This document shows positions 1-64,000 of a stretch of 64,000 bases of DNA, one piece after another. How positions within the stretch are numbered: the first letter of the stretch is position 1; each line of letters starts with the position of its first letter. Source of the stretch: Candidatus Poribacteria bacterium (GTDB lineage Bacteria > Poribacteria > WGA-4E > WGA-3G); NCBI GenBank assembly GCA_965198235.1, contig OZ240248.1, positions 4,000,001 through 4,064,000 on the forward strand. The letters are read 5' to 3'. The translations under genes were made by a program, and so were the position numbers. The notes under the pieces were generated by a model that worked only from the letters and a program-made list of their open reading frames with translations, had not been told where the DNA came from and made no database searches.

Positions 1-20
1 GACCTCTCTTACCGTTATGT

Positions 21-49
21 TTGACGTATCCCCGAATTTGTGATACAAT
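21..49 (+). promoter_or_regulatory. sigma70-type promoter for GNAT gene
   Basis: TTGACG-17 bp-TACAAT about 30 nt upstream of ATG 81. Confidence 0.65.
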
Positions 50-80
50 TCCTTTTTACATCACTCCATAGGGAACGTAA

Positions 81-1409
81 ATGCCAAAAAACAGTATTCT
101 CTCGCAAATGCCGATAGATCTCGGTGATAACTTAAAACTTCGATTCGCCACACCTGCCGACACGGATGTCCTCGCTGAATTCAACACCCGTCTTCATGAA
201 GAAATGAGTGTGGGTCCAGGGGTCCGAGACTTGATGTTGGGAGATCACCCTACCTGCAAGGCAAGCGATTTTACTGTTGTTGAAGACACCAACACCGGGA
301 AAATTGTATCATCTCTTTGTCTTATTTCGCAGACATGGACGTATAGCGGTATCCCGTTCAAGTTCGGGCAACCCGAATTCGTGGCGACTGAACCTGAATA
401 CCGCAGGAGAGGCTTAGTCCGAAAGCAGTTCGAGGTGATTCACGCATTGAGCGAGGCACGCGGCGAATTGATGCAAGGCATCACAGGTATCCCATGGTAT
501 TACCGACTGTTCGGATATGAGATGGCACTCGATATGGAAGCAGAACAGGTCATTGATGGGATACACATCCCGACGCTGAAAAAAGGGGAGACCGAGACAT
601 GTCGGCTCCGACCACGAACGGATGCAGATAACACTTTCATCCAAGACCTTTACGCAAACGCGATCCAATCTCATGTCTTTGCCTGCCCGCGCACGCCGGC
701 ACTCTGGGAATACGAGTTCAATGGACGCTCAGCGGGGAGCGAGGCACGACATGAATGGCTACTCATCGAAGGTATGGAAGGGACGCGACTCGGATATGTA
801 CAATATCTTCAGTGGTGCTACGAGAATTTCCTTGTGATGCGGATGGAACTCAAACCGGGGGTGGGCTGTCTACATCTCATTCCATCACTGCTGCGAGCGT
901 TGTGGAAAAAGGCAGAGACAACACCGGTTGTCGCCGAGAATGACAACCCAAAAGCAACAGGTGTGCAGTTCATGTTGGGGCGCGAGCATCCTGTCTATCA
1001 AGCATTACCTAAAGGTATCGTCCGTAAGGACCAGCCGTATGCGTGGTATATCCGGGTGCCAGATTTGATAGTGTTTCTACGGCATATCCAACCCGCACTC
1101 GAAAAACATCTCGTCGGAACTATTGCGGAGGGTTACACCGGTGAACTCAAACTCAACTTCTATCGAAGTGGAATCCACTTTACATTTGAACGCGGGCGCA
1201 TGACAAAACTTACTGATTGGACACCGGAAGACGTTGAGAACGGAGATGCGGCATTCCCTGACTTAACTTTCTTGCAGCTGCTGTGCGGACGTTGTCGAAC
1301 AGAAGAGCTAACATCAAGTTTCGTTGATTGCTGGACGAATGGCACTACCGCTGCGGTACTCCTTGATTGCCTGTTCCCACCGTTTACAAGCGAGGTCTGG
1401 CATCTCTAA
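81..1409 (+). CDS. GNAT family N-acetyltransferase (Eis-like)
   Basis: 442-aa ORF; acetyl-CoA motif VATEPEYRRRGL, YYRLFGY; SCP2-like C-terminus. Confidence 0.8.
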   Translation: MPKNSILSQMPIDLGDNLKLRFATPADTDVLAEFNTRLHEEMSVGPGVRDLMLGDHPTCKASDFTVVEDTNTGKIVSSLCLISQTWTYSGIPFKFGQPEFVATEPEYRRRGLVRKQFEVIHALSEARGELMQGITGIPWYYRLFGYEMALDMEAEQVIDGIHIPTLKKGETETCRLRPRTDADNTFIQDLYANAIQSHVFACPRTPALWEYEFNGRSAGSEARHEWLLIEGMEGTRLGYVQYLQWCYENFLVMRMELKPGVGCLHLIPSLLRALWKKAETTPVVAENDNPKATGVQFMLGREHPVYQALPKGIVRKDQPYAWYIRVPDLIVFLRHIQPALEKHLVGTIAEGYTGELKLNFYRSGIHFTFERGRMTKLTDWTPEDVENGDAAFPDLTFLQLLCGRCRTEELTSSFVDCWTNGTTAAVLLDCLFPPFTSEVWHL

Positions 1410-1567
1410 TTGGCGGTCAGCCGTCAGCCATTCTTTCCAATACCCGATCGCGACTCCAACAAAAACACTTTGTGGCATCAATTTTCAGCGTAGGGTGTGC
1501 TAAACCCGCATGATTGACACGAGACACTCTTACTGATCGCTGACGGTTTCCAATAGCCAATATAACA

Positions 1568-2137
1568 ATGGTTACCCAATCGCATGTCGTCCTCAACATA
1601 GCACTCCTCTCAAAGCGAGACAAACCTTTTCTTCACTTCTATGCCTTCATCGGTGCTGTCCTTCCTGACCTACCGATGTTCGTCTTCTTCGCAGTCGAAA
1701 CTTTTATCCGTCAGACACCACAACGCGAACTCTGGGGTTCACGTTATTTTATGGAGGCATGGCAAACTTTCTTTGACCTCTTCAACGCGATTCCGCTGAT
1801 TCTGATCGTTCTGGGGATTGGATATTACCTACTGAACTCCGAGAAAACCGTCGTTTTTGCGTGGAGCATGCTCCTCCATTGCGGCTTCGATTTGTTGACG
1901 CATCACGACGATGGACATCATCACTTCTTTCCGATCTCCGATTTTGTTTTTGAAAGCCCGATTTCTTATTGGGACAGGGATCACTATGGCGGCATCGTTG
2001 CACCGATAGAGCGATTGGTTATGCTCGCTGCTTCCGTTTATCTGTTTCCGAGGTTGAAAACCCGACTTGCGCGTGGTGCTTTGGTGGTAGTGAATGTCCT
2101 GTTCTTGGGTTCCTATCTCCTTTTTCTTTTTCGATAA
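1568..2137 (+). CDS. membrane-bound metal-dependent hydrolase-like protein
   Basis: N-terminal SH, GAVLPDL, LLHCGFDLLTHHDD motifs; hydrophobic segments. Confidence 0.65.
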   Translation: MVTQSHVVLNIALLSKRDKPFLHFYAFIGAVLPDLPMFVFFAVETFIRQTPQRELWGSRYFMEAWQTFFDLFNAIPLILIVLGIGYYLLNSEKTVVFAWSMLLHCGFDLLTHHDDGHHHFFPISDFVFESPISYWDRDHYGGIVAPIERLVMLAASVYLFPRLKTRLARGALVVVNVLFLGSYLLFLFR

Positions 2138-2184
2138 GAGATTAAATAACAGGAGAAGTTAGGAAGTTTGCAGGCAGGGAAGTT

Positions 2185-2282
2185 ATCTCGATTCCATACT
2201 GGTTCGATTAAAAGTGAAAATCTGCAAGTCTTACAGTTATCAAGAACTCTGCGTTTCAATTCCAAATTGGTTCGATTAGAAG
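2185..2282 (-). CRISPR. orphan mini CRISPR array: two 30-bp repeats, one 38-bp spacer
   Basis: Minus strand: CTTCTAATCGAACCAATTTGGAATTGAAAC (2282-2253), spacer 2252-2215, degenerate CTTTTAATCGAACCAGTATGGAATCGAGAT (2214-2185). The ATTGAAAC 3' end is typical of Cas6-processed type I-B/III repeats; no cas genes in window. Confidence 0.75.
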
Positions 2283-2304
2283 GCTTCTCGAAAACCTTGA
2301 ATTT

Positions 2305-2334
2305 ATTATACACGATCCTCACGGGATGTGTCAA
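2305..2334 (-). promoter_or_regulatory. sigma70 promoter driving mini-array
   Basis: Minus strand TTGACA-18 bp-TATAAT; -10 box ends 22 nt before the first repeat. Confidence 0.7.
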
Positions 2335-2371
2335 GTCACTTTTTAGACGCGTAAGATCATTTAATTCACCC

Positions 2372-2476
2372 GTAGGAGGGAACTCCGATTCCCGACTCTG
2401 ACCGCTGACTGCTGATGGCTGATAGCCTCTTTGTAGGAGGGGGAAACACCCAAGCAAAAACACTCCGATTCCCGAC
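2372..2476 (+). repeat. two GTAG-type REP-like units; second carries 21-nt insert
   Basis: GTAGGAGGGAACTCCGATTCCCGAC (2372-2396) vs GTAGGAGGG[GGAAACACCCAAGCAAAAACA]CTCCGATTCCCGAC (2433-2476). Confidence 0.8.
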
Positions 2477-2505
2477 CCCCTACTTCTACAATCCCACAAA
2501 TCCTT

Positions 2506-2661
2506 ATCAAGAAGGACACGGACAGCGGCATCATCAACGACCCAAACGGTTGGTTCAAGAACCCCCGCGACCTCATCACAGCAATAGAGCGCATCGTCCA
2601 CGTCAGCGTCGAATCCACCAAAATCATTGAGGCGTTGCCTTCGGAGATAATTTCGGACTAA
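2506..2661 (+). pseudogene. C-terminal remnant of type ISP (LlaBIII-like) restriction-modification enzyme
   Basis: Frame absent from the ORF track reads IKKDTDSGIINDPNGWFKNPRDLITAIERIVHVSVESTKIIEALP*, resembling the type ISP C-terminal motif (DxxSGIxNDPNxW...VSVET); no start codon. Confidence 0.7.
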
Positions 2662-2766
2662 GGAAGTCCCGGGACGCGTTTGTGTTGGGAGCGCGTCGCG
2701 GCATCTCTATTTCCAACAATCTTAACATTTACATTGGCGAGGTTAGATACCTCGCCAGCAGATAGC

Positions 2767-3273
2767 TTAGATACCCATCCGAAGAGCGACCGCGGCGAGT
2801 AGGATGAGCAGCGACACAACCCCCATCAGGCTCGATACTATTGACATCTGGGAACGGAGTGACTTCACCTCCGGCGGGAGTTCCTCAAGCGTGGGATCTA
2901 ATGTCTCAATCGCTGCTGCGAGTCGCGGTGCGAAAATCATACTGTGCAACGCCGTGAGGATAACCAGCACGAAAAAAAGCACAATTTTGATCAGGAGCGT
3001 CCGCATAAAAGCGTTGGAAATCGCGGTGGCAGAAGTGAGATCCACTGCAAAGAAGATGTTGACGATACCCGTGAAAAATAGTATACCGATACACCCCCAT
3101 ACGATAGGCTCAAAGCGTTTCCCTATTTGCATCAAGAGTTGGATACGCTGGATAGGTGGCAGGCTTTGTCTGAAATGAGGGACAATCACCATCGCTAAAA
3201 TCAGGTTGCCGCCGACCCATATAACAGCAGCAATAACGTGTAGCCAAAGCGTGAAGAGTGAGAATATATCCAT
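2767..3273 (-). CDS. CopD/DUF4149-like membrane protein
   Basis: WLHVIAAVIWVGG motif, four TM helices, FFTGIVN, LLIKIVL. Confidence 0.7.
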   Translation of the reverse strand: MDIFSLFTLWLHVIAAVIWVGGNLILAMVIVPHFRQSLPPIQRIQLLMQIGKRFEPIVWGCIGILFFTGIVNIFFAVDLTSATAISNAFMRTLLIKIVLFFVLVILTALHSMIFAPRLAAAIETLDPTLEELPPEVKSLRSQMSIVSSLMGVVSLLILLAAVALRMGI

Positions 3274-3292
3274 TTTTTATGACTCCTTTTAA

Positions 3293-3359
3293 TAGTTGTC
3301 AGTTTGGAGTGTTGGGCTTTGCTGAGCTCAACCCAACCTACGTGTTAAATTGACACCTA
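3293..3359. mobile_element. small MITE-like element (TA-ended inverted repeats enclosing a REP hairpin)
   Basis: TAGTTGTCAGTTT ... AAATTGACACCTA; same end motif recurs at ~50308 and ~51384. Confidence 0.5.
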
Positions 3360-3379
3360 CAGTGAGGGTGGAACCACAC

Positions 3380-5122
3380 CTACTCGTCGTGAGTGTTCTG
3401 AAGTTTTTCAATGTCGTTGATAACCCGGTCAGCGCGGGCGATCAATGCGTCTCGTTCGTCCGTAGACAGTAGCACAGGCGCGAATCGGTGGTAATCACAC
3501 TTCGTGAGAAGGTCAACAAGCTCGTCAAGAATAGGTTCCGAGATTCCGGCGTGCGTGCATATCTCGCGTGCTGTGTCGATATTCCGCTGTGACAAGTCGA
3601 ATGTCCCCTCAAGATGCTGATAGAGCGTATGTGCGAGTGCGTTCGCGAATGTCGTCGCAGTTTCTGTGGTCCCACTATTTGCGAGTGCTGCAAGTGCCTC
3701 ACGTGCTTGTGAAGCCGGTGTCACCGGTTCTGCCTCGGTATCCTGTGTTTTTCGCTTTCTGAGTCCACTCCCTTCGGGTATACCTGTTCCGGTCTCGGCA
3801 TTTGGTGCCCTTCGCGTAGGTATCACAAACCCGGTGCGGTACCAGAGATACCCTCCTATTCCCAATGCCGCCATCAGAATTGCCAACAAAATTAACCAGA
3901 GTAACCACGGTGAACTACCGGTCTCATCTTCAGCGGTGTCGTTGGGATTGGGACGCACAGAGACAGGGATCGGTGCCGTCTGTGTCGTTGCGTAAACCGC
4001 ACGGTTAGGATCGAAGTAGGTGTATTCGATCGCAGGGATGCGGAATGTGCCCGTTCGGGCAGGGGTTAGGGTGTATACGTAAACTCGACCTACTGGTGTC
4101 ACTCCAGACAGATTGGGTCCGCTCACCATGACCCCGGCGATTGTTGGCAGCTTGGGCGGTGTGACCGTCTGGATGTTGCCATGTCCAGAGATACGGACAG
4201 TGAGCGTTAGCGCGTGTCCAACTTCAATCCAACCGCGCTCAATTTCAGCAGAGATTTGATATTCACCGATAGCACCGTTAAAGTGAGGAGGTCTGTCTGT
4301 TTCGGGAATCGGTTGCACCATTAGCGTCAAAGGTTTGGTCTTCAAGGTTTTGTGTCCTTGCAAGAGTGGTAGTAACAGTTCAGCAGGTGCGAGAACGATC
4401 CGTCCGGTTTTCTTCGGATATAACTTATGCGTGTACTCTTCGATCCAAAATGTCCGCCCGCGAATTTGCTGTGTGTATGTCGGAACCTTTTGAAGTTTCT
4501 CAACGAAGAAATCACGGAATGTCGGGAGTCGTGGGGTTGGGGACTCGCGAGTCGGGAGGACTGTAGTGTAGAGGTGTCGGAAGGTATATGTAAATGGTGC
4601 GTTGAGATACGGTTGTGACGTATTGACCCTTGCTTCAACTTGGTGAATAGCGTTAGTTGAGACATCCACATAGGTGTCGGCACCGCTCACTCGAATTGAA
4701 CCCGGATTCGCGAAATACGGCGTACCTTGATAGGCGAAACGGATATCAGATAGAGCGAAGTCACCGATAGTTTGGGGAATTAGTTCATAAGCCCACGCCA
4801 TAGAAACCGCAATCTTGTTTGCTTCTAACCGTGGTGTCGTTTCGGAATGCAGTGGCACCGCAAGGAACGCCGGTAGGAAATTGAACTGCGGTGCTTCAAT
4901 ATGCTTGATGAAGGTCTCCCCTGAAATTGTGAGGTCCAACCTCGCTTTCTCTCCGAATTGGATGTGACGAGGACTTACCACGGCAGCGACATTGATAACT
5001 GGCTGCATGGACTCTCGCTTCACTATTCCTTGAGCGGTAGCGAGAGGTGGAAAAAGGATCAAGAGGAGACACAAGAAAACAGCCGTAGAGATTTGGTTAA
5101 GCAGTTTACCAATCTTTTTCAC
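3380..5122 (-). CDS. batD: BatD family protein
   Basis: Repeated Ig-like BatD domains, FNGAIGEY and IEYTYFDP motifs, C-terminal TM; probable GTG start at 5122 overlapping batC stop (track ORF begins 5185). Confidence 0.8.
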   Translation of the reverse strand: MKKIGKLLNQISTAVFLCLLLILFPPLATAQGIVKRESMQPVINVAAVVSPRHIQFGEKARLDLTISGETFIKHIEAPQFNFLPAFLAVPLHSETTPRLEANKIAVSMAWAYELIPQTIGDFALSDIRFAYQGTPYFANPGSIRVSGADTYVDVSTNAIHQVEARVNTSQPYLNAPFTYTFRHLYTTVLPTRESPTPRLPTFRDFFVEKLQKVPTYTQQIRGRTFWIEEYTHKLYPKKTGRIVLAPAELLLPLLQGHKTLKTKPLTLMVQPIPETDRPPHFNGAIGEYQISAEIERGWIEVGHALTLTVRISGHGNIQTVTPPKLPTIAGVMVSGPNLSGVTPVGRVYVYTLTPARTGTFRIPAIEYTYFDPNRAVYATTQTAPIPVSVRPNPNDTAEDETGSSPWLLWLILLAILMAALGIGGYLWYRTGFVIPTRRAPNAETGTGIPEGSGLRKRKTQDTEAEPVTPASQAREALAALANSGTTETATTFANALAHTLYQHLEGTFDLSQRNIDTAREICTHAGISEPILDELVDLLTKCDYHRFAPVLLSTDERDALIARADRVINDIEKLQNTHDE

Positions 5123-5735
5123 GACGATATCCACTTTTGCGCTGTTGTTGTAGTAATTTTTGCCGTAGCCTATTTTCATTCTCACTGAAACGTTCTAAGA
5201 GCCGAAGTGCCTCTGCTCTGCCAATGTTGTTCGGCTCGGTTTTCGGTGCAGTGCTTCTATTCGCCTGCTGTTGTGCGAGGTCTTCCTGCTGTTTTAAGAG
5301 TTGAAGTGCCAGTGCGAGGTTATGTTGTGTATCAGCATCTTGAGGGTCCAAGTGGAGCGTTTGCTTGTAAGACGCAATCGCGCCTGTGAGATCACCAACT
5401 TTAAATTGGGCGTTTCCTAAGTTATACAAAATATTGGACCGATTGAGGGTATCTTCAGTTTGTTCGGAGTGCCTTGAGAGTGATGCCTGAAATGTCCGTG
5501 CCGCCTCTCCAAACTTCCCCTGTCTATAGAGCGCAGTTCCCAAGTTATAGTGTGCAACAGGGTTATCAGGTTTGTCAAGCGTTGCCTGTTGAAAAGCGGC
5601 TTGCGCCTCGTCGTAGTTTCCGCGCAAATATGCCTCGTTCCCGTCATTCATGGCGCGGCTCCAACCGCCTATCCATCCGACAAGGGCAACAACGAAAACA
5701 GTCGTAAACGAGCAACAGAGCATCTTGTTCAACAT
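5106..5735 (-). CDS. batC: TPR protein, BatC-like
   Basis: TPR repeats (YNLGTALY, YNLGNAQF), Q-rich linker, C-terminal EKDW; adjacent to batD. Confidence 0.75.
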   Translation of the reverse strand: MLNKMLCCSFTTVFVVALVGWIGGWSRAMNDGNEAYLRGNYDEAQAAFQQATLDKPDNPVAHYNLGTALYRQGKFGEAARTFQASLSRHSEQTEDTLNRSNILYNLGNAQFKVGDLTGAIASYKQTLHLDPQDADTQHNLALALQLLKQQEDLAQQQANRSTAPKTEPNNIGRAEALRLLERFSENENRLRQKLLQQQRKSGYRREKDW

Positions 5736-5870
5736 AGTCTTATTATATCAGATGCTTTTGTGGTTTGCAAACAAATGTAATGGGTTATCGGTTATCGGTT
5801 GTCGGTTGTCGGGCATCAAAGAGGTTGCATCTACAAGTTGACTGGCAATGGTGTAGTTAGGAATGAGAGA

Positions 5871-5903
5871 AAAATAAAAAAGGCGCGCTTAGAAAGCGCG
5901 CCT
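5871..5903 (-). terminator. intrinsic terminator / REP hairpin downstream of paralog 1
   Basis: AGGCGCGCTT-AGA-AAGCGCGCCT stem followed by T-rich run on minus strand. Confidence 0.55.
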
Positions 5904-5922
5904 ACAAAAATAGCGACAAGTC

Positions 5923-6759
5923 TTACTTGCGTTTGATGTCCGCCCAGGTTGTTGTCAATTTCCCAGCGGGTTCGACGGAGACAACCAGCGGTTGGATTTC
6001 ATCGAAGAAGCTCTGCTTATCGGTTGCATCTTTGGGATAGATGGTAACGGCATTGTGCGTTGCCTCGTCAAAGTGCAAGTTCAGATAGGCAGCACCACCG
6101 GACTCACCGCACCGGTAAAGGAAGACGTTGGCACCCTTTTGCAATTCAACTTCAACGGTGTGAAGAATCTTTCGGGCACCACCCGTCCATCTGGTATTGT
6201 TGTACCATTTTTCACCGTTAATCCAGATTTGTGCCCAATCATCGTGTGCTGGGGACATCACGGATGTCATGTCACTCGGTGAATCAATAACGCACATAAC
6301 ATAGGTATCGATGTTATCAGCGGGACCGTCCCGGTTCATATTGTGGTCGTTCGTGACATCGAGTTCAAAGACCGTCCACGCGCGGTCCCCGCCGTGGTCA
6401 TCTCCCCATTTCATATCAATATCTTGGGTCATGAGCAAACCTTCAAGCGTTGAAAGGGAGGCTTGTGTCAGTTTACCGCCGCTCCCTTCCTCGATGAAGT
6501 CCATCGGACCGGAAACTTGGAAGGTTCCATTGTTTTCATAGTTTCCCTCGGGACCGTACCACTTACTGATCCACGTATCTACAGCAATATCATCTTGTCT
6601 AAGGGCATCACCGTTGGGGTCTGGATCTTCTAAGAGGTCGGCTTCCGCTAAGGGACCACCGGAGATCGCGTTAGCCTGTGCAAATACAAGTTGTGAACCA
6701 CTGACAATGAGTGTGAATACAATCACAATTGCGAGTGTAAAAGTATTTAATCTTTTCAT
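5923..6759 (-). CDS. secreted PA14-like beta-sandwich protein with C-terminal VEPAGKLTTTWADIK motif (paralog 1)
   Basis: Signal peptide; SPAHDDWAQIWING, ELQKGAN; conserved with paralogs 2 and 3. Confidence 0.7.
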   Translation of the reverse strand: MKRLNTFTLAIVIVFTLIVSGSQLVFAQANAISGGPLAEADLLEDPDPNGDALRQDDIAVDTWISKWYGPEGNYENNGTFQVSGPMDFIEEGSGGKLTQASLSTLEGLLMTQDIDMKWGDDHGGDRAWTVFELDVTNDHNMNRDGPADNIDTYVMCVIDSPSDMTSVMSPAHDDWAQIWINGEKWYNNTRWTGGARKILHTVEVELQKGANVFLYRCGESGGAAYLNLHFDEATHNAVTIYPKDATDKQSFFDEIQPLVVSVEPAGKLTTTWADIKRK

Positions 6760-6801
6760 GCTATATCCTATATCCTTTTTAGAGATTAAAACCTAAAGTT
6801 A

Positions 6802-6907
6802 TTAGGACGCGTTATAATGCCTCCTAAGATTCTTTAACTGGTTATATAACGTTGAAATAGCGTTCAACATTACAATTTATTATAACACCTCGACAGAAGT
6901 TTGTCAA
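6802..6907 (-). promoter_or_regulatory. consensus promoter plus two-hairpin 5' leader (copy 1)
   Basis: TTGACA(6907-6902)-17-TATAAT(6884-6879); hairpins 6845-6874 and 6802-6827. Confidence 0.7.
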
Positions 6908-7020
6908 GGGAACTATAGTTATCAGAGAGAATCACGAGCATGGGGAAATCCGAAGAAACACTCGCTCCTACAGGAAAATGGCAGTCAGTAATCAGCCGTC
7001 AATCGTCTAAACGACAACCG

Positions 7021-7076
7021 TAAAAAACAAAAAATCAAGAAAAAGCCCTTGTCTGAAAAGCATAGACAAGGGCTTT
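7021..7076 (-). terminator. intrinsic terminator of paralog 2
   Basis: 13-bp stem AAAGCCCTTGTCT/AGACAAGGGCTTT followed by T-runs on minus strand. Confidence 0.75.
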
Positions 7077-7082
7077 GGTTAA

Positions 7083-7934
7083 CTAACGATTCCGCTTAAT
7101 ATCTGCCCAGGTGCTTGTCGCCTTTCCGGTAGGATCGACTGGCAAAACACCACGAACCTCATCGAAGAAGCTCTTCTGGTTTTTCGCCTTTTGTGGGTAG
7201 ATTTCGCAGACTTTGTGCGTGTTACTGTCAAAGTGCAAATTGAGGTATGCCGCACCGCCGGATTCACCACACCGATAAAGGACGACATTCGCGCCTTTCG
7301 TCAACTGGACTTCGATGTTGTAGTGAACTATCTGCGCGCCCCCTGTCCAGGTACGATCGTTGTACCATTTATCACCGTTGATCCAAATCTGTGCCCAATC
7401 GTCGTGTGCGGGTGACATCACGGACTTCATATCCTTGGGTGCTTTTATAACACACATCACATAAGTATCGATGTTATCAGCAGGACCATCTCTATTCATA
7501 TTATCCTGGTTAGCCACATCGAGTTCAAAAACTGTCCACTCTCGGACACCGCCGTGCTTCTTATCCCAAGCCATTTTAACGGTCTGCGTCAATTTCAAGC
7601 CTTCGACAGTCGAAAGTTTGGGTTCTGTCAGTTTACCTTTGGTGCCTTCGTCAATAAGGTCTCTCGTCCCGGAAACTTGGAAGGATCCATTGTTTTCATA
7701 GTTCCCTTCGGGCCCGTACCACAGACTGATCCAATCTTTAACATCGGCGTGGTTCTCGCCCAACTGTGCAGCGGCGGCTTCCTCGCGCCAGTCCTTCTCT
7801 TTTATAGGACCACCTTTGATATTGACTTTGTGCTTCTGCGCGAATGTGAGGTGAGAAGTACTCACAACCAGTGCGAACATAATTGCCGTCGCGAGCGTAA
7901 ACTGATATACTCTTTTCATTTTTGTCTCCTCCAT
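7083..7934 (-). CDS. secreted PA14-like protein with C-terminal VDPTGKATSTWADIK motif (paralog 2)
   Basis: Signal peptide; long identical blocks with paralogs 1 and 3. Confidence 0.7.
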   Translation of the reverse strand: MEETKMKRVYQFTLATAIMFALVVSTSHLTFAQKHKVNIKGGPIKEKDWREEAAAAQLGENHADVKDWISLWYGPEGNYENNGSFQVSGTRDLIDEGTKGKLTEPKLSTVEGLKLTQTVKMAWDKKHGGVREWTVFELDVANQDNMNRDGPADNIDTYVMCVIKAPKDMKSVMSPAHDDWAQIWINGDKWYNDRTWTGGAQIVHYNIEVQLTKGANVVLYRCGESGGAAYLNLHFDSNTHKVCEIYPQKAKNQKSFFDEVRGVLPVDPTGKATSTWADIKRNR

Positions 7935-7956
7935 ATTGGATAAATAGTTAAGAGCA

Positions 7957-8062
7957 CTGAGTTAAATTACAATGTAACCCAGATTCGTTTATAGGTTATG
8001 TAATGTTGAAGCAGCCCAACATTACAATTTGCTATCATAACATTTGTAGCAAAATTTGTCAA
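7957..8062 (-). promoter_or_regulatory. promoter plus two-hairpin 5' leader (copy 2)
   Basis: TTGACA(8062-8057)-17-TATGAT(8039-8034); hairpins 7999-8026 and 7957-7982. Confidence 0.7.
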
Positions 8063-8350
8063 GAAAAAATATTGAGATTTGGAGATTTTTTCTACAAAGA
8101 GGCGGTCACCGGTCGGTGATCAGTCTGGTCAGACGTAGATTAAGAATGTATATGGGTATATGGGTGTTAATTTTCTGAATCAAGATTGGCAAGCTTCTTC
8201 GATCTTTACAGGATTCGGAGATGCCTTCTACTTTGAATAAACGAAATGGAGACACAAAAAACATAGCGAATTGTAGCACAAGATAGTGTTACAATCCGCC
8301 ATGTGTATGGATAGGGTTAAAAAACACGCCTATAGAATTTGTGAAGTGTT

Positions 8351-9178
8351 CTACTTGCGCTTAATGTCTGCCCAAGTTGTTGCCAATTTTCCGACGGGAT
8401 CAACAGCAAGAGTGCCGGCAATTTCATCGAAGAAACTCTTCTGGTCATTTGCCTTGTCTGGGTAGATATCGACCGCGGCATGCGTTTTATCGTCGAAATG
8501 CAGGTTCATATACGCATGCCCGCCAGATTCGCCACACCGATAAACGACGATATTCGCGCCTTTTACCAATTGAACTTCAATATTAAAGTCCACCTGCTGT
8601 GCGGCACCTGTCCAACGAGAATTGTTGTACCATTTTTCGCCATTAATCCATATCTGCGCGTGGTCATCATGTGCTGGGGACATCACGGATGTCATGTCTT
8701 TGGGTGCGTCGATAACACAGATAGTATACGTATCAATGTTGTCAATGGGACCGTCGCGGTTCATGTGGTGTGCATCCGCTGGATCCAGTTCAAAGACTGA
8801 CCAACCTCTCGGTCCGCCGTTGCCTTTCTTCCAATTGACATCAACAGTTTGGGTCAATTTCAAACCATCAACGGTCGAAAGTTCGGGTTGCGTCAGTTTA
8901 CCGCCGGTGCCTTCCTCAATAAGGTCTTTCGGTGCAGAGGCACCGAACCCACCGCTGTTTTCGTAGTTCCCATCGGGACCATACCACTTCTCGATCCAAT
9001 TTTTGTTCTTGGAGTGATCTTCGTTCAGTTCTCCGGCTGGGTCTTTTAACCAATCTCCCTTTTTTAAAGGACCGCCGTCAATATTGACTTTCCCTTGTGC
9101 GAATGCAAGTTCGGATATGCCCATAGCCAGTGCGAAGATAATCGCTGTCGCGAGTGTAAGTTGATAAAACTTTCTCAT
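8351..9178 (-). CDS. secreted PA14-like protein with C-terminal VDPVGKLATTWADIK motif (paralog 3)
   Basis: Signal peptide; SPAHDDHAQIWING; paralog of the two preceding genes. Confidence 0.7.
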   Translation of the reverse strand: MRKFYQLTLATAIIFALAMGISELAFAQGKVNIDGGPLKKGDWLKDPAGELNEDHSKNKNWIEKWYGPDGNYENSGGFGASAPKDLIEEGTGGKLTQPELSTVDGLKLTQTVDVNWKKGNGGPRGWSVFELDPADAHHMNRDGPIDNIDTYTICVIDAPKDMTSVMSPAHDDHAQIWINGEKWYNNSRWTGAAQQVDFNIEVQLVKGANIVVYRCGESGGHAYMNLHFDDKTHAAVDIYPDKANDQKSFFDEIAGTLAVDPVGKLATTWADIKRK

Positions 9179-9310
9179 TGAAATTTTCCCTCCTTATAGA
9201 TAGACAATTCGCAATGCAGGAACAGGCTTTGGAAACCTGTCTGTCTTGCAAAAGGTTGAGTGAACCTGAATGGAATCCGGATTCACTAAGAAAGTTCCGC
9301 GTTATTAAAC

Positions 9311-9339
9311 ATTGTAAATTTTTAACGAAAATTTGTCAA
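9311..9339 (-). promoter_or_regulatory. sigma70 promoter of paralog 3
   Basis: TTGACA-17-TACAAT on minus strand. Confidence 0.65.
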
Positions 9340-9376
9340 GTCCGTAAGAAAAAAGGGGGTGTAAAGTTAAGGAGTG

Positions 9377-11194
9377 TTATGATGGATACGCATCCAAAGC
9401 CGCCTGCCATTTGGTAAGCTGCGCGACGCGCTGCTGCGCATCTGTCGGCACCTTAAAGGGTCTGCCGCGAGTATCAATGACCAATCCAACGACACCACCC
9501 ATCGCCTCCGCTTCAACAGCGTGTCCATTCCCCGCGCCGACATCAAATCGCCGTGAAGGTTGGAGTTTTAATGATGCCTTTTCGCCCAAAGGTAGCGGAT
9601 AGAGACGGAGTTCACCGTAAGGGACATCTTCCGTAACTGGTGGGTTGCCTGCAATACTAATTTCAATCGAAAGACACGTTTCACCTACCTTAGCAACACC
9701 GACCGGTGCGATAGCGGTTCCCAAATGGATAAGGCAATCCCGTTCAAAGACCTGCGTCGCGGCTTCTGGGTTGACCTGCGCCAAGACACCGAGCTGTGGC
9801 ATCATGAAAATGCTATCTACGGCGAGATGGGTTATGCCTTCAGGTTGAAAAGCATCTATCATCATAAGCATAGCTTGCTGACGCCGGGGTGCGTGCGATA
9901 AAACACCTCCGCTTCCGACGAGCATATCTAAGGAGAGCATATCAACAAGGGTTTGACCGCTTTCCGCTTGATCGAAGGCTTCAGAGATCGTCCGTTGTTG
10001 CTGGACACCGCGCAATTCTACGGCGAGTTGCTTGTGCTGTTCAAAAGCGAGTCGGAGTGCTTCACGTGCAATCGCTTGTTCAAGAATCAGTTCTTGCAAC
10101 GTTTGTGGGATTGTCGTTGGTCGAATCATCTTGTTTTTGATTCGGTTGCGGAGGTCGCCAACCTCAATATCAAACGGAACCCAACGGAGAACGTTTTCTA
10201 AACCCGCTTCAGCAAGGACATTGGAAACACTGTAACTCATACCGAGATTGGCACTCACAGTGCGGTTAAAAATAGATTCCGCTTCTCTGTTTTTAAAGAC
10301 GGAAAACACATCAGTCGTTGCCCCACCGATGTCAACACCGACGACTTCAATATCCTGTTCTGCGGAGACGGTCTGAATGATCTCACCGACTGCTCCGGGG
10401 GTCGGCATAATAGGTGCATCTGTCCAGTCGATGAGTTTCCTGTAACCGGGCGCGTGTGCCATAACGTGCTCGAGGAATTGGTCCTGAATCTTGTGGCGCG
10501 TCGGCATGAGGTTTTCACGCTCTAAAACCGGACGGAGGTTCTCTACCATCTCCAGTGCCATCACATCTTGCAAGCGTTCTGTAATTGACTCGCGTGCGTC
10601 TATGTTCCCAGCATAGATGAGGGGAAGTTCATAAGCGATGCCCAAGCGTGGCCTGGGACGCGCGGCAGCGATAATCTCAGCCAATTCAACGACGTGCGAG
10701 GTTGTCCCACCGTCAACACCACCCGATAGGAGCAGCATATCGGGACGTAGATGCCGGATACGTTCAATTTTTTCGTGCGGAAGGCGTTTATCGTTGGAAG
10801 CAATGACATCCATAACGATTGCACCTGCACCGAGCGCGGCACGCTCCGCGCTTTCAGCGGTCAAATTGCGTACAACGCCTGCTACCATCATCTGAAGTCC
10901 GCCACCGGCACTACTGGTTGATATGTAGATATCGACCCCTTCATCTCCGCGTTGTGGTTTGAGGAGCACACCGTCATCGAGAAGTTTACGTCCTGCAAGT
11001 TCCTCAACTTCAGTGATGGCATTGATAACACCCGCCGTTACATCCTCGACAGGCGCTTCGACCGTGGTAGGTGCCTCACCACGCACGATGAGTTGGTATT
11101 CCTCACCTCTTTTCTCAATTAGAATTGCTTTCGTTGTTGTGCTACCACAATCAGTAGCAAGAATAGAACGGATGTCCTCCGCGGGTTTGTTCAT
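9377..11194 (-). CDS. glmL: glutamate mutase L (GlmL-like) ASKHA ATPase family protein
   Basis: TDCGSTTTK, TSSAGGGL, VDIGGATTDV, RTVSANLG motifs. Confidence 0.75.
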   Translation of the reverse strand: MNKPAEDIRSILATDCGSTTTKAILIEKRGEEYQLIVRGEAPTTVEAPVEDVTAGVINAITEVEELAGRKLLDDGVLLKPQRGDEGVDIYISTSSAGGGLQMMVAGVVRNLTAESAERAALGAGAIVMDVIASNDKRLPHEKIERIRHLRPDMLLLSGGVDGGTTSHVVELAEIIAAARPRPRLGIAYELPLIYAGNIDARESITERLQDVMALEMVENLRPVLERENLMPTRHKIQDQFLEHVMAHAPGYRKLIDWTDAPIMPTPGAVGEIIQTVSAEQDIEVVGVDIGGATTDVFSVFKNREAESIFNRTVSANLGMSYSVSNVLAEAGLENVLRWVPFDIEVGDLRNRIKNKMIRPTTIPQTLQELILEQAIAREALRLAFEQHKQLAVELRGVQQQRTISEAFDQAESGQTLVDMLSLDMLVGSGGVLSHAPRRQQAMLMMIDAFQPEGITHLAVDSIFMMPQLGVLAQVNPEAATQVFERDCLIHLGTAIAPVGVAKVGETCLSIEISIAGNPPVTEDVPYGELRLYPLPLGEKASLKLQPSRRFDVGAGNGHAVEAEAMGGVVGLVIDTRGRPFKVPTDAQQRVAQLTKWQAALDAYPS

Positions 11195-11277
11195 GCACTC
11201 GATCTCCCGTTTTCAGATTTTATATGCATTAATCAGAGCGATCTAACTTGTTACGATTCGGAGATCGCTCCTACGGA

Positions 11278-12072
11278 TTAATAGCCCAATTGGTGCAGAT
11301 ACTCGCGGTTCACCGTCATTCGCTCAAGATCCGAACGTTCCTCAACCTGTCCAGGGCATGCGGTAACCCAGCGGTCATAATTGAGTTCCGCCAGTGTCGA
11401 CATAATTCCGGGGAAATCCATGACAGTGCCGGCACCGACATCTACCCAACCCACATCGTAAGGCGTGTCGTCACCGCCGCCGGTTACGCTACAATAATCT
11501 TGCAGGTGGACGTAGACGAGGACATCGCTATAACGTCGAATGGATTCAATCGGATCGTACCCCCAGAGTGCGGAATGTGACACATCTATACACAACTTAC
11601 ACTTTCGGAGGAGGCTCATATATTTTGCCCAGTCGTCGATCGAATCTACTGTAGTATTGGTATGGATATGATAACAGACATCCAAGCCATATTGTGCGGC
11701 GTATTCCGCCCACTCTTCGGAGACATCGGCGAGTGCGGCGAGATCTGAATTATTCACTGGACGGTCTTGGGGTTTTCCCGCACCCATAAACATGAAACAA
11801 TCGGCTTCAACTTCTGCAGCGAAGTCAATACGCCGTCTGTTGAGTTCCATCTGTTCTGTATTTTTGTCGATCGGCAGTCCGCGTGCTGTTACGGCGGCGA
11901 TAGGTAAATCCGTATTGCTGCATACTTGTCGAATGTGTTGCGGTGTGCCTACCCAGTCCAGGGATTGCCGCATCTCCCAACCGTCCCATCCTGCATCCTT
12001 CAGTTGCGTCAATAATTCCTCAAAATCTGGTGTCTGCCAGCGTAATGTACTATATCCAAATTTGAAACCCAT
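11278..12072 (-). CDS. sugar phosphate isomerase/epimerase (xylose isomerase-like TIM barrel)
   Basis: GWDGWE, CYHIH, CIDVSH, YVHLQD, GAGTVMDF. Confidence 0.75.
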   Translation of the reverse strand: MGFKFGYSTLRWQTPDFEELLTQLKDAGWDGWEMRQSLDWVGTPQHIRQVCSNTDLPIAAVTARGLPIDKNTEQMELNRRRIDFAAEVEADCFMFMGAGKPQDRPVNNSDLAALADVSEEWAEYAAQYGLDVCYHIHTNTTVDSIDDWAKYMSLLRKCKLCIDVSHSALWGYDPIESIRRYSDVLVYVHLQDYCSVTGGGDDTPYDVGWVDVGAGTVMDFPGIMSTLAELNYDRWVTACPGQVEERSDLERMTVNREYLHQLGY

Positions 12073-12172
12073 GCTGTTTCCTCCTGTACGATACGATTTC
12101 AGTTCAGGGACACATAGTTCCTATCATAAATATATTATAGCACAATTGCAAATTTATATCACAATGCATATC

Positions 12173-12250
12173 ACACAGATGTCGCCCCGCTGGGGCTAAA
12201 GAGAAGGGAGTAGGCTTTTTCTATACACATATCGCCCCGCTGGGGCTAAA
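12173..12250 (+). repeat. tandem palindromic repeat pair (50-bp period)
   Basis: ACA(G/C)AT(G/A)TCGCCCCGCTGGGGCTAAA twice; related pair at 51194-51276. Confidence 0.75.
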
Positions 12251-12415
12251 AGCGTTGTTGACGTGTTTCTATAAATAGGTTACCTCTATAAGCCCGAAGA
12301 AACGAAATGTCATATACAATTTCAAAAAATTTATTGCTATATAACAGATGGTTTTGTTAAACTATATCCGTGAAACTTAGGGATTTCCCGTAATTACCCA
12401 TTTTAAGGAGAAAAT

Positions 12416-13381
12416 ATGGATAAAGTGAAACTCGGTTTTATCGGAACCGGCGGTATGGCGAGCGCACACATGCGCAACCTCAAAGACGGCTTTGAGGATG
12501 TCGAATTTAGCGCGATGTGCGACATTTCGGAAGACCGAGCAAAACAGCGTGCCGAAGAATTCGGCGGCAACGCTTACAGCGACTACCGAGTCATGTATGA
12601 TAAAGAGGAGTTAGACGCGGTTTATATCTGTACGCCACCCTTCGCACACGGCGAACAGGAACGCATCGCTTGTGAAAAAGGCATCGCGATGTTTATTGAA
12701 AAGCCGATCCATTCCGAGTTAGAACCGGCGATCATCATTAATGAATACGTTGAACAGACCGGCGTGATCACGAGTGTGGGTTACCATTGGCGTTACGGTG
12801 GCAATGCACAGCATGCGAAAGCGATGCTTGAAGAGCAACCGCAAATTCTTGGTGCCCTCGGCTATTGGATGGGTGGGATGCCCGGTACACCGTGGTGGCG
12901 CGTCCGCGCAGAATCTGGCGGGCAGCACGTCGAACAGACAACACACATCTTCGATTTGGCACGGTTTCTCGTCGGTAGCGATGGGAAGAGCGTCCATGGC
13001 GTTGCCGCGAGCGGTAGCATGGCGCATATTGAAAACTATGACATAGACGACATCAGCATGGTGAACATTGAATTCAAGAACGGTGCTGTTGCGAACATCG
13101 TCTCGGCTTGTGCGATGGAAGGTTTCGGTCGCGTGCATCTTGAAGTTTTCACACGTGGGCTCGTTGTTACCGTCGGTGGTCCGAACAATGTGAACCGAGG
13201 CGGAGAGACAGAATCGCTCTCGAACGAAGACGGACAGGACCGGGATCGTGTTTTTATTGATGCCGTAAAGACGGGTGACACCTCACAGATTTTATCACCT
13301 TACAGCGATGCGTTAGAGACGCTCCGTATCATGCTCGCCGCGAGTACCTCCTTCCGCACGGGTAAGGCGGTAGACCTTTAA
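12416..13381 (+). CDS. Gfo/Idh/MocA family oxidoreductase
   Basis: GFIGTGGMA Rossmann motif, ICTPPFAH, FIEKP, EQTTHIFD. Confidence 0.9.
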   Translation: MDKVKLGFIGTGGMASAHMRNLKDGFEDVEFSAMCDISEDRAKQRAEEFGGNAYSDYRVMYDKEELDAVYICTPPFAHGEQERIACEKGIAMFIEKPIHSELEPAIIINEYVEQTGVITSVGYHWRYGGNAQHAKAMLEEQPQILGALGYWMGGMPGTPWWRVRAESGGQHVEQTTHIFDLARFLVGSDGKSVHGVAASGSMAHIENYDIDDISMVNIEFKNGAVANIVSACAMEGFGRVHLEVFTRGLVVTVGGPNNVNRGGETESLSNEDGQDRDRVFIDAVKTGDTSQILSPYSDALETLRIMLAASTSFRTGKAVDL

Positions 13382-13439
13382 ATTTGAACCTTGAGGGGCG
13401 GTTTTTGCGCCGTCCCAACACAACAAGAAAGAGTGAATT

Positions 13440-14195
13440 ATGCCAATTAATCAATCTATCTGTTTTGGCGGCTTCAGCCGTGGCAGAGATCCAATAGAAG
13501 TCATCAAGAAAACCGCTGAAATCGGTTATAAATCCATTGAAATGCTACCCGCAGAATACTGGTCGGTCGTCCAGGACCACGGGATGCGCGTCGCGATTAT
13601 TAGTGGACACTCGTCCCTTCCATCTGGATTGAACGATCCGAACAACCATGACCGGATTGAAGATGAAATCCTTCAGAATATCGACATCGCGGCGGAAAAC
13701 GACATCCCCGGGCTCATCTGTTTTTCTGGAAACCGAGAAGGCAGATCGGACGAAGAAGGACGCGATAACACAATAGCAGGCTTGTCGCGCGTTACCAAAG
13801 CCGCCGAGGAGAAAGGGATCAATCTCTGTGTCGAGTTGCTCAACAGTAAAGTCAATCATCCGGATTATCAATGCGATAAGACGGAATGGGGTGTTGAGGT
13901 TTGCAAAGGGGTAGGTTCACCACGAGCGCAGCTGCTTTACGACATCTACCACATGCAGATTATGGAAGGCGACCTGATCCGTAACATCACGGATTACAGT
14001 GATTATATCGGGCACTACCATACCGCAGGTAACCCCGGACGCCACGACCTCGATGACGAGCAAGAGATTTACTATCCTGCCGTGATGCGCGCTATCGTAA
14101 ACACCGGATACGAACTCTACGTGGGACATGAATTCGGTCCCAAAGGGGACGCATTCGATGCGATGCAACACGCTTATGATGTTTGTAACGTCTAA
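13440..14195 (+). CDS. hydroxypyruvate isomerase family protein
   Basis: VELLNSKVNHPDYQCD, LLYDIYHMQIMEGD, HYHTAGNPGRH, GHEF. Confidence 0.85.
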   Translation: MPINQSICFGGFSRGRDPIEVIKKTAEIGYKSIEMLPAEYWSVVQDHGMRVAIISGHSSLPSGLNDPNNHDRIEDEILQNIDIAAENDIPGLICFSGNREGRSDEEGRDNTIAGLSRVTKAAEEKGINLCVELLNSKVNHPDYQCDKTEWGVEVCKGVGSPRAQLLYDIYHMQIMEGDLIRNITDYSDYIGHYHTAGNPGRHDLDDEQEIYYPAVMRAIVNTGYELYVGHEFGPKGDAFDAMQHAYDVCNV

Positions 14196-14216
14196 GCGGA
14201 CTTCGGACAAATTGCA

Positions 14217-14248
14217 AGGGCAGGTCACCGCGCCTGCCCTATTTTTTT
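14217..14248 (+). terminator. intrinsic terminator
   Basis: AGGGCAGG-loop-CCTGCCCT followed by ATTTTTTT. Confidence 0.75.
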
Positions 14249-14250
14249 AT

Positions 14251-14450
14251 TATAGTAAAGCCCGAAAATATATTGACAGTTGTTCAGCGAACGAACCCCA
14301 CACGGTCTCCGCTGGCGAGGTGTTTTTGATAGGGTGTTTTTGCTTGGGTGTTTCTGTGGATTTCTGCGGATTTCTGCGGATTTCCCTGCGGATTTCCCCT
14401 AAGTATCCTCGCCTCCCCGTAATGTCCAAGTAATTGTAGATTTTACTATA
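14251..14450. mobile_element. MITE-like element with imperfect ~28-bp TIRs enclosing an expanded REP
   Basis: TATAGTAAAGCCCGAAAATATATTGACA ... TGTCCAAGTAATTGTAGATTTTACTATA; internal GGCGAGG/CCTCGCC palindrome with 86-nt repeat insert. Confidence 0.55.
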
Positions 14451-14502
14451 ACAAAACGTGGATTCAATGCTATAATTGAGATGTAGTTGTTATGCACGTT
14501 TC

Positions 14503-14548
14503 GTCTGAATCGCGGATTTGCACAGATTTATCGGATTACGCGGATTTT
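14503..14548 (-). repeat. 9-mer tandem (AATCCGCG-type) intergenic repeat ending in ATTCAGAC
   Basis: Same family at ~50220-50263, ~51448-51493, ~51552-51585. Confidence 0.65.
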
Positions 14549-14707
14549 AAGGATACTGCACATCGCTCACATAAATGCGTAACCCAAAAATAGATGATTC
14601 GGCGGCATTCGTTCACCCACGAAATTTTGGACAATTCAATGTGAAACTATGGCAATTGAAATGGAACAACCACCTAAAACCGATAACGGTTAAAGGAGGA
14701 ATTTAAA

Positions 14708-15514
14708 ATGCGGAACGGAATTAAGAGGTTACTTTTCGTCTCTATCGTTTTTATTGCGTTGAGTTCTATCGCTGTTGCGAGTCTTAAAGATGGGTTACTC
14801 GGATATTGGCCTCTTGATGAGGCAGACGGAAAAACTGCAGCGGATTCGAGCGGAAACGGGAACGATGCAACGCTTAAAGGGAACGGTGTCAAATGGAAAC
14901 CCAACGGTGGGAAACTCGGCGGTGCCTTGGAATTTGATGGTGGTGGCGATGCCGCAGAAGACGATAACGGCGTAGACTATATCAATGGGCTCACTGCTTT
15001 GACCGTTGCCGTTTGGGTTAAGTCTGCTGAAACCCCATCCGACCGAGGATTCATCGATGGACGCGATCCCGGTGGCGACGATACCGTCCTCTCGTTGCGA
15101 TATGATGCAGCGGGTTTTGAAGCCGGGGGTAGTGATCTTGTGAAAGCCGGTATTACCACAACAGGCGGGATTCAACGGCTTGAGACCTCAAGTGACGTGC
15201 AGACGGAGTCCTGGCAACACTTCGCCTTGACGTGGAGCAGTGGCAACGAACTGGCACTCTACATCGACGGTGAACTCGATACACCCACCTTTAACAGTCC
15301 AGCGACCAAAGGAAAGTTGACGGATGCCACCAAATTGGTCATAGGCAAAGGCGAGAAGGACCAAGGGCGTTCGTGGAGCGGACTCATTGACGATGTCCGT
15401 ATTTACGACAGAGTCTTAGATGACGCAGAGATTGCAGACCTTGCGGCGGGTGTGCTTGCGGTTGAAGCAAGTGGAAAGTTAGCAACCGTTTGGGGACATC
15501 TCAAGCAAAAGTGA
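14708..15514 (+). CDS. LamG-like jellyroll secreted protein with C-terminal AVEASGKLATVW motif
   Basis: LLGYWPLDE, ALEFDG, WQHFALTW, LYIDG, GLIDDVRIYDRVL. Confidence 0.85.
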   Translation: MRNGIKRLLFVSIVFIALSSIAVASLKDGLLGYWPLDEADGKTAADSSGNGNDATLKGNGVKWKPNGGKLGGALEFDGGGDAAEDDNGVDYINGLTALTVAVWVKSAETPSDRGFIDGRDPGGDDTVLSLRYDAAGFEAGGSDLVKAGITTTGGIQRLETSSDVQTESWQHFALTWSSGNELALYIDGELDTPTFNSPATKGKLTDATKLVIGKGEKDQGRSWSGLIDDVRIYDRVLDDAEIADLAAGVLAVEASGKLATVWGHLKQK

Positions 15515-15728
15515 TAGGCTTGTCGTCTACGGAACCTTAACACGCCTCTTTTTGACACTCTACTTCCTAAGGGAATAAGAAAAAAATTCACATAGGACTT
15601 ATGCAGACAAGCGATAAATCGCCTCACTACCAACAGATACACCTTGGAAATACGGGTGTTCCTCAAAAGCGGTGTGGTTCGTAGTGGCGCAATTCATTGC
15701 GCCTTGCGTAAGTCCTGTCACATTTACC

Positions 15729-18139
15729 ATGACTCCTGAAAAGCAAGCCAGACGCAACATAGACAGTATGCTTGAAGCAGCGGGTTGGCACGTCCAAAAT
15801 CACGCCGGGCATAACACCGCTGCTGCATCTGGTGCTGCGGTTCGAGAATATCCGTTGAAGGCAGATCAGAGGGCTGATTATCTCCTGTTTATCAATGGAG
15901 CTGCAGTTGGTGTTATAGAAGCCAAACCAGAAGGGACAACTCTCAGCGGAGCCCTCCAACAGGCACAACGGTATCGAGCAAGTTTGCCGGATAACTTACG
16001 TCACCTCGCCGGATTTCCCTTTTCCTATGCATCAACAGGGGGTGAGACTTATTTTCGGGATATTCGAGATCCGGATTCTCGCTCACGGGAAATTTTTACA
16101 TTCCATACACCGGAGACCCTCTCTCACCAAGCCACCGAATCGAGAACGCTACAGGAGCGACTCACAGATGATTTGCCTCCATTAGCAAGAGGTAGCCTGA
16201 GAAATTGCCAGTTTGAGGCAATAACCAACCTTGAAGAATCTTTGAAGGAAGCGCGCCCGCGCGCCTTAATTCAGATGGCGACCGGTAGTGGGAAAACCTA
16301 CGCTGCCGTAAGTGCTGTTTACCGACTCATCCGATTTGCTGGGATTAGACGTGTCCTTTTTCTCGTAGACCGACGGAATCTTGGCAGGCAGGCTCTTCGC
16401 GAGTTTCAGGCTTACACACCTCCCGATGACAATTCAAAATTCACGGAACTCTACAACGTTCAACATCTCGCCAGCAACACAATTGATTCGGTAAGTCAGG
16501 TCTGTATTACTACACTGCAACGACTCTACTCTATGCTGAAAGGCGATCCCGACTATGAGACAGAGGAAGAGGAGGTTTCCCTTTTGAAAACGAGGAGGAA
16601 CAAACGGCAGAAGTTACCTATAATCCATCAATTCCTATTGATACCTTTGACGTTATTATCGTTGATGAATGCCATCGTTCCATCTACGGCAGATGGCGAC
16701 AGGTGCTGGAATACTTCGACGCATTCATTGTTGGACTGACCGCAACTCCGTATAGACAAACGATCGGCTTTTTTGATCACAATCTCGTTTATGAATACCG
16801 TCACTTGGAGGCTGTCTCGGATAATGTGAACGTTGGTTATTACGTTTATCAGATTCAAACCGAAATTACGCAAAGTGGTAGCCGTATTGAGGCGGGACAT
16901 TATGTAGCAAGACGGGATAGACAAAGTCGTCAGCTCCACTGGGATGAACTGGATGCCGATCTCGAATACTCTGAGAGGGAATTGGACAGGGCTGTGGTCG
17001 CCATAGACCAGATCCGAAAAGTGATCCAAGGCTTCGAGGAAAAACTTTTCACAGAGTTATTTCCTTATAGACACGTTGTCCCGAAAACCCTTATCTTTGC
17101 CAAAGACGATTCACACGCCGAGGATATTGTTCATATTGTCCGAGAGGTATTCACTAAAGGAGACGAATTTTGCCAGAAAATTACCTACCAGAGCGACAAA
17201 CCAGAGGAACTCATCGCACAATTTCGCAATGATCCGATTTTCCGAATCGCTGTGAGCGTTGACATGATTTCCACCGGCACCGATATTAAACCGCTTGAAT
17301 GCCTGCTTTTTATGCGGGCTGTTCGATCAAGTGGCTATTTTGAGCAGATGAAGGGACGCGGTGTGCGGACTATCAATATAGATGATCTGCGCGCAGTCAC
17401 CGGCGACGCGACTGCCAAAACACACTTTATTATCGTTGATGCTGTCGGGGTCTGCGACTCAGTGAAAACCGATTCACAACCGCTCCCAGGGGATCTACCT
17501 TCTGGTGAACCCCCCGAACCCACTGGAACGGATAGAGACCAGCTGATTGACGAAATTAGTGAAGATCGAGTTATTGATGCCGGATTTGACGATCAAAGTT
17601 CCTCACAATCAATTACGGTCATTCACACCTTTAAACAGTTTATTGACCAAAACTTGGATGAATTGTCAGCGTTACAAATTCTCTATAACCGTCCGGAGGC
17701 AGAAGGTTCGCTTAATGAAGACGGCTTAATTGCGTTGGAAGAATCATTACAACGATATTCAAACGGACTGTCTTGCGAGGCCTTATGGTTTGCCTACCAA
17801 CAGAGATTTCCGAACCGCGTTCAAGGCAACGTTGAACGGCGTACAGACCTGATACCCCTCATCCGGTTTGCTATTGGCGAGAGCAATTTCCTTGAGCCTT
17901 TCAGTGTAACTGTCAATCGAAACTTTGAAGAATGGATAACCGATAAATATTTCACGCCAGAACAACACGAGTGGCTTAAATTGATTCGTGACCACATCGC
18001 CACCTCGCTTGACATTCGGATGGATGATTTTGAGTACACCCCCTTTGCTGAACACGGGAATGGTGCGAAAGTCTACCAACTCTTCGGCGATGATTTAGAC
18101 GATATTTTAAGGGATCTCACAGAGAAATTGATCACCTAA
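15729..18139 (+). pseudogene. hsdR: type I restriction enzyme R subunit, split by a 1-nt frameshift at ~16582-16585
   Basis: 5' part: VIEAK nuclease motif, QMATGSGKT, LFLVDRRNL. Second frame after CTTTTGAAAAC reads YNPSIPIDTFDVIIVDECHRSIY, then GLTATP, STGTDIKPLE, FEQMKGRG. Confidence 0.85.
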
Positions 18140-18322
18140 TACTCCCTTGTAGGTAAGACGTTTTGTCTTGAAAAACGACTTGAATTCAAATAGAATTTGT
18201 AGTAAACTTGTAGCAACACGAGACGTTTAACGTGAAATAGACACAAAAGAGATTTTCATAGATGTTAACTTCATTTGCTAATGATTTGCGAAAATGAACT
18301 TAAACTAAATGATAGGATTATA

Positions 18323-19603
18323 ATGAATCCAATGGGCTTACCTCTGAACTGGCAGACCGTAAAATTTGGGGACGTTGCCACATTTACCAAAAAGCCAAAA
18401 GACTTACGATATTCTGAATATAATGAAGTCCCGTTCGTGCCGATGAACTTGATTCCCATTGCCACGTTATTTTCAAAGGAATTTATACTCAAACCATCAG
18501 ACACACTCAGTAGCGGAACTTACTTTGAACCAGGGGATATTCTGCTGGCAAAAATCACACCGTCTTTTGAAAATGGTAAACAGTGTATCATTCAGGAATT
18601 ACCAATGCCATTTGGTATTGCAACAACTGAGGTAATTCCAATTCGTGAAGTTGAAGGTGTTAGTGATAAATTCTATCTTTTTTATTATTTGTTGCTTCCC
18701 GATGTGCGCGCTTTGCTTACAGAGAGAATGCAAGGCACAACGGGTAGATTGCGCTTAGGTCCTAAAACACTTGCTGAGTTGGAAATTCCGCTGCCACCGT
18801 TAGCAGAGCAAAAGCGTATTGTTGCCAAGATAGAGACGCTTTTTACACAATTAGACGCAGCGGTTGATAGTCTAAAAAAAACGCAAGTGCAACTGCAACG
18901 TTATCGTCGATCGCTCCTCAAAGCTGCTTTTGAAGGGGAATTGACAATGGAGTGGCGCGAAAGGCATTCGGGTGAGTCTCAATCGGTGGAGGACTCAAAT
19001 AGATTACCCAAAGACTGGGAAAGGACAAAAGTTGGATGTGTTATAAAAAACGTATCACTAACTGGAAAGAAACTAAAAAAAAAGGACTATGAACTTGACG
19101 GAGAATTACCAGTAATAGATCAGGGATTATCCTTTATTGGTGGATATACAAACAACGAAGAATTAAAGGTTGAATGCGAACTACCAGTAATTGTTTTTGG
19201 AGATCATACTAAGGCAATTAAATATGTAGACTTTGACTTTGTAGGCGGAGCCGATGGAATAAAGGTGATAAAATCTCAAGAAATGTACCATCCGAAACTG
19301 TTTTATTATTTTATCAGGGCAATCTCACTTCCGGACAGAGGATATTCCCGACACTTTCAATTTTTGGAAAAGGCACAGATACCTATCCCACCGCTTACTG
19401 AACAAGTACAAATAATTTTTGAACTTGAGCGTTGTTTTTCTGTTGCCGATGAGGTCGAAGCCACAATTACCTCTGAACTGAGACGCGCCGAACGTTTACG
19501 GCAGTCTATCCTCAAGCATGCGTTCTCTGGTAAACTTGTTTCGCAAAACCCGAACGATGAACCGGTAGAGATCCTTCTGGCACGCATTAAAGCAGAAAGC
19601 TAA
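18323..19603 (+). CDS. hsdS: type I R-M specificity subunit
   Basis: Two TRDs with IPLPPLAEQKRIV / IPIPPLTEQ and SLLKAAFEGELT / SILKHAFSGKLV repeats. Confidence 0.9.
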   Translation: MNPMGLPLNWQTVKFGDVATFTKKPKDLRYSEYNEVPFVPMNLIPIATLFSKEFILKPSDTLSSGTYFEPGDILLAKITPSFENGKQCIIQELPMPFGIATTEVIPIREVEGVSDKFYLFYYLLLPDVRALLTERMQGTTGRLRLGPKTLAELEIPLPPLAEQKRIVAKIETLFTQLDAAVDSLKKTQVQLQRYRRSLLKAAFEGELTMEWRERHSGESQSVEDSNRLPKDWERTKVGCVIKNVSLTGKKLKKKDYELDGELPVIDQGLSFIGGYTNNEELKVECELPVIVFGDHTKAIKYVDFDFVGGADGIKVIKSQEMYHPKLFYYFIRAISLPDRGYSRHFQFLEKAQIPIPPLTEQVQIIFELERCFSVADEVEATITSELRRAERLRQSILKHAFSGKLVSQNPNDEPVEILLARIKAES

Positions 19604-19605
19604 TA

Positions 19606-19634
19606 TTGCATTGCATCAAAATCTGTGATAAAAT
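19606..19634 (+). promoter_or_regulatory. internal promoter for TA cassette
   Basis: TTGCAT-17-TAAAAT with TG extended -10 element, right after hsdS stop. Confidence 0.5.
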
Positions 19635-19774
19635 AAAATTAAACGTTACGTACCTGCTACTACTTGTTTGTTAAACGCCTTAATTAAATGTCGAGTTTTT
19701 GACTCACCAACGTCCATGCCTCAGAGGCTATCACGGACGATTTCCACTTGGCGAAATTTGGGAGGCGAAGTAAA

Positions 19775-20506
19775 ATGCAACAGATACCGACAGAAAATCC
19801 TCTCTACGCGAGTCCTTCCGTCGCGAGTCCTTCTTTTGGTACCGACGTTCCAATTCAGGAGTGGCGATCAACACGCCTTACTCTTATGCTCATGTTCAAT
19901 AATGAATTCAACGAAGACTACGAAGAAGCCAAAGCATTTCTAAAAGGAAAGAGAGACTTCAATGTAGAAAAAGATATAGGATTCATTAACGAATATCCGC
20001 TAGCAATAGACTACATAGAACCTAATGTCAATGACACCCCTCCATATTGGCTATACCTAATCTCGTGTGGCGGCCCCGGATCCGAAATCCGATTTTTTGT
20101 TGACCACAAAAGTTCTACTGAACCTTACAAGGTTGAATTCTGGTTCTTAGAGTGGTCCAACAGTAGAAAACAAGATGTAACAGGCGAAGCCATTATTGAA
20201 CAGCTCTGGGAACAAGCTCTGCTCCCACTAACAGAACAAATAGAGACACAAAACGAGGAACCATCTCAAGAAACTGATCCGCTCCTTGCACTTGCTGGAA
20301 CGCTTAAATGGGATGATATAAGGAGGCCCAACGCCGCATTGCCGCCGGAAATACGAGTGGTTAAAGGTCCATACGAAGACCATCCGGATCCGCTCATTGC
20401 ATTGTTAGGAACGTTGGAATGTGATGTCACAGACATCGGGGAACGTCACGACGAATATATTGCTGACGCGCTATTAGCAGAGTTACGGGGAGATGAGGAT
20501 GAATGA
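19775..20506 (+). CDS. putative antitoxin with extra N-terminal domain
   Basis: GGAGG RBS; C-terminal DPLIALLGTLECDVTDIGERHDEYI motif (partly duplicated); overlaps PIN gene. Confidence 0.55.
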   Translation: MQQIPTENPLYASPSVASPSFGTDVPIQEWRSTRLTLMLMFNNEFNEDYEEAKAFLKGKRDFNVEKDIGFINEYPLAIDYIEPNVNDTPPYWLYLISCGGPGSEIRFFVDHKSSTEPYKVEFWFLEWSNSRKQDVTGEAIIEQLWEQALLPLTEQIETQNEEPSQETDPLLALAGTLKWDDIRRPNAALPPEIRVVKGPYEDHPDPLIALLGTLECDVTDIGERHDEYIADALLAELRGDEDE

Positions 20507-20912
20507 GGTTTTCGCAGACACCTCCGGGTGGGCGAATGCTTTCGTTAACACGGAACCTTATCATACGCAAGCCTCTACATTGGTGCAACAGTGGCAACAA
20601 TATAATCGCCGTGTTGTCACAACAAACTATGTTCTAAGTGAACTCATCCCTCTACTCACCCGCCTCAGAGTCCCGCGTGAAAGAGGTCTGCATTATATTG
20701 AAACTCTCCGTTCAGTTGACTGGATCGAAATTGTCCACATAGACGAAGAACTAGACAGGAAGGCATGGGAGTTGCTCACAAATCGATTAGATAAGCAGTG
20801 GAGCCTCGTTGACGCTGCCAGTTTTGTTGTGATGCGAGAACGCGGCATAAGTGAAGCTTTGGCAACGGATAAGCACTTTGAGCAAGATGGTTTTGTCCGT
20901 CTTCTGAAATAA
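20493..20912 (+). CDS. vapC: PIN-domain (VapC-like) toxin
   Basis: VFADTSG, TTNYVLSE, SLVDAASF, ALATDKHFEQ motifs. Confidence 0.85.
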   Translation: MRMNEVFADTSGWANAFVNTEPYHTQASTLVQQWQQYNRRVVTTNYVLSELIPLLTRLRVPRERGLHYIETLRSVDWIEIVHIDEELDRKAWELLTNRLDKQWSLVDAASFVVMRERGISEALATDKHFEQDGFVRLLK

Positions 20913-20976
20913 TACATTTATATGAAGCAGGAATTTTTACTTGGAATTTATCTCACACTTGTATAATTTACATACT

Positions 20977-21402
20977 ATGGAAATCTTACAAAACGAACTT
21001 AAAGTCGCTCGTTCTCTTGCTGACAAAACGTTGTTTCGGAAACAGGGGCAACACGAATTAGACGAAATTCGCCGAGAAGTTGAGGAAGCTTGTGCCACGG
21101 ATAACGAGACTGATCCTGTTCCTGATTCTGTTTATCATGATGCGTATTTGTTATTAGACATTCTTTTTAATTACGATATTCCCATGGCTGACATTGGTTG
21201 GTTGATGGATGGAGGAATCGGGTTTGAGTGGCGGTTAAGGAATAGCAAAGGTATTGCAACAATTAGCGTATATGGTGACAATCAGGTCATCTATGGAGCA
21301 TCTTTAGGAAGCAGGCGTAGAGTCAAAGGAACTTGCCCACTATCAGATCTTATTCTATTGCCGAATTTTTTGAAAATGGCAAGTGAAGTCTTTAGGGAAT
21401 AG
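20977..21402 (+). CDS. hypothetical protein (DGGIGxEW family, copy A)
   Basis: Paralog of 21517-21930; ATG 20977 just downstream of TATAAT at 20962. Confidence 0.7.
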   Translation: MEILQNELKVARSLADKTLFRKQGQHELDEIRREVEEACATDNETDPVPDSVYHDAYLLLDILFNYDIPMADIGWLMDGGIGFEWRLRNSKGIATISVYGDNQVIYGASLGSRRRVKGTCPLSDLILLPNFLKMASEVFRE

Positions 21403-21516
21403 TGCCTTTTTTCAAAAAATTGTAGCGTTGAAATTGATATTACGTTGACTGAAAGCCCATGCTAAAATATTGGATACAGTAAGGACTTATTCTCAAATTT
21501 TGATAGGTGACACACT

Positions 21517-21930
21517 ATGAAAATCTTACAAGACAACCTTGATCTCCCCTTGCCGCCAGCAGACAGGTCACTATTGAGGAAACATATCCAACGTGAATTA
21601 GACGAAATCCGAGAGGAAGTCGAAGAAACCTGTAAAGTAGCTAGCGATGTAAGTTCTGTTCCCCAACAAGCTTATGATGAGACCTCTACTTTGCTGAAGC
21701 GGATATCTCATGATATTCCAATGCCGGACATGATGTGGTTAGAAGATGGCGGGATCGGATTGGAATGGCGACCTGAAAACGGCATAGCGACCATGAGTCT
21801 TTATGGCGACGGGCTTGTCGTCTACGGTGCTTTTTTTAGTAAAGATCGGGAAATTGCAGGCATTTGTTCTTTGACTGACGTTTCTTTCCTGCCAGGTTTT
21901 CTTACAACATTGACCAACCTCTTCCAATAA
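21517..21930 (+). CDS. hypothetical protein (DGGIGxEW family, copy B)
   Basis: Shares ELDEIRxEVEExC, WLxDGGIGxEWR, GIATxSxYGD, YGA with copy A. Confidence 0.75.
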   Translation: MKILQDNLDLPLPPADRSLLRKHIQRELDEIREEVEETCKVASDVSSVPQQAYDETSTLLKRISHDIPMPDMMWLEDGGIGLEWRPENGIATMSLYGDGLVVYGAFFSKDREIAGICSLTDVSFLPGFLTTLTNLFQ

Positions 21931-21940
21931 AGGATATGGT

Positions 21941-22333
21941 ATGAATTATTCGGGAGGTGAGAAACTTACTCGCTTCATTTTTTCTAAAAGACATTTTTCC
22001 GTAGAAAACAAGACAGTCAAATATGGTGCTTTTATGCCTCCACCCAATAGCGCGGATTTATCAGTGTTTCATATCTCATCTCTATCTGAAAGCGAAGTGT
22101 GGGAGATTGGACGGAGACATGTTGAAACAGAGAAACGAAGACTGAAAGCAAGAGCAGACCTTTTGACAGGGGACGTTTATGAGAGTAATCTGGAGGTCAT
22201 CCCAGACACGCAACCTCATGAACTACATGCCAATATTACACCTTTTCCAGCAGACAGGAAAGAACGCGATCGCATTGCAAGAAAACTTGCACTTGCCAGT
22301 AAATTGGTAATCATACCCCCAGAAGAAACTTGA
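21941..22333 (+). CDS. hypothetical protein, possible ART/RES-like fold toxin
   Basis: 130 aa with LTR, AF, DLSVF and HANI motifs spaced as in ART-like families; 10 nt after copy B. Confidence 0.55.
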   Translation: MNYSGGEKLTRFIFSKRHFSVENKTVKYGAFMPPPNSADLSVFHISSLSESEVWEIGRRHVETEKRRLKARADLLTGDVYESNLEVIPDTQPHELHANITPFPADRKERDRIARKLALASKLVIIPPEET

Positions 22334-22364
22334 TTCCAGTTCTAAACCTAATGAAGGTTCATCC

Positions 22365-23831
22365 ATGTCTAACGAATCCGCAACAATTATTCAAAAACTT
22401 TGGAATTTCTGCAACGTGCTCCGCGACGACGGGGTTAGTTATGGTGATTACGTCGAACAACTGACGTACCTGCTGTTCCTCAAACTCGCAGACGAACAGA
22501 CGAAACCGCCTTTCAACAAACCCGCAACAATCCCCGCCGGTTTGGATTGGGAGAGCCTTCTCAAAGAGAGCGGTCGCGAGTTGGAAGACCAATATGCTGA
22601 AATCCTCCGAGAACTAAGTCATGAGCCGGGTTTGCTCGGTGCAATTTTCCAAAAATCGCAAAACCGTATTCAGACACCTGCAAACCTGCAACGGCTTATC
22701 CACCTCATCAATGACGAGACATGGAGTGGCATGACTGCCGACATCAAAGGTGCCATCTACGAAGGGCTTTTACAGAAAAATGCTGAGGATACCAAAAGCG
22801 GAGCAGGACAGTACTTCACACCACGTCCGCTTATCAAGGCGATGGTTGCTGTGATGCATCCCGAACCGATGAAAACCATCTGTGACCCAGCATGTGGGAC
22901 TGGCGGTTTCTTCCTCGCGGCATACGATTACATCTCCGAAAACTATAGCAGTACAATGACTCGTGAACAGAAGGATTTTCTTAAATTTAAGACCTTCACT
23001 GGCATGGACATCGTTGATAACGTCGTCCGTCTCTGTGTGATGAATCTATACCTGCGCGGTATCGCTGGGACAGAGAGCCCAATTACAGCCGATGATAGCC
23101 TCAGAAGTGCTACGAAGGATCGCTACGACATAGTGCTTACGAATCCACCGTTCGGGAACAGGAGTAGTATTACAATAGCAACCGACGGAAGTAAACAGAA
23201 CAACACCTCCTCCACCTATGAGCGCGAGGATTTCTGGGCGACAACCTCAAATAAACAGTTCAACTTCCTCCAACACATCAAGACGATTCTGAAGACAGAT
23301 GGACGCGCTGCTGTCGTCCTTCCCGATAATGTGCTCTTTGAACGCGGAGCAGGGGAAACAATTCGTCGGCAGCTGCTCAAGCAATTTGATGTCCACACCC
23401 TTTTGCGATTACCGACCGGTATCTTCTATGCCCAAGGTGTGAAGGCAAACGTTCTCTTTTTCGATAAGCGGCCTGCGCGTGAGGAACCGTGGACTCAAAA
23501 ACTCTGGATTTATGATCTACGAACGAATAAACACTTTACACTCAAGACGAATCCCTTAAGTGATACCGATTTGCAAGACTTTATCAACGTCTACAATCCA
23601 GACAACCGGGACGCACGGATTGAAACTGAGCGGTTCCGCGCTTTTGGTTACGATGAACTTATTGAACGGGAACATGTCAACCTTGACATATTCTGGCAGA
23701 AAGAGGATTCGCTGGAGGATGCAGCGGATCTTCCTACGCCAGATGTATTAGTAGCGGAAATCACCGAGAATTTAAAGTCTGCGTTAGCACAATTTCAGAA
23801 TATCCAAGCAGAATTAGACGGTAATGACTAA
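22365..23831 (+). CDS. hsdM: type I R-M N6-adenine methyltransferase
   Basis: QKLWNFCNVLRDDG, GAGQYFTPR, DPACGTGGF, NPPF. Confidence 0.95.
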   Translation: MSNESATIIQKLWNFCNVLRDDGVSYGDYVEQLTYLLFLKLADEQTKPPFNKPATIPAGLDWESLLKESGRELEDQYAEILRELSHEPGLLGAIFQKSQNRIQTPANLQRLIHLINDETWSGMTADIKGAIYEGLLQKNAEDTKSGAGQYFTPRPLIKAMVAVMHPEPMKTICDPACGTGGFFLAAYDYISENYSSTMTREQKDFLKFKTFTGMDIVDNVVRLCVMNLYLRGIAGTESPITADDSLRSATKDRYDIVLTNPPFGNRSSITIATDGSKQNNTSSTYEREDFWATTSNKQFNFLQHIKTILKTDGRAAVVLPDNVLFERGAGETIRRQLLKQFDVHTLLRLPTGIFYAQGVKANVLFFDKRPAREEPWTQKLWIYDLRTNKHFTLKTNPLSDTDLQDFINVYNPDNRDARIETERFRAFGYDELIEREHVNLDIFWQKEDSLEDAADLPTPDVLVAEITENLKSALAQFQNIQAELDGND

Positions 23832-26246
23832 ATGAAGACACGTCTCCTTGAAAACCTCCTCGGTTGCGAAATAGAAGGGACGCTCGCGGCGATCTCATCA
23901 GACCCTGCGGCACTTGAAACTTTCCTTTCAGCACTTCCCACAGATACACTTGAAAACTACCTCACACCGCAATGGGTGGTGCTTGCTGCCGGTAAAGGCA
24001 CCCGTATTGACCCCAGTGGACGCTTGAGCAAGACGCTGGACATCATGTTTGGTGAGCAAAACACCCTCCAATACTCGCGACGTTACCTCCCCGGCACTCG
24101 TCCCGATATTGTTGTCATTAACTCACAGATGGCATCGACTCTTGAGAAAAACGGGTCTGCCGCGCAGTTACTGGGTCCCGATGTCGTTACGTGTATCCAA
24201 GAAGAAATGAACGGCACAGGGGGTGCGCTGCAAGCGGCACTGCCCGCACTCTACGAGTCTGACGCAGAATGGATCGGGGTGGCGTTCGGTGATGAACCGT
24301 TTTTGGATCGCGACATTTTCGCGCAGACGTTGCTCTCCCACTTCGTTTCTGGAGCGGATGTTACCCTCTGCGGCAAGATACCTGAAACGGTCATAGATAA
24401 GGGCGGACTCTTTTTCGATGAAGACGGTAACCTCACTGGAACCAAAGAGTGGTACGATATGACCGAAGCAGAGAAAACAGAGATGTGGGACCGGTGGCAT
24501 CGCGGTGAGGCGTATACCAATACGGGTATCACACTGATTCGGAAAAGCGCGTTGATAGCGCGGATACATCGGTTGCAACCCCACACAAACCGAAACGACG
24601 AACTCCACCACGTTGACCTCATTCGACATTGTTATGAAGACGGATTGAAAACGAACGCTTTTATCTACCGAGGGGAAGTGCTGTCAGGCGTTAACCGATG
24701 GTCGAACGTTCTATCGGGTGAAGCGGCACTGTTTGCAGAGACTCGAGAATCTCTCGCACGGAAAGGTGTTCGCGTTGACCCAGCGGCACAGATAACGTTG
24801 GGTAGTGAAGATATTGAGATCGGGACGGCATGCTACCTCCTCGGCAGGGTGCATCTCGGAGAAAAAGTTCGGATCGGGGATTACTGTCGGCTTGAAAACG
24901 TCACACTGCTCGGCGCGACAACGGTAGGAGATGCAGTGGGATTGCAGAATGTCACTGCAAACGATACAACGTTTGAATCGAATCCGATACCTGAAAGGTT
25001 AGCCGCACCCGTTCGGGGGCTTGCTACAGAGAGCACGATTGAAAATAGCACCTTTGATGTGGTGAATGTGGGGAACAACGTTCAATTTTCATCCATTGTT
25101 GCGCGTGGGACGGTGATCCCCTCTGACACTGTTTTGTCAAATCGGACACTCGGCGTTCCGCCAGCGCAATCCCCACCTGCGGTGCCGAAGTCACTTTTCG
25201 AGCAGATTGTAACAGCCGAATATAGCCCTGGGGTTTTCACCTTCGGGGAGAAAAAAGAGTTGCCAGATTGGGAAAACCTTCGGCGACATGTCCAATCCCA
25301 TAGTGCGACAGAATTGATTCCACGCGCAACACGTAACCCGCAACTGCAACAAGTCACGTGCGACACCGTAAAAACACTCCTGGATCTTCGACGCGCGAAT
25401 GGCGATTATCTTATCGAATCCCTCACACCAGAAGAACTCTGGGGCAGTGTCTTTGAGATGGTAACACTCCATACCGGCAATCCGAACCCCTACCACGACG
25501 ACAAACTGAAAGCACGACAGACTGCACTCACACTACTTCCAGAGTTTTGGAAAGACAACTGGCTCACCCGTTTAAAGTTGGTCGTCGCAGGCAATATTAT
25601 CGATTACAGCAGCGAACGGGTTGTCAAAAAATTGAAAGCCAATCCTGACTACTTTTCTGAATCGCTACGTGCGGCGGTTGACACATCTTTTTCTATCGAC
25701 TGTTATAAAGTGTTCTGTGAAAAGGTGATTGACGCAGCACCTCAGCAGATCCTCTGGCTTGCCGACAACGATGGAGAGGTGATTTTTGACATCGCCTTCA
25801 TTCAGGAACTCGTGAAGTACGGACACCGTATCGTTATTGTTGGGAAGGCGGACAACGCCAGTAACGATGCAACAGTGGCAGATTTACAGGAAATCGTGAA
25901 GTATCCGCAATTTCGAGAACTCCAGACAGCGATGCAGGAGGGTGTTATGAAACTCATATCATCAGGCGCAAAGACGATCGGGACGAATCTCTATCAGGGG
26001 ACTCCTGAATTTTTCAACGCGCTGTTGGAGGTAGACCTTGTTATTTCAAAAGGACAAGGGAACTTCTTTACAACACCCGGTTGGACAAAAGATACATTTT
26101 ACTTACTACTTTCCAAAGGTGTAACGGCGGAGCAGAGCACAGGCGTTGTCGCGGATCGGAATCTATTGATTGACGGGCTTATTCTATCTTACGTCCCGGG
26201 TGGGACAAAACGGGTTGCACCGCTTCGGGAACTTTGCGTTTTCTAA
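23832..26246 (+). CDS. fusion: GlmU-like nucleotidyltransferase + left-handed beta-helix + ARMT1/DUF89 phosphatase
   Basis: VLAAGKGTRI, EEMNGTGGA; hexapeptide-like repeats; VAGNIIDY, LADNDGE, NDAT, ISKGQGNF. Confidence 0.7.
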   Translation: MKTRLLENLLGCEIEGTLAAISSDPAALETFLSALPTDTLENYLTPQWVVLAAGKGTRIDPSGRLSKTLDIMFGEQNTLQYSRRYLPGTRPDIVVINSQMASTLEKNGSAAQLLGPDVVTCIQEEMNGTGGALQAALPALYESDAEWIGVAFGDEPFLDRDIFAQTLLSHFVSGADVTLCGKIPETVIDKGGLFFDEDGNLTGTKEWYDMTEAEKTEMWDRWHRGEAYTNTGITLIRKSALIARIHRLQPHTNRNDELHHVDLIRHCYEDGLKTNAFIYRGEVLSGVNRWSNVLSGEAALFAETRESLARKGVRVDPAAQITLGSEDIEIGTACYLLGRVHLGEKVRIGDYCRLENVTLLGATTVGDAVGLQNVTANDTTFESNPIPERLAAPVRGLATESTIENSTFDVVNVGNNVQFSSIVARGTVIPSDTVLSNRTLGVPPAQSPPAVPKSLFEQIVTAEYSPGVFTFGEKKELPDWENLRRHVQSHSATELIPRATRNPQLQQVTCDTVKTLLDLRRANGDYLIESLTPEELWGSVFEMVTLHTGNPNPYHDDKLKARQTALTLLPEFWKDNWLTRLKLVVAGNIIDYSSERVVKKLKANPDYFSESLRAAVDTSFSIDCYKVFCEKVIDAAPQQILWLADNDGEVIFDIAFIQELVKYGHRIVIVGKADNASNDATVADLQEIVKYPQFRELQTAMQEGVMKLISSGAKTIGTNLYQGTPEFFNALLEVDLVISKGQGNFFTTPGWTKDTFYLLLSKGVTAEQSTGVVADRNLLIDGLILSYVPGGTKRVAPLRELCVF

Positions 26247-26409
26247 TTTACCTTGCGGATAAGTGCCAGTGAAAAAACTGTGATAGTTCCCGTGTTCGAG
26301 TCGCCCTCCGCTACGCTTACGGGCTACGGGTTTTGGTTTAAGTTTCACTCTTAACCAGAAACCTGCGCGTAATGGAATGGAGCGCAGTCCAGGTCCCATA
26401 AATTAAAAA
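26238..26409. repeat. ~170-bp structured dispersed element (copy 1)
   Basis: Collinear conserved blocks shared with 60173-60365. Confidence 0.8.
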
Positions 26410-27728
26410 ACTTTTGAAATTGTGAATTCTCGTTTGCCCGAAGTAGGAAGTGGAATCTCTTCTACAAATTTTACCGTGACAATGACATCAGCACCGAGTG
26501 CCCCTTGAATTTTCTGAACCATGTAACGACGTGTTGCTTCTGTCCATTGTGTGTTAATAATCAGCTTCAAGACACAGTGTTTAAGGGTCTCTTGGATCAG
26601 CTGGAACTGCTCCACACCAATGACGTTATAGAACTGTTGTGTGAAGTAACCCCCGTGTATCAATGTCCCAGTTCTCGTTCGGAAGGTAGCCGTGCTACGT
26701 CCGAGCAGTTCCGCCAAGATAGGTAACTGATTCCCACATGGGCATATTTCATCGGAGAGACGGCCGATGTCTCCAATTCGATACCGAATAAACGGCATCG
26801 CGTAATTATTGAGTTGTGTAATTAAGATGTCTCCGGGTTTGGTATATGGATTGGGGCTGTCTATTTCAAGGTAGAGATCGTGGCAATTGATATGCATGCG
26901 TCCCTCTGCACATTCCATAGCAATCAATCCGACTTCGCGTCCTCCATAGCGGTTATAAACCCTCGTACTGAAAACGGTCTCAACTAAGGAGCGATAGTGC
27001 GAATGTAGCATCTCCGCTGAAGTAATAATCCCTTTTAAATCCCATTTAGGTGCCAAACCGTTTTCAAAAAGAAATGCAGCGAATTGGTAAAGCGATGAAG
27101 GATAGGCGAGAATTGTTTGTGGGGGGCATCTATCCATCTGCCGAAATGCTGTCCGCATCGTCGCGTCTGTGAGATGAAAACCATTGAGCCAGTAGTGATT
27201 CCGCCAGAAATTATTCAGCTGATACTTCCAATGTTCATCGCCTTCCAAGTCTGCGAGCGCACCCCAGATAATCAGTTGAGGTTCACCAAAATCCCAGCCT
27301 GCCCACCGATCAAAGTAGTAGACGCTTAAATTCCGCTGATTCCAATAACTTCTATCCTGATAGAAGGTAAGTGGTGCTCCTGTTGAGCCACCCGTAGCAT
27401 TCATTACACGTTGCTCTCGCGGAAACGCCTCAGAACAGAGACGCTCCAATTGCTCACGAATGTTCCTTTTCTCAAGGGGCGGAATTTGCGATATATGCGG
27501 GGACTCTATCTTGAACAATTCACGGTAGTAGGGTGTCGTCTGGTAAGCATGCCGGAGGAGTTTTTCTAATTGGTCCCTTTGGAACGCCAAGATGTCTTCG
27601 CGCGGCGCGTTCAGTAAGGCAGCCGTTTGTGAAAGTTGCGAACGGTAACTAACGCCTTTGCGGTAGGTATTATAGGCGTGCCACGCCACCTTCGATATGA
27701 ACTTTTTAGCAGTCTGACCGATTGGCAT
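26403..27728 (-). CDS. phenylacetate-CoA ligase family (CapK-like) protein
   Basis: ATGGSTGAP, YNRYGGRE, AMPFIRYRIGD, IPLPTSGK. Confidence 0.85.
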   Translation of the reverse strand: MPIGQTAKKFISKVAWHAYNTYRKGVSYRSQLSQTAALLNAPREDILAFQRDQLEKLLRHAYQTTPYYRELFKIESPHISQIPPLEKRNIREQLERLCSEAFPREQRVMNATGGSTGAPLTFYQDRSYWNQRNLSVYYFDRWAGWDFGEPQLIIWGALADLEGDEHWKYQLNNFWRNHYWLNGFHLTDATMRTAFRQMDRCPPQTILAYPSSLYQFAAFLFENGLAPKWDLKGIITSAEMLHSHYRSLVETVFSTRVYNRYGGREVGLIAMECAEGRMHINCHDLYLEIDSPNPYTKPGDILITQLNNYAMPFIRYRIGDIGRLSDEICPCGNQLPILAELLGRSTATFRTRTGTLIHGGYFTQQFYNVIGVEQFQLIQETLKHCVLKLIINTQWTEATRRYMVQKIQGALGADVIVTVKFVEEIPLPTSGKREFTISKVF

Positions 27729-27854
27729 GATGTTGGGTTCGTAGCCTTGAATGTCCGGACAAACTTAGGCATCCAAGAAGGGCTCCCTCCCACAAAAGTG
27801 CTTCGCGAGAATTGAGTAACTCTGTAAATCCATAATCAGACTCAGACTCTTGAA

Positions 27855-29342
27855 TTAAGACGATGGTCTCAGTGGATCAATATGTGGTGAATATCCTGAT
27901 GGAAACTGATCGCTCACGGAACGACCATCTTGAAAAAGTTGTCCGGCATCTGGATTTTCAGGCTCGACCGGCGATGGGAAATCGCGCCACTTATTGCCGT
28001 CAAGTGGAAGTTCGTAGCCATCCTCACGGAACCGGTCAATCAAGCGTTGTCGATAGGCGTTGAGAATTTTACCGTATGCGGGATTACCGGCAAGGCTTCG
28101 GTCATCAAGTCTTCCCGACAGATGTCTGAAAAGCCATTCCTTTCGATTAGCAGCAGAGTAGATATATTTATATTCCTCCGTCAAGAGCATATAGAGCCCT
28201 GTGCTTTCCTGTCCCAATTGTCCTACGATAGCTTCTCGCTGTGCATTACCGGCGGCAATATCGGCAAGATCAGTGCCACTCCGATCTGCCTGTAGGGGTA
28301 GGGCTGCTGCGCCGAGACAAGTTGGAAGGACATCAACCAGACTGGTCGGTGTGTCGCACTGCGCGTTTGCTGCAAATCGCTCGGGATAGCGGACAAGCAG
28401 CGGAATCCGAGCAGCCGCGTCCAAGAATGATCGTTTTCCGTAGCAGTCGTAGTCACCGAGCAATTCACCGTGATCGGACGTGTACAAGATTAGCGTGTTG
28501 TCCAATTCGTCCTCCGATTCGAGGTAGTCAAGGATTCGTCCGACCTGATAGTCGATGAAAGAGATCGCTGCGTAGTAAGCCGCTCGCATTGTCCGAAGAA
28601 GGTTCATATCCCGTCCTTGGTCCCGGTACTTATATCGATTTTGATGTCGGTTCCAGTAGGTATGCAGATGCTCATAATCCGCGGGCAGGAACGGCAATGG
28701 CATTTCGACTGTGCGGTAAAGTCGATTCCATGGCACCGGGGATTCAAACGGCGGATGTGGTTTGATAAAACTGCTCCAACACAGAAACGGACGCTGCGTA
28801 TCGCGCCCAGAGAGAAACGCCAGTGTTTTATCGCCTACCCACTGTGTGTGATGTAAACGGGCAGGCAATTGAGAAGGTTGTGGGATGTAGTAGTACTCAC
28901 TCCGTTCACCATGGGGTGCAACGACATGGTCATAACCATTTTCACCTAAAAACTCTGTGAAATCATCGGGACCCGGACCTTCCTCGGAGAAGTCTCGCGT
29001 TTCAAATCCCCACATCTTGCGTCCCTGCGGCGAAAAGTGCATTTTACCGATACCGTGTGTTTGGTAACCTGCTTCGTTGAGCATTTCCATCACTGAGACG
29101 CGGTCCTGCGGCATTGGCGAATTGCCCGTACACCCTGTTTCGTGTACCCACTGACCAAGCAGGAAACTACAACGAGAGGCTACACACACAGGGGATGGGC
29201 AGTACGCTGATGTAAAACTTGTTCCCTCCCGAACAATACGATTTAGTCCTGGGGTTTGAATGATCGGATTTCCAAGGGCACCGACCGTATCAAAACGTTG
29301 CTGATCCGTCATCAAAAAGATGATATTCGGTTGTTTCGCCAT
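27855..29342 (-). CDS. formylglycine-dependent sulfatase
   Basis: PNIIFLMTDQQR, CVASR active-site motif, GKMH, KPHPP, TSDHGE. Confidence 0.9.
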   Translation of the reverse strand: MAKQPNIIFLMTDQQRFDTVGALGNPIIQTPGLNRIVREGTSFTSAYCPSPVCVASRCSFLLGQWVHETGCTGNSPMPQDRVSVMEMLNEAGYQTHGIGKMHFSPQGRKMWGFETRDFSEEGPGPDDFTEFLGENGYDHVVAPHGERSEYYYIPQPSQLPARLHHTQWVGDKTLAFLSGRDTQRPFLCWSSFIKPHPPFESPVPWNRLYRTVEMPLPFLPADYEHLHTYWNRHQNRYKYRDQGRDMNLLRTMRAAYYAAISFIDYQVGRILDYLESEDELDNTLILYTSDHGELLGDYDCYGKRSFLDAAARIPLLVRYPERFAANAQCDTPTSLVDVLPTCLGAAALPLQADRSGTDLADIAAGNAQREAIVGQLGQESTGLYMLLTEEYKYIYSAANRKEWLFRHLSGRLDDRSLAGNPAYGKILNAYRQRLIDRFREDGYELPLDGNKWRDFPSPVEPENPDAGQLFQDGRSVSDQFPSGYSPHIDPLRPSS

Positions 29343-29633
29343 AGGGGTCGCGGTCCTTTTTTAAATGATTTGGTTTGTGTGTGAATATAGTAGGGATAGC
29401 ATACTACTTTTTCAAACAGAGCGCAATTAATATTTTAACTGGATATCCGTCAGAGGTATTCGGTTATTGGTTGTCAGTAGAATAGCCATCAGCGGTCAGG
29501 AAGTTAGCGACTGGGAAACCGCGCCTACCGGGATTGGGAAATCGGCAGGGTTACAAACCCCGCCAGCAGAGGAGAGTGCTTCTTCCTGGTCTTCGGTAGT
29601 GAGTCGGAATTCGGAGATTCTTCCCATTTCCTA

Positions 29634-29662
29634 TTGACATTCAGTCGTGGATGTAGTATCAT
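29634..29662 (+). promoter_or_regulatory. sigma70 promoter
   Basis: TTGACA-17-TATCAT upstream of 29730. Confidence 0.6.
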
Positions 29663-29729
29663 TTAGGAAATACGGATTTTAATTCTCCATACGAGAATAG
29701 CGTCAAAATCATCAGAAACAGATAAACAG

Positions 29730-29927
29730 ATGCAGAAATGGTATGAAAACAGAAAACTTCTGAACACCTTCATCGTTTTGATGTGTGTCAGTTTTATCGC
29801 TTACTTTTTCTTTCACTGGAAATGGGGATTACCCCTATTCCTGTGCAGCGGCACAGCAATTATGGTGAGAGGTGTCGTAAAAATTACGATGCGAATGCGA
29901 AGCAGAAAAAGACGCAAGGAAAATTAG
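29730..29927 (+). CDS. small 2-TM membrane protein
   Basis: 65 aa, two hydrophobic segments, basic tail, 4 nt before next gene. Confidence 0.55.
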   Translation: MQKWYENRKLLNTFIVLMCVSFIAYFFFHWKWGLPLFLCSGTAIMVRGVVKITMRMRSRKRRKEN

Positions 29928-29931
29928 AAAA

Positions 29932-30924
29932 ATGAAAAGACGAACGTTCATAAAACTGAGCGCGATTAGTGCAGCAGGAATGGTCCTGCCCCTTCAATTG
30001 GAAGGACACGCGGCAGCGATGCCACGACTCAAGCCGAGCACACTGATGACCCCGAATGCTGACTTCTATATCCTACAGATCGGCGATCCTGTTGAACTTG
30101 ACGCAGCGACATGGCGATTGCCAATCACCGGTCTCACCGAAAAACGGATACCACCGCTGCGACTTGAAGACATCACTACGATGGAGTCCGTCACGGCGAC
30201 GCGAACCTTGAAGTGTATCGGTGACCCGATCGGTACGGAACAGATGAGCAATGCGGTGTGGAAAGGGATTCGATTACGCGATCTGCTCGAGAAAGTCGGA
30301 CCAAAACCCGAAGTCAAAGTGGTCGTTTTCCGGTGTGCGGATGGTTACCATACTGCGACTCCTTTGGAAGACGCGATGGGTGAAGAGACGCTTCTCGCTT
30401 ATGAAATGAACGATGAACCGCTACCGACTGAGCACGGCTTCCCAGTCCGATTGCTCAACCCCGGTCATTACGGCACGAAAAATCCGAAATGGATAATCAA
30501 CATTCAGTTGGCGAAGGAACACGAAAGTTACTGGGAGAAACGGGGCTGGGATCCGATCGCGAATGTGAAACTCGCCACAATGATTGGAACACCGAGTGAA
30601 GGCGAGGAAATTCCCGGCGGCAAGGTTTACACAGTAAGCGGTGCGGCGTTCGATGCAGGCAACCACGGCGGCATCAAGAAGGTAGAAGTTAGTATCGACT
30701 ACGGACAGACATGGGAAGAAGCAGAAATTTGGGCGAAAGATACCCCACTTGCATGGGTGCTCTGGAAATGGAATTGGCAGGTTCCTGAGAAATCAGAGCC
30801 TGTTGAGATTTACGCGAGAGCCACCGCCAACAGTGGTGTTACGCAAGACGAAATCGGAATCGAAGTAGAACCAGTTGGCGCGACAGGCTATCATATAATC
30901 GACGCAGCGATTGTGATGCCATAG
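29932..30924 (+). CDS. sulfite oxidase-like molybdopterin oxidoreductase (Tat-exported)
   Basis: KRRTFIK Tat motif, TLKCIG, EHGFPVRL, YGTKNPKW, VEVSID dimerisation domain. Confidence 0.85.
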   Translation: MKRRTFIKLSAISAAGMVLPLQLEGHAAAMPRLKPSTLMTPNADFYILQIGDPVELDAATWRLPITGLTEKRIPPLRLEDITTMESVTATRTLKCIGDPIGTEQMSNAVWKGIRLRDLLEKVGPKPEVKVVVFRCADGYHTATPLEDAMGEETLLAYEMNDEPLPTEHGFPVRLLNPGHYGTKNPKWIINIQLAKEHESYWEKRGWDPIANVKLATMIGTPSEGEEIPGGKVYTVSGAAFDAGNHGGIKKVEVSIDYGQTWEEAEIWAKDTPLAWVLWKWNWQVPEKSEPVEIYARATANSGVTQDEIGIEVEPVGATGYHIIDAAIVMP

Positions 30925-30955
30925 CGTAGGAGGGGTTTTCAACCCCGATGCCTTA

Positions 30956-32161
30956 ATGCGCCTAAAACCGCTCCAACTACTCACCGTTTATCTGCCAGTC
31001 CTACTGATTGACTTTGCCTTTAGCAATATCCTAACCAATACCTCTTTTTATACCAGTCATTTAGGACTCTCCTCAACCTTCCTTGGCGTGTTGATGGCAG
31101 TAACCAACGGGATTTTCGCGCTGCTCGCGATCCCGTGTGGGAGACTCTCGGACCGGATAGAGCGTCGGTATATCCTTTACGCCGCGTGTCTGCTACTTAG
31201 TGCCGTCAGCATAGGACTCGCCCTTTGTCGAAATAGTGGACATCTAATGAGTGTCTTTCCCGGAATCGGTATCAGTATGGCACTCTTCTTTCCTGTTTAC
31301 GAGGCATGGCTCGCTGAACGGGAAGGCGAAGGCGAATTAATCCAAAGGATTATGCTCTTCAACCTATTCTGGAGCATCGGCATGACCTTGGGTCCGGCGT
31401 TCTCGAGTTATCTGTACGGCGAGGCAAACCCGTTTAGACCTTTCTACCTCGCCGGTGTCTTCGCTATACTCACCCTATTGACAATTTGGGCTTCTCGTAT
31501 TGCCAAATCCGACCCATCAAATCCGTCCGTCCACACAGATGAATCCGACCCGGAATCACCTGAGATACTGTATCCACCGCCACCTGTTCGGATGACTTAT
31601 CTCCATCTGGCTCGGTGTGCGAATTTCGTCTCGTGGTTCGCGCTTGGTGTCCTCCGCCAACTCGCGCCAAAACTTATGTTGGAGATGGGGATCCGTCCCA
31701 TAATATACGGTAACCTGATGTTGATCCTCGGTGGTGTGCAAACGTTGGCGTTCCTTGTCCTCGGGACAGGCTACTCGACGCGGTGGCATTATCGCTTTAG
31801 CCCGCTATTCATTGTTCAGGTGCTGGCAATTCTGAGTTTCCTCAGCATAGGACTCGCACAGCACATGATTCTCTGGGCTTTCGCTTTTCCGGTTATCGGT
31901 GTGTCTGTTGCGTTTACCTACTTCAGTAGTCTCTACTACGGGCTGGACCGGCATATGGATAAGGGGAATAAGAGCGGGTGGCACGAAGCCATATTAGGCG
32001 TTGGGATCCTGTTAGGTCCCTTCCTTGGAGGTATCTCAGCGGACTCATCATTGGGCGTTCAGAGTCCTTACCTACTCTGTGCGGTAGCGATTGCTATCGC
32101 GATCCTCATAGAGATTTTCATTCTGTTTAAGAATTTTCGACATCAAGCAGATTCGCCTTGA
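30956..32161 (+). CDS. MFS transporter
   Basis: GRLSDRIERR motif A, about 12 TM segments. Confidence 0.85.
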   Translation: MRLKPLQLLTVYLPVLLIDFAFSNILTNTSFYTSHLGLSSTFLGVLMAVTNGIFALLAIPCGRLSDRIERRYILYAACLLLSAVSIGLALCRNSGHLMSVFPGIGISMALFFPVYEAWLAEREGEGELIQRIMLFNLFWSIGMTLGPAFSSYLYGEANPFRPFYLAGVFAILTLLTIWASRIAKSDPSNPSVHTDESDPESPEILYPPPPVRMTYLHLARCANFVSWFALGVLRQLAPKLMLEMGIRPIIYGNLMLILGGVQTLAFLVLGTGYSTRWHYRFSPLFIVQVLAILSFLSIGLAQHMILWAFAFPVIGVSVAFTYFSSLYYGLDRHMDKGNKSGWHEAILGVGILLGPFLGGISADSSLGVQSPYLLCAVAIAIAILIEIFILFKNFRHQADSP

Positions 32162-33257
32162 TGTAGTCTTCATCAGGCGTAACACCGAGACCTGGACCGT
32201 CCGGGACCGTGACGACGTGGTCGTGGATTTCGACACCGCTCACTGCCATGGTTTCCAGAAAAGCAGGGGCGTTGAGTTCAGCCGGGAGAGCAAGGTCCAA
32301 AGTTGAAAAGAGGTGGACGCTTGCGATGAACCCGATTCCTGCTTCTGTCAATCCACTGCCGAGAAGTTCAAGTGAATTGGCTTCGGCGATAGGCACGCTC
32401 TTAAGACATTCGTTTAACCCGCCAGATTTGCACACCTTCAAAACAACAGCATCTGCACATTCCAAGCGTGCGATCTTCGCTAAATCGAAGTAGGTGAAGC
32501 AACCCTCGTCAATGGCGATCGGGATAGAAGCATCTTCTCGAACTCGCTTCATACCGAACCAATCCTGACTTGCGACGGGTTGTTCCATACAGTAAATTTC
32601 ACGGATGTCTGCGACTCGCTTCAGCAATTCAAGGGCATTCGATGGCGTGTAAGACTGATTCGCATCAATCCAGAGTTTAGCATCTGGTGCGGCTTCATGC
32701 ACTGCGCGCAGGCGTTCTTCATCTTCCGCTGGCATTCCAGCGACCTTCACTTTGAAACAGGAACACGGGGACAGGGCTTTTGCTTTCAATCCCATTATCT
32801 CTGGCGTATCAATGCTCAGCGCATAGCAGAGAGGTAGCGTATCGTGGCGTTTTCCGCCGAAGAGGGTATGTAGTGGGATGTCAAGGATTCGTCCACGGAG
32901 GTCCTGCAAAGCGATATCAACGGCGGCTTTCGCAAAAGGATGTCCATTGCTAACGGCAGGTTTCAATGCCTGATAAATTGCCTCATGGATTTGGTTGAAA
33001 TTTAATGGATTACGTCCGAGCAGCAATGGAGCAATGTGATGTTGAACGGTGGTTGTGATAGATTCGGTGGTTTCGTAACTCCATGAAGGGAGCGCGCGTT
33101 GTTCACCCCAACCGATGTAGCCATCGTCTGTTGTAATTTTGACAAAAACATGGTCGCCTGCGGATCCAGGGTCTCCGACAAAGCCGGTCCCGATATTAAA
33201 GATGTCTTTCATCCCGACAGCAGTGGGATAAACGTCTACGTGGGCTATTTTGGACAT
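32127..33257 (-). CDS. mandelate racemase/muconate lactonizing (enolase superfamily) enzyme
   Basis: FKVKV, IDANQ, MEQP, IAIDE, PGLG. Confidence 0.9.
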   Translation of the reverse strand: MSKIAHVDVYPTAVGMKDIFNIGTGFVGDPGSAGDHVFVKITTDDGYIGWGEQRALPSWSYETTESITTTVQHHIAPLLLGRNPLNFNQIHEAIYQALKPAVSNGHPFAKAAVDIALQDLRGRILDIPLHTLFGGKRHDTLPLCYALSIDTPEIMGLKAKALSPCSCFKVKVAGMPAEDEERLRAVHEAAPDAKLWIDANQSYTPSNALELLKRVADIREIYCMEQPVASQDWFGMKRVREDASIPIAIDEGCFTYFDLAKIARLECADAVVLKVCKSGGLNECLKSVPIAEANSLELLGSGLTEAGIGFIASVHLFSTLDLALPAELNAPAFLETMAVSGVEIHDHVVTVPDGPGLGVTPDEDYIKANLLDVENS

Positions 33258-33515
33258 GTGTGAATAGGTTACTCCATTATTGGAAAGTGTCTCTGTATTT
33301 TAGCACACATCTAAGCAATTTATCAAACATATAGGGCAAAAGTAAAGGGCATTCAGTTTTAAAAATTTACTGGATTGTATGGTTTGCCAACCATGAGTGA
33401 GTCCGTTCGTAGTAGTGCGATTCATCGCACGTTCTAAAGGTGTATAGCGGGCAATAATGGGAAACCTCGCCAGTGTCGGTTGAGCGTTTAATGCCCATCA
33501 AGCACAGAATTTCCG

Positions 33516-33544
33516 TTGACATGTTCCCAACTATCCGCTATAGT
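33516..33544 (+). promoter_or_regulatory. sigma70 promoter
   Basis: TTGACA-17-TATAGT. Confidence 0.6.
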
Positions 33545-33588
33545 AATAGGAACACCGGTTGCTCTATGTCGTTATAAGGAAACTATGC

Positions 33589-33855
33589 ATGCTATTTATT
33601 ATTTTTGTAATTCTTACACCTATCACCGTTTGGTTGATTTTGCACTTCATGTCCCGGCGGAAAGCCGGCACGGAAACGACTGAACCGGGAGCACTCATGG
33701 AAGTCTGTGCGATCTGTCAAAACGAATTTACAATGACCGAATTGCTCGAAAAAGAGGTCGGTGGATACAGCAGGGTCTACTGTTTCTGCGGACAATGTAT
33801 TGAAAACCTCTATAACGAATACAGGAACAAAACAGACACCAACACAGGAGAATGA
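33589..33855 (+). CDS. small membrane-anchored zinc-finger protein
   Basis: N-terminal TM; CAIC ... CFCGQC. Confidence 0.55.
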   Translation: MLFIIFVILTPITVWLILHFMSRRKAGTETTEPGALMEVCAICQNEFTMTELLEKEVGGYSRVYCFCGQCIENLYNEYRNKTDTNTGE

Positions 33856-33858
33856 ACT

Positions 33859-34902
33859 ATGTACGATTTAGTTACGTTTGGGGAAGCGATGATCCGACTC
33901 ACCGCCCCGGAATATATGCGCCTTGAGCAGGTGTCATCGCTCTCAATCACAGCAGGCGGTGCGGAGATGAACGTCGCCGTCAATGCTGCACAACTCGGAT
34001 TGCGGAGTGCATGGGTATCACGACTCGTAGACAACTGGTCGGGTTGGTATATCCGCAACAAGGGGCGCGAACTCGGTGTGGATATGTCGAACATTGTTTG
34101 GGTCGATTTCGACGGGGTCGGCTTGGAGCGCAACGGATTCTATCACCTTGAGTTAGGCGCAGGACCGCGTGCAAGCAGCGTCACCTATGATCGCGGGTAT
34201 TCTGCGATTTCTAACGTGCAACTTGGAGAGATTGATTGGGCATCTATTTTTAGCGATGCGCGCTGGTTTCATCTTAGCGGTATTACGCCTGCGTTGTCAG
34301 AATCCGCGGCGGCTGTCTCGGCAGAAGCACTCAAAGCAGCACGCGCTGCAGGGGTCAAAACCAGCTATGACCTGAACTTCCGATCCAAATTGTGGAGTGC
34401 AGAGGAAGCGCAAGCGGCAAATCAACCAATGATGGAGCATGTCTCTGTTCTTATCGGTAATGAAGAGGATTTTGAGAAATCCCTCGGTTTCGCAGCGGAA
34501 GGGGCAACCGAATCCTATAGCAGTCTTGAACCTGACAGCTACAAGGCGGTTGCACAACGTGTCAAGGACGCTTTCCCGAACGTTGAGATGATCGGTACGA
34601 CGTTGCGTGATGCCAAAACGGGTTGGTTGAACGATTGGCGGACACTCCTGTTTGATGGTGAAGAATTCTATTTGTCACGTATCTATGAGAATCTGGAACT
34701 GGTAGATAGGGTCGGCGGCGGGGATAGTTTCTCGTCGGGGCTCATCTATAGCCTACTGAACGGAAAATCACTGCAGGAAGCCGTTGATTTCGCAGGTGGG
34801 TATTCCGCCTTAGCGCATACCTTCCCCGGTGACTTCAACTGGGCAACAGCAGAAGAAGCAGAAAAAGCGATGGAAGCGGGGAGCGTGCGTATCAGCCGCT
34901 AA
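33859..34902 (+). CDS. kdgK: PfkB family sugar kinase (2-keto-3-deoxygluconate kinase-like)
   Basis: TFGEAMIRL, GGAEMNVA, HLSGITPA, YDLNFRSKLW, DRVGGGDSF. Confidence 0.8.
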   Translation: MYDLVTFGEAMIRLTAPEYMRLEQVSSLSITAGGAEMNVAVNAAQLGLRSAWVSRLVDNWSGWYIRNKGRELGVDMSNIVWVDFDGVGLERNGFYHLELGAGPRASSVTYDRGYSAISNVQLGEIDWASIFSDARWFHLSGITPALSESAAAVSAEALKAARAAGVKTSYDLNFRSKLWSAEEAQAANQPMMEHVSVLIGNEEDFEKSLGFAAEGATESYSSLEPDSYKAVAQRVKDAFPNVEMIGTTLRDAKTGWLNDWRTLLFDGEEFYLSRIYENLELVDRVGGGDSFSSGLIYSLLNGKSLQEAVDFAGGYSALAHTFPGDFNWATAEEAEKAMEAGSVRISR

Positions 34903-34914
34903 ACGGATAAATCT

Positions 34915-35922
34915 ATGGAAAAAATTTTTCTCTCTCCTATTTTTGAAAATACCGAGTTTGATTCTGCGGAACGCCGAGCGGCGTTGGCAGATTTGCAGCA
35001 ATTCGGTGAGTTGAGCATCCACCCACGGGAACTGACTGAGGAACATGCTGATGGCGTTATTGGTGTGATCGCAGGGGGGGTGCCTTGTCATGAAAGCTTC
35101 TACCAAGCGGCAGAATCGCTCCGAATCATTGCGCGTTGGGGTGTGGGATATGAAACCGTTAACGTTGATTTAGCGACGGAGTATGGTGTTATTGTCACGA
35201 TTGCCCCTGAACACATGGTGACTGTTGCTGAATATGCGATTGCACAGTGGTTCGCGACCATGAAGCGCGTCTATACGCTAAACAACGCCTCCCATAACGG
35301 GAATTTCGGGCTTATCAAGACCCATGAGGTGATGGGTTCTACGCTCGGTTTGTACGGTTTTGGTCGGATAGGTCAAGAGGTAGCGCGCCGTGCTCGTCCG
35401 CTTCTCGGTGAGCAAGGGAGCCTCTTGGTTTATGATATTCGTCCAGATATCGCTGAACTCGCCGCGCAATTTGGTGCGGAGACTGTCGATACGCCGCTGA
35501 CGCTCTTCCAAGAGAGCGATACTGTATCCCTACACCTATCAGGTGCGGATACTGTTGTCGGCTATGAGGAACTTTGCGCCATGAAACCGCATGCGTCTCT
35601 CATCAATCCATCGCGTGGGAACCTCGTTAACGATGAAGCAGCCAACCGCGCTGTTAGCGAAAATCGGCTCTGGTATTATGTCGTGGATGATCCTGTTAAT
35701 GGACCGCGGGCGATCCACAAAGACCATCCGCGCATTATCTGTACGAATCACAACGCGGGCATGACTGTTGAATCTGGTATTCGGTTGGATCTTCGGACAA
35801 TTGGGCAGGTTACGGATGCGATTCAGGGACGCGCACCCGCTTATGTTCTGAACCCGGAAGTCCTGGAGCATCCAAGGGTTAAGGCGTTTTGCAAGGATAC
35901 TTCTCAAGCACTTAAGCTGTAA
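34915..35922 (+). CDS. D-isomer specific 2-hydroxyacid dehydrogenase
   Basis: RWGVGYE, GLYGFGRIG, LINPSRG, TNHNAG. Confidence 0.85.
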   Translation: MEKIFLSPIFENTEFDSAERRAALADLQQFGELSIHPRELTEEHADGVIGVIAGGVPCHESFYQAAESLRIIARWGVGYETVNVDLATEYGVIVTIAPEHMVTVAEYAIAQWFATMKRVYTLNNASHNGNFGLIKTHEVMGSTLGLYGFGRIGQEVARRARPLLGEQGSLLVYDIRPDIAELAAQFGAETVDTPLTLFQESDTVSLHLSGADTVVGYEELCAMKPHASLINPSRGNLVNDEAANRAVSENRLWYYVVDDPVNGPRAIHKDHPRIICTNHNAGMTVESGIRLDLRTIGQVTDAIQGRAPAYVLNPEVLEHPRVKAFCKDTSQALKL

Positions 35923-35924
35923 CT

Positions 35925-37046
35925 TTAGTTTTTTTCAAGAAGGAAAAGGAATTCACGGTTCGGTGCTTCAGCAGCGTTCACCCACTTATGTGTCCATCTC
36001 ATACCTGCCATGACGTTCTTTTTGTAGTCAAGTTCAAGGACAGCAAGGAGTTTTCCGTTGTCTTGCATGACTCCGTTCAATTGTTGAGCAGTCGCGCGAC
36101 CGCCGGAACTGTAAGAGAGCAGAATCCAGCGGGCTTGTATCTCTTGGATTAACTTCGCAATGGCTTGGACAGCAATGAATTGTCCGTCATCGTTGCGGCG
36201 GAATTCCTCAAATATAGAAGCGGCGAGGGGATCTGATGTATCCTTTCGCCGTTTTGCTTTGCCGAAAAGGGTGGGTTTGTCGAAGAGGACAACGCTTTGC
36301 CAGAGATGGTAATAAGCGGCATACCTGACACGGGACGGCGGCATTTTCTCGTTGTTTGAACCATAAGGCGGATCGAAATACGCGAGATCTACGGAGACAC
36401 GCGGCACGAGTTCAAAAATGTCGGTTTGATGGACCTGGTGATCTCCTTCTGACCTGAAAACATTAGGCACTTTAAGCACTAATTCTTTGTAGGCACGGGG
36501 TGCCCACTCTTTGAGATAAGCCGAAAAATGACCGAGGGTGCTGTCAACACGGTCAAGTGCGAGCATCAGGCTTGTGAGTGCCACAGCTTTTTCGATCAGA
36601 TCGAGTTTGAGGGTTTCGATTTCCTGCCGAATCGCATCCAGTTTACGAGTATTGTGAAGCTGCCACGGTTTCTTGAGTCCATCTTCCTGAATTGCGCAGC
36701 CACTGTTGGCGTGTCCGCCGTAATGTTCCGTAAACCAACCGTCAACGGGTGGAACAGCCTTGAGATGATCGATGAGCGGTTGGTATGCTTCCTTCGGTTT
36801 TGTGTTGAGGAGATAGCAGGTACCGAAGATTTTTGACCAAGGGGCAACATCGTTGCAGATAACAGTATAACCGAGCTTGGCGAGTGCTTGCGAGACACGG
36901 GTCGTGCCTGAGAATCCATCCAGAATTGTCTCAGGGTTGACTTTTTTGACGAGTTCCAGGACCTGTGGGATAAGTTTCAACTTGGAACCGATGTATTTGA
37001 TGCTTTCTGTGGGAGGAGTGTGGAGGTGTGGGAGTTTTTGTTTCAC
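35925..37046 (-). CDS. orphan DNA adenine methyltransferase (D12-type)
   Basis: KYIGSK, LDGFSGT, YFDPPY motifs. Confidence 0.85.
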   Translation of the reverse strand: MKQKLPHLHTPPTESIKYIGSKLKLIPQVLELVKKVNPETILDGFSGTTRVSQALAKLGYTVICNDVAPWSKIFGTCYLLNTKPKEAYQPLIDHLKAVPPVDGWFTEHYGGHANSGCAIQEDGLKKPWQLHNTRKLDAIRQEIETLKLDLIEKAVALTSLMLALDRVDSTLGHFSAYLKEWAPRAYKELVLKVPNVFRSEGDHQVHQTDIFELVPRVSVDLAYFDPPYGSNNEKMPPSRVRYAAYYHLWQSVVLFDKPTLFGKAKRRKDTSDPLAASIFEEFRRNDDGQFIAVQAIAKLIQEIQARWILLSYSSGGRATAQQLNGVMQDNGKLLAVLELDYKKNVMAGMRWTHKWVNAAEAPNREFLFLLEKN

Positions 37047-37055
37047 AAGCTTATG

Positions 37056-37565
37056 TCATCCGTTTGCTTGGGAATTGTGAGGTTTGCGAGTTAGGCGGTA
37101 GACCATCACCGTTTTAGCAACAGGTTCAATCACCCAGACGAGACGCGTCCCTGCTTTCAGGTAGGCTAACGCCTTTTCGGTGACATCGTAGTGTTTATCT
37201 GTCGGGGAGACTATCTCAACAGCGAGATCTGGCGGAACAGGCGACCCCTTACGCCTATTTTCCGGCAGCCGTTCCGTCAACACAAACGCAACATCCGGCT
37301 TTACCAACCTGTCACCCAAGTGAAAAGTCGTCTCTGCGGTGTACAAACGTCCTAACTGGTTTTCACGGACATACAAACCTAAAGCTAAAATAATATTAAT
37401 ACTGATTTCACCATGTTCCATGGATGGCGGTGACAGCGGTACTAACTCTCCTTTTACATATTCATAACCTTCTAAGTCGTTTTCAAGAAATTCCTCCAGC
37501 GTTATTGGCGTTCTGTGTGCCGCTACCTCTTGAATAGATTCAGAGTTTGTTTGTGGATTAAGCAT
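37056..37565 (-). CDS. Uma2 family endonuclease, C-terminally truncated
   Basis: YEYVKGEL, KPDVAF, PDLAVEIVSP, LVWVIEP; ends right after VMVYR without the usual terminal segment. Confidence 0.75.
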   Translation of the reverse strand: MLNPQTNSESIQEVAAHRTPITLEEFLENDLEGYEYVKGELVPLSPPSMEHGEISINIILALGLYVRENQLGRLYTAETTFHLGDRLVKPDVAFVLTERLPENRRKGSPVPPDLAVEIVSPTDKHYDVTEKALAYLKAGTRLVWVIEPVAKTVMVYRLTRKPHNSQANG

Positions 37566-37619
37566 CAATTTCTCCCTCCCCATCTGGTGTGAGATGTCGC
37601 TTCTACAGGCATCCAAAAT

Positions 37620-38858
37620 TTACGTATGACGGATGGCATCAATAGGAGTCATTTTGGAGGCTTGGCTGGCGGGGTAGTAGCCGAAGAAGATACCTATTGC
37701 TGTGCCCGCAGCAACGGAAATCAGCACGGCTTCGGGTGTAATAACAGAGGGCCAGGCAAGTCCTTTAAAGAATTGACTCACCACCCATGCGAATCCTTTT
37801 CCAACGACAGCACCAAAAGCGATACCGATCAGACTCCCAATCAGACATAAGAGTACTGATTCTGTGAGGAACTGTAAACGGATGTCAAAACTCTTTGCCC
37901 CCACCGCTTTTCGGAGTCCAATCTCTGGGATCCGCTCCGTCACCGAAACGAGCATGATGTTCAGAATACCGATGCCGGCTACGATCAACGCAACAGACGC
38001 AATGACGACGAGAACCATCTCTATAATGAAAATGATCCTTCTTCCGCCTTCAATTCCCTTTTTTGCGTTCCACGTTCGGAAAAAGGTGTCATCATCACCG
38101 TGATTACGCATGATGACGGTTTTTACCTCTTTGAGTGCCTGCTCAACTAACTCGATGTTCTTGGCACGCGCCATAATAGCCCCAACCCGATTACGTCCCC
38201 CAAAGCGGGTTTGTGCGGTTGTAATGGGAATGAAGATCATATTATCGTCGCTTTTGCCCATCTCTAACCCATCGCCACGGCTCTCCATAATGCCAATAAC
38301 GGTAAAGCGTTTGTTATCGATACCGACTTCCTTGCCAATGGGGTCCTGTCCTTTAAATTGCTCTTTCCAGACCTTTGCCCCGATGACACAGACCTTATTC
38401 CAGAAATCCATGTCGGTATCGGCGATGAACCTACCGTATTCAGTCTGCCATCGTCGGACGGCTTGATATTCATTGGTTGTTGCACGCATGTAGGTCCGTT
38501 GATGTTTGCCCTCGACTTCAAAGTCTATCGAGTGACTTCTTTCCACGGTGGCGACTTCAACAGATGGACAGCTCGCCAGAATGTCGTGCAGATCCCGCAT
38601 TTCCAGATAATGTGGGCTGGTGTTGCGTTGCCAACGGTTGTTCTTTTCGATATAACCGGGTCGGTAAACGCCGAACATACTGGGTCCACCGATACTTTCA
38701 ATTTGCGTCATCATGAGTTTTTCGGCACCCGCCCCGAAAGACATCATCGCTATCACTCCCGCAATACCGATCGTAATCCCCAAGAGTGTGAGGATCGTGC
38801 GGAGCTTACTGCCGCGAAGCACAGAAAATGCTGAGATGAGATTCTCTAATATTTGCAC
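37620..38858 (-). CDS. MacB/FtsX-type ABC transporter permease (copy 1)
   Basis: LRTILTLLGITIGIA, GIGILNIMLVSVTERIPEIGLRKAVGA, GYYPA. Confidence 0.9.
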   Translation of the reverse strand: MQILENLISAFSVLRGSKLRTILTLLGITIGIAGVIAMMSFGAGAEKLMMTQIESIGGPSMFGVYRPGYIEKNNRWQRNTSPHYLEMRDLHDILASCPSVEVATVERSHSIDFEVEGKHQRTYMRATTNEYQAVRRWQTEYGRFIADTDMDFWNKVCVIGAKVWKEQFKGQDPIGKEVGIDNKRFTVIGIMESRGDGLEMGKSDDNMIFIPITTAQTRFGGRNRVGAIMARAKNIELVEQALKEVKTVIMRNHGDDDTFFRTWNAKKGIEGGRRIIFIIEMVLVVIASVALIVAGIGILNIMLVSVTERIPEIGLRKAVGAKSFDIRLQFLTESVLLCLIGSLIGIAFGAVVGKGFAWVVSQFFKGLAWPSVITPEAVLISVAAGTAIGIFFGYYPASQASKMTPIDAIRHT

Positions 38859-38911
38859 GTTTGTCCTCTATGTTAGCGGTATGTAGTTTTTGGTTTCGTA
38901 TCAGATCTGTG

Positions 38912-38936
38912 GTCGGGATTCGGAGATCCCTCCTAC
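38912..38936 (-). repeat. GTAG-type REP-like unit without insert
   Basis: Minus strand GTAGGAGGGATCTCCGAATCCCGAC, same family as 2372-2396. Confidence 0.7.
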
Positions 38937-38956
38937 AAGGGAGTTCATCCCTATCT

Positions 38957-40207
38957 TTATGTATGACGGATGGCATCAATGGGAGCCATTTTCGCGGCTT
39001 GGCTGGCGGGATAGTAACCGAAGAAGATGCCCACTGCAGCACCCGCTCCCACGGAAATGAGCACGGCTTCTGGGGTCAGGACAGAGGGCCACGCCATTTC
39101 TTCTAAAAACTTACCGACTATCCATGCGAAGCCTTTTCCAACGATAGCACCGAACGCAATGCCGAGCAGACTGCCAATCAGACACAACAACACAGATTCG
39201 GTGAGGAACTGTAAACGGATGTCAAAGCTTTTCGCACCAACGGCTTTTCGCAGTCCAATTTCTGGGATCCGCTCTGTCACCGAGACGAGCATGATGTTCA
39301 GGATACCGATACCGGCTACAATCAAGGATACGGAAGCGATAACGACGAGCACTGTCTCTATGATAAAGATCATTCTTTTCGCATGCGCGATTCCCTTTTT
39401 TGCCGACCACGTTCGGAAGAAGGTATCATCGCCACCGTGGTTACGCATGATGATAGTCTTTACTTCTTTGAGTGCTTGATCTACGAGGAGCGGACTCTTG
39501 GCACGTACCATGATGTGCCCGACGTGATCGTGTCCCCAAAACCGTTTTTGTGCGGTTGTAATCGGAATGAAGAGCATATTGTCATCACTTCTACCTCGCT
39601 CCAGTCCGTCTCCCCGGCTCTCCATGATTCCGATAACAGTGAAACGTTTGTTGTTTCCATGATTGTTGATTATAACTTCCTTACCGATAGGGTCCTGCCC
39701 TTTAAACTGTTCTTTCCAGATTTTTGAGCCGATGACACAAACCTTCGTCCAAGTGTCCATATCGGTATCAGCGAGGAATCTGCCGTATTGCGTGCGCCAT
39801 TCCCGAACGGCTTGGTATTCATTCGTCGTCGCACGGAGATAGGTTCGTTGAAATTTCCCGTCAACACCAAGGCTGATGTAGTAGCTACCCTCGACGGTGG
39901 CAACTTCAACGGAGGGACATTCTGCCAGAACGTCTCGAAGGTCGTCCATCTCTAAATGGTGTGGGCTGGTGTTGCGTTGCCAACGTCCGTTCTTGCGAAC
40001 ATACCCGGGCCGATAAACACCAAACATATTGGGTCCACCGATCTGGTTAACCTCCGCCATCAGTAGTCTTTCGGCACCCGCGCCAAAAGACATCATGGCT
40101 ATTACACCCGCAATACCGATCGTAATTCCCAAGAGTGTAAGAACTGTGCGGAGTTTGCTTCCGCGAAGCACAGAAAACGCTGAGATAAAATTTTCAAGGA
40201 GGTTCAT
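38957..40207 (-). CDS. MacB/FtsX-type ABC transporter permease (copy 2)
   Basis: Tandem paralog of 37620-38858. Confidence 0.9.
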   Translation of the reverse strand: MNLLENFISAFSVLRGSKLRTVLTLLGITIGIAGVIAMMSFGAGAERLLMAEVNQIGGPNMFGVYRPGYVRKNGRWQRNTSPHHLEMDDLRDVLAECPSVEVATVEGSYYISLGVDGKFQRTYLRATTNEYQAVREWRTQYGRFLADTDMDTWTKVCVIGSKIWKEQFKGQDPIGKEVIINNHGNNKRFTVIGIMESRGDGLERGRSDDNMLFIPITTAQKRFWGHDHVGHIMVRAKSPLLVDQALKEVKTIIMRNHGGDDTFFRTWSAKKGIAHAKRMIFIIETVLVVIASVSLIVAGIGILNIMLVSVTERIPEIGLRKAVGAKSFDIRLQFLTESVLLCLIGSLLGIAFGAIVGKGFAWIVGKFLEEMAWPSVLTPEAVLISVGAGAAVGIFFGYYPASQAAKMAPIDAIRHT

Positions 40208-40418
40208 TTCGATTCTTTTTGATGTAGCGTTTGCTCAAGGCTTAGGCATAGATTGGACAAAAACTTTTGATTGCATCAATTCTCAAGGTATGCTAAACTT
40301 TTTAACATTATAGGATGGAGGGAACTCGAGAATCTTTACCCTTCCGTTGGTGTTAAAAGTATACCACAAACGTTTAAGCGTTGCAAATCTTTTAGGTTAA
40401 AATTAGGAGCGGAAAATT

Positions 40419-42272
40419 GTGCAGACGGTTACTTTTGACGCAGGAAGCACGCTGTCGTGGCGCAGCATGCAAGAAGCAACAGTGCATCGAGCAGAATTAA
40501 CCCGTTTGTTGCGGCGCGGGGAACGCGCATGGGTTTCTCTACCGTCTGAGCTGTTAGAAACGCGGTATCAATTGAACGCTGTGGAACAGTCCTTTGGCGA
40601 CACCGAACCAGCGACAGCGATTCAGGGGAAACTCCGCCAATCTCATCCGCAGAACCGAGCAGAATACAATCAGCACCACTTAATTGCGCAACCCCACGCG
40701 GATGCCCCCTGCTATAATATTAGTGACTATGTTCAGCGATGCATAGCAGGCGACCTTCCAATTGCAGAACGGCTTCGCGGACGAACCGTGATTCATCTTT
40801 ACCAGACGGAAACGGCAGCGGAAGATCTTTTGAACGGTACAGGGGTTTCGGGGTTCGTAGAACGCGTGCTGGTAGACTATTTAAAGGCTTATGGCAAAAA
40901 GCATCTTATCGGTTTTACCTGTGAACTACCGAGATTTTTGTCTTTAGTAAGCGTTTTGGGAAGTGGTATAACGTCGGTGCCGTGGAGTCCTACACTGTTA
41001 GAAACGACAGCGGAGACACTTACAACATATCTGCCCTTAGTCTTTTATGAGACTTACAACTCGGCGGCAGTCAGGAACACATTTTGGAACGAACTGACAA
41101 CGCGATTCGCAACCTGCTTTCTTAGAGGTGTACGCGATTTCTGTCATCAGGAAAGACTACAGTTTGCTTTAAGTCTCCCCGCAAGTGCAAAGGCACTGGA
41201 GTTTGAGTTAGGGGCAATGCTGGCACAAGTCGACTGCCCTATTCTAAACGCCACCGAAATAGATACACCGAAGCGACTCGTCATTGCGAAATGGGTCTGT
41301 AGCGATACACAGTATGCCGGTATTTCACGAAAGGCATCCCAGAAAACGGATAGACGGACAGTGCTTGAAGATGCGAGCCTCGGTTTTAATCTGTGGATAA
41401 ATAGAGATCAGGCAACAGTCCCGAAATCCTCTACTCTAACGCAAAAATTATCACGCGGTTATCCAAAGAGACCGCTCCTTATGGTCGCACCAACACAGAG
41501 CCTCTGGACGAAACCTGATGAGAAGCAGTGGAATGGATTGACAAAAGCATGGGGACGGTTGTGTCAGAGCGTGTGGGAATTGGGCTACGACTTCAGGATT
41601 GTCTCAGAGCAGGAACTGGGTTCAGCAGAAATATCGCAAGCCTATAGAGGAAACCTGCGGGACAATGCTGACGGCACAGGAAAACGGGGCAATAGGAGCG
41701 GTGGACTCAGTTTCCCGAACGACCGAGTAGACATCAAGGAGATTTATAACGTTATTCTGCTTCCGAGTTGTATCTCGCTTCAAGAAGAGACTGTTAAACG
41801 TCTGAGCGGATTCACGAAAGCGAAGGGAAGATTGATAGCAGACGAGCCGATTCCGTATTTGCTCAACGGCAGGATTGGACTTGAGCCGTATCCCCTGGAA
41901 CAACTTCTCTTCGGGCGGCGGACAACTATTTTACGAGGTCCGCAAAACGAGAAAATCGCGAAGCTCGAAAAATGCCTCCGAAAATGGGTGAACCCTTCCA
42001 TATCGGTGTATGTAAAGCCCAACAACGAGGAGGCAGATACCGTTCAGGTACACCACCGGGGCGCGGAAAAATCTGAACGTTTTTATCTCTTCAATCGAGG
42101 CAGTGAACCGATTGATGCCTTGATTGAGATACCCGGTAAGGCATCGCACGTTACGGAATGGGATTTGTTTAAGGGAACGGAAGAGACTGTTGATTTTTGG
42201 CACGCAAATGGAAGGACATACCTCAATAGTACATTTACAGTTAAACAGGGACGGCTTTTTGCGGTTTCGTAA
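40419..42272 (+). CDS. hypothetical protein, possibly degenerate glycoside hydrolase (GH106-like)
   Basis: 617 aa; LIGFTCELP, VPWS, GYDFRIVSE, YNVILLPS, FYLFN pattern. Confidence 0.45.
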   Translation: MQTVTFDAGSTLSWRSMQEATVHRAELTRLLRRGERAWVSLPSELLETRYQLNAVEQSFGDTEPATAIQGKLRQSHPQNRAEYNQHHLIAQPHADAPCYNISDYVQRCIAGDLPIAERLRGRTVIHLYQTETAAEDLLNGTGVSGFVERVLVDYLKAYGKKHLIGFTCELPRFLSLVSVLGSGITSVPWSPTLLETTAETLTTYLPLVFYETYNSAAVRNTFWNELTTRFATCFLRGVRDFCHQERLQFALSLPASAKALEFELGAMLAQVDCPILNATEIDTPKRLVIAKWVCSDTQYAGISRKASQKTDRRTVLEDASLGFNLWINRDQATVPKSSTLTQKLSRGYPKRPLLMVAPTQSLWTKPDEKQWNGLTKAWGRLCQSVWELGYDFRIVSEQELGSAEISQAYRGNLRDNADGTGKRGNRSGGLSFPNDRVDIKEIYNVILLPSCISLQEETVKRLSGFTKAKGRLIADEPIPYLLNGRIGLEPYPLEQLLFGRRTTILRGPQNEKIAKLEKCLRKWVNPSISVYVKPNNEEADTVQVHHRGAEKSERFYLFNRGSEPIDALIEIPGKASHVTEWDLFKGTEETVDFWHANGRTYLNSTFTVKQGRLFAVS

Positions 42273-42316
42273 AATTGGAAGTCGCCTCTCATGTTAACAC
42301 TATGAAAGGAGTCATT

Positions 42317-43876
42317 ATGACAGGTGGAGATCTTTTTGTCGAATGTTTAAAGGCACAAGGTATTAGTGTCATTTTCGGTTTGCCAGGCAACCATTTAGAC
42401 ACGGTTTATGAATCGTTATACAACAATCAGGACAGCATCCGGCACTATGTCACACGACATGAAGGTGGTGCATCATTTATGGCGGATGGCTACGCGCGCG
42501 CGACAGGCGAAGTTGGTGTCTGTATGACCGTCCCGGGGCCCGGTTCAAACAACGCTTCTATTGGTATTGGCGAATCAAATACAGCGTCTTCGCCGGTACT
42601 TTGGATTACTGGGCAGAACCCATCCTACTTAGCACCACAGGATCCGAAGAAGAGTTTTCACGGACTGGATCAGAAAGCTGCCTTCACATCGATGACGAAA
42701 CATCTGGAAATTGTGCATCGGGTAGACCAGATTCCGGGTGCCATCAATCGGAGTTTCAGTGCCTTACGTTCTGGTAGACCTGGACCCGTGCTGATCGAGT
42801 TAGCAAAAGATGCGTTGGATGCCGAAGCCGACTTTCCAATCCCACCACGGAACAACGGTATTCAGACGACCGCAAGTCCACAAGATGTAGATGCCGCGCT
42901 GGCATTGTTGAGCACCTCAGAACGTCCATTTATTATCGCAGGCGGTGGTATTAACCATACACGCGCAACTGCAGAAATACTTGAGTTCGCGGAGCTGCTG
43001 GACGCACCAATCGTGATGACAGGTTTTGGCAAAGGTTCCGTGCCAGAAGATTCGCCGTATTCCATCGGTGTCTTCCGAGATGGCGTTTCCCAAGCAGCGA
43101 TGGAAGCATCCGACCTCATCGTTGCCGTCGGCACCCGGTTTAACTATCGTGATACCGGTAACTGGAGCCTCAAGATTCCGCAACCTTTGTTGCATATTGA
43201 AGCGGATCCAGAGGAGATTCACAAAGAATATCCTGCCACTGTCGGTATCGGTGCGAATCCGAAATTGGTTTTGCGCCAGTTGAATGCCGCGCTACGCGAC
43301 GAGAAACCGACAGGTGGCTGGGGTGAAGGATTACGCGAATTACGCCGGCGATGGACAGCGATTGAACACCCGCGGATCCTCCAAGAGATGCGCGATGTGA
43401 TGCCCCGCGATGCGATCTTGTCGGTTGACGTTAACATTACGGGCTATGGCGCGCTGGCACATTTCCCGTGTTATCACCCGGGGAGTTACATCTTCTCCGG
43501 TGTATCTGTTGCAATGGGAATCGGATTGACAGGTGCCATCGGTGCGCAGGTCGCTTACCCAGAGCGGAAAGTCGTCGCCCTGAGTGGTGATGGTGGATTT
43601 TTAATGACGTGCCCGGACTTCGCAACCGCGGTGATGTATAACCTGCCCGTTGTGACGCTTGTGATGAACGACAACCAGTATACTTCGATCGAACGCGGAC
43701 AACTCCGCCGCTTCGGCAAACGGATCGGTGTTGAACTCGTCAACCCGGACTTCGTGCAGTTTGCGGAATCGTTCGGTGCGATCGGGCTACGCGTCGAAGA
43801 TCCAAGTGATTTTAAGCCGACGTTTGAAAAGGCACTCGCTTTGGATAAACCGGTTCTTCTTGAAGTCGTCAAGTAG
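42317..43876 (+). CDS. thiamine diphosphate-binding enzyme (acetolactate synthase-like)
   Basis: IFGLPG, TRHEGGASFMADGYAR, SGDGGF...MNDN. Confidence 0.9.
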   Translation: MTGGDLFVECLKAQGISVIFGLPGNHLDTVYESLYNNQDSIRHYVTRHEGGASFMADGYARATGEVGVCMTVPGPGSNNASIGIGESNTASSPVLWITGQNPSYLAPQDPKKSFHGLDQKAAFTSMTKHLEIVHRVDQIPGAINRSFSALRSGRPGPVLIELAKDALDAEADFPIPPRNNGIQTTASPQDVDAALALLSTSERPFIIAGGGINHTRATAEILEFAELLDAPIVMTGFGKGSVPEDSPYSIGVFRDGVSQAAMEASDLIVAVGTRFNYRDTGNWSLKIPQPLLHIEADPEEIHKEYPATVGIGANPKLVLRQLNAALRDEKPTGGWGEGLRELRRRWTAIEHPRILQEMRDVMPRDAILSVDVNITGYGALAHFPCYHPGSYIFSGVSVAMGIGLTGAIGAQVAYPERKVVALSGDGGFLMTCPDFATAVMYNLPVVTLVMNDNQYTSIERGQLRRFGKRIGVELVNPDFVQFAESFGAIGLRVEDPSDFKPTFEKALALDKPVLLEVVK

Positions 43877-43901
43877 TTATGTAGGCAGGCACAAGAGCTG
43901 G

Positions 43902-43922
43902 GGAAACACCCAAGCACAAACA
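43902..43922 (+). repeat. 21-nt insert motif copy (1 mismatch)
   Basis: GGAAACACCCAAGCACAAACA within a GTAG-initiated intergenic element. Confidence 0.75.
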
Positions 43923-43967
43923 CCCACCTCACCGAACCGCAAGGAATAATTAAAAAAGGAGTTGGAT

Positions 43968-45170
43968 ATGGCGAAAAAGATCGGTGTTCTAACAGGTGGA
44001 GGCGATACAAGTGCTCTTAACGCCACCCTTAAAGGTATTGCGTTGAAAGCCGAGGAACTCGGTTTTGAACTCATCGGATTCATGGAAGGGTGGCGCGGTG
44101 TTCTGAAGGGTGGACGTTACTTTACGCTAACGCCTGACCTGATTGATGAAAACCGGGGTGGGACGCTGTTAAAGAGTTCACGCACGAACCTGATTAAAGA
44201 TGGCAAATTAGATGAAGCCGTCAGTAATCTGAAAAAACTGGACATCAGCGGTCTTATTCCGATAGGTGGTGATGATACTTTAACAGTTGGCACAGCACTG
44301 TCGGATCAATTCACAACCACATTCGTCACCAAAACAATCGATAACGACGTGGGTATCAATCCGCCTGAAGGGGATGCCGTCGATTACTCTAAGATGGTTA
44401 ACTATTTCTGCCCCGGCTTCCCTTCATCTGCGAACAGCGTCATCAACGCCATCCGAGATCTACGGACGACTACCTACTCCCACGATCGCGTGATTGTTGT
44501 TGAAGCGATGGGACGAGATGCGGGTTGGCTGACACTGTCTGCCGCCTACGGGCAGGCGGATCTTATCGTTGTCCCAGAGGTGCCGTATCAACCGGAGAAA
44601 CTGGCGGAAGCGATTCGCGAAAAACACGCAGAACAGGGGAACGTCATCGTTGTTGTATCGGAAGGTATCAGAAATGACAATGGGGAATTGATGATTACTT
44701 CACAGGTGGAACTCGATGCTTTTGGGCATACGAAACCTGGCGGTTGTTCAGAAATTATCGTTGAGGCGATGAAGAAACTCCTTCCCGAAATTTCGAGTTC
44801 AGCGTTTCGCGCATTGATACTCGGCTATCTCCAGAGATGCGGTAGCCCGATCCCGATGGATAGAGACATTGCTATGAAGGCAGGTGCCATGGCGGTGCAG
44901 GCACTCTCAGACGGGATGTTCAATGGCGTTGCGACTATTACACGGACGGATGCAGGCATTGAACCGACCCTGTTACCTTTAGAACAGGTGCTAAAGCGGG
45001 ATGCGTCCGGACATGTGATTCGGAGAAGTCTCGATCTGCGGTTCTACGATGCAGAACGGTATCAGATGTCACCAGCGGGTGCTGGATATTTCCGTCCGCT
45101 GTTCGGGGACTTGCCGCGTCCGGAGCGGTCATTGGACGATCGATTGATTGAGATTGGTGAGATTGGGTGA
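43968..45170 (+). CDS. 6-phosphofructokinase, probably PPi-dependent
   Basis: LTGGGD, GGDDT (Asp), KTIDND, EAMGRDAG. Confidence 0.85.
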   Translation: MAKKIGVLTGGGDTSALNATLKGIALKAEELGFELIGFMEGWRGVLKGGRYFTLTPDLIDENRGGTLLKSSRTNLIKDGKLDEAVSNLKKLDISGLIPIGGDDTLTVGTALSDQFTTTFVTKTIDNDVGINPPEGDAVDYSKMVNYFCPGFPSSANSVINAIRDLRTTTYSHDRVIVVEAMGRDAGWLTLSAAYGQADLIVVPEVPYQPEKLAEAIREKHAEQGNVIVVVSEGIRNDNGELMITSQVELDAFGHTKPGGCSEIIVEAMKKLLPEISSSAFRALILGYLQRCGSPIPMDRDIAMKAGAMAVQALSDGMFNGVATITRTDAGIEPTLLPLEQVLKRDASGHVIRRSLDLRFYDAERYQMSPAGAGYFRPLFGDLPRPERSLDDRLIEIGEIG

Positions 45171-45244
45171 TATAGACTATTGCGCGCCCGGACAGACACC
45201 GAGCGCGCAGCAGTATAAAACTCTCAATTAGAGGAAAACAAATT

Positions 45245-45460
45245 ATGAAAAAAGAACAAATTATGTCCCAGAATCCACGTGTGATGCACGGGGCTTTAGT
45301 TTTTGCTGGCACCCGAGTGCCAGTTGAAACTCTGATCCAGTATCTTGTATCAGGAGATTCAATTGATACATTTCTCGCCGACTTCCCAACAGTTTCACAC
45401 GAGCAAGCGGTTGCTTATCTGGAGATGACTCTGGAGTACGCCAATGCGCGTGTTGCTTGA
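45245..45460 (+). CDS. DUF433 antitoxin
   Basis: PRVMHGALVFAGTRVPV...FLADFPTV. Confidence 0.85.
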   Translation: MKKEQIMSQNPRVMHGALVFAGTRVPVETLIQYLVSGDSIDTFLADFPTVSHEQAVAYLEMTLEYANARVA

Positions 45461-45665
45461 CGAAAATCTCCCCCATAAACTGCGAACACTCTTTCCCGAT
45501 TCAATTGAAGTTATTACGGTCGACTATCGCGGTTGGAAAGGGAAAGAGAACGGAGAACTCTTGCAAATGGCTGCTGCGGAATTTGATGCCTTTGTCACAA
45601 CAGACAGAGGGATTTTGTATGAGCAGAACTTGGAGGAAATTCAACAAAATCATCAATACCAATAG
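45444..45665 (+). pseudogene. DUF5615 PIN-like toxin, 3' truncated
   Basis: RVLLDENLP, GWKGKENGELL, FVTTDR; runs into antisense hsdR remnant after EQNL. Confidence 0.75.
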
Positions 45666-46851
45666 TGCCTGCGTTGTATTCTGCGATCACCTGCTCAAAT
45701 TTCTGTTGATAATCCATCCGACTTCTGTTGAGGCGAATCATCGCGGCGAGTTTGCCATTGATTGCGCCTCTTGAGTCTCTCCGCCTCGACGCGTTTGTGT
45801 TCCGTTTGAAATTGTTCACTTAGCTGCTCAAAGTCGATTTGGCTTAAATCTACCTGATGCATATCGTAACTGTCAGGCGGTATCTGAATAAGATAACCTT
45901 CGGGTGCGATTGACTCGTCCAGCAGATTTTCAACTTCTGTCATTACACCAGAGATGTCAGCGGGTGGCGTTAAATTCCTGATTTTCTGTGCGATGACATT
46001 GATAAGTTGGCAAATTCTGGTAAACTCATGCGCATCAGGGTCGGGCAGAATCGCTTTGTATAGTTTAATGACGTTCGTTGCGAATTGTAGATAAAGTTCT
46101 CAACAACATCAAGTAACCGCTTGGGTGTGCATAGTGCTTGCAATATCGTCTCTAAAGAGACCTTGAGGGATTCATCCTCACTGTGAACGCGTTTCCACTC
46201 GGCGAAGTGCTCCCAACTGGCGGTGAGGCTCCCGACTTTGCTGTCCGTGCCGTTAGAGAGAAGAATGAAGGCGTTATACCAAAAGAGATGTGGGATGGTG
46301 TCTTTGTAATCCCTGATGTTGTGGGTGTAGGCATCGTGAAGGTTGACATCAATCCGCTTGAACTCCATCAGAACTAAGGGAATCCCGTTGACGAAGCAGA
46401 TGAGATCCGGACGTTTGGTATACATCTCACCGGTGACCGAGAATTGAGATGCGGCAAAGAAATCATTATTCTCTGGATTTTCCCAGTCAATCACCTGAAG
46501 TACTTCAGTGGTTTCACTGTCGCCACTTCGATCACTAACAGTGACCCGTACGCCGTCTTTTAGGAGGGTGTAGATTTCACGGTTGGCTTCGACCAGGCTC
46601 ATGAGTGCGCGGGAATCGGTGAGTTGCTCGATTGCTTTGGTAATCGCATCTTGGGTTGCGGTCGGATTGAGTCGTTCTAATGCGGGTTGAAGACGAGAGG
46701 TTAAGACAACTTCGGATTTTGTTTGCCTGCCAAGGGGACTTCCATCTCTCTGATCGAATTCACTATAACAGTTTCGCGTCTCCCACCCCATTTCTGCAAG
46801 GAGTGCAATGGCGGGTTGTTCGATGAGTTCATCTTCACTGTATGGGTTCAT
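45630..46851 (-). pseudogene. hsdR: second type I hsdR, large internal deletion plus frameshifts
   Basis: N-terminus SEDELIEQPAI, RPDLICFVNGIPLVLMEFK, LLDVVENFI joined directly to C-terminal KLYKAILPDP...DLSQIDFE...IAEYNAG; helicase core absent. Confidence 0.85.
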
Positions 46852-47161
46852 TTGTTCGGATTGGATTTGTGAAGGCTTTTTATGAGAGAAACTCCCGCTT
46901 TCAACGTTTCTGCTGAATCAACATCAACAATTTTTAAGATACCTTTTTCTGCCAAAGCCTCTTCAAACTCAAAACGATGGATCCCTGCTAACTCAGCAGC
47001 TCTGCCAAGTGTTACTTCGCTTCTTGATATAGCAGAATTGCAGCATCTAACTGTGATTCGTTTTCAAGAGATTTACGCAGCCGCTCCCGCTCAGCTTTGG
47101 GCAGCTTCTGTATTAATGGCAACAGTTTTTCAAGCGTTATCGGTTCAGAAATTTGAATCAT
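46848..47161 (-). pseudogene. UPF0175-family protein, frameshifted at ~47019
   Basis: MIQISEPITLEKLLPLIQKLPKAERERL...AAILLYQE / EVTLGRAAELAGIHRFEFEEALAEKGI; stop overlaps hsdR ATG. Confidence 0.65.
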
Positions 47162-47196
47162 TACAATTTACCTTTTTTGCATTTCCTTTCCGATTT

Positions 47197-47739
47197 TCAG
47201 GTTCGTTCACGTCTCACCTCTGCAAGTGCTTCCTCAAAATCGCGTATCACTTCCTCCTCTGGAATATCGGCAAACGCATTGTGGAAGTGTGCTACGGTCC
47301 TATCCCATTCTTCCCGAAGCCGTTTGCGCTCACTTTCAACTTCGGTGCGGAAACGCGAAACGATCCGCTGCCACTCGGTTGGTACGGATGAACTCCATTC
47401 CTGAAGGTCCGGTAGGAAAAAGACTTTCTCAGCAAAATCGGAATCTTTGACGATTTGTTTAACCTCATTGACGAGTGGACTTGACTTTTGCTGTCGTTGC
47501 TGGTCGGAATCAACAACAAAAATAATATAATCATCTTGCGCAAGGTAGTGCTGAAGGGTCTTCCTCAAGTCGCTGCTCACAGGAACCCCCTTTCTATGAC
47601 ACTTACGGAGCGCACTTCTTCCAGTTGTCCGAATAGCCAATTGTCCAAGTTGCCTAAATTTTACAAATTCATCTTCCAAAAATTTGACTGCTTGAGTATC
47701 ATAATCAGATTCCAAATTCCAGGCTCTCGCGCTTAGCAT
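47197..47739 (-). CDS. TOPRIM-like (DUF4276-like) N-domain fused to antitoxin-like tail (copy 1)
   Basis: WNLESDYD, IFVVDSD; overlaps AAA ATPase stop; paralog of 49225-49773. Confidence 0.5.
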   Translation of the reverse strand: MLSARAWNLESDYDTQAVKFLEDEFVKFRQLGQLAIRTTGRSALRKCHRKGVPVSSDLRKTLQHYLAQDDYIIFVVDSDQQRQQKSSPLVNEVKQIVKDSDFAEKVFFLPDLQEWSSSVPTEWQRIVSRFRTEVESERKRLREEWDRTVAHFHNAFADIPEEEVIRDFEEALAEVRRERT

Positions 47740-48905
47740 ACCGGTTCCTCCATGAGGTCTTGCAGAAGTCCACTATCAAAAACGGCACTGCCCATTCCGA
47801 AATCAGCGATCCAACTGTCCAATGCTTCGCGTTTACCGCGAATCTCCTCAAGATTGAGTGCTTCTGTGCCGAGTCCAGGGCGGTTGCGTAAGAGCAAAAC
47901 ACCAAGGGAATTCGATAGACTTTCAGATTTGAGGTTGTCCAAGAGTTGTGAACTATGCGTCGTGATAATCACCTGCGTTCGTTCGGCGATACGCTCAAGT
48001 ATGTACGCAATATCCTTCAGTGCACCAGGGTGTAGACTTCGCTCCGGTTCTTCAATGGCAATAAGCGGCGGTAATTCAGATTGATTGAGCAAGGTGTTAT
48101 ATGCAAGAAGACGCAATGTTCCATCAGACGCGCCCTCCAAAGGGATCGGATTCTCGTACCCTTCTAAAAGGCATAGTTTGTCATTTCCATTAATTGAGCG
48201 GTGCTCTATGCTAATATTTGTACAGGCTGCCAAAGATTCACTAACGTTACGGAAATCCTCTGGAGCATTTCCATGCCAATCTGAGAGCACTTCTGCCAAT
48301 CCGAAGCCATAAGTATCAAGTTTTGGAGATTCACGGAGTTCTTTTGTAACATGTGAAAATGTCGCTAGACGATTTCGTATGAATTCCGGTTGAAAGTCAT
48401 AAATTTCCCAACTCTTAATAAATTCTGTTAAAGTACTTGTAATTGGCTTATCCCCATAATCGCCAGCGGATTTCAAGGCGAGTTTATTGGACGTGTATGT
48501 TGTCTTATTCGTGCCGTTTTCATCTTGAACCTCACCTTTTCCGTTTTCAACCGATATGACTTTTACACCTGCAACCGATAATTCCTCGGCAACAAAAGGA
48601 TTGTTAACATCCGCCTTAAATTTCAATTCGTATATAGCTGGAGCTTCTTTCACCTCGGCTTGCAATTGGAAAGTAATGTGACTTGCTTTACCTGCCCAAA
48701 GGTAACCTTGAACTAATTCAACTGGCGGCAGTTTTTCATCAGTCATCATTGACCTGAGACTGTACAAAGCACTCAAAACATTGGACTTCCCACTCGCGTT
48801 GGGACCAACAAGAACTGTCAGAGGTTTTAGTGGAAGTATAATGTTCCGTAAACTCAGGAAGTTTTTGATATGAATTTCCTCTAAGGATGATTCCCGTTCG
48901 GACAT
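47733..48905 (-). CDS. AAA_21-type ABC ATPase
   Basis: IKNFLSL, Walker A GPNASGKSN, SDGTLR, IAIEEPERSLHP, IITTHS. Confidence 0.9.
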   Translation of the reverse strand: MSERESSLEEIHIKNFLSLRNIILPLKPLTVLVGPNASGKSNVLSALYSLRSMMTDEKLPPVELVQGYLWAGKASHITFQLQAEVKEAPAIYELKFKADVNNPFVAEELSVAGVKVISVENGKGEVQDENGTNKTTYTSNKLALKSAGDYGDKPITSTLTEFIKSWEIYDFQPEFIRNRLATFSHVTKELRESPKLDTYGFGLAEVLSDWHGNAPEDFRNVSESLAACTNISIEHRSINGNDKLCLLEGYENPIPLEGASDGTLRLLAYNTLLNQSELPPLIAIEEPERSLHPGALKDIAYILERIAERTQVIITTHSSQLLDNLKSESLSNSLGVLLLRNRPGLGTEALNLEEIRGKREALDSWIADFGMGSAVFDSGLLQDLMEEPVC

Positions 48906-48945
48906 GGGTTCCGCCTTTATGTTTGGATTAAACCTTCGGTGCTAC

Positions 48946-49200
48946 TCAGTTTTCAAGGTTCAAGAGGGCATGTGTAAACTCATCAATATTTGATGCGCGT
49001 GCGGCGACGCGGTGTAACTGATCCAGACGTTGTAGGTCGTCAATGGCTCCAAGAAAAGGCTTTAGTTTCTCTGCGACATCGGTCTGAAATCGGACCTCCA
49101 GCACTGTGAGTATCGCTTCAACAGCGTGCTGTTTCTTTCCTTGTTCGATCCCTTTCTCAGTGAAGTATTGGATGATAGAAGATTCTTGCACGATGACCTC
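48946..49200 (-). pseudogene. Rpn/YhgA-family C-terminal fragment
   Basis: QESSIIQYFTEKGIEQG...ILTVLEVRF...IDDLQRLDQLHRVA; N-terminal nuclease domain absent. Confidence 0.6.
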
Positions 49201-49201
49201 C

Positions 49202-49237
49202 GATAATGTTTGTATCATAAACAACTACCGGGCGCAT
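49202..49237 (-). pseudogene. 5' stub of a PIN toxin gene
   Basis: ATG overlapping the end of the upstream gene reads MRPVVVYDTNII, a typical PIN N-terminus, then breaks off. Confidence 0.5.
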
Positions 49238-49773
49238 TCACGATCCTCGTGGATGAGATCGTCGACAAAATTTTCACGCTCGGTTTCAGTCATCGTGTCC
49301 CAATCTAAACCGCGCGAGGCACATAACTGTCGAAACCGCGTTTCGGCAGAGTCCATACGTTTTACTCGATCGGGATCTTCAATCCCCAGATGCGCTCTCC
49401 ACAACCGAGCTTCAAGTTCCTGAACACCCAGCGCGAAAAACACTTTGCCAGCGAAATCGGGGTCCACAACGACCTGTTTAATTTGTTCAATAAGTGCTCC
49501 TGCCTTTTGTGGACAAGGACGTGCAGACACTGAACCCTTGCTATCAGCGAGGAAAATAACATAGTCATCTTGCCCGAGGTAGTACCGAATTGCCTTTTTC
49601 AGCTCGCCATTCAAAGATTCATCGCTCCCATTGGACAGCAGGAATGCTTTGCTGCCAACTGTTTGGATAGACAAATCATCAAGTTTCAAGTTTGTCGTTA
49701 AACGATCTGCCAGGGATTTGAGTGCTTCTGCCTTATAATCGGATTCCACAGTCCAGATCCTTATGCTTGCCAT
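49225..49773 (-). CDS. TOPRIM-like N-domain fused to antitoxin-like tail (copy 2)
   Basis: WTVESDY, YLGQDDYVIFLADS, DFAGKVFF, VQELEA, then unrelated tail GLDWDTMTETERENFVDDLIHED. Confidence 0.5.
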   Translation of the reverse strand: MASIRIWTVESDYKAEALKSLADRLTTNLKLDDLSIQTVGSKAFLLSNGSDESLNGELKKAIRYYLGQDDYVIFLADSKGSVSARPCPQKAGALIEQIKQVVVDPDFAGKVFFALGVQELEARLWRAHLGIEDPDRVKRMDSAETRFRQLCASRGLDWDTMTETERENFVDDLIHEDRECAR

Positions 49774-49793
49774 GTTGGCACCTCCATTGCTTA

Positions 49794-49994
49794 TCAGTCA
49801 TCCTTTATCAAGTCAGCTCGGATGTCTTGATAGTCGCGAAAATCGGTTTCGGTCCGGACAGCAGCATCCATCTCCAATATGTCCTCTAAATCTTCGAGGC
49901 GTTGTATGAGAAGTCGATATTCCTGGATTGACAAGAAAGCAGCAGTTTTTTCGCCCTTGTCATCAACAAGATACTAGGGGTTGATATCGAGCAT
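49794..49994 (-). pseudogene. RelB/Phd-like antitoxin with in-frame TAG at codon 7
   Basis: MLDINP*YLVDDKGEKTAAFLSIQEYRLLIQRLEDLEDILE...; AGGAGG RBS. Confidence 0.65.
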
Positions 49995-50021
49995 AAGTGT
50001 CCTCCTAATTACCTTGCTGCA

Positions 50022-50050
50022 ATTATACACTGTCGCGTTGCGTATGTCAA
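50022..50050 (-). promoter_or_regulatory. perfect consensus sigma70 promoter
   Basis: TTGACA-17-TATAAT on minus strand, upstream of the 49994-45630 gene string. Confidence 0.75.
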
Positions 50051-50342
50051 TAGGTGTGTAAATATTTTGTCAAACGCTTGAGTTGAAAGGGGTGTGTAAA
50101 TATTTTGGCACAAACCGTCTGTTTCTCTTGTGGGAGGGGTGTTTTTGCTTGGGTGTTTCCCCGATTGCAGAGGTGAAACCTAACTTCCGACGAAAGACCT
50201 TGAACACACAGAACCTCCAAAATCCGCGAAATTTGTGTAATCCGTGTCATCCGCGATTCAGACGAGAGACACCCCTAAATCCTACAAAGGATGGATGCAT
50301 TTTCTAAAATTGACACCTATGGATAAATATTTTACACACCCC
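50051..50342. repeat. composite repeat / MITE-like region
   Basis: GGTGTGTAAATATTTT twice and inverted AAATATTTTACACACCCC; contains 21-nt insert (50140-50160) and 9-mer tract. Confidence 0.6.
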
Positions 50343-50395
50343 AACAGCACTTATTTTCAGACGATAAGGGAACTGTGTCCACCTCTGGCATACAG

Positions 50396-50827
50396 TTAGG
50401 GTTTGTCAGTATCGAGGTCAAGTTCGGATACGTCAATCTCGCCAGAAATGAGTTTGGGAAGGAGGAGGTCACGGGTTTTTCGGAGGGCTTTATTCTGAAA
50501 GATTAGGTTCTGAATTTTGCCAACGACTTCGCAAGTAAAACTACTAAAACGTTGAATGATTTGATCTGGGGGAATCACAATCTGGTACTCGGCAAGCACG
50601 TTCCATTCAGCTCTTGGCATTTTTGATCCTTGAGCAGTCGTCGTTGCATACGCAATAAAATGTTCACTGGAAACACATGCAAGGGTTATTGCAAAACATT
50701 CATTTCTTTTGGGACGTATCACGATTGTGTCTGATGAACAAATCCCGTCTAAGGGGGCAACACCAAGATCAAGGCTTGATGTGTCTTCGGTTGTTGAGGG
50801 TAAATTCGGTTTCTTTTCGTCAGACAT
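50396..50827 (-). pseudogene. hsdS: hsdS 3' fragment
   Basis: GICSSDTIVIRP, QGSKMPRAEW, LRKTRDLLLPKLISGEIDV; first ~23 aa unrelated. Confidence 0.8.
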
Positions 50828-50850
50828 TATGAAAGCCTTATTTTGGATAG

Positions 50851-51085
50851 TTACGTTTTATTCTCTTGTGAGCATTCGGATTGCTCTGAGGTCTCATGTT
50901 CGCTTAGAGCCTTGTTCTGCTTTGATTTTAGGTTACCCTGAAATCCCACTTCGTGGGTTTCGTCCCAATAATCGGCAAGGCTATGTGTATCCCAAAATTC
51001 GCCGATTTCCTCTGGTGCTGCATTCGGAGGCGGTATTGGATCCCGTTTTTTACCTTCTTTTTTATAATTTTTTTCGCTTTTCGGA
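50851..51085 (-). pseudogene. CopG/BrnA-like antitoxin remnant, possibly with toxin 3' stub
   Basis: Startless frame KRDPIPPPNAAPEEIGEFWDTHSLADYWDETHEV; preceded by KSEKNYKKRR*. Confidence 0.55.
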
Positions 51086-51193
51086 TTAGGTAGAATCGCT
51101 ACAGTTTTCCCGGTTATTTTCCGTATAACACTATATCATATTCTCCAGAATCTTTGTCATATTGTTTCCGATGCGTTAGGGAGATTTCGCTTT

Positions 51194-51640
51194 CTACACA
51201 GATGCCGCCCTTACAAGGCTAAAGATAGGAGGAACCAACATGCTGCTATAAACATATCGTCCCTATGGGACTAAAGACAAGCAGGATGACATCTTTCAAC
51301 ACATACGACTATCGGAAAGCGTCGCGATCGGGAGATCGCTCCTACAAGTGTTTGCTATTCAGTACAGTTAGGAAACCGCACCATAGGTGTCAATTTAGCG
51401 TGTCAATTGTGCCACAGGGTAATAGGTGCGGTCGTTCAGGATTTCTTAAAATCCGCGCAATCCGCGTCATCCGCGACAATCCGTGATTCAGACGAACAAC
51501 GCTTATCAGCTATCAGCGGCAGCAGTCAATCATGAGGTGTCTATAGTCCTGAAAATCCGCGAATCCCGTGAATCCCGGTTCAGACAATTAACACCGCACA
51601 TTACCGAATTAAATACTTAATCTTCATAAAACCGCACCTA
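51194..51640. repeat. cluster of intergenic repeats (palindrome pair, REP arms, 9-mer and 7-mer tracts)
   Basis: Pair at 51194-51276; TAGGTGCGGT (51423) / ACCGCACCTA (51631) arms separated by repeat tracts. Confidence 0.65.
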
Positions 51641-51664
51641 CCAATTTCGGGGTAAGGTTTGTTG

Positions 51665-52837
51665 TTACGGATTAACGACTTTATAGAGCTCTATCCCACC
51701 GTCACGAATCGTGTAGAGCGTCAGACCTTTGAGAGGATGTCGATTTTCATCAAAACGGGAGATAGCGGACGCGCCTTGATAATCGGTCGTGTTTGCCAAG
51801 GCATTCCGAACTGCATCGGGTTCCAGCGTCCCGGCATTCTTGATGGCGAGTGCCAGCAGTGCCATCGCATCGTAACCCCACGCCGAGGGACCGTCCGGCG
51901 GTTCCATATACATCGCGGTGTAAGCTGCAACAAAGGGTACCGCATCAGGAGAGTCTATACTGAAATCTCTGGTGAAGTAAGATTCCTCTAAAGGGGTATT
52001 GTCATCTAAAGTGCCGAGGAGTTTGTCCGGTTCATCCCAACCGTTGGTACCGATAAAGGTCGCGTCAATACCCATACGCCTCGCTTGTAATGCGAACAAG
52101 GGAATCTCTGGACTGAAACCGGCGATTAAGAGGACATCCGGTGCTCCAGCTTTAATCTTTGTCAACTGCGCGGTGAAGTCTCTATCACCGTGTTGATAGA
52201 TTTCACTGGCGACGAGTTCCCCACCGAGTTTCTGGAAATTCTCTTCAAAGGCATCTGCAACAGCACCGGAATATACATCACCGAATTGACGGATTGTTGC
52301 GGCGGTTTTGGCGTTCAGTTCGTCGGGGTTCAACGAGAATTGTGCTGTCGTCGCGCCCTGAACTGAAGAGGGAGCAACCGTAATAAACACGAATTCACCG
52401 GTAGACGTTACCTTCTCACCCGATGAACCCGTGATTATGGGTCGCCGAAGCTCGGTTACGACGGGTCCGATCTGCATGGAATTCGTCGAGAGTAGGGGAC
52501 CCAAGATAGCAACAACCCCTTCCTGCTCAATGAGTGTTCTGGCAATGCGGACGCTCTCCGTCGCATCTGGAAATTCACGTTCTCCTTGATTGTCCATAAC
52601 GATAAATTCGATCTGCATTCCGAGCAGTCCGCCACTGTTATTGACTTGCGCTTTTGCGAGTTCCGCACCTTTGGTGAAATTGGGGGCAAGTCCTGAGGGT
52701 TGAATCACACCGATTTTGATGGTAGACATAGCATCTGAGGTGGACGTACCGGGTGTGATGACGTGCTGGACTCGTTCGCATCCTGAAAGAGATATGACTA
52801 AGATTGCGATAAAAAGTAGAAAAGTTTTCGTGTTCAT
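51665..52837 (-). CDS. branched-chain amino acid ABC transporter substrate-binding lipoprotein
   Basis: Lipobox LSGC, IKIGVI, DFTAQLTKIK, WGYDA. Confidence 0.85.
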   Translation of the reverse strand: MNTKTFLLFIAILVISLSGCERVQHVITPGTSTSDAMSTIKIGVIQPSGLAPNFTKGAELAKAQVNNSGGLLGMQIEFIVMDNQGEREFPDATESVRIARTLIEQEGVVAILGPLLSTNSMQIGPVVTELRRPIITGSSGEKVTSTGEFVFITVAPSSVQGATTAQFSLNPDELNAKTAATIRQFGDVYSGAVADAFEENFQKLGGELVASEIYQHGDRDFTAQLTKIKAGAPDVLLIAGFSPEIPLFALQARRMGIDATFIGTNGWDEPDKLLGTLDDNTPLEESYFTRDFSIDSPDAVPFVAAYTAMYMEPPDGPSAWGYDAMALLALAIKNAGTLEPDAVRNALANTTDYQGASAISRFDENRHPLKGLTLYTIRDGGIELYKVVNP

Positions 52838-53385
52838 TACTGATTCCTTGTTTGAAAGGGAAACTGTTCGGCAACTACAAACCGGTCATCTGTTTCAGAT
52901 GAGCGATAGATGAGACTGATCGCTTCTATTTCACACCGGACCGGTTGCCATTCGGTTTGAAGTCGCTGCTGTTCGGTCCGAAGGGATCGGTGTTGGAATT
53001 GTCCAACCGAGAGGTGTGGATGAAATCCGCCAGCAAATCGCGCCGTGTCGTCATAATCCGGAAGATGCGTCATTAGCGTGGTGTGTAACTGCACGATTTC
53101 GTCTTCGGGTTCTGGAACTAAGAACATGGTACACGACTTTCGGTGGCGGAAAGCATCAAAGCGAGCGAGTTCAACAGAGAAAGGTGATACCTGTTGTGCG
53201 GCTTGTGTGAGAGCAGGGATAACCGATGCGAAATCGCGCCGCTCCGCGAATGGATAGAGCAGCGTTATGTGTGGCATCCATCGCACGAAGTTACGGTCGT
53301 GGGTTCGGCGGATGTCTTGGATAGGAGGCTGTACGGATTCCGGTGGGATGAGGACAACGGCAGTGGTGTGGGTTTTGTTGGGCAT
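52837..53385 (-). CDS. 2H phosphoesterase (2'-5' RNA ligase family)
   Basis: PHITL and PHLSV motifs. Confidence 0.85.
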   Translation of the reverse strand: MPNKTHTTAVVLIPPESVQPPIQDIRRTHDRNFVRWMPHITLLYPFAERRDFASVIPALTQAAQQVSPFSVELARFDAFRHRKSCTMFLVPEPEDEIVQLHTTLMTHLPDYDDTARFAGGFHPHLSVGQFQHRSLRTEQQRLQTEWQPVRCEIEAISLIYRSSETDDRFVVAEQFPFQTRNQ

Positions 53386-53548
53386 AAATGAAATAATGGC
53401 TGTCAGCGGTCAGCAGTCAGCAGTCAGCAAAGAGGGATTCTTAAACGAAAACCCTCTTCTCTGAAAGCCAATGGAAACAGACGATCATTATGGAAATAAA
53501 CGAAGGTACGGTTGGGAAACCGCACCGACAGTGATTAGCAGTTAACAA

Positions 53549-54349
53549 TCATCGACCGACGGACATCCCCCATCGTCCGCCGTCTACATGTATCGTTTGC
53601 CCTGTGATGTAAGAGGCATCCTTACTGAGAAGGAAAGCGATCGCTGATGCTATCTCTTCCGGTCCACAGCGGCGTTTCATAATGCAGGAATTGATCGGAG
53701 TCTCCTCCAATTCCTTCTTACGTGCGGCAGGATCGGGTGCTCTCCCGAAGTGCATCTCTGTGACAACCCAGCCAGGTGCGACGGCGTTAACGCGAATACC
53801 GTATTCGACGAATTCATAAGCCATTGTCTTCGTGAGAGAGACCAATGCGGATTTAATCGCATCGTAGACCCATCCGCCGGGTCTGCCGAGAAAACCACCC
53901 TCTGATGAGAGATTGACGATAGCAGCCCCTTCCTGTTTCAAAAGCGGTAACAGGTGCTGCGTAATCAGTACCCAGCCTCGGAGCCCGATCGCGGTTTCGG
54001 GTTGCCAATTTCGGATCCATGCGCCGTCTTCTATTGTGCCACCGCGCGCGATAGCGGCATTATTGACGAGGATGTGAAGCGCGGAAAACTTTTCGGCGAC
54101 AGCATGCGCGGCAACTTGGACGCTTTCATCATCAGCGAGATCAACTTCTACAAAAAGTGCCTTCCCACCTGCCTCTTGGATTTTGGAGACTGTTTGATGC
54201 GCCATTTCGGCGTTGTTATCGGCGATGATGACGTGCGCGCCTTCAGCTGCGAGACGGTTCGCCGTTGCTCTGCCGATGCCGGAGGCACCGCCTGTGATCA
54301 AGGCAACCTTATCTGTAAAACGGATTGTTCCCCATGGATTTGTTTGCAT
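53549..54349 (-). CDS. SDR family oxidoreductase
   Basis: TGGASGIG, NNA, YDAIK, RVNAVAPG. Confidence 0.9.
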   Translation of the reverse strand: MQTNPWGTIRFTDKVALITGGASGIGRATANRLAAEGAHVIIADNNAEMAHQTVSKIQEAGGKALFVEVDLADDESVQVAAHAVAEKFSALHILVNNAAIARGGTIEDGAWIRNWQPETAIGLRGWVLITQHLLPLLKQEGAAIVNLSSEGGFLGRPGGWVYDAIKSALVSLTKTMAYEFVEYGIRVNAVAPGWVVTEMHFGRAPDPAARKKELEETPINSCIMKRRCGPEEIASAIAFLLSKDASYITGQTIHVDGGRWGMSVGR

Positions 54350-54465
54350 TATGTTGTTAGTCCTTTTATTTAGCCGTTAGCAATCAGCCATCGGCGGTCA
54401 GCAACCCCCCTTATCAGGGGGACAGAAGGCATGTCGTCAGGAGTCAGAAAAAATCGCGAGCATGA

Positions 54466-54486
54466 GGAAACACCCAAGCAAAAACA
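54466..54486 (+). repeat. 21-nt insert motif copy in GCGAG/CTCGC palindrome
   Basis: ATCGCGAGCATGA[GGAAACACCCAAGCAAAAACA]CTCGCTTCTAC. Confidence 0.8.
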
Positions 54487-54513
54487 CTCGCTTCTACACA
54501 GAAAGAGCAGTTT

Positions 54514-55287
54514 TTACACACCTGCGACGAATCCGCCATCAACGAGCAGAGAAGCACCGGTGATCCATTCGGCATCGTCGGAGGCGAGGAAGACCGAGGC
54601 TCGCCCGATGTCTCTGGGAAGACCGAAACGTGGCAAAGCGGTTTTTTCTAATGCTTCCTCAATTTGTTCGGGGGTGAGGTAGTCCTGAATTGCTGTCTCG
54701 ATGTAGCCGGGACAGATGGCATTGACGGTTATGCCGAATTGCCCGATTTCCAAGGCGGTATCTCGAACCATGTTGACGACAGCAGCTTTCGCCGGAGCAT
54801 ACGCAGGTCCTGCCCCCCCGCCATACGCGTGGACGGAGGCGATCTGAATAATTCTTCCAAATTTCGATTGTTTCAGGTGCGGAATGGCGAGTTTTGTAGC
54901 AACAAAGACCCCACGGAGGTTGACACCAACGACCCTGTCCCAATCAGCGATTGAGAGTTCCTGCACGCCACCGGGGATATGGATACCGGCGTTATTGACG
55001 AGAATGTCAAGCCCACCAAAATGTTCGACGGTTCGCTGAATTACGCGTGCGACCTGCGCTTCGTCAGCGACATCGGCTTGGAGGAATAGTCCCTCTGCGC
55101 CGAGCTTTTCGACTTCCGTGACAGTCGGGGTTGTGGTATCGGTTTCGTGGTATTTGCCACGGAGGGGTGTCTCCTGTTTATCGACGACAGCGACCCGCGC
55201 GCCCTCGCGGGCAAATTCGAGTGCGATGCCGCGCCCGATGCCTGAACTCCCGCCTGTTACAATGCAGATGCGATCCTCGAGTACCAT
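54514..55287 (-). CDS. SDR family oxidoreductase
   Basis: TGGSSGIG, NNAG, YAPAK, VNAICPG. Confidence 0.9.
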   Translation of the reverse strand: MVLEDRICIVTGGSSGIGRGIALEFAREGARVAVVDKQETPLRGKYHETDTTTPTVTEVEKLGAEGLFLQADVADEAQVARVIQRTVEHFGGLDILVNNAGIHIPGGVQELSIADWDRVVGVNLRGVFVATKLAIPHLKQSKFGRIIQIASVHAYGGGAGPAYAPAKAAVVNMVRDTALEIGQFGITVNAICPGYIETAIQDYLTPEQIEEALEKTALPRFGLPRDIGRASVFLASDDAEWITGASLLVDGGFVAGV

Positions 55288-55298
55288 AAAACTCTACC

Positions 55299-55625
55299 TT
55301 AAGTTGCAATGACCTGCAGGTGCCCAACTTTTTCATCCGAAGGTGTGATATGAATTTCAATATTGCGGTTCAACTGATTTAGAATTGTGAACAGTTGGTC
55401 CACATTAAAATCAAAATCGCCTTTCAGTATTCGGGACACATCGGACGGATCGAGTCCAAAGCGTTTTTCTGCTGTTGCAGGAGTCAGTTTTAGTTCTTCA
55501 AGAAGGCGATAGATTTTAATCACAAGATCCACTCTTAGCTGCTCGCGTTCAGCTTCTGCTTTGGAGAAACCCATATCCAGAAATACGTTGCCAGAGCTCT
55601 CCTCAATTTTGACTTCTTCACTCAT
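55299..55625 (-). CDS. XRE-family HTH protein (HigA-like orphan antitoxin)
   Basis: ESSGNVFLDMG N-terminus plus HTH; no toxin gene upstream. Confidence 0.75.
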   Translation of the reverse strand: MSEEVKIEESSGNVFLDMGFSKAEAEREQLRVDLVIKIYRLLEELKLTPATAEKRFGLDPSDVSRILKGDFDFNVDQLFTILNQLNRNIEIHITPSDEKVGHLQVIAT

Positions 55626-55681
55626 TTTTTCCTCTTCACATTTCTCATCGATTGATCCAAAATTCTACCTTTTTGTTGATA

Positions 55682-56208
55682 TTATACCCTATCCTCCAAA
55701 ATCCTTGCAACATTTTCAGCGATGCGTTCTTCAAGTTGGCGTGCTTCGGCATTTAAGACTTCTAATTCCTCGTTGAGTTCGCTAAACCGTTCTGCGAAGT
55801 CGAAATCATCAGGTGCTTGTTCGGCGACTCCGACATAACGCCCAGGGTTCAGACTCCATCAACTTGAGGGTTTTCCTCTTCTATTGCCTTCATAGCGTCA
55901 GTAATAGCTTGCCCAATGTTCTCGCTCTCTGGCAAACTGAGGAGGTACTGGAAACGAGCATTCTCTGGCAGGTAAAACACCCCGCGCGCTTGGTATTGTG
56001 TTCTTGGATCGGTCCGTCTGCGCCTGCTCGTAGAGGCTTCGCTGCTGATTTCTTGCTCAGCCTGCGTAAATTTATGATCAGCGTATCGTAGAAAAATAAG
56101 CCCGAGCACAGGTGTTGAGTATTCTGATGCCCGAAGGCGTGAATTGGCTCTGAGTTCATCGGCGGCACTCCAGAGTCTGTTTTCGATTTCTGCGAGGTTA
56201 GTGTTCAT
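55682..56208 (-). pseudogene. hsdM: second hsdM with large internal deletion
   Basis: N-terminus [13 protein letters not shown]...VLGLIFLRY...[10 protein letters not shown] joined out of frame to C-terminal [13 protein letters not shown]...[13 protein letters not shown]; catalytic core absent. Confidence 0.85.
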
Positions 56209-56278
56209 AATGTTCCTTTTCCGATGAAAATTGCTATAGGCGAGGTTAGAAACCTCGCCAGCAAGCATGAGCGAAAAC

Positions 56279-59200
56279 TTAGAAGTAAGATCTGCCGAGT
56301 GAGTTTCCAACACCGAATGCGTTGTAAGGCGCGCCAGCAGGCAAGGTGCGGAGTCCCCAAGTTTCAGTCGTTGCGTCATAACCGACACCCATCGAAACCG
56401 CAGGCTCCTGAATCAGATTCACCTGGAACGTGAAGTCCTGACGGACGTTGTTGTAGGGTGAGTCTTCGCGCTTAATTCCAATACGGTTCCAAGAGATGCG
56501 GAGGTTCCAATCGTGGAGATTGCGTGTCATACTAATGCGTTGTGAATAAAATTGCCCCTCGATAGGATAATAGATAAGACTCACGTCAAATTCGAGGTCT
56601 TGGCTAAAGCGGTAGCGTCCAGTGGCGGTAATCGCTCGAGAAGTCCGCCTTGAGGTATGCCGTTTGCTAAAAGAGTTTCCGAAACTGATATTCCAAGCCG
56701 GTCGGGTGTAGCGAATATTGGTACGGAACCCGACCATTTTAAATTGCTTTCCATCATCGGGATGTGGATTGGGGTCGTGTGTGAATCGGACGGTCATATT
56801 TAAGTTTCGACTCGGAAGCGGGACGAATGTGAAATCGCTCTCAATGGGTTCATATTTCCGCCTATACAAAGGGTCGAACTCCGTGAAATCGGCGGTGAGC
56901 CGGGTATCAAAATAGAAGACCCGGTGCGCCGACTGGCTCCGTCGGGTCTTGATCTCAAAGTTTGTATTGAAGTTATAGGTGAGTCTCTTCCGTTCATAGA
57001 AATAGGTGCTGGGACCGAAAGGATAGAGGTTCTCATCTTCATCAACAGCAGGCTGATAATTGAATCGAAGTGAGGATTGGATTTCGTGTCTCAACTTTCG
57101 GAGTCCAGGGATATAGTCGACGTTGAAGACACGGAAGAGCGTGTTTGTAGCAGATCCATTAAAGCTGAAAACACCTTTTACAATGTTCCTATTCTTCTCC
57201 TGGTCCTGGTCGTGCCATACCATGTTTGTGTTGAAATCAAGGCTCATTTGAAGTTCCCGCAAAGGCGTAATCAAAAGCGTTGACTGCTTACGGACATCGA
57301 ATCCGAGGTCCAGCGTCTGTAGATATACATCTCTCTCTTCACCCGCTTTACCCTTATAGACTTGTCTAAAGAAGTTACCGAATTCAATATCTAAGTCGAA
57401 ACTTGTGCTTTCAAGGGTTGGAACAGTAAATAGTGAGAGAAAAGGGCTTTCAGTTTTGAACTTTTCAGCAACGCTTTCCATACGTTCATTGAGACTACCA
57501 AAGAGTGGTAACGCACTCACACGCATCCGTGAGAAATTCACAGTGAGTTGTGGCAGTTTCTGTAGCAAGCTTGTGCCTTCATCCGTGAAATCGTGAACGT
57601 GTCGGACTTCGAGTCTACTGGTAATATCTCCGATTGTTTCCCGTGAAAACGTGAGGTTGTCGTTCTCGTCGCGATCCGTTAGAGAATCGGTAGATAAACC
57701 GGTTCCATAGGTGAGTATTCCGAAAGTGTTAAGCCTGGATTCTCCGGGGAGCTCCAGTTCTTCCTTAAAATTACGGGCTTGCAACTCTGTTCTACCGGTG
57801 AAATTGATGGGGCGTCTACCGGCTTCGCGGCTATCCCATGGGGTATAGAAGGATTGGGTGTGCCCCCATCGCATAATCCAACGTCTACCGATGCGTGTAG
57901 CATTCTGCCGCTCGTAGGAGTACCGGTCTGCGCCATAGAAATAGATGTCGCCTCGATAAGTTCGTTTCTTATCAACCTTGATGAGTCGGAACGACTTTTT
58001 GGTTTGAATAGGACGACTACTAAATTCACCGGCGTACAACCTTTGCGCATCTGAGGCCACGGCACTCGGATCTTCCCATCGTCCTCGAAAACCGTGTTTC
58101 CGGTAGACTTTGAGTTCGTCTTCGGCTTCGGCATCTTCTTCAGTGACGGGGTCTTCGGAAGCAACTTCGCCATCGGACTGATCGGAGGTCGTTTCGCCTT
58201 CTGCTTCATTCTCTGACTCGGGCTGCTCTACGCTCTGATTTTTATCAGTATCATCTGCCTCGGGCTGCTCCGCGCTCTGATTTTCATCAGTATCAGGTGT
58301 ACCAGCCTGTTGCGATGGCTCCTCTGATAGGGGAGAAACATCATCAGATTCTTGTGTTTGCGCATCTTCGGGTGTGTCCAGTCCTTCACTATCTTCCTCG
58401 GTTTTTTCCGGTGCAGGGTTCATCACGTCTTCGTAAAAAGCATCCCACTCCACCTCGAACTGTTCAGCGAGTGTCTCGAAAGATGGGGTCTCCTCTTTTT
58501 CAATCAATTGGAAAATGTAAATACCTTCAGGCATGGTGATAGGTCTACGCTCAGTAACGTCTCCCGGACTCTTTAAGCGTCTGACTGAGGGCCGCCATGA
58601 GGATTCCATCTCATTTAAGAGCAAGCCTTTCCCTTCATTAGGTTCGGATAAGGTCGGTTCGGCGATGTCCGCGAATTGATCAGGAACTTGTATAAGTTGT
58701 TCAAAAGGCTCACCTTCGTGGGCACGTTCGAGCATGTCATTTGCTAATTCGCGTAGGACATATTCTGTATCTTCGCTCGCGCTAATAGCAATGTCAATAC
58801 GACGGAGTTTAATTTCACGCTCGCCATAGACATCAACGACCCGCTCTGCTTTAAGGATGTGGAAGGCAGATTCAGTTTGGAGGATAGGGCTAATTTCGCC
58901 CTCTTGTAGTGCGAACACGGCTTCCTCTAAAACCGGATCAAGTTTGGGTTTGCCCTCCTCGTCAACTTCACCGGGAACGAGGAATCCCAGGTCACCGCCA
59001 TCGTAACGGGTGTCGAAGTGGTCAGAATCGCTCTGTGCGATTTGTGCGAAGTCAGCACCTTCTTCTTCGAGCTGCCTGAGGACTTCTTCTGCGCTATCTC
59101 TCGCACGATTGACATCATCGTCAGTGATTTTATATTCAATAAAAATTTGCCGCAGCCAATAGCGGTCGTATTCACCGTCAAGCCGGTCTTGTAATTCCTC

Positions 59201-60148
59201 TGCTTTTTCTTTTAACTTCGTGCGCTGGTTGGGTGTTACATCAGGTGGAATAGGGATATAGATTTCTTGAAACTGCGTATCATTGAATCGGTATTTACCT
59301 TCAAACCCGAACCCTTGTCCGCGTTTTGAACTCCTGTCGTAGAGCAACGCCCCATCATAACGGCGTTTGCGTGCCACAGGTAAGATAATACTGATGTTGG
59401 GACCCTGGTAACTATCCGTCCCAATTTTAACGATAATTTTTGCGATCTTACCTTTCCGTATGTCTCGGCGCATGACCGGAAAATAGAAGAGTGGGAACCC
59501 ACCAATGCGTAAAACGATATTTTTGGCGATCATCTCCTGATCCTTTCGGACAATGACTTCGGAGACACTAAAATAATAGTGCGGATATTTCAGTGAGCAG
59601 GTCGTCAGGGATGCACCGCGGATATAGGAGCGGTCTTCCTGTATTTTAAAGATTTCACTGCCGCCGAAGTACCACGGGTCGCTGAATGTAAACCCATCCC
59701 GAGCGATTCCTTTTTTGGTTTCGAGGTTGAAGATGAGTTCATCAGAGTAAGTTTCTTCGTCCCCCATCTTTAGGTGGACGTTCCCGGATGCGCGCAGCAG
59801 ATTCTCATCAAAGTCTGCCCAGACGTGGTCTGCTCGGAGAATGACATCTTCAAATTTGATAAGGGCATTTCCGTGAATTTGAACGAAATTATCAATCATA
59901 GCCAGATCGTCGCCATCGCCGATTACCATGCCTTCTTCAGGCACATCTGTTTCCGGATTCAACCGCTCTGAGCCAGACCCCTCCTCCTGTGATCCCTCCT
60001 CCTGTGTCTGATCCGTGGATTCGGGGACCTCTGTTTCAGACACCGGTGGTTCAACAGGTTGCGCCTCTTGCGCGACACTGAACCCAACTGGGCAAAGGAG
60101 ACACGCGATGACTAACAGCACCAGTGCTATACACTCAATTCCGGGCAT
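56279..60148 (-). CDS. lptD: LptD-like outer-membrane protein with inserted parvulin PPIase domains
   Basis: OstA-like jellyroll (LRASGNV, TTCS..PHY, PLFYFP), barrel C-terminus (TRNLHDW); insert with GGDLGFL and [23 protein letters not shown]; probable start 60148 (track 60202). Confidence 0.75.
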
Positions 60149-60172
60149 TGGGATAAGGAAGGCGTGATGTTG

Positions 60173-60365
60173 GTTTTCTAATTTACCTTGCGGATAAGTC
60201 ATAGCCTCTGGGAATTTAACGGTTTCCGTGTTCGAGTCGCCTGATCCGTTGTTGCAGGCTTGGGTTTTGGTGCTGTACCATACATATCTTTATTTCAGTT
60301 GCGACTTAACCAGAAACCTGCTCGTAATGAAATGGAGAGCAGCCCAGGGGGCCATAAATTAAAAA
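60173..60365. repeat. ~190-bp structured dispersed element (copy 2)
   Basis: Collinear with 26238-26409. Confidence 0.8.
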
Positions 60366-61666
60366 TCTTTCAGTTCAATTCTAACGTAAGCGTTTTCAAG
60401 AAGTTTGTTGGTATATGCGTCCCATTCCTCTTGGAACCGCTGCTGGCGGAGTATTGAAGTGATCTGTCGTTTTTCTGTCTCACTGAGATTCGGACTATTT
60501 CGCTCATCGACCTTAAAGATGTGAAGACCTGATTCAGTTTCGTGGGGTTGACTGTAAGTATCAGGTTCGAGTGCTTCAATGATTGTCCGAGTCTTAGGAT
60601 TGAGTTCCGTTAAGGAGCGGACCCCGAGGTCCCCACCGTTATCTCGCGTTTCAGTATCGTCGGAATGTGCCACTGCAAGTGTGTTGAAATCTTCGCTGTT
60701 TTCCAGTTTTTTGAAAACTTCAACAATACGCTCGCGTGCCTCCTGCATAGCCTGTGCGCCCGGTGTGAGCGGAACAATGAGATACCGAAATGCAATCATC
60801 TTATCGGTTTTCATTTCGACAATGAAAACATAGAGTCCCTCGTTTCCCTCAACCGGCTCGCTGAGTTTGCCAGCCTCCAAGTTTGTGAGCACGTTTTGAA
60901 ATATCTTTGGAAATCTCTCGAGCTCCTCAGTCGTAGCTTCTATGAGAATTCCTGCTTGTGAACTTGGGTTCTGCTTAGAGGTGTATCGTTGTGCGACCTC
61001 CTCAAACTTCGTGCCATCTGTTGTGATTTCATTGAGAGCTTCATTAACAATTTCAAACGCGGCATCCCGGTCGGCTTGATTCGGTTTAAAGGCGACAAAA
61101 ATGTGCCGCAAATGGACCTTATCTGTTTTAGTGGGCAGTTGGTCCCGATTTTCCTCAAAAAACTTTTGGATCTCGCGCTCTCGCACTTGCAATCGCGGGA
61201 CAATTCTTCCCATGACCAGCTTCTCTGCTTTCAGGTTTCGCTCTGACTGCTCCCGAAACGCTACGAGTGTCATACCCTCTCTGTTTAATTGCTTTTTAAA
61301 CTCCTCATCTGTTTCAATTTCATATCTCTTTTTAAAGTCTTGAATGTACTGCTCAATTTCTACGTCGCTGACGGTAACTTTCAGGGTTAGTGCGGCTTCC
61401 AAAAGGAGCATTTGCCTGATAAGTCGGTCAAGTAACTGAGACCTTTGTCGCTCAGCCTCGTTGAGTGCCTCCCGTTCGCTGAAACGATAAACTTGCTGGA
61501 GTTCCATGGCGCGCTGATTCACTAAGACATCAAGTTCTCGCTTGGTCACGACATCGTCATTAACGTAAGCGATGATTCTGTCAAATGTGCGAGCAACACT
61601 ACTCCGCACACCACTGCCGATGAGTAGTAGAATGAGCATGAAATAGGCAGCTACTTTGTAAGCCAT
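60359..61666 (-). CDS. surA: SurA-like periplasmic chaperone/PPIase
   Basis: DRIIAYVNDDVVT N-domain, LRHIF, NGGDLG, two parvulin domains; upstream of lptD. Confidence 0.8.
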   Translation of the reverse strand: MAYKVAAYFMLILLLIGSGVRSSVARTFDRIIAYVNDDVVTKRELDVLVNQRAMELQQVYRFSEREALNEAERQRSQLLDRLIRQMLLLEAALTLKVTVSDVEIEQYIQDFKKRYEIETDEEFKKQLNREGMTLVAFREQSERNLKAEKLVMGRIVPRLQVREREIQKFFEENRDQLPTKTDKVHLRHIFVAFKPNQADRDAAFEIVNEALNEITTDGTKFEEVAQRYTSKQNPSSQAGILIEATTEELERFPKIFQNVLTNLEAGKLSEPVEGNEGLYVFIVEMKTDKMIAFRYLIVPLTPGAQAMQEARERIVEVFKKLENSEDFNTLAVAHSDDTETRDNGGDLGVRSLTELNPKTRTIIEALEPDTYSQPHETESGLHIFKVDERNSPNLSETEKRQITSILRQQRFQEEWDAYTNKLLENAYVRIELKDF

Positions 61667-61732
61667 GTGAACGCCTCCATTATTGTAGGGATGAGGCGCG
61701 ATCGTCAGATCGCGCCTCAATTACGGAAAAGG

Positions 61733-62767
61733 TTATTCTTCAGGTTCTGCCTCTACAGGCGGATCTTCGGGTTGCTCTTCCGCCGGTGGCTCTTCGGTTT
61801 CTTCAGGTTCTGCCTCTGGAATACGATCTATGTACGTTTTGACCTCGGCGCGTTCGCGAAGTTGAGCAATCCAGTTGTCCATGAGTTCTTGTCGCCTCTC
61901 GCGTTCCGCTTTTCGGACAACGCTCTTACGAACATCCTCCTCCTCAAACGGTTTTTGGTATTCATCGCGAGCTTCGTCTTTTCGGAACATCATATAGTAT
62001 TTTTGCCCCTGAACTTCGACTTCGATGACACCATCGTGCAACTGACCGATCTCCGCAGCAAACGCTGCATCTAAGAAGGGTTCAGTTCCCGCAGGGAAGG
62101 CACTCCGACTAATATAGTCGGTGTCACCCGGAGTGGCTGGATTTGCACCGGGACCGACGAGTTCACCACGATCAGAGAGTTCCTGAGCGATTTCAAGGAT
62201 GGCTTTGCCTTCCTTGATTTGCGCGTAAACTTCATCAGCCCGCTCTTTATTGAGGAGCGTGACACAGGAAAGCCTCACCTGCTCAGGACGAATGTACTCC
62301 TGTTTGTTCGCTTCGTAGTGCTGAACATAGTCGTCTTCAGTCAAAGAGAGTTGGTCGTCGACCTCCTGAGCAGTAATCTTCTTAACCATCAACTCGTGAA
62401 GATAATCCTGAACCTTCTTGAGAATTTCCGGGTCTTCGTTGAGTTTTTCATCTCGGGCAAGACTGAGAATTAGGCGACTCTCCGCCATGAGGACCATATA
62501 GGTTTCCAGCCCCTCTTTGTCCTGATATTGACGCTGTTTGTATTCGGGGAGTTCGCTAATTTCCTGCATCATCTCTTCAAGGGTGATGCGTTGTTTGCCG
62601 TTCCACTCAAATTCAGCGATGACCGTTCCATCGGCACCGATCGCCTTGTCGCCACAACTATAGAAAACAGGATGTGTGACAAGGACTCCGAGTAAAAGTA
62701 ACGGGATAACCGGAAATCCGGACTGATTATTAATTCTGCCCATGAAGCGGGCAACTACTGTGAGCAT
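61733..62767 (-). CDS. PrsA/PpiC-like foldase lipoprotein (copy 1)
   Basis: YSC lipobox-like motif, YEANKQEY...PEQVR, KPFEE, LRERAEVK. Confidence 0.7.
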   Translation of the reverse strand: MLTVVARFMGRINNQSGFPVIPLLLLGVLVTHPVFYSCGDKAIGADGTVIAEFEWNGKQRITLEEMMQEISELPEYKQRQYQDKEGLETYMVLMAESRLILSLARDEKLNEDPEILKKVQDYLHELMVKKITAQEVDDQLSLTEDDYVQHYEANKQEYIRPEQVRLSCVTLLNKERADEVYAQIKEGKAILEIAQELSDRGELVGPGANPATPGDTDYISRSAFPAGTEPFLDAAFAAEIGQLHDGVIEVEVQGQKYYMMFRKDEARDEYQKPFEEEDVRKSVVRKAERERRQELMDNWIAQLRERAEVKTYIDRIPEAEPEETEEPPAEEQPEDPPVEAEPEE

Positions 62768-62834
62768 TTATCTAACTCCTTTTCTCAACCCAGCCCTTTG
62801 GCTGGGGACGTTGCTTCCACAAAATGGGAATAGA

Positions 62835-63803
62835 CTACTGATCTGATTCCTCGGTCTCCGCTTCTTCTATTTTCGGCGGTTCCGGAATATTTTCAGGATA
62901 GGTTTTTAACTTGCCTTTCTCAGTAATTTCGGCGACCCACTCATTGATGCGTGCGCGTTTCTTGGCGCGTTCAACAGTTCTTCGGACATCGTCTTTGACC
63001 TCGTCGAATTCCTGTTGGCGGTCCGGATGATGCTCTTCTTTACGGAAGATGAGGTAGAAGGTCTCCTCATTGACATCAATCTCAAAAAGGGTATCCGTCA
63101 TTTCACCAACTTCTTGGTCAAATACAGCCTCAGTGAATTCCAACCAACGCGGTGATGCGGATTTGGTGAACATGTAGGTATTCCCCGGATCGTCCTCATT
63201 GGTGCCAGGTCCGTTGGCGAGTTTACCTGCCTCAGCGAGCTCCTTTGTCATCTCAACGATGTCTTTGCCTGCGTTGATGGCATCCAGGGTCTCGTTGGCA
63301 AAATCTTCATCATCAAGGGTAATGCAGGTCGCGCGAGCTTTGGCTGCCTCAATGTACTCACTCAAATTCGCTTGATAATACGCCATGAGATCCTCATCGG
63401 TAATGGCGATTTTGGCATCCACTTCTACTTCGGTCAATTTTTCAACCATCAGCTGATGAGTATAGTCCTCAAGCTTTTTGACGTGTTCAGCAAGTGAATC
63501 AAACCCTTCATCCGCAGCACGAAGGATTTGGAGCCGTTCATCTATGAGTTCCTCAAGATACTCGGCTTTGTCTACCCGAGCCTTATAGTTCTGTTGACGA
63601 TAAACCGGCAATTCTGCGATGGCAGCGTTCAAATCTGCCAACGAAACTTGATACGGCTTGCCGTTCCATTTGTACTCCGCCAAAATCACCTTGCTTTCAT
63701 CCATAGCAGACATGGGTTGTTCATGGCCATCGGACTGAACAAACCTCCATGTCAGTAAACAGGTCAGAGTAACAATTACAAAGATAGCAATCGTTTTTTT
63801 CAT
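62835..63803 (-). CDS. PrsA/PpiC-like foldase (copy 2)
   Basis: Paralog of preceding gene; ITDEDLMAYYQAN, EFDEVKDDV; probable start MKKTIAIF. Confidence 0.7.
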   Translation of the reverse strand: MKKTIAIFVIVTLTCLLTWRFVQSDGHEQPMSAMDESKVILAEYKWNGKPYQVSLADLNAAIAELPVYRQQNYKARVDKAEYLEELIDERLQILRAADEGFDSLAEHVKKLEDYTHQLMVEKLTEVEVDAKIAITDEDLMAYYQANLSEYIEAAKARATCITLDDEDFANETLDAINAGKDIVEMTKELAEAGKLANGPGTNEDDPGNTYMFTKSASPRWLEFTEAVFDQEVGEMTDTLFEIDVNEETFYLIFRKEEHHPDRQQEFDEVKDDVRRTVERAKKRARINEWVAEITEKGKLKTYPENIPEPPKIEEAETEESDQ

Positions 63804-64000
63804 ATTTTTAATGTTCCTTGCGGTTCGGTCAGGTCGGTTTGGGAAATGAAGTGCCTTTCCGTATATCCAGCCCGTCCGTTGGTTAGGCTTACGCGCTTTG
63901 GACACTACGCGTAGCACGTCTTTTTTAGTTGACCCTTCGTTTTTACGATTACGCAACAAACAACCTGAGCGTTTGTTGCAATTCGGTCAACATATTCGCG

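Follow-up and report, generated by a model that had tools for sequence, protein, structure and literature searches.

A 21-base non-coding word dispersed among small repeats and genes in one genus of Poribacteria

Results

The window, that is, the whole 64-kb stretch of poribacterial DNA analysed here, contained the 21-mer GGAAACACCCAAGCAAAAACA exactly at 2442-2462(+), 50140-50160(-) and 54466-54486(+), and with one mismatch at 14335-14355(-) and 43902-43922(+). An earlier note on this DNA had placed five copies here, and all five were present. None was expected by chance; five matches at up to three mismatches were counted in the window, whereas 100 dinucleotide shuffles each gave 0. The copies occupied five different contexts, all between long ORFs. 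The earlier description of the copies as all intergenic holds for the window but not for the genome, in which copies inside genes exist. Rfam 15 gave 0 matches within the window at the gathering threshold.

The copy at 2442-2462(+) was a solo 21-base unit in a GTAG-type REP (host 2433-2476, GTAGGAGGG-unit-CTCCGATTCCCGAC), and an empty member of the same family, GTAGGAGGG-AA-CTCCGATTCCCGAC (given also as GTAGGAGGGAACTCCGATTCCCGAC), lay at 2372-2396(+), both as first described. Genome-wide, this family had 63 empty members and 12 filled with the small dispersed repeat (SDR). A further empty copy had been reported at 38912; it exists at 38912-38936, but it lies on the minus strand (reverse complement of GTAGGAGGGATCTCCGAATCCCGAC) and belongs to a closely related variant subfamily with a GAT middle and GAATCCC. 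The copy at 54466-54486(+) stood alone within the loop of a GCGAG/CTCGC REP (host 54453-54499), with a short-chain dehydrogenase gene on either side. As had been noticed, the 17-base variant unit GGAAATCCGAAGAAACA at 6944-6960(+) shares its hairpin family (..CACGAGCATGG/..CTCGCTCCTACAG) and occupies the loop of a GCGAG/CTCGC hairpin (family H6).

The copy first read as 14335-14354 was not a lone unit; it was the centre of a 75-base polar array at 14322-14396(-), in the loop of a hairpin with a 9-bp stem (host about 14309-14416). This array consisted of five left-type units (GAAATCCGCAG..., with GAAACACCC at the end) and, after them, two right-type units, AAGCAAAAAC and TATCAAAAAC. In its host family, 9 members were filled and 15 were empty, the empty loops reading AAT or AAA; different repeats occupied the orthologous site in relatives. 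The solo unit at 43902-43922(+), with one mismatch, bridged a REP arm at 43881-43901 (GTAGGCAGGCACAAGAGCTGG) and the 3' part of a leader element at 43923-43957, directly upstream of the start codon of a phosphofructokinase gene. The spacer at this site was only about 12 bases long in G004 and, in 13 relatives, carried repeats that differed from one genome to the next. Finally, the solo unit at 50140-50160(-) led, in its own orientation, into CCCCTCCCACAA, which forms the right arm of a TCGGGGTTAC-AAA-CCCCTCCCACA hairpin whose family had 61 empty and 3 filled members genome-wide; a search for a usable orthologue of this site found none.

The 21-mer itself corresponds to 1.5 periods of the 14-base AAACACCCAAGCAA, with a left end (Y)TGRR-GAAAY.CCC and a right end (AAG/TAT)CAAAAAC(A). 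Direct reading of the sequence revealed no stop codon in any of the six frames. Folding gave a minimum free energy of 0 kcal/mol (z 0.46), indicating an unstructured unit, and a search for inverted ends in the 21-mer found none, in agreement with the first description. In its own genome, the 19-base core occurred 94 times exactly, units were 19-21 bases long, and about 250 sites ranged from 19 bases (a single unit) to 165 bases (an array). The earlier idea of one fixed oligonucleotide had to be abandoned: the 21-mer represents the smallest form of a modular family in which 10-14-base units follow a strictly polar order, 246 of 249 arrays matching (L*R*X)*L*R* and LLRR being the most frequent compound form. 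Identical 58- and 65-base arrays recurred in 2-3 flank clusters, and the 75 solo units were spread over 32 flank clusters, 44 of them having non-repeat flanks. At 7 loci, representing at least 4 contexts, a forward unit lay exactly in the middle of an inverted one. The longest arrays of this genome shared their host families with the rest, and no special master locus was seen.

At least 12 coherent small-repeat families, comprising REP hairpins and a leader element of roughly 100 bases, had both empty and filled members. The 204 sites with non-SDR flanks showed 77 types of left flank and 72 of right flank, most of which paired up in a fixed way. This clustering supports the earlier claim that unrelated host repeats were entered, and the claim that empty and filled versions coexist was verified both within the genome and at orthologous sites. 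The proposed targeting of structured REP elements was correct only in part: REPs are hosts, but units were also seen within stems or at the foot of a hairpin, in the middle of inverted copies of the unit itself and in unique coding sequence. Over 44 flank clusters, purines were found at -1 to -3 in 43 and C at +2 in 42, and this A^CYC bias could reflect either target choice or microhomology. No strand bias was seen along the chromosome, on which no replication origin could be located.

We also found units inside genes. One histidine-kinase gene carried the unit in 4 of the 14 genomes examined. G040 had GCAA-21 bases-CTCTC where the sister clade had GCAA-CTCTC, indicating a clean 21-base insertion; the junction was ambiguous by 1 base, and target duplication was absent, as the earlier note had observed for the insert in general. 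In the well-supported tree of this gene, the filled state required at least three changes, and a single change was obtained in 0 of 200 bootstrap trees. Accordingly, either the unit was lost seamlessly or one nucleotide position was hit repeatedly; allele replacement by recombination could be an alternative to seamless loss. Furthermore, the same 58-base array was present in frame in three different genes, in-gene copies occurred on both strands, and genes of sister species carried decayed orthologous copies in frame. One old site held decayed copies in 6 relatives, whereas the own genome had a pristine 58-base array there, suggesting overwriting.

Orthologous sites outside genes also differed among relatives. 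At the site corresponding to 54466, the hairpin was empty (loop TAAAA) in G002 and G001, was itself repeated in tandem in G005 (two copies) and G013 (three), and was wholly absent from G014 and G006. A leader hairpin differed in its filled or empty state between G006 and G081. In one orthologous leader element, the unit was found at two different positions and in two orientations in G006 versus G014 and G018. Between G006 and G081, which were 95.7% identical, one 14-base unit was the sole internal indel of more than 1 base over 3.4 kb, consistent with slippage. Within-sample polymorphism was not seen at three window sites in contigs of public runs.

Of the genomes sampled, the core was present in 41 of 44 from the genus, 2 of 32 from the sister genus and 0 of 44 from elsewhere in the phylum. 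Copy number in the genus ranged from 0 to 94, three genomes having none. An adapter or assembly artefact was rejected because contigs from another study's RNA-library run bridged the 43902 and 54466 copies, because 41 of 44 congeners had the core, and because sister-species genes held decayed orthologous copies in frame.

We also looked for an enzyme. Of the routes suggested earlier, reverse transcription had no candidate gene in the own genome (96.3% complete), in which RVT_1 gave no match while control genomes did score. The RAYT route was not supported either: the RAYT-type Y1 gene was missing (E <= 1e-20) from the copy-rich genomes G081 (93 cores), G103 (67), G095 (65) and G108 (55), and was present in G073, which has no unit copies. 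Three RAYT-like genes were flanked by GTAG-headed hairpins of the host type, and no unit arrays lay beside RAYT genes. Of 61 genomes from the genus, 60 had Y1 genes; the sole genome without one was also without copies, and copy-free G073 had 5 Y1 hits. Because they are near-universal in the genus, Y1 genes do not discriminate. None of the enzymes sought tracked copy number. Known Y1 transposases require a hairpin in the substrate, and the unit here has none.

Discussion

The unit has dispersed to many unrelated contexts, has been gained and lost at orthologous sites, has entered a gene as a clean 21-base insertion, is nested in its own copies, has changed by a 14-base slippage step and is nearly restricted to one genus. 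Taken together, these findings suggest that the 21-mer may well be the smallest form of a family of SDR-type mobile repeats that are confined to one genus, ultra-small, neither coding nor palindromic, and mobilised in trans. Existing copies would be the source of new units. A unit or a whole array would be placed seamlessly, without target duplication, usually immediately 5' of a C-rich word (A^CYC), which in the own genome would most often be the 3' arm of a REP hairpin but also the centre of other copies or ordinary coding DNA. Arrays would afterwards grow and shrink by replication slippage at 10-14-base periods, and fresh copies could overwrite old ones. Since the element is non-coding, the machinery would act in trans. 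That gain and loss are the work of a site-specific, scar-free enzyme is, we infer, on balance probable. A single-strand HUH/Y1 transposase, the only enzyme we name, is a tentative and rather unlikely candidate. It is quite doubtful that the hairpin-free, non-coding, linear 21-base word, which also lacks inverted ends, is a complete substrate for a site-specific, scarless "writer/eraser" that would insert and remove it at A^CYC in repeats and genes alike.

Enzyme-free copying of existing units, namely fork template switching or short-patch gene conversion through microhomology, promoted by stalling at REP hairpins and completed by slippage, appears rather unlikely, but several observations speak for it. 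Many junctions were unclean, with 3-6 loop bases replaced, not simply split, and AAAC or CYC was common to unit and target at the right junction in most host families, so that the pattern is also compatible with microhomology-guided copying. The variable left filler (CTGG, TTGAG, CATGG, TAGG) moves together with the unit, the pristine array overwrote the old site inside the same boundaries, one 14-base slippage step was seen, and copy number was uncorrelated with any enzyme. Nevertheless, ectopic templated insertion with 1-4 bases of homology is rare, yet at least 70 flank contexts were found in one genome, and an identical 58-base array was present at at least five loci. The insertion in the kinase gene had an ambiguity of just 1 base, and two seamless losses, or three to four hits on one nucleotide, are unlikely by chance. 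In addition, sister species with the same REP families carried only 0-10 copies.

Insertions of units and arrays into unique coding sequence, with empty orthologous sites, already contradict a reading in which the unit is immobile alone, having entered a few small-repeat families in ancient times and spread by host amplification, tandem duplication and module shuffling. This account is improbable, even though left and right flanks pair into coherent host families, the 43902 copy bridges halves of two such families, and host repeats are tandemly amplified (8 copies in G018). In one family, a diagnostic base was present in 14 of 14 filled and 0 of 13 empty copies, so the filled copies form a single lineage and the counts are inflated by amplification of the hosts themselves. 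Against this stand the 44 solo units with non-repeat flanks among the 75 in 32 flank clusters, and a leader element that is, depending on the species, empty, loop-filled or filled elsewhere in the opposite orientation.

A selected functional site, repeatedly recruited to hairpin loops and leaders and serving either as an array bound by a protein that recognises DNA or RNA or as an unstructured, A/C-rich stretch of RNA, likewise has little probability. The unit sequence was exactly conserved between species whose flanking genes diverge by 12-20%, but congeners range from 0 to 94 copies, three genomes have none, orthologous sites are mostly unconserved, and copies decay freely in some species. 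The 10-14-base period is near one helical turn and one copy lies in the pfk leader; units nonetheless showed no preferred orientation with respect to flanking genes (63 in the same direction, 81 opposite), and in-gene copies lie on either strand. Two copies were covered by the RNA-library contigs, although contigs cannot demonstrate transcription. Reverse transcription from an RNA master copy is very improbable: the arrays are polar and look templated, but RVT_1 was unmatched in a 96.3% complete genome when controls scored, and the longest arrays sit in ordinary host families and not at a master locus.

Returning to a mobile SDR-type family, the 21-base word acts like a mobile element that would rank among the smallest known, and it tests the lower size limit of mobile DNA. 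If the writer/eraser reading were true, no smaller self-sufficient substrate of transposition would be known, and the reading would point to a new enzyme class or a novel Y1/HUH mode that reads a linear single-stranded word instead of a DNA hairpin. The material is clean, comprising an insertion of 21 bases and nothing more in a unique gene whose orthologues are empty, a site with at least three changes of state, and a simple grammar. As more than 40 congeneric genomes with 0-94 copies are available, several of them complete, a presence/absence search for the responsible gene is feasible. The units also alter the layout of intergenic regions and 5' leaders, introduce peptide loops into proteins and disrupt short-read assemblies of sponge symbionts, to which the host genus belongs.

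The closest precedent is the small dispersed repeats of cyanobacteria (Elhai), of which the present family is a variant in kind. We know of no other described precedent, and to our knowledge their mechanism has been open since 2008. In that year, Elhai et al. (Genome Res 18:1484) reportedly presented SDR1-8 of Nostoc punctiforme and other Nostocaceae as nested units with no coding capacity, SDR4-6 being said to have a common hairpin. Excerpts from later literature describe Nostocaceae SDRs as "some 20 bp long" and say that they "might be mobile", that HIP1 may be an SDR5 insertion site (PMC5861425, PMC3116915, PMC2884548), and that SDRs were unseen outside Nostocaceae among HIP1-rich cyanobacteria (PMC5861425). 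The earlier remark that this is not a described element therefore stands for Poribacteria, for which no description was found in the literature, but the kind, as far as those excerpts go, has a precedent. By their published description, SDR1-8 resemble the present units in length (about 20 bases, class 20-27), in their many dispersed copies, in lying within other repeats with empty and filled hosts, and in nesting; they differ in phylum and probably in sequence, and the poribacterial unit has no fold. New here are the polar 10-14-base grammar, the moving arrays, the in-frame gene copies with empty orthologues and the one-genus range.

REP/REPIN sequences reportedly go with RAYT (Y1 HUH) transposases, as Ton-Hoang is said to have set out in 2012. 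They resemble the unit in being small, non-coding, high in copy number and presumably mobilised in trans, as far as excerpts of the source indicate, and here they are its hosts (Bertels & Rainey 2011, PMC3116915). In contrast, the 21-mer is non-palindromic and independent of RAYT in copy number: the hairpin with a GTAG head was found in the hosts but not in the unit, which neither flanked RAYT genes nor co-occurred with them consistently. IS200/IS605 elements and their miniature derivatives (PATEs) have subterminal hairpins that are read by the transposase, and they show strand bias. The unit resembles them in the lack of target duplication and may share scarless loss and a short one-sided sequence preference at the insertion point, but has no subterminal hairpins, and no strand bias was seen. 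Rickettsia palindromic elements, reportedly palindromes of 100-150 bases found in frame within genes (Ogata, 2000), are likewise small in-frame repeats tolerated in proteins, whereas the present unit is a 21-base unstructured word.

Excerpts on the BIMEs of E. coli describe inverted palindromic units that enclose a conserved motif (PMC2884548), an arrangement comparable to the conserved non-palindromic module between palindromic-unit arms here. Similarly, as in a minisatellite or VNTR, tandem unit number varies by slippage (the 14-base step between G006 and G081). Unlike in either system, the module here is shared by more than 12 unrelated host families and is also present within copies of itself and within genes; slippage explains array growth only, and the dispersal of the unit thus goes beyond a VNTR-type explanation.

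Occurrence and arrangement of the repeat

The 21-mer GGAAACACCCAAGCAAAAACA was found at all five places in the window where the earlier note had located it (2442, 14335, 43902, 50140, and 54466), three times exactly and twice with one mismatch, and it did not appear in 100 shuffles. The flanks of the five copies are mutually unrelated, and each copy lies between long ORFs whose encoded products show ordinary Pfam domains. The small repeat that encloses a unit is referred to here as its host. The filled host at 2433 and its empty version at 2372 were as described, and the 17-base variant unit at 6944 and the 54466 copy share one hairpin family. The sequence at 38912, described as a second empty host, is indeed present, but it is a minus-strand variant of the 2433/2372 host; likewise, the copy at 14335 exists, but as the centre of a 75-base array and not as a lone unit.

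The genome (G000) consists of a 5.12-Mb contig, which includes the window, and a second contig of 44 kb. The genome-wide count proposed earlier gave 228 matches with up to three mismatches, of which 40 were exact and 35 carried a single mismatch. Among all 10- and 12-mers of the genome, CCCAAGCAAAAAC-type words are the most frequent. When the whole genome was seeded with nine-base words, 265 sites of at least 19 bases were obtained, and merging gave 249-261 arrays with 9,570 bases in total, the longest being 165 bases. The constant core of the unit is GAAACACCCAAGCAAAAAC. Separately, 16-mer counts revealed outside the window of G000 a repeat of ~36 bases with ATCTCGATTACGAGAT and GAAACGAAAAGCATC, present in 56 copies, which is probably a CRISPR array.

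The arrays are composed of left-type units (AAATCCGC, AAATCCAC, AAACACCC, and AAATACCC, each led by AG or AGG) and right-type units, (AAG/TAT)CAAAAAC(A)CCC, with the bridging unit CAATACGC-AG as the route back from right to left type. The expression (L*R*X)*L*R* fits 246 of 249 arrays; single LR units account for 131 of these, and the commonest compound form is LLRR. Read directly from the sequence, the 21-mer is 1.5 copies of a 14-base period. The unit strand is rich in A and C and has no fold.

Host repeats and position of the unit

Among 204 sites with non-array flanks, 77 left and 72 right flank types were distinguished. Most of these types recur in fixed left-right combinations, which makes the hosts coherent repeat families. 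Both empty and filled members were recovered in twelve families, with empty/filled counts including 63/12, 13/14, 125/24, 74/18, 61/3, and 15/9. GTAG-headed REP hairpins are frequent among the hosts. In four families the unit takes the place of three to six bases at the apex of the loop, in one it splits the 5' arm of a 15-bp stem, and in another it sits at the hairpin foot; two more insertion points lie in a ~100-base element ending in CCGAACCGCAAGGAAAATTAAAAAATG, upstream of many start codons. A forward unit was also found exactly mid-way in an inverted unit at seven loci in at least four contexts. As a general statement, insertion in hairpin loops is thus true only in part and holds for some host families only, because stem, foot, and leader-element placements exist and a perfect flanking stem of at least 5 bp was seen in 21.5% of the 265 arrays versus 16.2% of mismatched flank pairs; the loop rule was rejected as a general law. 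No other loop inserts were observed in the GCGAG hairpin of three copy-free congeners or two sister-genus genomes.

The ~100-base leader element (consensus ...GTAGCCCGTAATGAAATGGAGGGCGGATCTACGGAAAGGCACGTCAAAGTCCAAACCCACCTCACCGAACCGCAAGGAAAATTAAAAAATG; for example G000:C1:991400-991520, with a partial copy at window 43923-43957) adjoins its start codons from the upstream side and provides an AAGGA ribosome-binding site. Of its words, AACCGCAAGG was counted 206 times and GAACCGCAAGG, with at most one mismatch allowed, 329 times. Paired positions of the element seem to co-vary; possible identities are a portable leader/RBS cassette and a structured 5' UTR. Rfam gave no matches in the 64-kb window. 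The spacer upstream of the phosphofructokinase gene (window 43877-43967; orthologous loci L130-L142) ranges from ~12 bases in the relative G004 to ~360 bases in G018 and nearly every species has its own set of small repeats there, with the native GGAGTT..ATG ribosome site kept. The G018 orthologue of window ~14200-14700 (L172, G018:C1:3567064-3570462) contains eight head-to-tail 43-base units with the hairpin TCGGGGTTACAAACCCCTCCCACA; this unit is single-copy in the sister species. Similarly, the REP unit orthologous to that at 54466 is tandemly amplified, with two copies in G005 and three in G013.

Movement of the unit and amplification of its hosts

Host amplification clearly adds to the spread of the unit, because in one host family a diagnostic base is common to all 14 filled copies and missing from all 13 empty ones. 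Several lines of evidence show that the unit itself also moves: its recurrence in unrelated contexts, differences between orthologues, a clean insertion in a kinase gene, an overwritten site, and slippage. The 75 solo cores are spread over 32 flank clusters, identical 58- and 65-base arrays each occur in two to three clusters, and three unrelated genes share an identical 58-base array, in frame in each. The orthologous hairpin of the 54466 copy is empty, with the loop TAAAA, in four relatives (G002, G001, G005, and G013) and is absent from G014 and G006. A leader hairpin upstream of a neighbouring gene is empty in G081 (..AACAA-CGG-CGCAGG..) and carries a 26-base unit in its close relative G006; in G014 and G018, the same element bears an inverted unit at a different position. 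Furthermore, over 3.4 kb G006 and G081 are 95.7% identical, and a single 14-base unit between AAACACCC repeats sets them apart there; this slippage step is the sole internal indel longer than one base. At the 50140 site, the two flanks were never found together in relatives, and the spacers at 2442 were too divergent for alignment.

Units inside genes and their junctions

A histidine-kinase gene is empty (..GAACGCAA|CTCTCAAG..) in ten of 14 orthologues and filled in four. G040 and its sister clade differ by exactly 21 bases, with a one-base ambiguity and no duplication; in G004 a 45-base array is present and the reading frame is kept. The gene tree (2,350 columns; strong support for ten of 11 inner branches) places the filled genomes as successive outgroups to two empty clades, and on it the filled state requires at least three changes. 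Accordingly, either the unit was gained here once, long ago, and lost without a scar at least twice, or a single nucleotide position was hit three to four times. A second in-gene site holds decayed copies in six relatives (five solo units and one array), whereas in our genome it holds a pristine array of 58 bases, identical to those at other loci of its own; old sites are therefore overwritten or refilled.

In-frame units or arrays are located at G000:C1:5063801-5063821, 4768746-4768804, 1415072-1415130, 2775703-2775761, 3036369-3036388, and 2450171-2450190. The genes with such units encode a histidine kinase, a HEAT/TPR protein, an adenylate cyclase-AAA-TPR protein, and an LVIVD-repeat protein. 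All six frames of the 21-mer are stop-free, and the units lengthen these multi-domain proteins by 7-21 residues, such as ETPKQK or GKSAEETPYQKPQAKTPSKN.

The junctions were surveyed with one solo unit per flank cluster. In 43 of the 44 clusters the three bases 5' of GAAAC are purines; ...AAAAAC is followed by A (30) or C (14), then by C in 42 of 44, and then by C or T. As CTC is target sequence in the kinase gene, the landing point of a unit is immediately 5' of a C-rich word; for several of the hairpin hosts, AAAC too comes from the target. Either a choice of target or microhomology could account for this bias.

Distribution across genomes

We examined 121 genomes of the phylum. The core was present in 41 of 44 genomes of the genus (2-93 copies; the three genomes G073, G089, and G117 had none) and in 94 copies in our genome, in two of 32 genomes of the sister genus (1-3 copies), and in none of 44 from the rest of the phylum. 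The exact 21-mer occurred in at least 116 stretches of the species collection, and the titles of the 80 listed were Poribacteria or unclassified metagenome bins. Contigs of an RNA-library run from another study, uninformative on transcription, spanned the 43902 and 54466 copies. Short-read contigs of two public runs stopped at the border of the 50140 copy, which is what a repeat would lead one to expect. No 21-base indel or polymorphism was listed at 43902, 50140, or 54466 in the public runs, which comprise contigs only and whose short-sided joints near 50140 are untrusted. At window 50923-51756, the summed contig depth reached 24,000-97,000, which is 100-1000x that of neighbouring bins; other small repeat modules (for example AAACCGCACC...GGTGCGGT hairpins), common to many other loci or organisms in the samples, are densely packed there.

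Search for a possible enzyme

Six Y1-transposase genes were found in our genome. Three are IS200-like, two of them near-identical with identical upstream DNA. The other three are RAYT-like, encode ~160 aa (MANTYTQLYVHIVFSVKGR...), and lie at G000:C1:606794-607286, 1898762-1899242, and 3853633-3854113; each is flanked by REP hairpins GCACTCCAGCGGAGTGC or GCACCCCTACGGGGTGC, beside TATGTCTATAGA, and none by arrays of the repeat. RAYT was detected in 43 of 60 congeners and did not correlate with core copy number. Four genomes rich in cores (93, 67, 65, and 55) lack it, and one without any core has it, which speaks against the RAYT-mediated writing proposed in the earlier note. Reverse-transcriptase-mediated writing found no counterpart either, our genome having no RVT_1 match. 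A master copy beside a RAYT or reverse transcriptase gene was likewise not encountered, and the eight longest arrays, among which it was sought, all lie in ordinary hosts.

The Y1 family as a whole was present in 60 of 61 genomes; the lone exception has no copies of the repeat, and one copy-free genome has five hits. Being nearly universal, the family has no discriminating power, and a Y1/HUH enzyme is only a candidate agent. Small GIY-YIG nucleases were rejected, as none of the four hits had arrays within 4 kb. The units showed no replication-strand bias along the chromosome, on which neither an origin nor a terminus could be placed from cumulative GC skew; nor did their orientation follow that of genes, as called crudely from ORFs.

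Nature of the repeat

Taken together, these findings establish an unstructured, ultra-small, and genus-specific repeat. It comes and goes at sites that are conserved in other respects, is nested both within other repeats and within copies of itself, and enters genes in frame; slippage makes it grow, and its uniformity is maintained within each genome. We favour insertion and loss by a putative trans-acting, scar-free, site-preferring enzyme, because a single nucleotide position has switched between states three times or more and complete arrays recur without change. The main rival is microhomology-guided template switching, with which the junction bias could also agree. In the literature, nothing was found on the 21-mer word or on Poribacteria repeats, and a 13-base core matched only an unrelated oyster paper. 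As far as passages citing them describe them, the small dispersed repeats of Nostocaceae are the nearest described kind to the Poribacteria unit.
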